From contig JAZDDZ010000053.1 of assembly GCA_043809245.1 (NCBI GenBank), positions 1 through 27,076 on the forward strand: DNA of 27,076 nt, in the 5' to 3' direction. Both the position numbers and the translations under genes were made by a program. Below the pieces are notes generated by a model. It saw only the letters and a program-made list of their open reading frames with translations. It was not told the origin of the DNA and made no database searches. This document shows positions 1 to 27,076 of the stretch, one piece after another. The stretch comes from Candidatus Iainarchaeum sp. GTDB lineage: Archaea; Iainarchaeota; Iainarchaeia; Iainarchaeales; JAZDDZ01. Numbering within the stretch: the first letter of the stretch is position 1; each line of letters opens with the position of its first letter.

Positions 1-99
1 ACAGAAGCAATGCGCAAATACGTCACAGAAAGCCAACAAAAACACTGGACAGCAGAAAAACCCAAACCCGCGCAAACCACGCTACTACAATTCAATTAA
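1..99 (+). CDS. tnpA: IS200/IS605-family Y1 transposase TnpA, C-terminal fragment (truncated by window edge)
   Basis: Frame 1 reads TEAMRKYVTESQQKHWTAEKPKPAQTTLLQFN*, resembling the TnpA catalytic helix (..YI/V...Q). It is followed immediately by a typical IS200/605 end hairpin. Confidence 0.7.
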   Translation, partial: TEAMRKYVTESQQKHWTAEKPKPAQTTLLQFN

Positions 100-137
100 A
101 CCAGTGACGCCTGCCGCTTCAGCGGCAGGTAGTTCAC
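1..137 (+). mobile_element. Right end of an IS200/IS605-family element
   Basis: Perfect hairpin CCTGCCGC-TTCA-GCGGCAGG (110-129) followed by TAGTTCAC ending at 137. GTGA at 104-107 is complementary to the terminal TCAC. Confidence 0.75.
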
Positions 138-410
138 ATAAAAAAATTCTTTGCTCATAAGGTAATACCCAGGTAAACCCCAATTTTTGTCAGCATAGTT
201 GTATATTGCAGTTTTATCGTCTGCGACGGTCAGGTTATCATATTCAATCTCAGGATTAAAAATTATTTGCTGACAATTTTTTTTTGTTTCGGAAACATTA
301 TTACCCATAAAAGCATTGGGCATTGTATTTGGTTCAGAGTTTGGGGCTGTGCAACCACTAAAAGCAACCACAAAAAGCAATCCTAAAATTAGCGAGATTT
401 TGCCTTTCAA
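96..410 (-). pseudogene. Lipoprotein gene truncated by IS200 insertion
   Basis: Signal peptide with lipobox (MKGKISLILGLLFVVAFSG-C). The last residues VNYLPLKRQASLV are the reverse translation of the IS end (137-96). Confidence 0.65.
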
Positions 411-514
411 TTCAACCCACCCAATGCAAAAATAATGCTGGCGAAAAGACTAAAAAAGGGTTTATTTGATGGAATACAAAGATTTTAAGAGACTTATATT
501 CTCAAATAAGTAAT

Positions 515-1000
515 ATGCAAAGAAAGACCTTTGTCAAAATTCTAAAACGATTTGGCAATCAACAGAGGTATTTTATTGATGCATCAATTATCTTGGAAGT
601 ATTATTTGACCAGCCAAGAAAGGAAGAGTGGTTTAACTTTCTAACTCAATTTAAAGGAAACAAAATAGCCTTGATGTCTAACTTTACTGCAGGGGAAATA
701 ATTAAAGGTATCTATTTTTTTGAAAAAAAATTTTATAAGGAGTACGATACTAAAATAGCAATGCAAATTTTTAATGAGCTTATTATAGACTACCATTTGT
801 TTATAGAACGCATAACTGAAAAAACGGCAGACATTGCAAAAGAAGTAATTGAATACGATAGTAGGGTGCATTTTGAAGATGCATTAAATATTGGATTTGC
901 AAAGGAAAACGAGTGTACATTTTTTTGTAGTTTAGATAAAGGAATAAGCGACTGTACATTAAACCATTTTGGGCTTAAAAAAGTAGACTTGAATAAGTAG
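515..1000 (+). CDS. PIN-domain (VapC-like) nuclease
   Basis: Acidic PIN motifs YFIDASIILE, GEI, FEDAL and SLD; markedly AT-rich relative to the backbone. Confidence 0.8.
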   Translation: MQRKTFVKILKRFGNQQRYFIDASIILEVLFDQPRKEEWFNFLTQFKGNKIALMSNFTAGEIIKGIYFFEKKFYKEYDTKIAMQIFNELIIDYHLFIERITEKTADIAKEVIEYDSRVHFEDALNIGFAKENECTFFCSLDKGISDCTLNHFGLKKVDLNK

Positions 1001-1003
1001 TAA

Positions 1004-1117
1004 TTATTGCTGTCTTGAGCTTTTTAAAATAAAAACAGCCCCAAGCCTTTTTAGGTTATCGGGAATATTAGTAGATTGAATTAATCTCTCAATTTCCTTG
1101 TTATATTCCTTTTTCAT
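1004..1117 (-). CDS. Small 37-aa ORF convergent with the PIN gene
   Basis: MKKEYNKEIERLIQSTNIPDNLKRLGAVFILKSSRQQ*. A TATA-like TTTAATAA lies about 24 nt upstream; the stop is 3 nt from the PIN stop. Confidence 0.35.
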   Translation of the reverse strand: MKKEYNKEIERLIQSTNIPDNLKRLGAVFILKSSRQQ

Positions 1118-1187
1118 ACTAAAATAGTACCTGAAAGTACTTATTAAAACTTTTGTGAAAAGCCCTTATATATATAGCACCCGGTAT

Positions 1188-1430
1188 TTATTGGAATTTT
1201 GCGGTTATCCCCAATTCGTGAATCTCCTGAATTAAAACAATAATGTTGTGCGCTATCAGCTTGCATAGTAATTCATTTTTCTGCGCAGTGAGATTCTTGC
1301 TTTTCAGTGTTTCTCCAAGCTTGCTTTTTATCATCGCAAAAGTGGTTTCAACATTGCTTCTCAAATGGTAGTGTTTCAAAAACTCTTCTTGGTTCAAGCA
1401 AAAGTAGTGAAACATTTTTTTCCAAACCAT
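1188..1430 (-). pseudogene. C-terminal remnant of a DDE transposase (IS4/IS5-like)
   Basis: YHLRSNVETTFAMIKSKLG..LKSK...AQKNELLCKLIAHN contains the Y-x-x-R-x-x-x-E-x6-K (YREK) signature. The N-terminal part is absent and there is an in-frame stop just upstream. Confidence 0.8.
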
Positions 1431-1498
1431 AGAATTCTTTGGGCGAACAAAATCTGGGAAGGAGGGGGTCAGGAAAAACCTAAAACTGGGGGTGCCCT

Positions 1499-1510
1499 GC
1501 GGGTACCCGC
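1499..1510. other. Perfect 12-bp GC-rich palindrome GCGGGTACCCGC downstream of an orphan promoter
   Basis: Seen directly; lies about 25 nt downstream of the start of the minus-strand TATA box. Confidence 0.5.
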
Positions 1511-1527
1511 GGTTTGGAATACAAGCG

Positions 1528-1541
1528 CTTTTAAACGTTTC
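1528..1541 (-). promoter_or_regulatory. BRE-TATA-like promoter GAAACG-TTTAAAAG, divergent from rpl21e
   Basis: Close to the archaeal consensus; no credible intact ORF starts downstream. Confidence 0.45.
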
Positions 1542-1587
1542 CGATGGGAAAATTAGTTATTAATCCGTTTGAGAGAGTGGGGTTTTT

Positions 1588-1902
1588 ATGACTAATAAGC
1601 CTGCAAAGGGCAAAAGGGCAAAGACAAGGAATAAGTTCACGAAAAGGCACGGCCGTACGACCGTTAACAAGCTTTTGCAGGACATTAATGTGGGGGAGAA
1701 AGTCCAGCTTGTAGTTGACAGTTCCATTCATTCAGCAATGCCTCCGCGAAGGTTTCATGGAAGCACTGCAATTGTTACAGGCAAGAGAGGCAGGGCTTTC
1801 ATTGTTGAATTAAAGAAGGGCAGGGATTCCGCTGAATTGATTGTCGGCCCGGCTCATTTGAATGTTTTGGGCGCAAGCTCTAAGGAAGGCGAGGCAAGAT
1901 GA
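1588..1902 (+). CDS. rpl21e: 50S ribosomal protein L21e
   Basis: G.R..TR.K, SIHSAMPPRRFHG.T..V.GKRGRAF and P.HL motifs; conserved position before rpo4. Confidence 0.95.
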   Translation: MTNKPAKGKRAKTRNKFTKRHGRTTVNKLLQDINVGEKVQLVVDSSIHSAMPPRRFHGSTAIVTGKRGRAFIVELKKGRDSAELIVGPAHLNVLGASSKEGEAR

Positions 1903-2234
1903 TTGGAAAAAAACTGAATTCAATTGAAGCCGTTCCATTATTCGAAGTAAAGGAGATTTTAAAGGACAGGGCTGAAGCCGGGGACTTAACTTACGAGCAG
2001 AACGTAACCAACGAGTATGTTAAAAAATTTGCAAAGATATCCAAAGCCAAGGGCGCAAAGCTTTTGGAGGAATTAAAAGCCATTGAGGGAGTTGAAGCAA
2101 AGCTTGCGGTTAAGATAGCCGACGTTCTTCCAGCGGATGTTGATTCAATGAAACTGATTCTGCCAAAAAACAGCAGCATGAGCGCGGAAACCATTGAAAA
2201 AATAGTTGAGACAGTAAAGTCTTTTGCAAAGTAA
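1899..2234 (+). CDS. rpo4: RNA polymerase subunit Rpo4 (F)
   Basis: MIGK..., EVKEIL, LTYEQ, AVKIADVLP; ATGA overlap with rpl21e. Confidence 0.93.
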   Translation: MIGKKLNSIEAVPLFEVKEILKDRAEAGDLTYEQNVTNEYVKKFAKISKAKGAKLLEELKAIEGVEAKLAVKIADVLPADVDSMKLILPKNSSMSAETIEKIVETVKSFAK

Positions 2235-2283
2235 AACGGTTTTTATCCCTTTTGAGGGAAGAATAGGATACGAAGGGATTTGA

Positions 2284-2880
2284 ATGATGGTTGAAGACAA
2301 CGCAATAGTCCTTGATTTCATGCCGCGCGGAAAAGGCTCTAGCTTCAAGCCCGAACCGCTTGCACAGGTGCTCGGCACCTCTCACTTCACTTTGTTGGAG
2401 GTTGTTCCAAAAGAGGGAGTTGAATTAAAGGCATTTGACAGTGTTTACATCGGAAAAGAGGAAAGGGACAAAATAGACCACATAAAGCGCAGGATTAACT
2501 TCAAGGACCTTACATCCAATTCTGTTGCCGAAATAGAGAAAGCCATTGAAAAAATAATCCGCGAACAGGAACAGAAATTCGTTGAATTCTTCAACAACGC
2601 GCAGCCGATTTCAATCAAAAGGCACAAGCTCGAGCTTTTGCCTGGCCTGGGAAAAAAACATCTGATGAGCATTCTCTCTGAAAGGGAGAAAGAGCCCTTC
2701 ACTTCCTTCAAGGACATTCAGGCGCGCGTCCACTTAATGCCTGACACAGTCAAAACAATTGCCAAGCGCGTGACGGAAGAGCTTGAGGGAGGCGGAGACA
2801 AGCACTTCATTTTTGCAAGGCCTCCTGCACAGGAACACGATGACTTTAGGCCTAGAAGGGAATTCAGCAGAGGGGAATGA
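2284..2880 (+). CDS. DUF655 putative RNA-binding protein
   Basis: AIVLDFMP.G, FTLLE, FFN.AQPISIKRH.LELLPGLGKK; canonical rpl21e-rpo4-DUF655-rsmA synteny. Confidence 0.92.
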   Translation: MMVEDNAIVLDFMPRGKGSSFKPEPLAQVLGTSHFTLLEVVPKEGVELKAFDSVYIGKEERDKIDHIKRRINFKDLTSNSVAEIEKAIEKIIREQEQKFVEFFNNAQPISIKRHKLELLPGLGKKHLMSILSEREKEPFTSFKDIQARVHLMPDTVKTIAKRVTEELEGGGDKHFIFARPPAQEHDDFRPRREFSRGE

Positions 2881-2961
2881 AATGGTTTCAGTTATTGGTG
2901 GCAAAGGATTTGCTTACCTTTAATAATCTTTTTACAGTAAATTTTGGCAGGAGGTCATGCA

Positions 2962-3510
2962 ATGCTTGAATGGATTGTTTTAATTGTAATCGCAGTAATA
3001 GCCGTGGCATTGATTGCCATTTACAACGGCTTGATTTCTTCAAGGAACCGCGTAAAAAACGCATGGAGCCAGATAGACGTTGAACTCAAGAGAAGGTTTG
3101 ACTTGATTCCAAACCTTGTTGAGACAGTTAAGGGCTACATGAAGCACGAGCGCGGAACATTTGAGGAAGTCACAAAGCTCAGGTCACAGTTGATGAACGC
3201 TTCAGGAAGAAAAGAACAGGGCCAGATAAGCGACATGCTTTCAGGGGCTTTGAAATCACTTTTTGCGGTGGCGGAAAACTACCCTGAACTGAAGGCAAAC
3301 GAGAACTTCAAAATGCTGCAGGAAGAGCTTTCCGGAACCGAAAACAAAATAGCGTATTCAAGGAAATTCTACAACGATTCAGTGTACATGTACAACACAT
3401 CAGTGCAGTCATTCCCAACAAACGTTATTGCGGGAATGTTCGGCTTCAAGGAATCAGAGTTCTTCGGAATAGCCGAATCAGAGAAAGGGCCTGTAAAAGT
3501 GCAGTTTTAA
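2962..3510 (+). CDS. lemA: LemA family protein
   Basis: N-terminal TM helix, [38 protein letters not shown]; GGAGG RBS before ATG 2962. Confidence 0.95.
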
Positions 3511-3549
3511 GCTGCGCTTTTTTTATTCTTTATTTAACGGTAGAGTCAT

Positions 3550-4443
3550 ATGAATGTTTACCAGCAAATATCCTCGAATAAAACAAAGTCAATCCTATTG
3601 TTTTCCTTTTTCTTTCTAGCCATTCTTTTCCTTGGATGGGTTATCGGGGAAATCACGGGCTTTGGCGCAGGGGCGCTTGTAATTGCGTTCATTCTCGCGG
3701 TCCTTCTTTCCTTTTTCTCCTATTATTATTCCGACAGCATTGTCCTCAAGATTTCCCGGGCAAGGGAAGTTAAACGCGAGGAATTCCCTTTCTTGTTTGA
3801 CATTGTTCAGGCAGTTGCAATGGGTGCAGGGGTTCCGAAACCACGCCTTTACGTGATAAATGACACTGCCCCAAACGCTTTTGCAACTGGAAGAAACCCA
3901 CAGCACTCGGTTATCTGCGTTACAACCGGCTTGCTTCAAAAACTTGACCGCAACGAATTGGAGGCAGTCATTGCCCACGAAATGTCGCACATTAAAAACT
4001 ATGACATGCTTGTAATGACAGTCTCCGTGGTGCTTGTCGGCGTAATTGTCTTATTGAGCGACTTTATTTTGAGAAGCTTTCTTTGGGGAAGGCGAGGCGG
4101 CAACAGCAGGGAAAGCGGCAGCCTTGGGCTTGTTTTGATAGCCATAGGCATTCTTTTTGCGGTTCTTTCTCCATTCATTGCAACAATCATTCGCCTGGCG
4201 ATTTCACGCAAAAGGGAGTTTTTGGCTGACGCTGACTCCGCCTTGATGACGCATAACCCTGAAGCGCTTGCCTCGGCTCTTTTAAAAATCTCCAATGACA
4301 AGGAGCCATTGGAGGCAGCAAACAAGGCAACCGCGCACCTTTACATCATCAACCCCCTTAAAGAACACGCCAGCTTTATGAACAATTTGTTCAGCACACA
4401 CCCCCCAATTGAGGCAAGGGTGAAGGCGTTAAGGGGAATGTAA
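3550..4443 (+). CDS. htpX: HtpX (M48) membrane zinc metalloprotease
   Basis: PNAFATG, AHEMSH (HEXXH), SRKREFLAD and FSTHPP motifs. Confidence 0.95.
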   Translation: MNVYQQISSNKTKSILLFSFFFLAILFLGWVIGEITGFGAGALVIAFILAVLLSFFSYYYSDSIVLKISRAREVKREEFPFLFDIVQAVAMGAGVPKPRLYVINDTAPNAFATGRNPQHSVICVTTGLLQKLDRNELEAVIAHEMSHIKNYDMLVMTVSVVLVGVIVLLSDFILRSFLWGRRGGNSRESGSLGLVLIAIGILFAVLSPFIATIIRLAISRKREFLADADSALMTHNPEALASALLKISNDKEPLEAANKATAHLYIINPLKEHASFMNNLFSTHPPIEARVKALRGM

Positions 4444-4471
4444 TTAATTACTTTGCGTTTCTTTTTCTTTA

Positions 4472-5305
4472 ATGCAGGGCGCACTTTTCTCCGAATTGAA
4501 CAATCAGATGGTCAAATACCATTTCAAGCCCTCGCATAAATTCGCGCAGAACTTCATTGTGAATGAAAAGCTGCTGCAGGAAATCGTCAGCGCCGCGCAG
4601 TTAACCAAAAAGGATAGGGTGCTTGAAATCGGCGCTGGAACCGGCTTTCTCACGCGCGAGCTTTTGAAGCACGCGGGAAAAATTATTGCGGTTGAAAAAG
4701 ACGCTTTGCTTTGCGGTTTGCTTGAAGAGGAATTCAAGGGCGAAAAAAAACTTGAAATCATTAAGGGAAATTTTTTGTTTGAAAAGCTGCCGGAATTCAA
4801 CAAAGTTGTCTCCCTCCCGCCTTATTCAATTTCCTCCGGCATCATGCTTCGCTTGTTCGAGCTTGGCTTTGAAAAAGCAGTTCTTGTTTTCCAGCGTGAA
4901 TTCGTTGAAAAATTGGTTGCAGAGCCGGGTTTTGTGGAATACAACGCGTTATCCGTCCTGACAACTTACTTCACTGAACAGAAAATCCTGGAGAAAAGCA
5001 TTTCCCCTAACTCTTTCTATCCAAAGCCGAATTCTTTTTCATCGCTTGTTGTGCTTGACGCAAAAAAAAGGTTCGGCTCAGTTAACGATGAATTGTTTGC
5101 GGATTTTTTGAAGCAATTGTTCCGCCTGAAGAACAAGAACCTTTCAAAGGCCTTGGCGAAATGCTTTCCTTTTTGGAAAAAAAACCTGAAAATCGGAAAA
5201 GAAGAGTTCCTTGAAACAGCCAATTCGCTTGAACTGGCAAAGGAAAAGGTCAACAGGCTTGAATGCAGAGAATTCCTTGAGGTCTTTAAACAAATTCTTC
5301 AATGA
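4472..5305 (+). CDS. rsmA: 16S rRNA adenine dimethyltransferase RsmA/KsgA (atypical motif IV)
   Basis: QNF, VLEIGAGTGFLT, AVEKD, FQREF and FYPKP motifs; synteny with DUF655. Confidence 0.9.
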   Translation: MQGALFSELNNQMVKYHFKPSHKFAQNFIVNEKLLQEIVSAAQLTKKDRVLEIGAGTGFLTRELLKHAGKIIAVEKDALLCGLLEEEFKGEKKLEIIKGNFLFEKLPEFNKVVSLPPYSISSGIMLRLFELGFEKAVLVFQREFVEKLVAEPGFVEYNALSVLTTYFTEQKILEKSISPNSFYPKPNSFSSLVVLDAKKRFGSVNDELFADFLKQLFRLKNKNLSKALAKCFPFWKKNLKIGKEEFLETANSLELAKEKVNRLECREFLEVFKQILQ

Positions 5306-6833
5306 TTACTTCCTCAAAGTCAATTACCCTTGATTTGAGCGCCTGTTTTTCCGCCAAATCAAGCTTTCTGGTGTTCTCAGAGTAAATCTCGTAAAGTATC
5401 TGGCCTTCCCTGATGCTTTCCCCTGCAAGCACCTTTAAGAGAACGCCCGCGCGCTTGTCAGCGGGAGCCCCGGAAAGGCGCGCGATTTCAATTACTTTTT
5501 TGACGTTTATTTTCTTTATTTCGCCCGCGCTTTTTGCCTTTACTTCCTTTTTGAACCTGGCAAGCCTAACGTCCTCGGAGCGCAGAATCTTTCCGTCCTG
5601 TGCCTTGATTATTTCCTTCATTTTTTCAAGAGCCATTCCCGAGGTCAGGATTTCTTTTGCCAGCCTGTGGCCTTCACCTTTCTTTGACCTGCCGACAAGC
5701 TCGAATAATGCGCCCGCAAGCCCGCAGCTTTTTTCCGCAAGCGCGTTCCATTTTTTTCCCTCAAGCGTCTCCATTACCTCTTTTGCCTCAAGCGCTGGCC
5801 CGAAAGCCATTCCAACAGGCTCGTCGCCGTCAGTCAAAACCGCTTCAACCTTTATGCCGACTCTTTTGCCGACTTCAATGAAGTCCCGGGCCATTTCCTC
5901 GGCGGTTTCCCTTGACTTTATTTTTACCTCAGGCCCCACAGGCAAATCAATCACCAAAAACTTTGCGCCAACCGAAGCCTTTTTTGACATCACTGACGCT
6001 ATAACCTGGCCTTTTGGGTCCAGTGAAAGCGGGTGCTCGAGCTTTATCATTTTGTCATCCACTGGCGCTAGGTCAACTGCGCCGCCCCAGCTTATCACTC
6101 CTCCAACCTTGTTTGTTATGTCCCTTATCCTTTCAAGTGAAAGGGAAACGTTTGCAAGCACTTCCATTGAATCAGCGGTTCCAGCAGCGCTTGTAATGCT
6201 CCTGCTTGAAGTTTTGGGTATGAGGTAGCCTGCGGCGGCAATTATCGGCACAACAATCATTGTAGTCCTTCCATTTGTTCCGCCAACAGAATGCTTGTCT
6301 AAAATGAATTCCTTTTCAAACTTCAACTGCCTTCCATCGGCTATAAGCGCGTTTGTCATTGCCACTATTTCCTCCAAGTCAAAGCCATTGATGTAAACGG
6401 ATGACATGAACGCGGAAGCCTCAATGTCGCTTAGCCTGTCGTTTGCAATGTCGTCAACTATTGCCTTTAATTCCCCGGCGGTTAATTTCTGCTTGTCCAT
6501 TTTTTTCTTAATGAATGCAACGCTTTCCGGCCTTTCAACCGCTTTGACCTCAACTTCCTGGCCGTTTTTGACTGCAAGAATTTTTTGCGCTTCCTCAAAC
6601 AAGCCGACCTCGTTTTCCTCAACCATTGAAGTTGTTAGGTCAACTACAACAACCAATGCCTTCCCTGTTTTCTGGTTTCTCACCTGAACCCTTTCAAGCG
6701 CAAAAATCCCAAGCTCTTTTGCGTCAATCTCGTTCATTAAAGCGATTAGCTTGCCTGAATAAATGTTGAAGGTTTTTACCTTCATCTGCTGCGAATAACT
6801 CGAAGTGCTATCCCCATTATCCATAAAAACCAT
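5286..6833 (-). CDS. deoA: AMP phosphorylase (archaeal NMP phosphorylase, thymidine phosphorylase family)
   Basis: DKHSVGG, PKTSSRSITSAAGTADSMEVLA, WGGAVDLAPVDD and ASVMSKK motifs, plus the N-terminal extension typical of AMP phosphorylase. Start uncertain (6833, 6824 or 6785). Confidence 0.92.
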   Translation of the reverse strand: MVFMDNGDSTSSYSQQMKVKTFNIYSGKLIALMNEIDAKELGIFALERVQVRNQKTGKALVVVVDLTTSMVEENEVGLFEEAQKILAVKNGQEVEVKAVERPESVAFIKKKMDKQKLTAGELKAIVDDIANDRLSDIEASAFMSSVYINGFDLEEIVAMTNALIADGRQLKFEKEFILDKHSVGGTNGRTTMIVVPIIAAAGYLIPKTSSRSITSAAGTADSMEVLANVSLSLERIRDITNKVGGVISWGGAVDLAPVDDKMIKLEHPLSLDPKGQVIASVMSKKASVGAKFLVIDLPVGPEVKIKSRETAEEMARDFIEVGKRVGIKVEAVLTDGDEPVGMAFGPALEAKEVMETLEGKKWNALAEKSCGLAGALFELVGRSKKGEGHRLAKEILTSGMALEKMKEIIKAQDGKILRSEDVRLARFKKEVKAKSAGEIKKINVKKVIEIARLSGAPADKRAGVLLKVLAGESIREGQILYEIYSENTRKLDLAEKQALKSRVIDFEEVIIEEFV

Positions 6834-6869
6834 ACAAAATGAAACGGAAAGGGATTAAAAGCTTTTAGC

Positions 6870-7577
6870 TCAAAGCAGCGCTTTCGCGAATTCTTCCGCT
6901 GCTGCCTTCATGTCCTGCGCGCCGTAGATTCCCCTGCCGATTATTGCATGCCAGTGGCTTCCCGCTGCCTTCGCCGAATCAGTTATTTTTCCGCCCTGTG
7001 CAATCAGGCCGGGGGAGTAAAGCACTGGTTTCACGCCTTTTTTTTCAAGCAGTTCCCTGTAATAGGAAATTTTTTCAGGCTTGTTTCCCGGGACAACAAA
7101 ATCTGTTACGCCGTTTTCGGCTGCAAGGGAATAAATTTTTTCAGGTGCGCCCTCAGCAATCGAGCCCCCGTCCTTTTGCAGGAAGCCCTCGTGCGTCATT
7201 TCCCCCCCGACAATCACGCCCAATCCCTTGTTTTTGCATGCCTCAATCCACGCTTTCTCGGTTTTCGGGCCTGTGAATGGAAACAAAATCACTGCGTCAA
7301 CCCCGCTTTCCTTGCAGGAAGCCGCAAACCTTTCCCCCATTTCGGGAATGTCGTTTCCTGCCTTTTGGTGGTCGTAAATGACTGGCAGGTCGCTTAAGCC
7401 CTTAACAGTTGAAACAACTTCCCGCAAACCGAATTTAATCACGAGTTCAAAGCCAACCTTGTATGCCCCGATTCCTTTCACTCCACTGGTTGCTTCAACC
7501 AATTCCGCCAACTTTTCAAGCGAATCAACATCGCAAGCGGGAACAACGCTCCTGTCCAGTGAAATTATTTTGCCCAA
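6870..7577 (-). CDS. pyrF: Orotidine-5'-phosphate decarboxylase (variant motif)
   Basis: ACD, YKVG, DHQKAGNDIP, SPGLIAQGG and IIGRGIY motifs; last gene of the pyr cluster. Confidence 0.88.
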   Translation of the reverse strand: MGKIISLDRSVVPACDVDSLEKLAELVEATSGVKGIGAYKVGFELVIKFGLREVVSTVKGLSDLPVIYDHQKAGNDIPEMGERFAASCKESGVDAVILFPFTGPKTEKAWIEACKNKGLGVIVGGEMTHEGFLQKDGGSIAEGAPEKIYSLAAENGVTDFVVPGNKPEKISYYRELLEKKGVKPVLYSPGLIAQGGKITDSAKAAGSHWHAIIGRGIYGAQDMKAAAEEFAKALL

Positions 7578-7582
7578 TTACA

Positions 7583-7825
7583 TCACCTTCTGCGAATTTT
7601 TTCCAAATCCTCTCTTGTAATTTTTGCTTGTTTCATGATGCTTATAAGGGTCCCTGGTACAAGTGTTTTGTGCATCGGAACAATTACTTTAATCTTGTCT
7701 CCATTTTCTTTTTTTAAAAGTATTACATGGCTTCCCTGCTGGTCCAAAATTGCAAATCCAAATTTTGAAAGAATTTTTATTATTTTTTTACCGGATATCA
7801 CGGGAAGCTTCGCCAAAAAAGTCAC
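7583..7825 (-). CDS. hicA: HicA mRNA interferase toxin
   Basis: LPVISG, GF...Q.GSH.IL, VPMH..L..GTL.SI; start may be TTG 7816. Confidence 0.9.
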   Translation of the reverse strand: MTFLAKLPVISGKKIIKILSKFGFAILDQQGSHVILLKKENGDKIKVIVPMHKTLVPGTLISIMKQAKITREDLEKIRRR

Positions 7826-7826
7826 T

Positions 7827-8048
7827 TCATTTAACTGTAATCGTTGCCAACACCTGTTCCCTGCCCTGCCTTAAATCCAATGCAGCAAGCTCTTTTGGCT
7901 CAGCGTGCTTTAGGTAAAGTTCGCATGCCTCTCTAAGGTTTTCAAGCGCTTCATCAATTGTTTTGCCCTGTGATGCAAGGCCAAGCTCGACGCAATGCGA
8001 TACAAACCATTTTCCTTCCTTTTCTACTACTGCATTCAACTTATACAT
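7827..8048 (-). CDS. hicB: Short HicB antitoxin (no C-terminal DNA-binding domain)
   Basis: FVSHCVELGLASQGKTIDEALENLREACELY; lies directly upstream of hicA. Confidence 0.9.
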   Translation of the reverse strand: MYKLNAVVEKEGKWFVSHCVELGLASQGKTIDEALENLREACELYLKHAEPKELAALDLRQGREQVLATITVK

Positions 8049-8099
8049 TTTTTCACCAATAAATTATTGTGCAAACCGACTTTAATTACTTTCGCCTGT

Positions 8100-8726
8100 T
8101 CACTTTCCTTCCTTTGGCTGGCCCCATTTAACCGGGTCTTTGAGGTATGACATTATTTCCTTGAACTGCTCTTCGTTTATTTTTTCATGCTTTTTCAAAA
8201 AAACAATTATTTCCGTTATTTTGAGCGCGGAATGAAGCGCGTATCCTTTTTCTTCCAGTTCTTTTTTTCCGCCCTGCTCCCTGTCAACCAAAACCACTAT
8301 GTCATTGACTTTCAACCCGGCCTGCTTTAAAGGCTCAATCGCTTCAAGCTTGCTTGCACCGGTTGTGATGAGGTCATCGTACACTAAAACCATGTCGCCT
8401 TCCTTGAAGTTGCCTTCAATCGCCCTCTTTGTCCCGTAATCCTTCTGCTCTTTTCTCGGGTAAATCATTGGCCAGCCGCTTTCAAGCGAAATCGCGGTCG
8501 CAATTGAAATCGCGGCGTAAGGCACGCCGGCAATCCTGTCAAAGTTCAAACCCTTAGTTGTTTCAATCAGCTGGTGCGCGACTTTCTTCAATACCCCGGG
8601 AAATGAAACGAGTATGCGCAAGTCAATGTAAATAGGGCTCTTTAACCCGCTTTTCAAAGTGAATTCGCCGAACTTTATTGCGCCAATCTCAAACAAGTCA
8701 ATTGCAAGCTGCTCTTTCTCGTTCAT
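8100..8726 (-). CDS. pyrE: Orotate phosphoribosyltransferase
   Basis: [31 protein letters not shown] motif [11 protein letters not shown]. Confidence 0.96.
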
Positions 8727-10039
8727 TCAAAACCCACCTCTTTTCCGTGAAAAGCATTGTTTACAACGCCTTTGCTGTAAACAAGCTTCCCCCTAACAAT
8801 TGTCTTTTCCACAACTCCTTTTAATTTTAACCCGCTGAAAGGGCTCCACCTGCATTTGGTGAAAAGCCTTTCGTTGATGATTCTCTGCCCTGCATGCAGG
8901 TCAACGACAATCAAATCCGCGTCAAAGCCTTTTTTTATGCAGCCCTTTCCCTTTAAGCCGTAAACCTTTGCGGGGTTTTCACAGCACAACTGCGCCACTC
9001 TCTCCAATTTCAGTTTCCCTTCATTAACCGCATTCAAAAGCAACGGCAGCATTGTCTCCACTCCCGGCACTCCGCTTGGCGCGCTTGCATAACCCTGTTT
9101 TTTTTCCTCAACCGTGTGCGGCGCGTGGTCAGTGGCAATCAAATCAACTGTTCCGTCAACAATGCCCTTCCATAACGCGTGCCTGTCTTCCTTTGAGCGC
9201 AATGGTGGATTCATTTTGCCGAAATTCCCCAGCCTGCCGATTTCATGCTCGGTTAAAAACAAGTGGTGTGGCGTGACCTCACAGCTCACCTTCCTTCCCT
9301 TTTTTTTCGCGGCAGCAATCAGTTCAATTCCTTCCCTTGTTGAAACGTGCGCGAAATGCAGCCTGTTGCCAATTTTCTCCTGTAATTTCAGCGCCCTTTC
9401 AATTGCAATTCCTTCCGCTCCACTGCTCCTAATTCTGTTGTGGAATTTCGCGCTTTTCTTGTCCCTGAATTTTTCAAGGTTCTGCCTTATCGTTGCCTCG
9501 TCTTCAGCGTGAACCGTAACCAATAGCCCGCTTTTCTTTGCGGCTGAAAAAACCCTTTCAAGCGCCTCGTCTTTTTCCACCAAAAGCGAGCCAGTGCTTG
9601 AGCCCATGAAAACCTTTACAGCTGCAACGTTTTTCGCCTTCAGAATTTCGTGCGCGTTTGTTTCTGTTGCCCCCAAAAACAAGCCAAAATCGCACAGCGT
9701 TGAGGCAAGCACCAGATTTCTTTTATCAATCAATCCCTTGCGGTCAATTATTGAAGGCGAATTGTTTGGCATGTCCAAAACAGTTGCCACTCCGCCCTTC
9801 AATGCAGCGCTGCTTCCAGTTCCCCAATCCTCCTTGTACTCCTGTCCCGGTGTACGGAAATGCACGTGCGCGTCAATCGCAGCGGGGAAAACAAGCCTTC
9901 CCGAACAGTCAATTTCTTTCTCCGCGCCCTTGAATCTCCTTGCGCCTAAATCCTTTATCTTTGCGCCGTCCACAAGCACATTTGCTTTCCTCAGCGCTCC
10001 GTTGAAATAAACCAATCCGTTTTTCAGCACAAAGCTCAT
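8723..10039 (-). CDS. pyrC: Dihydroorotase
   Basis: [33 protein letters not shown] and TDHAPH motifs. Confidence 0.95.
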
Positions 10040-10048
10040 TTACTCACC

Positions 10049-10852
10049 CTAACAATACTCCGCCAAACCCACTTTTAACCCTGATTTTGTTCTCGCAAAG
10101 GAACCGAATTCACTCATTTTCCTCAGTTGCTCTGAATGAAACACCGGGCCGTCCTTGCACACCAATTGCCCGGAACAATTGCATGCACCGCACACCCCAA
10201 AACCGCAGCGCATATAACGCTCCAATGAAGCCTGGAATTCAACTCCGTGCTTCTCGCAGATTTCAAATGTTTTTTTGATCATCACTTCTGGCCCGCACGC
10301 GAAAACACAGTCAAATTTTTCCTTTGCAATCAATTCTTCCATCACCTGCGTTGCAAAGCCTTTTGCGCCGCGGCTTCCATCGTCAGTTGTTATGTAGAGT
10401 TCTCCATGCTTTAATTCCCTCTTGATTTTTTCCTCAAAGAAAATTTCCGACGCATTCCTCGCTCCCACAATCACTTCGGTTTTGATTTTTTTCAACTGCA
10501 ATTCCTTTATCAGCGGAAGCAATGGCGCAACACCGCACCCCCCACCTATCACGCACGCATTCTTCACGCCCTCTGTTTTGAATCCTTCGCCGTAAGGCCC
10601 CCTTATCCCTAAGCTGCCGCCTTCCTTTAACTCAAATAATTTTTCCGTGAAAGCCCCTCTTTTTTTAACGGTTATTGAAAAATCTTTTCCCAGAGCGGAA
10701 ACCGAGAACGGCTTTTCATCCAATCCTGGAAGCCAAACCATCACAAACTGCCCAGGCGCTGCATTCACCGCGGAATCAAGGTGAAAAGTTGCCACGCCGG
10801 CGTTTTCTTTTTCAACTTTCTTCAATTCAATCATCATAGGCAGGCTACTCAT
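10049..10852 (-). CDS. pyrK: Dihydroorotate dehydrogenase electron-transfer subunit
   Basis: PGQFVM, RGPYG, GGGCGVAP, and 2Fe-2S motif CGFGVCGAC...VCKDGPVF. Confidence 0.95.
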   Translation of the reverse strand: MSSLPMMIELKKVEKENAGVATFHLDSAVNAAPGQFVMVWLPGLDEKPFSVSALGKDFSITVKKRGAFTEKLFELKEGGSLGIRGPYGEGFKTEGVKNACVIGGGCGVAPLLPLIKELQLKKIKTEVIVGARNASEIFFEEKIKRELKHGELYITTDDGSRGAKGFATQVMEELIAKEKFDCVFACGPEVMIKKTFEICEKHGVEFQASLERYMRCGFGVCGACNCSGQLVCKDGPVFHSEQLRKMSEFGSFARTKSGLKVGLAEYC

Positions 10853-11756
10853 GCGCTTTCCCCCTTAAATCTTTCAGGCTCTTGTATCCGTGCTGTTCCA
10901 TCCACTGCCTCATTTCATCCGCGACCTCTTTGAACACGCCTATTCCCCTGTAATAAACACCTGTGCCAATCCCGACTGCTGTTGCTCCGGCCATAACCAT
11001 TTCAATCGCATCTTTTCCATAAGTCACGCCGCCCAGTCCGAGGATTGGAACCTGAACTTCCTTGTACAACTGGTAAACGCACCTGACCGCAATCGGCTTT
11101 ATTGCCGGCCCGCTTAATCCCCCTGTCTTGAATGCAAGAACAGGCTTTTCTGCGTCAATGTTTATCGCCATTCCAGGCCCAACAGTATTGATTGCGCACA
11201 ATGCATCCGCTCCGGCTTCAACGCATGCCTTTCCGACTGCAACAAATTTGTGAGTGTTCGGCGTCAGTTTCGCCATTACCGGAATTTTTCCCGCTGCGTT
11301 TTTCACAGCCGAAACAACCGCTGCAGCGCTTTCTGGTTCCACTCCAAACAGCATTCCATGCTCTTTCGTGTTCGGGCACGAAATATTCATTTCAATCATT
11401 GCAGGATTGCGCTGTGCAACGTTTTCCGTTACTTCAACGAATTCCTCTAAGCTTCCTCCGAAAACACTTGCAATTACCGGCACGCTGCACTGCTTTAACT
11501 CACTCCATTCCTCTTCAAGGTTCTTGTAACCCGGAGTAGGCAATCCAACAGCGTTAATCAACCCGTGGTCCAATGCAAGGATTGTGGGATTATTGTTTCC
11601 GTTCCTTGGCGTTGGGCCAATTGACTTCATTGTTACCGCGCCTGCGCCTCCCTCTAAGGCAACACGGCAAAGCATTTTTCCCCCAAGCCCAAGAATTCCC
11701 GAGGCAAGCACTGTGGGGTTCTTCAAATGCATGCCCGCGAAAAATACCTCTATCAT
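10845..11756 (-). CDS. pyrD: Dihydroorotate dehydrogenase, class 1B catalytic subunit
   Basis: NPTVLASG, NAVGL, EMNISCPN, KLTPN and GGLSGPAIKPIA motifs. Confidence 0.96.
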   Translation of the reverse strand: MIEVFFAGMHLKNPTVLASGILGLGGKMLCRVALEGGAGAVTMKSIGPTPRNGNNNPTILALDHGLINAVGLPTPGYKNLEEEWSELKQCSVPVIASVFGGSLEEFVEVTENVAQRNPAMIEMNISCPNTKEHGMLFGVEPESAAAVVSAVKNAAGKIPVMAKLTPNTHKFVAVGKACVEAGADALCAINTVGPGMAINIDAEKPVLAFKTGGLSGPAIKPIAVRCVYQLYKEVQVPILGLGGVTYGKDAIEMVMAGATAVGIGTGVYYRGIGVFKEVADEMRQWMEQHGYKSLKDLRGKAHE

Positions 11757-11788
11757 TTTTATCAGCCTGAAAAAGAATTATGGGGAAA

Positions 11789-12244
11789 TCATTTTATTCC
11801 ATTAGCAATCTCTTTTTCGTCCATTATGGTTTCGCAGTAAAAGCATTTCGCGCTCAACGGCCTTTCCTTTATGATGAATTTTGACTGAACCGCTTCCCTG
11901 TTGGTTATGCAGTTCGGGTTAATGCACTTGATTATGTCCGTTACCTCTTCGGGGATGGTTGCCCTTTCCTTTTTCGCGATGCCGCTTCCGTGAATCAAAT
12001 TTATTGTCGCGTTCCTTGCAATCAAAGCGATTTTGTCAATCTCTTCTTCTTTGAGTTTCCTGTTTTCAATGAATACAATGTCTTTTTTTCCGTGCTTTTT
12101 GCTGGGAACATTCATTGCAACTGTTGTGGCTTCCTTTGGAATCTTCAAAATTTCAACAACCTTTAGAGCGGTTCCGACAGGCAAATGGTCTATTGCAGTG
12201 CCGTCCTTTATCGGCCTTATTTTTATCTCTTTTTTTGTCTCCAT
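11789..12244 (-). CDS. pyrI: Aspartate carbamoyltransferase regulatory chain
   Basis: IKDGTAIDH, NVPS.K.G.KD, zinc site CINPNC...CFYC. Confidence 0.96.
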   Translation of the reverse strand: METKKEIKIRPIKDGTAIDHLPVGTALKVVEILKIPKEATTVAMNVPSKKHGKKDIVFIENRKLKEEEIDKIALIARNATINLIHGSGIAKKERATIPEEVTDIIKCINPNCITNREAVQSKFIIKERPLSAKCFYCETIMDEKEIANGIK

Positions 12245-12246
12245 TC

Positions 12247-13254
<1,008 letters not shown>

Positions 13255-13294
13255 TTAACTATTTTTCTACGCATATTATGCTGAGGTGGCTTTC

Positions 13295-13381
13295 ATGGGC
13301 CAGAACCGCTTGAAGGAATTCGTCGGCGACGAATTCGTTGACAGCAGCAGAAAAGGAAAAAAGAAGAAAAAATATTTCTGA
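13295..13381 (+). CDS. Small basic 28-aa ORF divergent from pyrB
   Basis: GAGGTG RBS, then MGQNRLKEFVGDEFVDSSRKGKKKKKYF*. Confidence 0.3.
   Translation: MGQNRLKEFVGDEFVDSSRKGKKKKKYF
13316..13336. repeat. Perfect inverted repeat GAATTCGTCG-G-CGACGAATTC
   Basis: 10-bp arms with a 1-nt centre, about 110 nt upstream of pyrB. Confidence 0.7.
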
Positions 13382-13415
13382 GTTCCTGCCAAAAAAAGTT
13401 TTTCTTCACTTATTT

Positions 13416-13438
13416 CGGTTTAGTGTTCCCTGCATTAA
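13416..13438 (-). repeat. Degenerate copy of an internal R15P isomerase segment (15316-15337)
   Basis: cggtttagtgttccctgcattaa vs cggttttatgcccctgcattaa, with an exact 11-nt core ccctgcattaa. Confidence 0.5.
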
Positions 13439-13444
13439 TTGCAT

Positions 13445-13828
13445 TCATTTTTTTTCTAAAGCATTTCTTATCTCTTCTGCATCCCCTAATCTTCCCATTT
13501 CCCTCAGCTTGATGTACAAAGTGCCTGCGTTGCTTACATCACCTGCCCAAGCATATGCGATGCCTGCGGATTTTCTGTCACCCTTTTTTACAAGCCTTTC
13601 CGCATACTCAAGAAGCTTTGCAGTATCGTTTAATTTATCTGCAATTTCCGAAGCAGTTTTAAGGTCGCCATTTTTTTCGGCGGCATTCATTGATTCAATC
13701 AGCTGGTTTTTTTTCCTAGCCATTAAAGCCCGTTTTTCAATCGCAGGCCCAATAGGTTCAATTGTGCCCCAGCGTCTTCTTATCCTTGGCTTACTCTGCC
13801 TGGGCTTGAACTGAATCATGTGCGCCAT
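13445..13828 (-). CDS. Orphan protein with basic N-terminus and TPR-like helical repeats
   Basis: 127-aa ORF with repeated GD..A...(Y) units (KNGDLKTA, KKGDRKSAGIAY, AGDVSNAGTLY). Confidence 0.65.
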   Translation of the reverse strand: MAHMIQFKPRQSKPRIRRRWGTIEPIGPAIEKRALMARKKNQLIESMNAAEKNGDLKTASEIADKLNDTAKLLEYAERLVKKGDRKSAGIAYAWAGDVSNAGTLYIKLREMGRLGDAEEIRNALEKK

Positions 13829-13831
13829 AAA

Positions 13832-13909
13832 TTATCTTTTCCTTTTCCAAATCCCTTTCTCCGTGACAATCACCTTCACGTTTTTCGCTTTGCCGTTGAT
13901 TGTTTTCAT
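13832..13909 (-). pseudogene. Collapsed remnant of the R15P isomerase gene (internal segment fused in frame to the 3' end)
   Basis: MKTINGKAKNVKVIVTEKGIWKRKR*. 13880-13908 matches 15554-15582 at 28/29 nt; 13832-13888 matches 14933-14989 at 48/57 nt; the two are joined at the shared AKN codons. Confidence 0.9.
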
Positions 13910-14868
13910 TTCAGGTACTTCAGGTAAACCGCGAAAAAGTTGCGGTATGTTTTCTTGTATTTTTCAAGGAAAAACCTTTCAAGGTTTTTGGTATAGCCGC
14001 GGTGGAAGTCCTCAAGGCACTTGATGTAGGAATCGCGCTGTGTTTTCCTGATTATCAGCAGGGGATATCCGTTTCGCAGTAAAATCAGGTTGGAAATTAA
14101 CCTGCCTACTCTTCCGTTGCCGTCCTCAAAGGGATGAATCCTTTCAAACTTTCCGTGGAAAAGCGATGCGACCTGCAGCGGGTGCATTTCTTCAATGCTT
14201 TTGTCATGCCATTCAATCAGTTCCTTCATTTCTTTCTGCACTTTTTCGGGTGGCGTGAGCTTTACGCTGCTGCCCGTAATGTAGTTTGGCAGGGCTTTAT
14301 ACCCGGCCCTCACATCAATGTTTTCCATCAAAAGCCTGTGCATTTTAATAATGTCATTTTCTTTTATGCTGAACTTTTTTTTAAGCAATAAATCCATTAC
14401 TTTCCTGCTGTTCCTTGTCTCGTAAATTTCCCTTAAATCTTTTCCCTCAATCGTTCTCTTTTCAAACATCACTATTGCAACGTCTTTCAGTGTCAGGCTG
14501 TTGCCCTCAATTGCGTTGGATTCATAGGTGAAATTTGCAGTAAACCTGTCGAACACATCGCGCCACTGCTCTTTGGAGAATTTCTTAACAGTATGCTGGT
14601 AGTCAACCTTTATTTCCTCAATCTTCCTCATTTCTTCTTCGCTGAAAATTTGGCTCTTTGCAAATTTTTTTAATGCAAAACCCGTGAAAGCCTCCTTTTC
14701 TTTTTGGCTGAAAAAATCCGCGTGCTCCCTTTCAAGCGCCTTCAAGCCTCCGCGCTTGCCTTTAACAAGTTTCTGAAGGGTCTTAACGCTTCCATCAGGT
14801 AGCCTTATGGATTTAGTCAGGTAAAGGTACTTCTTCCCGTGGATTAACTTTTCCTTCAAATAAGCCAT
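13906..14868 (-). CDS. Fic-domain AMPylase (class II, N-terminal inhibitory motif)
   Basis: Complete HPFEDGNGRVGR motif; inhibitory SNAIEGN helix upstream. Confidence 0.93.
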   Translation of the reverse strand: MAYLKEKLIHGKKYLYLTKSIRLPDGSVKTLQKLVKGKRGGLKALEREHADFFSQKEKEAFTGFALKKFAKSQIFSEEEMRKIEEIKVDYQHTVKKFSKEQWRDVFDRFTANFTYESNAIEGNSLTLKDVAIVMFEKRTIEGKDLREIYETRNSRKVMDLLLKKKFSIKENDIIKMHRLLMENIDVRAGYKALPNYITGSSVKLTPPEKVQKEMKELIEWHDKSIEEMHPLQVASLFHGKFERIHPFEDGNGRVGRLISNLILLRNGYPLLIIRKTQRDSYIKCLEDFHRGYTKNLERFFLEKYKKTYRNFFAVYLKYLK

Positions 14869-14881
14869 AAAAAAATTTAGA

Positions 14882-14914
14882 CCTACAAATATTTAAACAT
14901 ATTGTTTTTGTAGG
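14882..14914 (-). promoter_or_regulatory. Fic promoter: TTTAAATA box flanked by inverted repeat CCTACAAA/TTTGTAGG
   Basis: 8-bp arms at 14882-14889 and 14907-14914; TATA at 14890-14897, about 22 nt from the ATG. Confidence 0.6.
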
Positions 14915-14932
14915 GGTAAGAAGTTTTGTGCA

Positions 14933-15820
14933 CTATCTCTTTCCTCTCCAAACGCCCTTCTCCGTGACAATCGCCTTCACGTTTTTCGCGGGAGTTTCGT
15001 CAAACGCGGGATTCCTGATTGAAAGTTTCGGCAGTTTTTTTTCCCACACTTCTTTCACACCGCGTTCCTCAATAGGCTCCTTTCCCTTGGAAGTCAGCGG
15101 GTCGATTTTGTGGGTGGAAGCAAGGACAATGTGCGGCACTCCAAAGTTTTTTGCGGCGAGTGAAATCTGCGCTGTTCCGATTTTATTCAGCACGCCGCCT
15201 TTCACTGTGACTGCATCAGCGCCGGTGATGAACAAATCGCAGCGCGGGAGAAAAGAATATGCCGCGGAGTCAACTACAAGCGTTGCCTTGATTCCCTCTG
15301 CGCTCAAATCCTTCGCGGTTTTATGCCCCTGCATTAAAGGCCTTGTTTCCGTGCAGTAAACCTCTGCTAATTTTCCTTTTTTTTTCGCGAGCTTTAACGC
15401 TTCAATCACTGAATGCGAATGGCAGTGCGTGAAGGCAACCGCTTTTTTCGGGAAAAACCGCAAGGCGTTTTTTGCAATGCGCTCCATTGCCTTTTTTCTT
15501 TCATTTGAGAAATTATTGCATGCTTTTGCGATTTGCCCGCCCAATTCCTTCAAGTTTTTGGCTTTGCCGTTGATTGTTTTCAGCAAAACCTTTGCAGCTG
15601 CCCTTGCCTCTGGTTCTGTGGGGCGCGCGTTCGCCAGGAGAAGAACTGCTTCTCTTAATTCTTTTCTGAACTTTTTCAGGTTTTTTTCCGCGCTGTGCTC
15701 CGCGATTGTTTTTGTGGTTGAAAGCAGTGCCTCTGTTACCTTTGAAGCGCCCTGAATCTTAAGGCTTTTTATGCCTGAAACTGTTTTTCTGAGCAATTTT
15801 TTTGCGGCAATTTGCTTCAT
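14933..15820 (-). CDS. e2b2: Ribose-1,5-bisphosphate isomerase (eIF-2B alpha/beta/delta family)
   Basis: IQGA, RPTEP, THCHS (catalytic Cys), ETRP, GADAV (catalytic Asp), NKIGT and NPAFDETP motifs; same block as AMP phosphorylase. Confidence 0.88.
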   Translation of the reverse strand: MKQIAAKKLLRKTVSGIKSLKIQGASKVTEALLSTTKTIAEHSAEKNLKKFRKELREAVLLLANARPTEPEARAAAKVLLKTINGKAKNLKELGGQIAKACNNFSNERKKAMERIAKNALRFFPKKAVAFTHCHSHSVIEALKLAKKKGKLAEVYCTETRPLMQGHKTAKDLSAEGIKATLVVDSAAYSFLPRCDLFITGADAVTVKGGVLNKIGTAQISLAAKNFGVPHIVLASTHKIDPLTSKGKEPIEERGVKEVWEKKLPKLSIRNPAFDETPAKNVKAIVTEKGVWRGKR

Positions 15821-15961
15821 TTTCCCACTCGTTCAGCGATGCCTTTTTAAAACATTTTAGGGCAAGATTAATTAATACATTAAATAGAGTTAAACTTGTA
15901 TAATAAAGTGCGCTATTGCGTGCCTTTGTTTTGCTTGAACTTTGAGGGGAGATGATTCGGG

Positions 15962-17095
15962 GTGAAAACTGTTGTTGACAAGGCCATTAGAAGGGCTACT
16001 CTTGAGGGCTTGAACCCAAAGGGAGTCCAGAGAAAGAAACGAAACGATGAAGACGAGGACTTGGAAAAGCTTCTTGAGGAGGCACAGGCTCGGATTAAGG
16101 TTATTGGAGTCGGTGGAGGCGGAGGCAACACAATCCAGCGCATGAGTGAAATCGGCATAATTGGCGCTGAAACCTTTGCAGTCAACACTGATGCACAAGA
16201 CCTCTTAAGCATTGACGCTGACAGAAAGATTTTGATTGGAAAAAAATTAACACGCGGCTTGGGGGCAGGCTCTGACCCCGCGGTTGGAGAAGCAGCTGCA
16301 AGGGAAAGCCTTGACGAATTGAAATCCATTTTTGAGGGAACTGATTTGATTTTCATCACATGCGGCTTGGGCGGAGGCACTGGAACAGGCGCTGCACCCG
16401 CGCTCGCGGAAATCGGAAAAGAATTAAAGGCCTTGACTGTCGCGGTTGTCACTCTTCCATTCACTGTTGAGGGAAGAAAGAGAATGGAGAACGCAATGGA
16501 CGGCCTTGCGAAAATGAAGCAATACGCTGACACGATTATTGTGATTCCAAACGACAAGATTCTTGAGATAGCGCCCGACCTTCCGGTGAACGCGGCGTTC
16601 AAGGTTGCGGATGAAGTTTTAACTAATGCGGTCAAGGGAATTACGGAACTCGTAACCAAACCTGGCTTGATTAACCTTGACTTCGCGGACTTAAGGACTG
16701 TTTTAAAGAAAGGCGGAGCCGCAATGATTGGCTTGGGTGAAAGCAAAGCCGAGAGGGCTTCCGAGAGCAGGGCACTTGAAGCAGTTGAAAACGCCTTAAC
16801 CAGCCCTTTGCTGGACGTTGACATTTCAGGCGCAGGAAAAGCGCTTGTAAACGTTGTTGGGGGCACGGACATGACTTTGCGTGAAGCGGAAATGATTGTT
16901 GAAGCGGTTTCCACAAAAATCCACCCCAACGCGCACATCATTTGGGGCGCAATGATTGACGAAAACATTTCCCGCAACCAAATTCAGGCAATGGTTGTCA
17001 TTGCAGGGGGAAAATTCCCTTACCTTGAAGGCAAAAAATCAGCTGAAGCCGCACTAAAAGACGGCACGCTTGACTTGGGAATAGAGTTCACGTGA
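15962..17095 (+). CDS. ftsZ: Cell division protein FtsZ (FtsZ1-type context)
   Basis: GVGGGGGN, NTDAQDL, GLGGGTGTG, PGLINLDFAD; upstream of secE-spt5. Confidence 0.97.
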   Translation: MKTVVDKAIRRATLEGLNPKGVQRKKRNDEDEDLEKLLEEAQARIKVIGVGGGGGNTIQRMSEIGIIGAETFAVNTDAQDLLSIDADRKILIGKKLTRGLGAGSDPAVGEAAARESLDELKSIFEGTDLIFITCGLGGGTGTGAAPALAEIGKELKALTVAVVTLPFTVEGRKRMENAMDGLAKMKQYADTIIVIPNDKILEIAPDLPVNAAFKVADEVLTNAVKGITELVTKPGLINLDFADLRTVLKKGGAAMIGLGESKAERASESRALEAVENALTSPLLDVDISGAGKALVNVVGGTDMTLREAEMIVEAVSTKIHPNAHIIWGAMIDENISRNQIQAMVVIAGGKFPYLEGKKSAEAALKDGTLDLGIEFT

Positions 17096-17150
17096 ATTCG
17101 CTTCAAGCCAAATGATTTGCTTTAAAAGCTTTAGCCAACGGGTTTTATTT

Positions 17151-17327
17151 ATGTCAATGTTAAGTGATTTCATTGATTCCAGCAGGCGCATTTTCACGGT
17201 TTCAAGAAAGCCTACAATGAATGAATTCAAGGTAATGATGCAGGTGACAGGCCTAGGCATAATCATCATCGGCGTAATCGGCTTCGCGATAACGCTTTTG
17301 TTCAAGTCAACGGGCCTGGGAATGTAG
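17151..17327 (+). CDS. secE: Protein translocase subunit SecE/Sec61-gamma
   Basis: RRIFTVSRKPTMNEF...TGLGIIIIGVIGF; start moved to ATG 17151. Confidence 0.93.
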   Translation: MSMLSDFIDSSRRIFTVSRKPTMNEFKVMMQVTGLGIIIIGVIGFAITLLFKSTGLGM

Positions 17328-17394
17328 TTCTTTGCGCTTTTTCTTTGGTAATTGTTAAATAGTTTTTGCATTACTCCTAATAAAGGGAAAAAGT

Positions 17395-18501
17395 ATGGTG
17401 CCTGCAAAAAAAACAAAGATTTTGCTGCTTTTTTGCGGCGGAACAATTGCAATGGCACCAGACCCGAAGACAGGCTCGTTAAGGCCCGCGCTCAAGCCAG
17501 AAGAGCTTTACTCAATGGCGCCAAAAATCAGGCAATACGCGGACATTGACGTCAAATTCATAACCGACATTGACAGCACAAACATGACTTCCAAGGAATG
17601 GTCTAAAATCATTGAAGCAATCCATGACAACATGGAAAGCTATGACGCATTCCTCCTCACGCACGGCACTGACACAATGGCTGAAACAGCCAACGCAATT
17701 GCCTTTGCATTTGGCTGCGGGCTAAAGAAGCCAGTTGTTATTACGGGTTCGCAGGCCGCCCCTCACTTGCTTGGAACTGATGCGATTGCAAACCTTGAAA
17801 GGGCAGTCAGCGTGGCAATAAACACAACCCGCCCTGAGGTAATGATCAGTTTTCACGACCATGTTTTCAGGGGCACCCGGACACAGAAAACCAGTGAAAG
17901 AAAGCTGAACGCATTCCACTCCCCTGCGGAACACCCTTTGGCAGAGCACATGGGTGACACAATTCATTGGAATGTTGAAAAAAACCCGAAAAAAGAAAAA
18001 CACGAATCGCTTTTTTTGCCTTACTTCAATGAAAGAGTGGTATCAATTTCACTTCACGCTGCATCAGATGCAGGAAATATAACTGAAAGCCTGCTGGTAA
18101 AAAGCGTTGAGCAAAGGCCCAAAGGCTTTGTTTGGACTTCGCTGGGTGCGGGAAACATTCCTGAATCACTTTACCCCGCAATTGAAGCCACGAAAAAAAT
18201 TAATATTCCTATAGTTGTTACCTCACAGTTTCCCGGCGGAAAACTTAACATGAACCAATACGAGTCAGGGAGAAAGGCATTGGAGGCAGGCGTTATTCCT
18301 GCAGGCAATATGACGCCTGAATCCGCAATAGTGAAATTAAAGTGGGCGCTCGGGCTTGCTGAACACGAAATTAGTTCAGGAAAACTTGCGGAAACCCAGC
18401 TAATCCCCTTTGTCAGGCTGGTTTTTGAGCATGAGAGGGCGAATGAAATAACCTTGGATGAAAGCAAACCCCTGCCGGTCAGCTGGAAGTATGCGGTTTA
18501 A
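17395..18501 (+). CDS. ansA: L-asparaginase, type I (cytoplasmic)
   Basis: GGTIAM, DIDSTNM, THGTDTM, VVITGSQ, GAGN and MTPESAIVKL motifs; no signal peptide and no GatD N-terminal domain. Confidence 0.9.
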   Translation: MVPAKKTKILLLFCGGTIAMAPDPKTGSLRPALKPEELYSMAPKIRQYADIDVKFITDIDSTNMTSKEWSKIIEAIHDNMESYDAFLLTHGTDTMAETANAIAFAFGCGLKKPVVITGSQAAPHLLGTDAIANLERAVSVAINTTRPEVMISFHDHVFRGTRTQKTSERKLNAFHSPAEHPLAEHMGDTIHWNVEKNPKKEKHESLFLPYFNERVVSISLHAASDAGNITESLLVKSVEQRPKGFVWTSLGAGNIPESLYPAIEATKKINIPIVVTSQFPGGKLNMNQYESGRKALEAGVIPAGNMTPESAIVKLKWALGLAEHEISSGKLAETQLIPFVRLVFEHERANEITLDESKPLPVSWKYAV

Positions 18502-18502
18502 A

Positions 18503-18539
18503 GCAATGGTTTTTAATTCTTTTTAAGCCAAAGATTGCT
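18503..18539 (+). repeat. Degenerate copy of the ftsZ 3' region and ftsZ-secE spacer
   Basis: GCAATGGTT matches ftsZ 16988-16996; AATTCtttttAAGCCAAAGATTGCT resembles AATTCgcttcAAGCCAAAtGATTtGCT at 17095-17121. Confidence 0.55.
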
Positions 18540-18586
18540 ATCGTTTTTTCGCTTTACGGAGTTTTATTGCGTTTAGGGGTTTTTAT

Positions 18587-19027
18587 ATGATTTTCACGAT
18601 AAGGACAACTGTTGGCCAGGAAAGCCTAGTCGTAGACATACTCGGAAACAAGATTCGAAAAGAGGACTTGAATATTTTCTCCCTCTCAGTTATCCCGGGT
18701 TTGAAGGGATACATTCTCATTGAAGCGGACAATGAAATGACTGTAAGGAGGGGCATTGCAAACACCTCTCACGTGAAAGGAAAAGGAATAGTCGGCGGAG
18801 CCGTGAAAATTGAAGAGCTCTCCAGCCTGCTTGAAGCAAAGCCGTTAATGCAGTCCATTAAAGCAGACATGAAAGTTGAATTAATCGCGGGCCCGTTCAA
18901 AGGCGAAAAAGCAAAAGTCTTAAGGGTCAACGACACAAAAGAAGAAGTTACGGTTGAACTGCTTGAAGCGGCTGTTAAGATTCCGGTTACAATTAAAGCG
19001 GAGCACATAAGGATAATAAAGGAATGA
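18587..19027 (+). CDS. spt5: Transcription elongation factor Spt5 (NusG)
   Basis: RTTVGQE, LKGYILIEA, KOW motif VELIAGPFKGEKAKV, VTVELLEA..IPVT. Confidence 0.96.
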   Translation: MIFTIRTTVGQESLVVDILGNKIRKEDLNIFSLSVIPGLKGYILIEADNEMTVRRGIANTSHVKGKGIVGGAVKIEELSSLLEAKPLMQSIKADMKVELIAGPFKGEKAKVLRVNDTKEEVTVELLEAAVKIPVTIKAEHIRIIKE

Positions 19028-19032
19028 GTTGA

Positions 19033-19410
19033 ATGGCTAAAGGATCACGATTTGGGAAAGGGCCAAGAGGGTTTAGACAAAATCCCGCAACAGTGGCAAA
19101 TAATGCAAATCAAGAAGCTAGACTTGCCGGCCGCCGTCTAGAAATAATTAACTTGGCTTTAAAGCGAGGTATTGTCAAAAAAAATAAGGAGGCCGAAATA
19201 GTTTCCTTGTGCCAAAGAATTATAGCTGACCAAAAAGTTAATGCTTCTGTTGAAAGGCTTCATAAATCTCCCCGTAGTCTTGACCTGAGTAATATTAATG
19301 CGCTTATTGCACTAAATGAAAAAGCAAGGCAATTTCTTGAAAGCAAAGGAATAAATGTTGGCAAAACCGCTGAAACTGGCAACATTACTTTCACGGGGGG
19401 CAGTGCATGA
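19033..19410 (+). CDS. Orphan basic protein inserted between spt5 and rpl11
   Basis: 125-aa ORF, 5 nt after the spt5 stop, with ATGA overlap with rpl11; no recognisable motif. Confidence 0.65.
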   Translation: MAKGSRFGKGPRGFRQNPATVANNANQEARLAGRRLEIINLALKRGIVKKNKEAEIVSLCQRIIADQKVNASVERLHKSPRSLDLSNINALIALNEKARQFLESKGINVGKTAETGNITFTGGSA

Positions 19411-19880
19411 CTGAAATTTCTGTTCTGGTTGAAGGCGGAAAGGCAACAGCTGGCGCTCCATTGGGGCCGGCTTTGGGTCCTTTGGGTGTCAACATTGTTG
19501 AAGTCGTTAACCAGATTAACGCTAAGACAAAGGATTTTTCGGGAATGAAGGTTCCGGTAACTGTTTCCGTTGACTCCAAGTCAAAGTCTTTTGAGGTTAT
19601 TGTGGGCAGCCCCCCGGTTAGTGCGCTCATTAAAAAGGAATTGAATGTGAAGAGCGGCGCAAAAAACCCAAAGTTGGAGGTTGTTGGAGACCTTTCCATG
19701 GAGCAGGTCAAAAAAATCGCTGAAGCAAAAATGGATGGAATGATTTCCTACAAGCTGAAAAGCGCTGCACGCGAAGTCATTGGCGCCTGCAATTCAATGG
19801 GCGTCACAATTGACGGAAAACACGCAAAAGAAGTGCAAAAAGAAATCGCGGAAGGAAAATACGATTCTGTGCTCGGATAA
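19407..19880 (+). CDS. rpl11: 50S ribosomal protein L11
   Basis: VEGGKATAGAPLGPALGPLG, INAKT..F.GMKVPV, G.C.SMGV motifs. Confidence 0.97.
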   Translation: MTEISVLVEGGKATAGAPLGPALGPLGVNIVEVVNQINAKTKDFSGMKVPVTVSVDSKSKSFEVIVGSPPVSALIKKELNVKSGAKNPKLEVVGDLSMEQVKKIAEAKMDGMISYKLKSAAREVIGACNSMGVTIDGKHAKEVQKEIAEGKYDSVLG

Positions 19881-19883
19881 ACG

Positions 19884-20132
19884 CTATTTGTAGATATTTT
19901 TTCTGTGCCCGATTTTAATGATTAATATAATCAATTTTCCCCTATCGATTTCTGCGAGGATTCTGTAATCGCCAACCCGCAACTTGTAGGCGGTTTCCCC
20001 CACAAGCCGTTCAAAATAGTTTTCGGGCCTTATTCTGGCGCGTTCTATCACGGCAATGATTCTCTCTTGCAAAGGTTTCTCAAGCTTTTTTAGCTCCCGC
20101 GAAGCCTTGCCTGAAAAAATTACTTCAAACAT
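19884..20132 (-). CDS. relE: RelE/ParE-family toxin
   Basis: YKLRVGDYRIL...IGHRKNIY motif. Confidence 0.92.
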   Translation of the reverse strand: MFEVIFSGKASRELKKLEKPLQERIIAVIERARIRPENYFERLVGETAYKLRVGDYRILAEIDRGKLIILIIKIGHRKNIYK

Positions 20133-20351
20133 TTACAAACCGAGCTCTTTTTTTACCTGTGCCAAGGTCTTGAAGTTGCCTTCGCGGATTTCCTTTCTTG
20201 CCTCTTCAAGGTCTCTTTTGGTTTCATCGGAAAGCTCTTTTGTGTCTTCCAGCAAATCCCAGATTATGCTTTCATAGCTTTCCTTACTGCTTAATTTCCT
20301 TGCGGAAAGCTCTTTCCTTAATTCATGGCTGACTTGAATTGTTGTTTCCAT
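20133..20351 (-). CDS. Antitoxin partner of RelE (RHH-like N-terminus)
   Basis: METTIQVS...ESYESIIWDLLE...EARKEIREG..KTL.QVKKELGL; abuts relE; start at 20351 fits the TATA spacing. Confidence 0.85.
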   Translation of the reverse strand: METTIQVSHELRKELSARKLSSKESYESIIWDLLEDTKELSDETKRDLEEARKEIREGNFKTLAQVKKELGL

Positions 20352-20359
20352 AGTAATAA

Positions 20360-20388
20360 TATAGCCCGCTATACTATAAAAACCTTGC
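20360..20388 (-). promoter_or_regulatory. relBE promoter (TTTTTATA) with operator-like palindrome TATAGC-CC-GCTATA
   Basis: TATA at 20375-20382; palindrome at 20360-20373 between the TATA box and the ATG. Confidence 0.6.
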
Positions 20389-20401
20389 GTTTGACTAAAA
20401 A

Positions 20402-20446
20402 AAGCTGAAAAGCACTTAAGGGAAATACGATTCGGTTCTGGGCTGA
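20402..20446 (+). pseudogene. Collapsed remnant of rpl11 (internal segment fused in frame to a recoded 3' end)
   Basis: Reads KLKST*GKYDSVLG*. 20402-20416 matches 19752-19766 at 14/15 nt; 20420-20446 matches 19854-19880 at 21/27 nt, and all six differences are silent. Confidence 0.9.
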
Positions 20447-20461
20447 GAACCCCGGTAAACT

Positions 20462-20916
20462 TTATTTTTCTCTTTTTTGTGAAGCAATAATTTTTTTCCA
20501 GTCCTGCCAAATTATTTCAATGTCACGAAAAGCACTTATAATGCGCTGGACAGCTAGTTGATGCGCATCGGGGTTAGTTGAGGCCCTTTCAAAATTGCCT
20601 GCGTATTTTTCTGAGAAAATCTGCCCGGTTTCTTCCATGAAAGACCTGAAAATTTTTTGTGCAGAAGAATGCAACTTGGCAATTTGTTCAGGGCTTTTTT
20701 TTCCTAGCATAATTCGCTCAAAAATCCGCTCAAAGGTATTGACAATTCGCGGGGGCTTTTGTAAATGCTTTTTCAGAACTGCAATTTGCTCGTTTAATGG
20801 TCTTGCAAGAAATGAATCAGCGTAGTTCTCTTTATGCTTTGAAAAATTTGCCTCATACGAATCTAGCCTTGCCTGGGGAATTATCCTTCTCTCTCTCTCT
20901 TTGGGGGTTCAGGCAT
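20462..20916 (-). pseudogene. Orphan gene frameshifted in an (AG)6 tract
   Basis: ATG 20916 gives MPEPPKREREG*. Removing one AG unit (tract 20888-20900) yields a 150-aa ORF MPEPPKRERRIIPQARLDSYE... continuous with the 20462-20710 ORF. Confidence 0.65.
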
Positions 20917-20998
20917 ACAATCGGATAGAGAATGGCATAAAACAGTATTTATTGATTTTGGCTGATTCATTGGTTAAGATTCTGTTTTTTTGCCCGCA

Positions 20999-21011
20999 GA
21001 AACTTTAAATA
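20999..21011 (+). promoter_or_regulatory. BRE-TATA promoter GAAAC-TTTAAATA of the MNT gene
   Basis: Near-consensus archaeal TATA box about 35 nt before ATG 21046, with an AGGTGG RBS in between. Confidence 0.55.
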
Positions 21012-21045
21012 ACGCTACAGCCATACAATTTATAGGTGGAATTAA

Positions 21046-21360
21046 ATGAAGCACGGCTTAACGCCTAACACAATTATCGGGGAACTTGAAAGCCGAAAAG
21101 AAGAGTTAGCAGTATATGGAGTCAAGCGCATTGGCTTGTTCGGATCTTTTTTGAAGGGCAGCGGCAGGAAGGAAAGTGACTTGGACTTTCTTGTTTTATT
21201 TGATGCTTCTACTTTCGATAAGTACTTTGAACTTAAATTCTTGCTTGAAAAATTGTTTCACAGGAAAGTCGATTTGGTTCTTGAAGACAGCCTTAAGCCG
21301 GCTGTTGAATACGTGAAAAAAGAGGCTCTTTATGCCAAGGCAAATTTTATATCAGCTTAA
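21046..21360 (+). CDS. Minimal nucleotidyltransferase (MNT, MntA-type antitoxin)
   Basis: IGLFGSF...ESDLDFLV...RKVDLV motifs (GS-x10-DxD, third D). Confidence 0.92.
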   Translation: MKHGLTPNTIIGELESRKEELAVYGVKRIGLFGSFLKGSGRKESDLDFLVLFDASTFDKYFELKFLLEKLFHRKVDLVLEDSLKPAVEYVKKEALYAKANFISA

Positions 21361-21398
21361 CTGATCTGTGGCTTTGAGGAAATAGGGGTGTGTTTTCA

Positions 21399-22001
21399 AT
21401 GGCTGATGCTAATTTTCCGGTTGTTGATATTTCGGTATTGAAATTATCTGATGTAACTATTTGTTTTTCACTTAATTTTGATTGTGGCTTGAAGGACTTG
21501 AATGATTTTCTTGCTGAAGACGCGTTAAGGCAACAAAAGGAATCTGTGAACGTTACATTTCTATGGGTTTCAAGGAAAACCCGAGAATTGCTCGGCTACA
21601 TCACGTTATGCAATGATTCAATTCATTTATTTGGAGAGAAAAAAGAGGAAATGAAAACAATCGGCATTTCTTACAAGGCACTCCCCGCATTGAAGGTTTG
21701 CAGGATGGCAGTCAGCAACAAGTTTGCGGGCAGGGGGCTTGGGACTAAAATGATTGCTTTTGCTGTAAAAGTTGTTTTGGAAATCAATGAAATGTCGGGC
21801 TGTAGGTTTTTGACTTTGGAGGCTAAAAACGATGAAACGCTGCCTGAAAAAAAGAAGCCGGTGCATTTTTACAAAAAACTCGGTTTTTCTTTGCTAAAAG
21901 AAAGAAAGCAGAACGCATCTTATTTTCCAATGTACAAAGACCTTAAACCATTGATTAATGAATTCATTGGGCTTGAAGCGAAAAAAGCCTTTGGTTCTTA
22001 G
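21399..22001 (+). CDS. GNAT acetyltransferase (TacT/AtaT toxin-like)
   Basis: FDCG..DLNDFL, GYITL, PALKVCRMAV, acetyl-CoA loop GRGLG, FYKKLGF. Confidence 0.88.
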   Translation: MADANFPVVDISVLKLSDVTICFSLNFDCGLKDLNDFLAEDALRQQKESVNVTFLWVSRKTRELLGYITLCNDSIHLFGEKKEEMKTIGISYKALPALKVCRMAVSNKFAGRGLGTKMIAFAVKVVLEINEMSGCRFLTLEAKNDETLPEKKKPVHFYKKLGFSLLKERKQNASYFPMYKDLKPLINEFIGLEAKKAFGS

Positions 22002-22128
22002 CAATAACCCCTAAAATGAGGCGGTCTGTTTTGCCTGGCTTCGCTGAATCGTTTTTTTTCATTTTCTCCAAAAAAGCCATGGCTTCTTTGCCGACAAGCG
22101 TTGGGGTTGCCCTGATTGGTTTCGCCAT
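21964..22128 (-). CDS. 54-aa protein convergent with the GNAT gene, putative antitoxin (absent from the ORF track)
   Basis: MAKPIRATPTLVGKEAMAFLEKMKKNDSAKPGKTDRLILGVIAKNQRLFSLQAQ*; TTTTTAAA box upstream; overlaps the GNAT 3' end by 38 nt. Confidence 0.7.
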   Translation of the reverse strand: MAKPIRATPTLVGKEAMAFLEKMKKNDSAKPGKTDRLILGVIAKNQRLFSLQAQ

Positions 22129-22276
22129 AAAAACACTTTCCTAAACAATATTTTTCTTCTAACTCTTTAAAAAGGGCATCCCTTTTAAAACCTTTAGTGA
22201 AAGGAGAATTATATAGGATTTAACCGGTTTTTAACCGTGTGTACTAACCCCTTTGGGTGTTAGGAGGTCTTTGAAA

Positions 22277-23101
22277 GTGAATAAGGCGAGTGTTCTCGGT
22301 GCCTTGAAGGCAATGCGTGATTCATCTAAACCAAGGAATTTCACGCAGTCAGTTGATTTGGCGCTCAACTTCAAGGGAATTGACTTCAAAAAGGCGGACA
22401 AGAGAGTAGACGTTGACGTTGTTTTGCCGCATTCAACAGGCAAGCAGGTTGCGTCAAAGGCCTTGGTTTTCGTTAAGGACAAGAATTTCGCTGAGCAATT
22501 GAAGGGAAAGGCCTCAAAGATTGTTTTAGAGCAGGACATTTCAAAGATTTCCAGAAAGGAAATGGACGGCTTGTTGGCTGAGTACTCTGTTTTTTTGGCT
22601 GAAGGCCCAGCAATGCTTACAGTTGCAAAGGTTTTCGGGCAGCAATTGGCGCCAAAGGGAAGGATGCCAAAGCTCATCCAGCCATCCGTTGAATCATTTG
22701 ATGCCTCGGTTGAAAAATTCGGCGGCGCAATAAAGGTTTCAAACAAGAAAGGAAAATTCATGCCAGCGGTCCATGTCCGCATTGGAAACGAAAAAATGCC
22801 CGACGAACAATTGGCGGAAAACTTTTTAGCGGTATTCAACTCGGTTGTCCACAGCCTTGAGTCAAGGGAGCAGAACCTTAAATCAGCTTACGTTAAGCTT
22901 ACAATGGGGCCTGCATTCGAGGTAAGCGACAAAGCTGCGGCAAAGGAAAAAAAGGACAAAAGGGCTGTGACAAAAAAACAGGCAAAGGAAGCCAAAAAAG
23001 AAGATGCTGTTGAAGAAAAGAAAAAAGCGCAGGCAGCAAAGGAAGATAAAAAAGAAGCGGAAGAGGAAAACGGAAAAGAAAAAGGGGCTGAGTTGGAATG
23101 A
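22277..23101 (+). CDS. rpl1: 50S ribosomal protein L1 with Lys/Glu-rich C-terminal tail
   Basis: RNFTQSVDL, LPH, LAPKGRMP, HVRIG and YVKLTMGP motifs; GGAGGT RBS before GTG 22277. Confidence 0.95.
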   Translation: MNKASVLGALKAMRDSSKPRNFTQSVDLALNFKGIDFKKADKRVDVDVVLPHSTGKQVASKALVFVKDKNFAEQLKGKASKIVLEQDISKISRKEMDGLLAEYSVFLAEGPAMLTVAKVFGQQLAPKGRMPKLIQPSVESFDASVEKFGGAIKVSNKKGKFMPAVHVRIGNEKMPDEQLAENFLAVFNSVVHSLESREQNLKSAYVKLTMGPAFEVSDKAAAKEKKDKRAVTKKQAKEAKKEDAVEEKKKAQAAKEDKKEAEEENGKEKGAELE

Positions 23102-24132
23102 CAAAGCACAAGCGCCCCTGGAAGGAAGCCCAGCTCTCAGAGCTCAAAAAATTGGCTGAAGAATACCCGATTATTGCGGTTGCAGACTTATCCGGCTTTC
23201 CGTCCGCGTTGTTTCAGGAGATAAGGAAAAAGTTAAGCGCCAAGGCGGTCATAAAGGTTTCAAAGACACGCGTTGTAAAAATGGCTTTGGCTTCATCCAA
23301 GGCAAAAAAAGAGCTGGCTGATTTTTCAGAGGGCTCTGTTGCAATTATTTTCACTAAAATGAATCCCTTTGAATTGCATGCTTTTCTGAAAAAAAACAAG
23401 GGAAAAACCGCTGCAAAAGAAGGCGTAATTGCACCCGAAGACATAATTATTCACGCAATGGACACAGGCCTGCCCCCCGGCCCGGCTTTAAGCGATTTAA
23501 AGGCAGCGGGATTAAAGGTAAAAATCCAGGGCGCAACAATTGCAATCACTGATGACGCGGTTGTGGCAAAAAAAGGCACGCCTGTTTCAAAGGGCGCGGC
23601 GGGAGCGCTTGCAAAGCTTGACATAAAGCCAATAAAAATCGGCCTGAACTTGGTGGCAGCGATTGAGGGAACGCAGGTGTACAAGGGAGAAGTGCTTGAC
23701 ATTGACACTGACAAGGTCTTCAGCGACTTCACTGAAGCTTACAGCTCTGCATTAAACCTTGCATTGAACATTTACTATATCTCCCCTGAAACACTGCCCT
23801 TGTTCATTGGAAAAGCGGTTAGGGATTCAAAGGCAGTTGCATTGGAGGCAAACATTTTGACTCCGGAGACAACTCCGCAGATTCTGGCGAAAGCGCAGAG
23901 GGCTGCGGCATCAATAAAGGAAAAGGTTCCGGAAACAGCGCCTGCAGAGGAAGCAAAACCCGCAGCGGAAGAAAAGCCTAAATCCGAAGAAGCAAAGCCT
24001 GCAGCAGAGGAAGCAAAGCCGCAGGAATCCGAAAAGGCAAAGCCGGCTGAAGGGGAAGCAAAGCCAAAGGCGGAAGGGGCAGCGGTTGCTGAGGAAAAAT
24101 CAAAACCGGCTGAGGAAAAAGGAGATGCTTAA
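23098..24132 (+). CDS. rpl10: 50S ribosomal protein L10 (P0)
   Basis: WK, QEIRKKL, NPFEL, APEDI...DTGLPPGP and L.KLDIKP motifs; ATGA overlap with rpl1. Confidence 0.96.
   Translation: MTKHKRPWKEAQLSELKKLAEEYPIIAVADLSGFPSALFQEIRKKLSAKAVIKVSKTRVVKMALASSKAKKELADFSEGSVAIIFTKMNPFELHAFLKKNKGKTAAKEGVIAPEDIIIHAMDTGLPPGPALSDLKAAGLKVKIQGATIAITDDAVVAKKGTPVSKGAAGALAKLDIKPIKIGLNLVAAIEGTQVYKGEVLDIDTDKVFSDFTEAYSSALNLALNIYYISPETLPLFIGKAVRDSKAVALEANILTPETTPQILAKAQRAAASIKEKVPETAPAEEAKPAAEEKPKSEEAKPAAEEAKPQESEKAKPAEGEAKPKAEGAAVAEEKSKPAEEKGDA
23941..24120 (+). repeat. Degenerate (A)EEAKP peptide repeats in the L10 tail
   Basis: About seven xKP units; exact gcagaggaagcaaa at 23944 and 24004. Confidence 0.75.
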
Positions 24133-24162
24133 ATTTTTTAAAAATTTTTAAGAGGTGAAAAA

Positions 24163-24468
24163 ATGGAGTATGTCTACACTGCAATGTTGCTGCATTCCGC
24201 AAAAAAGCCAGTCGATGAAGCAGGCGTTTCCAAGGTTTTGGAAGCCGCAGGCGTAAAGGCTGACAGCGCCAAGGTAAAGGCACTGGTTGCTTCTTTAAAG
24301 GACGTCAACATTGATGAAGCCATAAAGCAGGCAAGCGTTATGCCTGTGGCAGCTGCAGCGGCACCCGCACAGGGCGCGGCTCACGGCAAAGTCGAAGAGA
24401 AAAAGAAAGACGAGGAAAAGAAAACAGAGGCAGAAGCAGCTGAAGGCTTGGCCGGCTTGTTCGGTTAA
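24163..24468 (+). CDS. rpl12: 50S ribosomal protein L12 (P1)
   Basis: MEYVY.A.LLH, VLEAAG, C-terminal GLAGLFG; GAGGTG RBS. Confidence 0.97.
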   Translation: MEYVYTAMLLHSAKKPVDEAGVSKVLEAAGVKADSAKVKALVASLKDVNIDEAIKQASVMPVAAAAAPAQGAAHGKVEEKKKDEEKKTEAEAAEGLAGLFG

Positions 24469-24470
24469 GC

Positions 24471-24497
24471 TTCATCTTTCCTTTTCTTTTCGCTTTC
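24471..24497 (+). terminator. Pyrimidine/oligo-T tract after rpl12
   Basis: ttcatctttccttttcttttcgctttc, typical of archaeal intrinsic terminators. Confidence 0.45.
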
Positions 24498-24564
24498 CGC
24501 CTAACCTTAGCCATAACTATTTAAACTATTTTTAACCTACTTCTAGCATTAATGCTGGCTTTTT

Positions 24565-26931
24565 TTGGTGAATTCTTTGGCGCTTGATAGGAAATTCTTT
24601 CTGGCTTTGTTTTTGTTCCTTCTTGTTTCAGCTGCAATGCCTGCCTTGGCAATAGTTGATGAGGGCGGGATGAAGATTTTTGCCGTGACCACGGAGGGCA
24701 CTGGCTTGAGCGCTGATTTGCATTTGACTCTTGCACCAGGCAATGGAAGGGTTTGGATTGCGGTAACGCCTTTGGTTGGCACCACAACCCAGAGCGCTGA
24801 AAGGACAGCTGTCGAGGTTGCAAAAAAATATTCTTCCGGCGCGGGAAAATACGATTATTTCTTTGACATTAATTCAAACGCCTCGGTTGTCGAGGGCCCG
24901 AGCGCCGGAGCCGCAATGACCCTGCTTGCAATTTCTTTGCTGAAAGACAAGCGTGTTCCGGTTGATGTTTCAATGACCGGCACAATTAACTCCGATGGTT
25001 CAGTTGGCGCGGTTGGAGGCGTTTTTGAAAAGGCAAAGGAGGCAAGCAGGCAGGGAATAAAGCTTTTCATGATTCCAAAAGGCGAGGCAAAGCAGACAGT
25101 GAAACTTGAATCAGGAGTGCAAAGCATTAACCTTGTTGACTATGCCCCGGGCGAATGGGGAATGAAGGTTGCAGAGGTTTCAAACATTGACGAGGCATTC
25201 ACTTACGCTTTCTCTGACATCACGCAAATTGACGTTAATTCCTCGAGTTCAAACGGCTTGCCTGATTTTGTGCCAAATCCAATTGAAACCGGCAAATCCC
25301 TTGAACCCATGAAAGAACTGACAACCTCGTATGTTGAGGATTCAAAGATTCTGGTAGAGCAGGCGCGTTTGTCCCTTTCAACTACACTGATTGAGGACAG
25401 CGGGCTTATCTCCGAGTTACTCCAAGTTTTGAATAACGCGCAGGAAACAGTCAAGGAAGCCGAATTGTTGAACGAGCAGAACTACCTTTACTCCTCTGCA
25501 AATTATGCTTTTCTTGCGCGCGTTGACGCAATGACAGTCAAGGACGTTTCAGATAACCCCTCTTTGCTTGCGCTTAACTCCACTGTTTTTTCCACAAAAA
25601 TTGAAAACCTGAAGGAAGAACTGCTGGACTTCAAAAAAGAGTTCTCAAAAAACATTCCAATTGATTACTTTGAATATTATGTTTCCGCACAGCAGCGATT
25701 GAAGTATGCGGAGCTTAACATAAGCAAACTGGAGTCAACGCAAGTCGTTGTGGTTGGCGGCGATGAAATGTCTTCCGCTCTGCAGAACCTGCAGGACCTG
25801 GAGTTCGCTGCGGCCTGGCTTGAGATTTCAAAGGACCTTTACAGGCTTTCGCAGAAACAGGGAAGAAAAATTTTGCCGGATGACAGCTTCAGCTCTTACA
25901 TGAATGACTATATCATTAAGGCAGAGGATGGCCTGGCGGTTTCCGCTGGCGAGGAAAGGGATGACATTCAGAGGAGGCTTGACGCTGCAAAGGACGCGAA
26001 AAAAGACAAATGGTTTTTGAGCTCTTCTTTTGATGCCGCAAGCGCTTTCGCTTTGATTTCAGCTGACAATGCCTCAAAAGGCCTTGACTTAAACGAATCA
26101 TTCAGCCTGCTTGAGTCAAAGGTAAATGGATTGGAGGGAAAAATTTCCTCTTCGCCTTACCCTTTTGTTTGGCCGCAATTGTACCTTGACCACGCAAAGT
26201 ATTTCCTTGAAGCAGCGCGGTTTTACGACAACCAAGGCCAGGGGGTTAATGCCTCAAATGCCTTGAAGAGCGGCATTGGCCTGGCGTTTCTCGCGGAAGA
26301 GCTTTTCAATGTTTCAAGCGATTTCAGCGGACATTACTCAAAGGTAAAGCCCGAAGAGCTTTTGCCTGAGGACTCAATTCCAATTATTCCCGGAATCGGA
26401 GGTGGAGGCGCTTTAACCGCAACACAGTTTGCCTTAATGCTTGCATTGATTGCAGTCCTTGTTGCAGTAATTGTCCTTTTGACTGTGCTTTTGCTTAGAA
26501 AACGAATTCATGTAAGTGCGGCAAAGCACAGTGAATCCTTAAAGTCTGAAATGCATGAACTGGATTTAATGCGCGCGGAAATGATTGAATTCGGCCACGG
26601 CCTGCGGAACCTGAAGAAAAGCGTGAAGAAAGGCGCGGTTTCAGAAAAAGAATTCCACGAAAAGCTTAACGGCTTCATTGAAAGGCTTTCAAAAGCGGAT
26701 GAAAAAAGCGCAGGATATGACTCCGGAAAAAAGTTCGCATTCAGCGCATCAGCCGGAACGCTTCCCTCGCGCGCTTCAGCTTCCCTTCCCGTTGCGCGCG
26801 CCGAGAAAAACAGGGCTGACTCCCTGATTGAAAAAGAAAAAGCATTTGAAAAAGCGCAGAAAAAAAAGCCCGCGAAAGAAAAAGCCGCAAAGGAAAAGCC
26901 CTCAAAGTGGCCGAAAAAAAGCGGGAAATGA
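24565..26931 (+). CDS. Secreted, membrane-anchored S16 (Lon-like) serine protease without ATPase domain
   Basis: Signal peptide; VEGPSAG (Ser) and MTGTI..DG.VG.VGGVFEK (Lys) dyad; long helical region, C-terminal TM helix and basic tail; no Walker motifs seen. Confidence 0.88.
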   Translation: MVNSLALDRKFFLALFLFLLVSAAMPALAIVDEGGMKIFAVTTEGTGLSADLHLTLAPGNGRVWIAVTPLVGTTTQSAERTAVEVAKKYSSGAGKYDYFFDINSNASVVEGPSAGAAMTLLAISLLKDKRVPVDVSMTGTINSDGSVGAVGGVFEKAKEASRQGIKLFMIPKGEAKQTVKLESGVQSINLVDYAPGEWGMKVAEVSNIDEAFTYAFSDITQIDVNSSSSNGLPDFVPNPIETGKSLEPMKELTTSYVEDSKILVEQARLSLSTTLIEDSGLISELLQVLNNAQETVKEAELLNEQNYLYSSANYAFLARVDAMTVKDVSDNPSLLALNSTVFSTKIENLKEELLDFKKEFSKNIPIDYFEYYVSAQQRLKYAELNISKLESTQVVVVGGDEMSSALQNLQDLEFAAAWLEISKDLYRLSQKQGRKILPDDSFSSYMNDYIIKAEDGLAVSAGEERDDIQRRLDAAKDAKKDKWFLSSSFDAASAFALISADNASKGLDLNESFSLLESKVNGLEGKISSSPYPFVWPQLYLDHAKYFLEAARFYDNQGQGVNASNALKSGIGLAFLAEELFNVSSDFSGHYSKVKPEELLPEDSIPIIPGIGGGGALTATQFALMLALIAVLVAVIVLLTVLLLRKRIHVSAAKHSESLKSEMHELDLMRAEMIEFGHGLRNLKKSVKKGAVSEKEFHEKLNGFIERLSKADEKSAGYDSGKKFAFSASAGTLPSRASASLPVARAEKNRADSLIEKEKAFEKAQKKKPAKEKAAKEKPSKWPKKSGK

Positions 26932-26937
26932 TTTTAC

Positions 26938-27076
26938 GTAAGTGCTAACCGCTTATGGCTTTTTTGAGGGTTGGGTAGAGGGGTTTGCCTTGTTGTTTCC
27001 ATGTGGCGAACATGGAAGTGATTGTTTCCATTGTTCGTGCGCCGGTTTCGCGGCGTAGTCCGCCAATGATTTTTCT
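26938..27076 (-). mobile_element. Right end of an IS66-family element
   Basis: Terminus GTAAGTGCTAACCG begins at 26938 (IS66 terminal repeats start GTAA) and overlaps the transposase stop codon. Confidence 0.75.
26945..27076 (-). CDS. IS66-family transposase, C-terminal fragment (truncated by window edge)
   Basis: RKIIGGLRRETGARTMETITSMFATWKQQGKPLYPTLKKAISG* resembles the IS66 RK..GG.RS..GA......S...T...QG pattern. Confidence 0.8.
   Translation of the reverse strand, partial: RKIIGGLRRETGARTMETITSMFATWKQQGKPLYPTLKKAISG

Follow-up and report, generated by a model that had tools for sequence, protein, structure and literature searches.

At fda, integrase-less cis-mobilisable elements (CIMEs) have accreted beside the integrative element ICESt1. 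Tn7 generates a 5-bp target duplication. The displacement of gene ends and the orphan arrays in Rhs, CDI and T6SS loci are reportedly treated in works by Jackson (2009) and Koskiniemi (2014). In the consulted part of PMC5361080, homology-facilitated illegitimate recombination is held responsible for C-terminal displacement in effector loci (Rhs, CDI and T6SS) and for their orphan arrays. Excerpts of other sources describe the insertion of SGI1 at the 3' end of trmE (PMC8409611), the insertion of Tn7-family elements downstream of conserved genes (preprint 10.1101/2025.07.27.667033), and toxin-antitoxin islets of Photorhabdus, which form as mobile elements erode and are passed on through homologous recombination at the core genes on either side (PMC13617665).

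The window, the whole stretch of 27,076 nt analysed here, is contig C53 of a 55-contig assembly of a 1.48-Mb archaeal genome (91.8% complete). Two housekeeping genes in it are each followed by accessory cargo and then by a remnant of their own 3' end (Table 1).

Table 1. Features of the two loci, with coordinates in the window, strand and supporting evidence.
Feature	Coordinates	Strand	Evidence
Anchor 1: intact IF-2B-family gene, ribose-1,5-bisphosphate isomerase-like (R15Pi), 295 aa	14933..15820	-	Pfam PF01008, E 2e-62
Cargo 1: Fic cassette, CDS 13906-14868 plus promoter region of ~60 nt	13906..14927	-	Pfam Fic PF02661, E 3e-20
Remnant 1: collapsed copy of anchor 1, 77 nt	13832..13908	-	Self-match to 15547-15582 and 14933-14989
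127-aa ORF, starting 3 nt past the remnant stop	13445..13828	-	ORF call; spacing
pyrB, next gene after the anchor in two relatives (empty-site state)	12247..13233	-	tblastn
Anchor 2: rpl11, 157 aa	19407..19880	+	Orthologues in 37/40 relatives, at most 72% aa identity
Cargo 2: ParE/RelE-family toxin, putative antitoxin, promoter region	19884..20388	-	Pfam ParE_toxin, E 2.5e-11
ParE/RelE-family toxin	19884..20132	-	
Putative antitoxin, 72 aa	20133..20351	-	No Pfam family
Remnant 2: 15-nt internal rpl11 piece, last 8 codons and stop, 46 nt	20402..20447	+	
Other non-ribosomal DNA between the rpl11 remnant and rpl1	20448..22252	.	Pfam
82-aa ORF within 20448..22252		-	
Nucleotidyltransferase within 20448..22252	21046..21360		
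GNAT-like gene within 20448..22252	21390..22001		

At the isomerase locus, nucleotides 13833-13888 match the isomerase 3' end (14934-14989) with 86% identity over 56 nt (blastn, E 2.6e-11), and nucleotides 13873-13908 match an internal isomerase segment (15547-15582) with 94% identity over 36 nt (E 1.6e-7). These two are the best self-matches in the whole window apart from low-complexity sequence. Uninterrupted identity extends over at most 20 and 16 nt. The two pieces are joined in frame at a shared 16-nt imperfect repeat (14 of 16), and the remnant ends with its own stop codon. Codons ~80-88 are thus fused in frame to the last 18 codons and the stop, which indicates that the duplicate was once at least 650 nt long and collapsed internally, as the original prediction had supposed. 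The 18 codons show three synonymous and four conservative non-synonymous changes, and the stop codons differ (TAA versus TAG). The Fic gene sits exactly between the anchor and its remnant, and its stop codon lies within the first bases of the remnant. A string of 5-6 nt, read from the sequence, is common to the Fic end and the remnant at this junction; divergence blurs the other junctions. R15Pi/Fic (13832-13909) had been predicted as a clear case, and the matches, the in-frame fusion and the position of Fic bear this out.

The 127-aa ORF behind the remnant belongs to no Pfam family, and local alignment against shuffles revealed no isomerase remnant behind it. It is either the native downstream neighbour or an older cargo. 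The nearest available genomes are of other families. Among 29 loci of relatives, pyrB follows the isomerase gene in the same orientation in two (at 150 and 178 nt; tblastn), FtsZ is divergently upstream in 24, and no integrase was found downstream of the isomerase gene in any.

The other case predicted as clear, rpl11/relBE (20402-20446), is confirmed more weakly than R15Pi/Fic. On nucleotides alone this remnant is unremarkable (window-wide blastn E 0.68), and its longest identical run is 11 nt. The score of 20418-20442 against the last rpl11 codons was reached by 0 of 100 shuffles, and that of the internal piece (20402-20416) by 4 of 100. The last 8 codons are identical at the protein level, all five changed codons are synonymous, and the stop codons are TGA versus TAA. 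When aligned at the stop codon, the remnant scores 13.5, which is above all 2558 reverse-complement control values in the genome. In relatives, rpl11 and rpl1 are separated by 88-157 nt at 10 of 29 loci. Where relatives carry an insert behind rpl11, no remnant was seen, and no integrase was found in any of 11 rpl11-rpl1 inserts.

Six cases of this layout had been proposed for the window. Two of them are real, and the four described as weaker are at chance level. These four were checked by ranking the top six local alignments of each anchor with its downstream region against shuffles. R15Pi/orphan (13416-13438) is just a 64% match outside the top six alignments. For ftsZ-secE/ansA, none of the top matches lies at 18503-18539, and the best are inside the asparaginase coding sequence. 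rpl11/orphan (20961-20985) and the 9-bp repeat of DUF655/lemA-htpX are also outside the top six, and for all four cases the matches that did come up are within the shuffle range. Integron-like stacking, with the newest cargo nearest the anchor, is not borne out either: local alignment against shuffles showed no second remnant behind either anchor in the window, including behind the DNA at 20448-22252. Three-copy arrays are seen only outside the window (C27, L025, L079 and L015). The internal piece had been described as nearly identical and the 3' end as diverged, but too few bases are involved for this difference to be significant.

The layout of housekeeping anchor, cargo and remnant of the anchor's end occurs at about 12 anchors across the genome. 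Stop-anchored remnants with a score of at least 12 are found downstream of 11 of 1279 genes, versus 0 and 0 in two reverse-complement controls. The comparison with controls that the original prediction had proposed is therefore positive, and remnants are enriched downstream. An unanchored scan of the last 60 nt of each gene (n=1279) against 4 kb downstream gave scores of at least 15 for 26 genes, versus 16 in the upstream control, 7 and 5 in the reverse-complement controls, and 8 for 5' ends against upstream DNA. A symmetric homology model would also lead one to expect remnants of 5' ends. This genome (G000) shows no enrichment of them, and the one example comes from a relative (L239). Among local repeats in which one copy or both fall outside called genes, direct ones make up 27 HSPs and inverted ones 0. 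Repeat lengths range from 12 to 578 nt.

The anchors are 12 unrelated genes, including R15Pi, rpl11, PriL, IlvN, GuaA, a GltX-type synthetase and CoaBC. Their repeats have no common sequence, and each remnant matches its own anchor alone, except in one case (case 8). This fits homology better than site-specific recognition. The cargo is always accessory: Fic, ParE, MazF, PIN, nucleotidyltransferases and AAA/DUF4143 proteins. Remnants with almost no cargo also exist, with 43 nt on contig C18 and with 35 and 55 nt in G016, a relative closed in a single contig. In 7 of the 12 cases the similarity ends at the stop codon and differences reach the last codon, which indicates that these seven share no core beyond the gene. 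In two others (cases 5 and 11) the repeat continues past the stop, with an identical core of ~40 nt or more in case 5.

The remnants and the intact ends derive from two functional alleles. Across 14 stop-anchored remnants from two genomes, 23 codon differences are synonymous and 12 are non-synonymous, and 26 of 37 base differences are at third positions. Both excesses are significant (third positions, P 0.0017 against 45% expected under neutral decay in place; synonymous changes in 23 of 35 changed codons, P 0.0019 against 40% expected). The proposal that the incoming DNA carried the 3' part of a relative's anchor is supported by this bias. The remnants keep a tight native junction to the next gene, as with the 3 nt before the 127-aa ORF, and are thus the displaced native ends. 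That the displaced 3' half stays behind the cargo is in line with the original prediction.

The pattern recurs in G016, where stop-anchored remnants number 6 versus 0, 0 and 2 in controls. The unanchored scan of G016 at a score of at least 17 yielded 10 for 3' ends versus 6 and 8 for 5'-end queries and does not place the 3' ends higher, so that in this genome the stop-anchored statistic alone separates 3' ends from controls. The Fic cassette has 80 homologous loci across DPANN phyla. Repeats derived from the target and differing by site flank the Fic homologues in 23 of 76 DPANN loci, versus 3 in the reverse-complement control and 0 in the permuted control. At some Fic loci the repeats are 100% identical (288 nt in L087, 24 nt in L050 and 19 nt in L044). 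An integrase homologue is within 5 kb of Fic in only 3 of 80 loci. The homology of the Fic cassette to relatives extends from 13908/13916 to 14920/14927 with 64-74% nucleotide identity, above any housekeeping DNA here. Of 195 other genomes in the order, 12 have the ParE cassette, at other sites and with 64-70% nucleotide identity over 19884-20388. Across families of the order no DNA is better conserved than these two cassettes, whose sites differ elsewhere; the cargo is therefore mobile.

The arrangement had been called integrase-free. This holds for the window, in which Pfam profiles revealed no tyrosine (PF00589), serine (PF00239) or IS200-type (PF01797) enzyme and no transposase is present. 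It is not established for the insertion process, since the genome has six tyrosine recombinase (PF00589) genes, two of them directly beside tRNA-Cys and tRNA-Ala. On contig C27, three copies of an att-like core of ~55 nt lie just past the stop of thioredoxin-like genes. An integrase gene is 68 nt behind copy 2, and copies 1 and 2 enclose a segment with AAA_14/DUF4143 and other genes but no integrase. This array shows integrase-linked accretion. It is the only one of ~22 repeat-bounded segments genome-wide with an integrase inside or adjoining. Repeats linked to tRNA genes flank Fic genes on contigs C22 and C10, and an integrase or a fragment of one is beside Fic at L064 and L026. RadA is present in the genome; MutS was not found in the 91.8% covered. 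Target-site duplication by a transposon was rejected as a source of the repeats, based on their variable length, the transposase-free window and the third-position bias.

We favour, with a probability of about 0.45, an insertion that is anchored by homology, takes place by a single crossover and is then eroded by deletions. The incoming DNA would stem from a moderately diverged relative and bring the 3' part of a conserved gene together with an adjoining accessory gene. One crossover inside the anchor, either Campbell-type or with homology at one end and an illegitimate join at the other, would be performed by the general recombination of the host (RadA) rather than by an integrase. The product would be an intact hybrid anchor with the incoming 3' end, the cargo, and a truncated duplicate with the native 3' end in place. 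In a streamlined genome, deletions would then clear everything without selection. The duplicate would be eroded from the cargo side and collapse internally at microhomologies, while addictive or defensive cargo (toxin-antitoxin pairs, Fic, nucleotidyltransferases and AAA/DUF4143 ATPases) would be kept. The last 12-110 nt of the native end may survive because they adjoin the signals of the next gene. The insertion by crossover is favoured by the exclusively direct repeats, the enrichment, the unrelated anchors, the synonymous bias, the long original duplicate and the near-cargo-less remnants, and also by the differing repeats around the same Fic cassette, the scarcity of integrases and the presence of RadA without detected MutS. 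Against it, the retained repeats are short and only 78-96% identical, and homologous recombination would use them poorly if they had not been much longer in the past. The model also leaves unexplained how the cargo came to lie beside each anchor in the donor. Five tyrosine recombinase genes exist besides the best-scoring one, and an integrase-linked process at the C27 locus also yields repeat-flanked cargo lacking an integrase. The lack of 5'-end enrichment, the unanchored scan of G016 and the remnant-free inserts behind rpl11 in relatives weigh against the model as well.

The main rival, a serious contender although we would not bet on it, takes the cassettes for eroded or trans-mobilised islands of tyrosine integrases that had entered genes and tRNAs at their 3' ends, with the repeats as attL and attR. 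The attP would carry a copy of the target 3' end, and the integrase would have been deleted later or never been present (cis-mobilisable elements), leaving addictive cargo. A 3' end borne by the element would also explain the synonymous differences. The integrase genes beside tRNAs, the C27 array, the tRNA-linked repeats and integrase remains around Fic, and the repeats that run past the stop are all in accord with islands, and the erosion model of toxin-antitoxin islets, as given in part of PMC13617665, fits too. However, an integrase accompanies only one of the ~22 segments, the similarity in 7 of 12 cases stops with the gene, and 12 protein-gene anchors together with 23 repeat-flanked loci of one cargo family would need many specificities. 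A duplicate of 650 nt or more exceeds what one would expect of an att site, and the remnants with almost no cargo also speak against islands.

The codon bias bears directly on duplication in situ, in which a staggered break or microhomology-mediated, replicative template switching at insertion would copy a stretch of the target to both sides of the insert and the copies would diverge in place. Such a process accounts for target-derived, sequence-independent repeats of any length in the observed range, for the fully identical ones at some Fic loci, and for junctions located in short common stretches, among them the 16-nt imperfect repeat of remnant 1. Neutral decay, on the other hand, predicts changes at all codon positions, and the observed changes are mainly third-position and synonymous, in rpl11 five of five. 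For repeats overlapping coding sequence, in-situ duplication is already disfavoured, and overall it is improbable. Still less probable is an assembly chimera of two strains in this metagenome-assembled genome. The 55 contigs and the resemblance of the remnants to a second allele would suit one, but the order of gene, cargo, truncated in-frame remnant and native neighbour does not, no long exact word is present to mislead an assembler, and the same pattern is found in the single-contig relative and in independently assembled genomes from other studies. We give hardly any credence to an integron or attC cluster (CALIN) of the kind described for Archaea. The cargo types (toxin-antitoxin pairs and acetyltransferase-like genes) match archaeal cassettes, and most archaeal integrons lack IntI, as far as the consulted part of PMC9668308 goes. 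The repeats, however, consist of coding sequence from the 3' end of the gene next to them, no recombinase gene lies in the window, and the remnants fold weakly (-6.0 and -5.2 kcal/mol) and without an end-to-end imperfect palindrome, as judged by folding and not by an attC covariance model.

Little is understood of how genes are gained by DPANN archaea, which have tiny genomes and in many cases depend on other cells. A stop-aligned fragment of the preceding gene's end, differing mainly at synonymous sites, is a signature that dates and orients single acquisition events and points to incoming DNA from relatives with the same housekeeping gene. It is frequent, with about a dozen events per 1.5 Mb, is common to a second genome of the order, and surrounds about a third of the examined loci of one Fic family in DPANN phyla. 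If host recombination alone is responsible, conserved genes would be landing pads for defence and toxin-antitoxin genes that carry no mobile-element enzyme. If integrases are responsible, these genomes would hold many more eroded islands in protein-coding targets than their annotation leads one to expect. Under either reading, any genome can be searched for this signature. It can be speculated, although we think it rather unlikely, that DPANN have a general, recombinase-independent cassette mobility without any element-encoded enzyme. Defence and addiction genes might then travel with a "homing arm", a 3' fragment of a housekeeping gene, and a RadA-driven single crossover might rewrite the gene end. 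Loop-out between the copies would be possible, the genes would thus spread among lineages, and the remnants would be the fossil record of what might be a main route of accessory genes in mismatch-repair-poor, streamlined genomes.

Compared with known systems, the cargo gathers just behind the 3' ends of conserved genes as with Tn7-family elements, according to the consulted part of the preprint; those elements carry transposase genes and make short fixed duplications, and the gene end is neither duplicated nor replaced. Archaeal integrons and CALINs resemble the window in having small single-gene cassettes, often toxin-antitoxin pairs, arrayed behind a fixed point and mostly without a visible integrase (PMC9668308, in part). 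Integrons are defined by attC sites, imperfect palindromes of 57-141 nt with conserved core sites at each cassette end, and by an IntI/attI platform; both are absent here, and the repeats copy the end of the neighbouring gene. This is not a dedicated integron-like machine. As far as the source (PMC13617665) was available, the islet model accounts for the survival of addictive genes only, for the lack of a visible mobility gene and for the role of conserved neighbours, but it concerns a bacterium (Photorhabdus) and involves double crossovers in both flanks with no duplicated gene end. As in tyrosine-integrase islands, direct repeats made of the 3' end of a conserved target gene flank the insert on either side, sequence brought by the element makes the gene whole again, and tandem accretion occurs, which the C27 locus fits. 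Unlike in islands, the cassettes in the window are 0.5-1.0 kb, without an integrase or room for one, the anchors are many, the repeats differ along their whole length and in most cases go no further than the stop codon, and one duplicate was at least 650 nt long. The insertions resemble known kinds of island insertion and are not clearly a new system. Homology-facilitated illegitimate recombination is marked by a piece of a gene's 3' part that comes from a different allele and lies behind the intact gene; this is found here, with the piece in its native context. In the Rhs, CDI and T6SS loci, too, the upstream part is the homology anchor, incoming DNA brings a new 3' part and a gene linked to it, the former 3' part ends up as a fragment further downstream without any integrase, and successive events would place the newest module beside the anchor. 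There the anchor is a polymorphic toxin gene whose function is altered by the new 3' end and multi-remnant arrays occur, whereas here the cargo is unrelated to the anchor, the window has no such arrays, the remnants are 12-110 nt and a housekeeping protein is restored unchanged.

The isomerase gene, an IF-2B-family gene resembling ribose-1,5-bisphosphate isomerase, is followed by a Fic gene and then by a leftover copy of its own 3' end. Here, a housekeeping gene preceding cargo is called the anchor, and the short copy of its 3' end behind the cargo is called the remnant. Piece A of the isomerase remnant corresponds to codons about 80–88 (34 of 36 nt shared with 15547–15582), and piece B to the last 18 codons and the stop codon (48 of 56 nt shared with 14934–14989). 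The two pieces are fused at a 16-nt string found at both gene positions with two differences, and the frame is kept. This in-frame join therefore indicates a once-longer duplicate of at least 650 nt that collapsed by deletion, in agreement with the original prediction. The stop codon of Fic falls within the opening bases of the remnant, and the start of Fic is only 64 nt from the stop of isomerase. The remnant ends 3 nt before a 127-aa ORF. In 2 of 29 relatives' loci, pyrB lies directly behind isomerase (150–178 nt), and this is the empty-site arrangement. Contig C43 also matches the 3' end of isomerase, not through a remnant but because a 353-aa IF-2B-family paralogue there carries the conserved C-terminal motif.

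Anchors, cargo and remnants of the two cases in the window
Feature	Case	Coordinates	Strand	Description
Isomerase anchor	1	14933–15820	minus	
Fic cargo	1	13906–14868		fills the gap between isomerase and remnant
Isomerase remnant	1	13832–13908		77 nt, two fused pieces
rpl11 anchor	2	19407–19880		
ParE-family toxin and 72-aa partner	2		opposite to rpl11	behind rpl11
rpl11 remnant	2	20402–20447		15-nt internal rpl11 piece, then the last eight codons

The rpl11 remnant is weaker on the DNA level (E = 0.68). Its eight codons encode the same residues throughout, five of them in a synonymous form, and the position of the stop is kept with another stop codon. The score of the 3' piece was reached by none of 100 shuffles and that of the internal piece by 4 of 100, and the stop-anchored score exceeds all 2558 reverse-complement control values. 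Though weak in DNA, the remnant is real and convincing in frame. Six such cases had been proposed for the window. Isomerase/Fic and rpl11/ParE are real, and the other four are at the chance level in local alignments against 100 shuffles.

The relatives compared belong to the same order but to other families, and are not mutually independent; the closest reach at most 72% protein identity for rpl11 and 54% for isomerase. A metagenome scan for close relatives returned a single match, at 37%. No rpl11 remnant above controls was found in 29 relatives' loci, in 9 of which the ORF picker took the neighboring Spt5 or another ORF, while 1 further locus was too short. The gap between rpl11 and rpl1 is 88–157 nt in 10 of these loci, 214–489 nt in 4 and 869–1216 nt in 6, and rpl1 is beyond reach in 9. 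The longer stretches of 11 relatives contain unrelated small genes between rpl11 and rpl1; one insert is presumably a HicAB-like pair, judging from the appearance of its sequence. Thus, the varying gaps and the unrelated genes mark the rpl11–rpl1 junction as a recurrent insertion point.

The asparaginase gene (17395–18501) and a family-less 125-aa ORF (19033–19410) look like extra DNA by synteny. By coordinate subtraction, the start of isomerase is 3587 nt from the start of rpl11 here versus 1995–2736 nt in 14 relatives, and the spacing from Spt5 to rpl11 is ~380 nt here versus about 10–70 nt in most relatives. No anchor remnants were found behind either of them, and the proposed stacking of cargo in the window is not upheld. 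The gene content of the window is typical for a DPANN archaeon: a pyrimidine operon, genes for an AMP phosphorylase-like protein, the IF-2B-family protein, FtsZ and Spt5, and rpl11, rpl1, P0 and P1. Positions 1–1500 have a G+C content of 33% versus ~44–49% in the remainder, and contain small unassigned ORFs. Gene calls are those of a crude codon-bias ORF picker rather than a validated annotation.

Both cargoes are mobile. Across families, no DNA of the stretch is better conserved than Fic and the ~60 nt upstream of it (64–74% nucleotide identity), and the Fic cassette adjoins unrelated genes elsewhere. Of the 195 other genomes of the order, 12 have the ParE cassette (19884–20388), with 64–70% identity and at other sites. 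An 89-nt repeat flanks one of the seven copies examined, and it represents the 5' end of the adjoining minus-strand ORF, that is, a 5'-end type of duplication. In that locus (L239, 1404–2122, on contig C51 of genome G086), the cassette between the repeat copies is homologous to the window's ParE/antitoxin pair. The top matches of the window's Fic gene carry the label Candidatus Iainarchaeum. Members of this Fic family (L011–L090) share 50–74% amino acid identity and are labeled as Iainarchaeum, Altiarchaeota, Micrarchaeota, Woesearchaeota, Pacearchaeota, Aenigmatarchaeota and Nanohalarchaeota, as well as Bathyarchaeia, Thaumarchaeota, Hadarchaeota, Methanosarcinales and one Chloroflexota bin.

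The source genome (1.48 Mb in 55 contigs, 91.8% complete, the window being the entire contig C53) contains further cases. In its self-comparison, counting repeats that are spaced by 100–6000 nt and have one copy or both outside called genes, there are 27 direct-repeat HSPs versus 0 inverted. When the last 60 nt of 1279 genes (at least 80 aa) are compared with the 4 kb downstream, 26 genes score 15 or more, versus 16 upstream, 7 and 5 in the reverse complement, and 8 for 5' ends against upstream sequence; controls are common to several of the scans. A stop-anchored statistic, in which the match must reach the stop codon at the same place, gives 11 downstream at a score of at least 12, 6 upstream, and 0 and 0 in the reverse complement. 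The upstream matches are tandem paralogues as far as checked. The enrichment of remnants downstream over controls, anticipated in the original prediction, is thus seen in this genome.

About 12 anchors are left once paralogues are removed. Besides the two in the window, they include genes for the primase large subunit, the acetolactate synthase small subunit, a SIMPL protein, GMP synthase, a GltX-type synthetase, a Big_7 surface protein, a pyridine-nucleotide disulphide oxidoreductase and CoaBC. The match of the Big_7 protein (case 8) may instead be a C-terminal tail common to a paralogue family. The cargo includes nucleotidyltransferases, AAA_14/DUF4143 ATPases, PIN, MazF/PemK, an IS200-type gene and a 229-aa ORF. 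No common motif was seen at the cassette junctions of 12 cases inspected by eye.

A single-contig relative (G016, 1.2 Mb scanned) shows 6 stop-anchored matches downstream versus 0 upstream, and 0 and 2 in the reverse complement. In its unanchored scan, 3' ends are no higher than 5'-end queries, a result which we tentatively attribute to paralogue families. Fic homologues from many DPANN lineages are flanked by direct repeats (score of at least 15) at 23 of 76 loci usable out of 80, versus 3 in the reverse complement and 0 for permuted locus pairs; the 23 still include L054, L066 and L022, whose repeats contain Fic's own promoter palindrome and may be cassette-derived rather than target-derived. 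Every one of the repeats around Fic homologues is different in sequence. At four loci (L024, L066, L018 and L030), the end of the ORF in front lies within the left copy; at two (L050 and L080), the left copy directly follows that ORF. Three copies are present at L025, L079 and L015. Repeats also flank three further Fic genes of the source genome (on C22, C18 and C10) and several DUF4143 ATPases.

In the window, a palindrome around a TATA-like box is located upstream of Fic (14880–14915, minus strand). A similar string is also seen upstream of Fic homologues and inside the flanking repeats of the three loci with the promoter palindrome; it may be an operator. The source genome has nine matches to DUF4143 (AAA_14-linked) ATPases and six to Fic in total. 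Several of these are single genes between direct repeats, such as C10:52073–54220 with repeats of 140 nt.

Among 14 stop-anchored remnants (8 from the source genome and 6 from G016), 23 changed codons are synonymous and 12 non-synonymous, and 26 of 37 base differences are at third positions. Left out of this count are C9:25902 and C23:41761, which are full-length paralogues in tandem, and C8:9460, whose A-rich match looks like a ribosome-binding site. Drift in place is expected to give about 45% third-position differences and about 40% synonymous changes, and the observed excess has P of about 0.002 under either. Therefore, both ends belonged to working genes for most of their divergence. One of the two gene ends entered from another lineage, and the proposal of an incoming allele from a relative is supported. 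The remnants sit at the native place of the gene end, a few bases before the next gene: spacers measure 15 nt for GltX, 27 nt for the oxidoreductase and 10–93 nt to convergent neighbors. In 7 of 12 cases, anchor and remnant differ right up to their last codon and cease to be similar after the stop. The crossover in these was therefore at an earlier point of the gene, so that it is the intact end that was imported. Cases 5 and 11 have a repeat that runs beyond the stop, identically in case 5, and here the crossover was probably behind the gene.

We count as demonstrated that the anchor's 3' part is duplicated on both sides of the cargo, that two functional alleles are involved, that the remnant is in its native position and that the collapse kept the frame. 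We infer that a resident gene underwent a single crossover with DNA that brought in cargo together with the gene end of a relative. Deletional erosion would later have cut the cargo to what selection keeps and, starting next to the cargo, shortened the duplicate. The final bases of the remnant would have been spared because they adjoin the start or terminator of the next gene. Host homologous recombination is favored as the origin of the insertions, with a probability of about 0.45, because the anchors are many and unrelated, the inferred duplicate is long, some remnants have hardly any cargo in front of them (43 nt on C18, and 35 and 55 nt in G016) and integrases are lacking. RadA is present in the source genome, and MutS was not found in the 91.8% of it that is available. 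RadA without MutS would make it easier for diverged sequences to recombine. The match to RadA (Rad51 family) at C23:25236–27449 falls into two parts, profile positions 1–203 and 194–244. They are separated by about 1.46 kb but share a single 861-aa open frame, which suggests an intein-sized insertion in the recombinase.

The insertions could instead be integrase islands that were eroded or mobilized in trans, a reading that is only slightly less likely. As first noted, no integrase is found in the window. The source genome has six PF00589 genes, two of which adjoin tRNA genes; the best-scoring one is, we guess, a chromosome-resolving enzyme. On contig C27 (L102, 2547–13267), a ~55-nt core occurs in three copies, immediately past the stop codons of thioredoxin-like genes. 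A tyrosine integrase (7223–8515) lies 68 nt behind the second copy, and its element is between two full-length DUF2703/thioredoxin-like genes that are 82% identical. The segment between copies 1 and 2 carries an AAA_14/DUF4143 ATPase without an integrase. Accretion at an att site classically has this appearance, and in this genome an integrase-linked process can thus also yield cargo that is repeat-flanked but integrase-less. Against such an origin elsewhere, an integrase homologue is seen within 5 kb at only 3 of 80 Fic loci, 0 of 11 rpl11 inserts and 0 of 29 isomerase loci, in a search of limited sensitivity whose queries were the six integrases of the source genome only.

Two other loci deserve description. 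On C10 (L104, 2133–8156), an intact tRNA-Gly (4634–4706) has tRNA-like fragments 2.5 kb upstream and 3.4 kb downstream, and a second Fic gene is directly behind it. The three copies are not isoacceptor genes, as ARAGORN and Rfam call the middle one only. The segments include housekeeping-like genes (thymidylate kinase and DJ-1/PfpI), and the locus is for this reason set aside as evidence of stacking. At C20:4204–11491, two large tandem paralogues are about 60–63% identical for the most part and 92% over the last 312 nt, with a DUF4143 ATPase gene in between. They may represent 3'-end conversion or exchange.

A full-text search of the literature, covering the articles themselves, found no report of housekeeping genes leaving 3'-end copies behind cargo, either in DPANN or in other archaea. 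The suggested likeness to an integron does not hold, as the window differs from one with regard to intI, attI and attC alike. In how it works, the pattern most resembles either the C-terminal displacement seen at Rhs, CDI and T6SS loci or the att-site accretion of integrase-less elements.

Follow-up and report, generated by a model that had tools for sequence, protein, structure and literature searches.

A 25-codon open reading frame lying between a Fic gene and its downstream neighbor in a Candidatus Iainarchaeum genome is very probably an insertion scar of some kind, and the explanation that we favor, at a probability of roughly 0.55, is a homology-assisted insertion that set two alleles of an isomerase gene side by side. 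The anatomy of the frame, the recurrence of its pattern at other loci, and a third-codon-position bias in the differences between the repeat copies were observed directly. What is new here is that these differences are mostly synonymous and allele-like; the small frame, for its part, is a scar of the ordinary sort.

Anatomy of the small frame

The features around the small frame (mini-ORF) in the window, that is, the whole 27,076-nt stretch of DNA that was analyzed, are as follows:

5286–6833: AMP-phosphorylase-type gene
13445–13828, minus strand: orf127, 127 codons, the next ORF after the mini-ORF; pyr genes follow
13832–13909, minus strand: mini-ORF, 25 codons or 78 nt, reading MKTINGKAKNVKVIVTEKGIWKRKR and a stop
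13832–13888, minus strand: remnant piece 2, the right direct-repeat copy, with its stop at the same codon as in the live gene
13873–13909, minus strand: remnant piece 1 with the ATG; 22 nt equal to the live gene, then the 16-nt junction repeat
13906–14868, minus strand: Fic gene, 320 aa, full to its native C-terminus (PF02661, E 3e-20)
14869–14932, minus strand: 64-nt spacer with the Fic cassette's own promoter, an inverted repeat
14933–14989, minus strand: left (live) direct-repeat copy, the last 18 codons and stop of the isomerase gene, including the downstream 16-nt repeat (14974–14989)
14933–15820, minus strand: live ribose-1,5-bisphosphate isomerase gene, 295 aa (PF01008, E 2e-62; IF-2B family)
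15547–15582, minus strand: live-gene site matching piece 1, containing the upstream 16-nt repeat copy (15547–15562)
15962–17095, plus strand: ftsZ, divergent to the isomerase gene

As the sequence-only reading had proposed, the mini-ORF is an in-frame mini-copy of the isomerase gene in two pieces. Piece 1 matches the live gene at 28 of 29 nt (13880–13908 versus 15554–15582), extending to 34 of 36 (13873–13908 versus 15547–15582), and piece 2 does so at 48 of 57 nt without gaps (13832–13888 versus 14933–14989), a direct-repeat pair that self-BLAST of the genome returned at 85.7% over 56 nt. In 100 dinucleotide-shuffled versions of the window, neither 36-nt probe had a second site, with up to three mismatches allowed. 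The direct repeat is made of 57 nt of target coding sequence and is, therefore, longer than 30 bp. The mini-ORF retains only 25 of the 295 isomerase residues; the family HMM aligns over just ~26 C-terminal positions (5.9 bits), and the full catalytic PF01008 fold is absent from it.

The two pieces meet in the motif GC[C/G]AAAAAC[T/G]TGAAGG, of which the live gene has two copies in one codon phase, GCCAAAAACTTGAAGG (15547–15562) and GCGAAAAACGTGAAGG (14974–14989), separated by 573 nt or 191 codons. These copies are identical at 14 of 16 positions and both encode A-K-N-x-K. The remnant changes from the first to the second repeat context within this 16-nt motif, which confirms the earlier claim that about 570 nt are skipped at a shared GC.AAAAAC. 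Since both repeats stand in the same codon phase, recombination or mis-annealing between them is in frame. The two copies of the direct repeat do not differ over 16 nt at their 5′ edge, and the same block is the microhomology of the internal joint.

The ATG of the mini-ORF (13909–13907), said before to overlap the Fic TGA (13908–13906), indeed consists of the last A of the final AAA codon of Fic and the TG of its stop, and its TAA (13834–13832) lies 3 nt before the ATG of orf127 (13828). The Fic C-terminus, ...VYLKYLK*, is native for its family; isomerase-derived sequence thus starts exactly at the Fic stop and shares at least the TGA with it. The idea that the last codons of Fic themselves resemble the isomerase gene was dropped because this C-terminus is native. 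At the other end, the stop and the 3-nt gap to orf127 are those of the native isomerase gene end. Consequently, selection is unnecessary to account for the frame, the start overlap, or the stop adjacency, as all of them follow from the construction of the scar.

The live isomerase is short at its C-terminus: all 20 aligned homologues extend beyond it, 19 of them by ~25 aa or more. The remnant has its stop at the same codon as the live copy, and neither has the tail of these homologues, which indicates that the truncation predates the insertion event. The family HMM runs 7 residues past the isomerase stop with low confidence, which is not significant, and the first residues of orf127 (FMAHM..) align weakly, again not significantly, to the missing tail; orf127 may have displaced that tail in an older event.

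The junction, for which spanning reads had been called for, is crossed by a separate sequence: a 228-nt contig of a public groundwater run, possibly related to the source sample, covers 13788–14015 with 3 differences and bridges Fic, the mini-ORF, and the next gene. Only one sequencing run contained even a small share (0.10) of the window's words, and no RNA run was among those listed. The run contigs, which cover patches only, contained no other joint or alternative form of the locus. At position 13879, a low-depth contig (depth 2) of run X1 has A for C on the plus strand. This changes a GTG codon of the remnant to TTG, the base found at the upstream 16-nt repeat copy of the live gene, and may be a strain variant or an error.

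The name ribose-1,5-bisphosphate isomerase fits, given the AMP phosphorylase in the window and a RuBisCO large-subunit gene elsewhere in the genome. Among 19 loci of relatives (flanks up to 1.5 kb), the isomerase gene is beside ftsZ in 17 and beside Fic or orf127 in none; it adjoins AMP phosphorylase in 3 of 19. Its closest homologues among 5.8 billion protein clusters are at most 54% identical, the best identity in 40 genomes of relatives is 51%, and a metagenome scan found a single isomerase locus, at 37%. No other member of the genome's family was found among the genomes searched, and these relatives yielded neither an empty site nor a donor allele for the isomerase locus. With regard to mosaicism, no break in GC or GC3 was detected within the live gene, and the identities of its N- and C-parts to 119 homologues were uncorrelated and uninformative on this point, the closest of these being only up to 54% identical.

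Elsewhere in the window, the genes for the ribosomal proteins L11 (19407–19880) and L1 (22253–23101) are separated by ~2.4 kb (19881–22252) with a 125-aa ORF and two further genes, one for a minimal nucleotidyltransferase (PF01909) and one for a GNAT acetyltransferase. This stretch is probably another accessory insert; the self-comparison showed no repeat flanking it.

Fic cassettes and their flanking repeats

The insert between the two repeat copies is 1,044 nt long and holds only Fic and its promoter. A palindrome begins 13 nt past the isomerase stop, with arms TTACCCCTACAAA (14907–14919) and TTTGTAGGTCTAA (14877–14889) around TTTAAATA (14890–14897), ~25 nt before the Fic ATG. Across loci, conservation begins at a palindrome, TTACCCCTACAAA ... 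TTTGTAGGGGTAA, around a TATA-like box and reaches as far as the Fic stop codon. The arms match at 9 or more of 10 positions in 23 of 30 Fic loci, a count that the shuffle control does not discriminate, the sequence being AT-rich. Upstream of Fic in L028–L056, the arms change on both sides across loci; both vary together between lineages (TTAACCTTAC, TTAACCCCAC, TTAACGTTAC and others). From its sequence, the palindrome looks like an operator for autoregulation. The Fic protein itself carries HPFEDGNGRVGR, with SNAIEG upstream, which fit the catalytic and internal inhibitory-helix motifs of self-inhibited Fic AMPylases.

Fic homologues 70–76% identical to this one, 319–322 aa long and ending in ...VYLKY[ILV]K, occur in other families and phyla-level groups. 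The distribution of the gene is patchy: at a cutoff of E 1e-60, hits came from 41 of the 196 genomes of the order, and none of the 29 other Fic loci fetched has the window's neighboring genes. The Fic gene, therefore, looks transferred: it is 70–76% identical across families compared with at most 54% for the isomerase, it is patchy, and its neighbors are never those of the window. No integrase or transposase family was found among the window's ORFs scanned with Pfam.

We then compared up to 1.5 kb upstream of Fic with the same length downstream, counting direct repeats at E < 1e-3. Such repeats (15–55 nt, 86–100% identical) flank Fic in 9 of the 28 other loci with enough flanking sequence, compared with 0 of 17 isomerase loci of relatives that served as the control (Fisher p = 0.008). 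At 7 of the 28 loci, both copies are close to the cassette, the left one no more than 160 nt from the Fic ATG and the right one no more than 100 nt from its stop. The repeat sequence is different at every locus, which indicates that it is derived from the target. In one pair of genomes of the same genus, the repeat is double around Fic in one and single in the other, which lacks this Fic; other genes occupy the spot in the latter, so that it does not qualify as a clean empty site. Around another Fic locus, a DNA search at genus level gave only short matches, the genomes being too diverged.

In one further genome (L067), an 82-nt repeat occurs three times (4021–4102, 5494–5575, and 6670–6751 of contig C16 of G035) and brackets, in series, a Fic gene and an AAA_14/DUF4143 ATPase gene. 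This repeat has a hairpin and a T-run, and a convergent Trm5-type gene runs at its 3′ end into the last copy. At 4 of 22 scanned loci, a tRNA gene ends 52–65 nt ahead of the Fic ATG, the tRNA being Leu in L029 and L030, Cys in L039, and Ser in L052. At L039, 14 nt from the end of the tRNA appear again 875 nt past the Fic stop, a weak match (E 0.004).

The same architecture recurs within the genome of the window. Self-comparison of its 1.48 Mb gave 80 local direct-repeat hits, and of 19 pairs picked by hand, about 10 bracket one or two accessory genes (contigs C8, C10, C22, C29, and C47 of G000; L070–L079). The cargo comprises Fic with a 90-aa ORF; a 3.4-kb segment with a Fic paralogue, between copies of a 45-nt tRNA 3′ half; two AAA_14 (AAA_14/DUF4143) ATPases; two pairs of a nucleotidyltransferase and a gene of unknown function; a PIN_2 gene; a Schlafen/AlbA_2 gene; and a methyltransferase. 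These cassette repeats are 40–133 nt long and often consist of the 3′ end of a housekeeping gene. They are 80–93% identical, with none perfect among ~12 pairs examined.

Codon positions and rival explanations

Are the copies of such a repeat a gene end and its decayed duplicate, or two alleles? In a post hoc test on hand-picked repeat pairs of this one genome, we compared live ends with remnants for four Pfam-verified genes, encoding the isomerase, the acetolactate synthase small subunit, the primase large subunit, and a SIMPL protein. The differences at codon positions 1, 2, and 3 numbered 5, 4, and 22, so that 22 of 31 fell at third positions (p = 2e-5 versus uniform; p = 0.002 versus ~0.44, the expectation from our own rough model of a neutrally decaying copy beside a constrained one, i.e., in-situ duplication). 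The addition of two ORFs that Pfam did not verify resulted in 33 of 57 (p = 1e-4 versus uniform; p = 0.024 versus 0.44), and a third such locus, where either of two frames could apply, was excluded. The remnant peptides are near-identical to the live ones: QKFGVKEVSRTGINAMQRN stands against QKFGVKEISRTGINAMQRN with 8 nucleotide changes, and ATLRSHGIACANC is the same despite 3. In the acetolactate synthase case, Ser and Arg codons switched families between the copies. The signal of the window alone is weaker than at the other loci (5 of 9 differences at third positions, p = 0.14; 4 amino acid changes in 18 codons), and at the two positions with a family consensus, the live copy has the consensus and the remnant does not. 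In a non-coding repeat at another Fic locus (L032), the differences were evenly spread (2/3/2); an upstream "ORF" there was dropped as protein-coding, being non-protein-like.

These counts are most simply read as divergence that accumulated for the most part in separate lineages, where each copy was still a functional gene end. The third-position bias makes the copies look like alleles from two lineages, one of which would have arrived with the cassette. Furthermore, piece 1 has 0 differences in 22 nt compared with 9 in 41 for piece 2 (Fisher p = 0.015), and this lower divergence of piece 1 fits a live gene whose 3′ part arrived together with Fic. The small frame had been read earlier as the displaced original 3′ half of the gene. 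That a remnant of the isomerase 3′ part lies beyond Fic holds; that it is the displaced original and not a fresh copy gains indirect support from the codon bias and the uneven divergence of the two pieces.

Several other explanations must be weighed against a two-allele insertion. Fic might have entered at a staggered break or through template switching during replication, with the target of 57 nt (or ~650 nt) copied in situ and the far copy decaying neutrally. The microhomologies at both internal joints agree with this, templated fillers being typical of break or template-switch repair, as does the fact that the window's own 5 of 9 differences are not significantly codon-biased. The class of insertions with long target duplication likewise has repeats of 46–423 bp and no mobility genes (PMC2853133). 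However, the pooled bias of 22 of 31 exceeds the expectation for one neutrally decaying copy, not one of ~12 repeat pairs is 100% identical (80–93%), and the remnants keep near-identical peptides even across the codon-family switches in acetolactate synthase, so that we regard in-situ duplication as unlikely. Integrative elements that enter the 3′ ends of genes, such as tRNA-targeting islands and phage 21 and e14 in icd, bring a replacement end with them; like the present locus, they leave the live gene intact and a diverged copy of its end beyond the insert. A larger recombinase-bearing element with such a replacement end could have entered the isomerase 3′ end and decayed by deletions until only Fic was left. 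The repeat starts on its 5′ side with 16 identical nt, which resemble an att core, Fic cassettes directly follow tRNA genes at 4 of 22 loci, and the 45-nt tRNA 3′ half in this genome brackets 3.4 kb including the Fic paralogue. Against such a decayed element, no recombinase family was found in the window's ORFs scanned, the insert is a single gene, both copies hug a 1-kb cassette at 7 of 28 loci, and repeated decay to exactly that unit is improbable; in addition, the repeat differs at every locus, which no single att specificity fits. We consider this origin very unlikely. The boundary repeat does not suit an integron gene cassette either, being isomerase coding sequence that differs by locus and not an element-borne attC. 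As the window is a metagenome-assembled contig, an assembly artefact or chance resemblance has to be mentioned, but the copies, at only 84–94% identity, are too different to be collapsed or chimeric repeats, a separate 228-nt contig crosses both joints, and a second match was absent from all 100 shuffles; it is hardly credible.

Could the small frame be selected as a translational relay, as had also been suggested? Ribosomes would pass from the Fic TGA to the overlapping ATG, stop 3 nt before orf127, and restart there, so that orf127 would keep its former coupling to the isomerase gene. The ATGA overlap (13906–13909) and the TAA, 3-nt gap, and ATG (13826–13834) suit such a role, 4-nt overlaps are common at gene junctions of the window, and the frame is open in the variant 228-nt contig, judging by the listed differences. 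The other internal genes of the window have GGTG-type motifs 5–10 nt before their starts, whereas orf127 has only a weak purine run, and the 16S 3′ end that would define the anti-Shine–Dalgarno sequence was not found in the assembly. Between Fic and orf127 there is no TATA-like box and no run of five or more T, which suggests that orf127 is probably read from upstream transcripts. Hand-over of ribosomes to orf127 through the small frame is thus conceivable from the sequence. On the other hand, two repeats in the same phase, an ATG taken from the AAATGA of Fic, and the native stop and gap produce this arrangement automatically, with a prior chance of about 1 in 3 that the frame would match. The mini-ORF lacks a Shine–Dalgarno-like motif, the RNA fold of the remnant is unremarkable (z −0.55), and orf127 is an ORFan and only a putative gene: it has no Pfam family, matched only itself and two repeat proteins among 1.84 billion representatives, and was absent from the surroundings of Fic at all 29 other loci. 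Originally it was probably the gene that followed the isomerase gene. A selected relay is, in our judgment, a distinctly improbable explanation; the small frame would merely preserve the native upstream context of orf127 and would have no selected role.

Proposed history and known insertion systems

A two-allele insertion would have proceeded as follows. In the ancestral state, the isomerase gene would have stood directly before orf127, with the 3-nt gap. DNA arriving from a diverged relative would have carried an isomerase 3′ part followed by the Fic cassette, i.e., the palindromic promoter and the ORF. On the left side, homologous recombination would have taken place inside the isomerase gene, at some point beyond nucleotide 267; on the right, where Fic ends with its stop codon, the incoming DNA would have been joined illegitimately through microhomology (TGA, possibly TGAAA) to nucleotide 239 of the resident isomerase gene. 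The resident 3′ part of ~650 nt would thereby have been shifted to the far side of Fic, where a later 573-nt deletion between the 16-nt repeats (14/16) would have cut it to 78 nt. The result would be a live gene that is resident at the piece 1 site and foreign at its end and a remnant that is resident throughout. The order of these events is our inference, and it is from topology only that we identify the resident copy. In one variant, a circle with the cassette and a short copy of the gene end would have integrated by a single homologous crossover. Alternatively, piece 1 would be filler sequence copied from a template as the ends were joined, and the duplication would then be only 57 nt long. 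The model presupposes a donor in which Fic was already behind the same gene, and it leaves that first insertion unexplained.

By its layout, the locus appears to fit insertion with long target duplication, a known kind of scar that was described by Nobusato et al. (2000), as cited in Furuta, Abe, and Kobayashi (2010; PMC2853133). The two have in common a short insert without a mobility gene and a target repeat of more than 30 bp, of varying length, over the 3′ end of a gene. An insert below 20 kb without mobility genes belongs to the definition given there, and the present one is 1,044 nt; two of the three defining features are found here, the third being a related genome with the empty site, where a single copy aligns with both repeats. 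In that paper, the cargo is restriction-modification genes, the repeats are mostly 93–100% identical, and no archaeal case survived the screen (PMC2853133). In contrast, the cargo here is Fic, the host is a DPANN archaeon, and the repeats are only 84% identical. The far copy here also has a second piece, joined by microhomology. For restriction-modification units, a cycle of release and reinvasion is proposed there (PMC2853133), comparable with our circle variant. A limited search of the literature on archaeal integrons, DPANN Fic with direct repeats, and long target duplication found no description of this Fic cassette.

The nearest mechanistic relative is homology-facilitated illegitimate recombination, reported for transformable bacteria by de Vries and Wackernagel (2002) and others (via PMC6382021). 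It too combines one homologous anchor with one illegitimate joint at 3–10 bp of microhomology, and it is reported only in bacteria, during natural transformation (PMC6382021). The live gene resulting from such a process would be a mosaic, and part of the resident sequence could stay in place; at the present locus, the illegitimate side would have given a duplication instead of a deletion. We know of no report of this process in DPANN archaea.

Tentatively, and at somewhat less than even odds, we extend this reading to the accessory genes of DPANN archaea in general. Fic genes, DUF4143 ATPases, and toxin–antitoxin pairs would spread without a recombinase of their own, a copy of the 3′ end of a neighboring housekeeping gene traveling with each cassette as a portable homology arm; in a diverged relative, host recombination would place the cassette behind that gene and displace the resident end. 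The 25-codon frame would then be the displaced allele, and the mostly synonymous differences would be the signature of the cycle. For annotators, short ORFs at such insertion sites would be by-products. If a wider survey were to bear this out, "long target duplication" would amount to two alleles juxtaposed by homology-assisted gene gain, and reduced archaeal genomes would have an integrase-free route for taking up defense-type genes that leaves the target genes unbroken.

Follow-up and report, generated by a model that had tools for sequence, protein, structure and literature searches.

A silently recoded rpl11 tail behind a putative relBE module, and recurrent gene-tail remnants suggestive of C-terminal displacement in small-genome archaea

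The window analysed here is the whole of contig C53 (27,076 nucleotides as assembled), one of 55 contigs in the 1.48 Mb metagenome-type assembly of the host genome, G000, which alone represents its family among the order's 196 genomes. The window contains the gene order Spt5-L11-L1-L10, which is conserved in 29 relatives with an rpl11-rpl1 gap of mostly ~100–150 nt. Most relatives lack any gene between rpl11 and rpl1, unlike G000, in which rpl11 is followed by a putative toxin-antitoxin pair, an orphaned second copy of the rpl11 3′ end, and a further block of four genes. The features of this region are as follows (window coordinates; strand where assigned).

18587-19027: Spt5 gene.
19033-19410: open reading frame (ORF) of unknown family, 125 aa.
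19407..19880, + strand: rpl11 (ribosomal protein L11), intact, 157 aa (Pfam Ribosomal_L11_N, E=4e-23; Ribosomal_L11, E=4e-22).
19752..19763, + strand: KLKS codons AAG CTG AAA AGC within the live rpl11, identical to 20402-20413.
19852..19880, + strand: live rpl11 tail, the left copy of direct repeat 1 (sequence comparison and degenerate-pattern search).
19884..20132, − strand: ParE/RelE-family toxin gene, 82 aa (Pfam ParE_toxin, E=2.5e-11, 44.4 bits against a cut-off of 23, profile positions 1-89 of 89).
20133..20351, − strand: antitoxin-like gene, 72 aa, abutting the toxin start (assigned as an ORF and by position).
20360..20373: palindrome TATAGC-CC-GCTATA just 5′ of the antitoxin start (read from sequence).
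20402..20413, + strand: KLKS-like 12-mer sharing the frame of the orphaned tail, with ACT TAA between the two (P ~0.003).
20418..20446, + strand: orphaned rpl11 tail, the right copy of direct repeat 1, outside any open frame (in-frame TAA ahead).
20456..20471, + strand: left copy of direct repeat 2, TAAACTTTATTTTTCT, 9 nt past the orphaned stop and resembling the start of the spacer in relatives.
20462..22128: second inserted block, with four genes.
Second block, − strand: 82-aa ORF.
21046-21360, + strand: MntA-like nucleotidyltransferase gene of the second block.
21390-22001, + strand: GNAT acetyltransferase gene of the second block.
Second block, − strand: 54-aa ORF.
22142..22157, + strand: right copy of direct repeat 2, TAAACAATATTTTTCT, with 14/16 identity to the left copy.
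22183..22252, + strand: promoter-like TTTTAAAACCTTTAG and rpl1 leader (comparison with the spacers of 14 relatives).
22253..23101, + strand: rpl1 (ribosomal protein L1; Pfam Ribosomal_L1, E=8.5e-39), followed by rpl10; the real rpl1 start is probably slightly 3′ of 22253.

Among 5.8 billion proteins the closest L11 has 73% identity, the named ones (at most 73%) coming from assemblies labelled Diapherotrites or Micrarchaeota, and a metagenome scan with L11 returned four loci, all with no more than 67% identity. A single rpl11 match is present in 37 of the 40 relatives searched and none in the other three.

The acquired cargo between the live and the orphaned rpl11 ends is the putative relBE-type type II toxin-antitoxin module at 19884-20351, predicted from the toxin family and the arrangement of the two genes. 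The insert between the tails spans 0.54 kb and contains these two small ORFs only. The toxin gene is convergent with rpl11, the two stop codons lying 3 nt apart, and its product carries the signature of the RelE/ParE fold family; a match to NCBIfam RelE_StbE (20 bits) falls under the cut-off of 27.9, and the closest RelE protein in the data searched has 72% identity. The antitoxin-like ORF matches no family in Pfam or NCBIfam, and a similar 72-aa ORF lies immediately upstream of a RelE homologue in another genome (G032, locus L051). The palindrome ahead of the antitoxin gene could be a TATA box or an operator. The island is unique within the genome, and the third-position GC content (GC3) of relBE (0.47–0.49, against 0.487 ± 0.065 for the genome) is typical of the genome and bears no foreign mark.

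The live end of rpl11 (19854-19880) reads GGA AAA TAC GAT TCT GTG CTC GGA TAA and the copy behind the cassette (20420-20446) reads GGG AAA TAC GAT TCG GTT CTG GGC TGA. Both encode GKYDSVLG followed by a stop, the last eight codons of rpl11, with an offset of 566 nt on the same strand. Identity is 21/27 bases, and the six differences comprise five synonymous third positions and the exchange of TAA for TGA, which bears out the description in the initial annotation of a synonymously recoded rpl11 3′ end behind relBE with silent differences only. The match extends two bases 5′ of both tails (AAGG from 19852 and from 20418), and the longest stretch without a mismatch is AAATACGATTC (11 nt). Immediately ahead of the orphaned tail stands an in-frame TAA codon in place of the GAA of the live gene, and the orphaned tail is thus not translated; it is a fragment of the rpl11 3′ end in the same orientation downstream of the intact gene. 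The 12-mer at 20402-20413, read previously as an in-frame KLKS segment from about 100 nt upstream in rpl11, is indeed identical to 19752-19763 and in frame at both places, and in rpl11 it stands 102 nt upstream of the live tail. It has eight copies in the genome, and an rpl11 match of at least 12 nt occurs in 0.3% of random 40-nt genome windows; its membership in the rpl11 remnant is suggestive.

The duplicated end is peculiar to this genome. A degenerate pattern for GKYDSVLG plus stop has two matches in G000 and none in the other 195 genomes of the order. When the final 120 nt of rpl11 are aligned to the DNA downstream of the gene, z = 7.5 in G000, the maximum across the loci of 27 relatives being 3.8, and a remnant of the rpl11 tail was looked for at the loci of 29 relatives and found at none. 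One relative (G037) has hicAB directly 3′ of rpl11, yet without a remnant.

The remainder of the island, downstream of the orphaned tail, is bracketed by direct repeat 2, which lies in non-coding DNA and whose 14/16 identity has P = 0.003–0.005 against intergenic pieces and shuffles. The promoter-like TTTTAAAACCTTTAG and the leader resemble the promoter and leader found directly 3′ of rpl11 in relatives, and may have the same functions. In this genome the spacer is identified by GAACCCCGG-TAAAC. Removal of both bracketed inserts leaves a spacer of ~120 nt, as in relatives. Because sequence like the relatives' spacer begins 9 nt past the orphaned stop, and because removal of the inserts restores the spacer, the orphaned tail appears to occupy the place of the original rpl11 end. 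The spacer evidence leans towards the orphaned tail being the native one. Codon usage leans weakly in the same direction, in a comparison of live and orphaned tails that is itself uninformative (log-likelihood −0.99 for rpl11, with mixed signs at other loci).

Similar remnants are present elsewhere. A nucleotide scan, in which 1,556 crude gene calls in G000 each supplied their final 24 nt as a query against the 3 kb downstream on the same strand with at most four mismatches, gave nine matches; controls gave two (interior segment), none (reverse strand), none (starts, upstream) and four (ends, upstream). A peptide scan with the last eight residues plus stop, allowing at most two mismatches within 4 kb, gave ten matches against 3/0/2 in the controls, including two for the reversed tail and none for the reverse strand. 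After inspection there are six true remnants in G000, including that of rpl11, and 11 across four genomes. The six G000 cases are as follows.

rpl11: cargo relBE; orphaned tail 566 nt downstream.
GMP synthase (guaA): cargo of two small ORFs; remnant 708 nt downstream.
Glu/Gln-tRNA synthetase (gltX): cargo of MNT, an unknown ORF, an antitoxin-like ORF and MazF; remnant 1772 nt downstream.
CoaBC (coaBC): remnant of 72 nt, behind a small ORF and a split PIN_2 gene as cargo.
SIMPL gene: cargo of a PIN_2 gene; remnant together with a 55-nt terminator, 100% identity.
164-aa gene: a 43-nt hairpin only between the copies; remnant, then a PIN gene and an AbrB-like gene.

The remnants are 6–26 codons long, and cargo lies between the copies in five of the six G000 cases. 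Four of the five G000 remnants besides rpl11 have cargo resembling toxin-antitoxin genes. Matches to toxin-antitoxin families exceed the Pfam cut-off in four of the G000 cargoes, with MazF, MNT and PIN_2 among the families, and none does so in the GMP synthase case. The nucleotide scan of G016, covering 1.2 Mb of its single 1.24 Mb contig, gave five matches against 0/0/0 in the controls. The layout of the rpl11 locus is repeated in this genome by a CoaBC remnant, which lies behind an opposite-strand gene pair with weak resemblance to RelE, and a 719-aa gene has a UPF0175 antitoxin pair inside a ~100-nt repeat across its stop codon. The two-contig genome G015 (~1.25 Mb, 793 kb scanned) gave three matches against 1/0/1, including a remnant of a wHTH gene behind a NucS_C nuclease gene; over eight codons this remnant differs from the live end by four silent changes and a single non-silent one. 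The Spt5 gene of G013 has a recoded tail 11 nt past the live stop, and a change of AGG to CGC keeps arginine through two base changes. The repeats range from 21 to ~100 nt, differ in sequence at each locus, and sometimes include non-coding DNA past the stop codon.

Four peptide-scan and five nucleotide-scan matches were dropped from the G000 class as paralogue tails, tandem duplications or low complexity. Among the candidates rejected, those on C9 and C23 and at G016 1090945-1091727 are tails common to two full-length neighbour genes, C47:77626 and G016 303387-304634 are tandem duplications, and two matches on C8, C7:56959, L051, and G016 918836 and 1149112 are of low complexity or likely due to chance. 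A tail repeat is present at one of five RelE loci in G000, and elsewhere, among 109 loci, there is one convincing flanking case and one repeat array. The former (L178) is in a bacterial metagenome-assembled genome, has many non-synonymous differences and was left out of the remnant counts; the latter (L170) is a 60-nt repeat array instead of a gene-tail remnant.

The differences between live and orphaned tails are predominantly silent. In the six G000 remnants there are 17 synonymous and five non-synonymous codon differences, with base differences numbering 3, 2 and 20 at codon positions 1, 2 and 3; across the 11 remnants of four genomes the counts are 29 and 10. Under a drift model in which the copies are identical at birth, the live one changes silently only and the dead one drifts, ~35% of differences are expected to be synonymous, and the 29:10 ratio has P = 5e-7 (1e-5 without the rpl11 case). 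The five other G000 remnants, all found by the codon-blind nucleotide scan, give 12:4 (P = 1e-3). The G016 and G015 cases were first seen by the peptide scan, which is biased to silent changes, and are also recovered by the nucleotide scan. Three of the ten non-synonymous differences are at the outer edge of the repeat, in G000. At the rpl11 site alone, zero changes at 16 first and second positions has a probability of ~0.69^16 = 0.003, on the assumption that the dead copy took half of the silent divergence (5/8). A trend towards G or C at third positions in the G000 remnants was discarded, being reversed in the G015 case.

Silent-only differences imply that both tails were selected at the protein level. 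The pattern argues that each had been under selection for the same peptide before the two were brought together, and disfavours duplication followed by decay. The earlier proposal that both copies evolved as functional rpl11 ends gains support from the synonymous excess and from the estimate for the site. Its corollary, that one copy came from another organism and not from local duplication and decay, is favoured in its second half, since the 29:10 ratio disfavours drift; the foreign origin is more tentative, and a donor with rpl11 beside the same relBE was sought and found at 0 of 109 RelE loci (29 from the order and 80 from wider genome contigs).

The reading we prefer, with a probability of roughly 0.55, is C-terminal displacement, in which relBE arrived from another lineage by one-sided recombination together with an isofunctional rpl11 tail, leaving the other tail orphaned. 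Incoming DNA from that lineage would have contained the synonymously recoded end of a working rpl11 beside a relBE-type cassette, and would have recombined with the chromosome through rpl11 homology on one side only, either by a single crossover with a circular intermediate or by homology-facilitated illegitimate recombination. One tail would then end the live gene, followed by the cassette, and the other would lie past the cassette, where it adjoins the original spacer between rpl11 and rpl1. Toxin-antitoxin systems are addictive, and this property of the cassette would help a rare event to persist. The origin of the tails in different lineages, the identity of the native tail and the route of recombination are parts of this reading that we infer from the arrangement and the differences described above.

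Since the repeats are locus-specific in sequence and varied in length, with no recombinase on the contig and, among the 25 longest pairs, no inverted repeat at the cargo ends, the pattern favours homology-driven, one-sided recombination over the action of a transposase or site-specific enzyme. Where a remnant has almost no cargo (in G013, and on C18 in G000), recombination that stopped at the homology border would fit, and bracketed cassettes fit the circle route. The maximal identity of 11 nt between the rpl11 tails is little for homologous recombination unless the crossover was further upstream. Two tests within rpl11 for a breakpoint, which had been proposed at 19752-19766, have no power: the identities of N- and C-terminal L11 to 119 homologues are uncorrelated (r = −0.07) in a set where all are ~60–75% and none is from a sister genome, and the GC3 shift along the gene is at the 19th percentile.

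Several other explanations would place two similar tails around a cassette. An insertion that duplicated its target, with tails identical when relBE entered and diverged later, is rather unlikely, although it would account for the 55-nt non-coding part at 100% identity in the C47 repeat, the 27/27 repeats at 44 and 931 nt in G016, the position of direct repeat 2 of the island in non-coding DNA, and the empty donor search. The silent excess is beyond that of a drifting dead copy (~0.003 for this site), repeats of 21 to ~100 nt are unlike a fixed duplication of the transposase type, and the cargo ends have no inverted repeat among the 25 longest pairs listed. A transposon with target-site duplication was rejected on the variable repeat length, the lack of a transposase ORF in the insert and the same inverted-repeat search. 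Site-specific integration with a surrogate gene end, as by e14 and phage 21 at icd, is unlikely; the integrase would have been lost or have acted in trans, and the tails would be attL and attR. Six tyrosine recombinase genes (PF00589) are present in G000, and the icd case, according to the available part of the account by Bobay 2013 (PMC3603311), similarly duplicates a 3′ end and leaves the ORF length unchanged. Against it, none of the six recombinase genes is on contig C53, where the 0.54 kb between the tails contains only relBE; the longest identical core is 11 nt, and repeats that differ in sequence and length from locus to locus could not all be served by one recombinase.

A tandem duplication of rpl11, with both copies functional through their silent divergence and the second then destroyed to leave its tail and perhaps KLKS, would likewise yield silent-only differences, and the KLKS 12-mer hints at a once-longer remnant. 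This is very improbable in that it must recur for at least six genes in 1.48 Mb, each time leaving 6–26 codons and with cargo in five of the six, and in that the relatives have one rpl11 match (37/40) or zero (three). It is equally improbable that the assembly joined two strain variants of the rpl11 end, as a metagenome-type assembly in 55 contigs might permit: k-mer assemblers at usual k are not misled by 11 identical bases, the longest run the tails share, the island is unique in the genome, the junction ACTTAA-GGG is absent from both intact rpl11 and the cassette, and the same architecture is present in single-contig G016 (1.24 Mb) and two-contig G015. Chance resemblance over a stretch as short as 27 nt has a negligible probability, given eight of eight residues plus the stop in frame on the same strand 566 nt off, no match in 195 other genomes, z = 7.5, and two and zero matches in the reversed-tail and reverse-strand controls against ten. 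A diversity-generating retroelement was also considered and rejected; in such an element the differences would fall at adenines of the template copy. At the six sites the bases downstream are G, G, T, G, C and G and never A, and silent differences are the opposite of diversification.

The movement of chromosomal toxin-antitoxin modules is an old open question, since they are patchy and clearly mobile, usually without transposases or integrases. With C-terminal displacement as the preferred reading, the rpl11 locus and its ten look-alikes in four genomes offer a concrete and testable route, one-sided recombination in a conserved gene, of which the displaced tail is the scar; the footprint suggests movement of cassettes between lineages without mobility genes of their own. 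The orphaned tail is a scar and not a machine, and the interest is in the recurrent pattern. More tentatively, and with distinctly less than even odds, small cassettes (toxin-antitoxin and others) may spread without mobility genes by using housekeeping 3′ tails as portable homology arms: a tail-bracketed cassette would loop out as a one-tail circle and enter the same gene elsewhere, leaving recoded tails as footprints, in small-genome archaea and perhaps more widely. Gene flow in DPANN-type archaea is poorly known, and the remnants are indirect evidence for recombination between diverged lineages there. A simple scan, with the last eight codons plus stop searched for downstream, could date and count such events in all genomes, and flags short pseudo-ends that annotation pipelines ignore.

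Homology-facilitated illegitimate recombination was reportedly described in naturally transformable bacteria in the laboratory, by de Vries and Wackernagel in 2002 and Prudhomme et al. in 2002. On the preferred reading the rpl11 locus would resemble it in that homology anchors one side only, the illegitimate joint lies near the homology border and foreign DNA is trapped; the process is not known from archaea of this kind. The two ends of Escherichia coli icd differ mainly at synonymous sites. As at icd with e14 and phage 21, a housekeeping 3′ end is duplicated here and the ORF length kept (Wang 1997, cited in the available part of Bobay 2013, PMC3603311). That system has a site-specific integrase, a prophage of 15 kb or more and a defined att core, whereas the rpl11 locus has no integrase in or near the insert, 0.54 kb of DNA and an 11-nt core. 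The cassette also resembles integron toxin-antitoxin cassettes, including archaeal ones, in being small (0.5–1.8 kb), repeat-bracketed, and promoter-bearing or promoterless (Ghaly 2022, PMC9668308, from the portion of the article available). Integron cassettes have attC hairpins and intI with attI, in contrast to locus-specific repeats of the host tail with no recombinase gene on the contig; an integron cassette was rejected because the contig has no tyrosine recombinase and the bracketing repeats are the rpl11 tail itself.

The closest parallels are the rhs, CDI and T6SS systems. For rhs genes, homologous recombination with circular intermediates has been proposed, leaving arrays of dissociated tips (Jackson 2009, PMC2935791), and for T6SS effector-immunity modules homology-facilitated illegitimate recombination (Kirchberger 2017, PMC5361080), both as set out in the available text of these papers. 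For rhs tips and T6SS effector-immunity modules the mechanism is an established one, which supports C-terminal displacement as the route at rpl11. In the same texts (PMC2935791; PMC5361080), as proposed here, an incoming 3′ end with its cargo replaces the resident end, which is kept downstream, silent and in the same orientation, and in rhs and T6SS successive events build arrays, to which the two bracketed inserts of the rpl11 island compare. The differences, within what those texts describe, are that there the new tip is a different toxin domain and here it is the same eight residues of a ribosomal protein, that the cargo there is an immunity gene and here a type II toxin-antitoxin pair, and that the remnants here are 6–26 codons long in a small-genome archaeon. 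C-terminal displacement itself is known; on the best-supported reading of the indirect evidence, what is new is the displacement of housekeeping tails in small-genome archaea by isofunctional tails that carry toxin-antitoxin or nuclease cargo without mobility genes.

The tail of rpl11 is not the only orphaned one in this genome (G000). Five further gene tails are duplicated downstream on the same strand (loci L067–L072, on contigs C49, C54, C7, C47 and C18), with GMP synthase, Glu/Gln-tRNA synthetase, CoaBC, a SIMPL gene and a 164-aa gene as hosts, and toxin-antitoxin cargo separates the copies in most of them. Three more genomes from this order (G016, G015 and G013) bear the same footprint, and among them CoaBC recurs as a host gene, a NucS_C nuclease gene is the cargo in one instance, and a recoded Spt5 tail has only 11 nt between its copies.

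Orphaned tails in the genome of the window (contig, two copies) and footprints in other genomes (locus, extent)
C49: 13196-13222 and 13904-13930, tail pair
C54: 66598-66618 and 68370-68390, tail pair
C7: 1392-1463 and 2209-2280, tail pair
C47 and C18: one tail pair each
G016, L122: about 5040-5740, footprint
G016, L135: about 5960-6990, footprint
G015, L238: 10817-11934, footprint
G013, L004: 1413-1471, footprint

Similar C-terminal tails, recoded or identical, are common to neighbouring full-length genes in G016 (oriented 1090945-1091989) and in G000 on C9 (25902-27973) and C23. One of these, VPDMVGGC, has six silent differences between its copies, and two genes on either side of a KaiC-like gene carry the same 27-nt identical tail. 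Because these tails belong to full-length neighbours, we regard all three loci as paralogue tails and rejected them as remnants.

Toxin-antitoxin genes have entered the DNA 3′ of rpl11 on more than one occasion; in G037 (L020), another genome of the order, a hicB-hicA pair directly follows rpl11, 76-518 nt past the gene. In many L11 orthologues of the order the C-terminus is extended by a long, low-complexity stretch rich in K, E, A and P, with total lengths that reach 200-300 aa (loci L004, L005, L007, L011, L014, L015 and L020, and L11 protein-search matches).

Two other segments of the window lie close to rpl11 and its orphaned tail:

19033-19410, + strand: 125-aa ORF between Spt5 and rpl11
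20456-20471: direct repeat 2, first copy
22142-22157: direct repeat 2, second copy (14/16 match)

Direct repeat 2 (P = 0.003-0.005) encloses a 1.7-kb block, the second of the rpl11-rpl1 island, containing an 82-aa ORF, an MntA-like nucleotidyltransferase gene, a GNAT gene and a 54-aa ORF; a Pfam search of the window finds no HEPN partner beside the nucleotidyltransferase. The 125-aa ORF runs 4 nt into the start of rpl11, matches no family in Pfam or NCBIfam, and has a GC3 of 0.28, low for a genome that averages 0.49. Spt5 and rpl11 are direct neighbours in most of 29 relatives.

ORF tails that recur on 6-13 contigs are found at numerous G000 contig ends, among them the two ends of the window (about 1-120 and 26940-27076). 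They have the look of insertion elements, present in multiple copies, at which the assembly broke off.

A layout like that of rpl11-relBE is also found in a bacterium, a Ruminobacter MAG (L178, oriented 2670-4030), where a relE-relB pair lies downstream of a 423-aa gene and convergent with it. Beyond the pair, some 105 nt spanning the tail and terminator of the 423-aa gene are repeated in diverged form, and this copy now makes up the end of a 100-aa ORF. In a Firmicutes MAG (L170, oriented 2750-4500), a relBE pair and a Phd/Doc-like pair stand one after the other between repeats of about 60 nt, so that the cassettes form an array resembling that of an integron.
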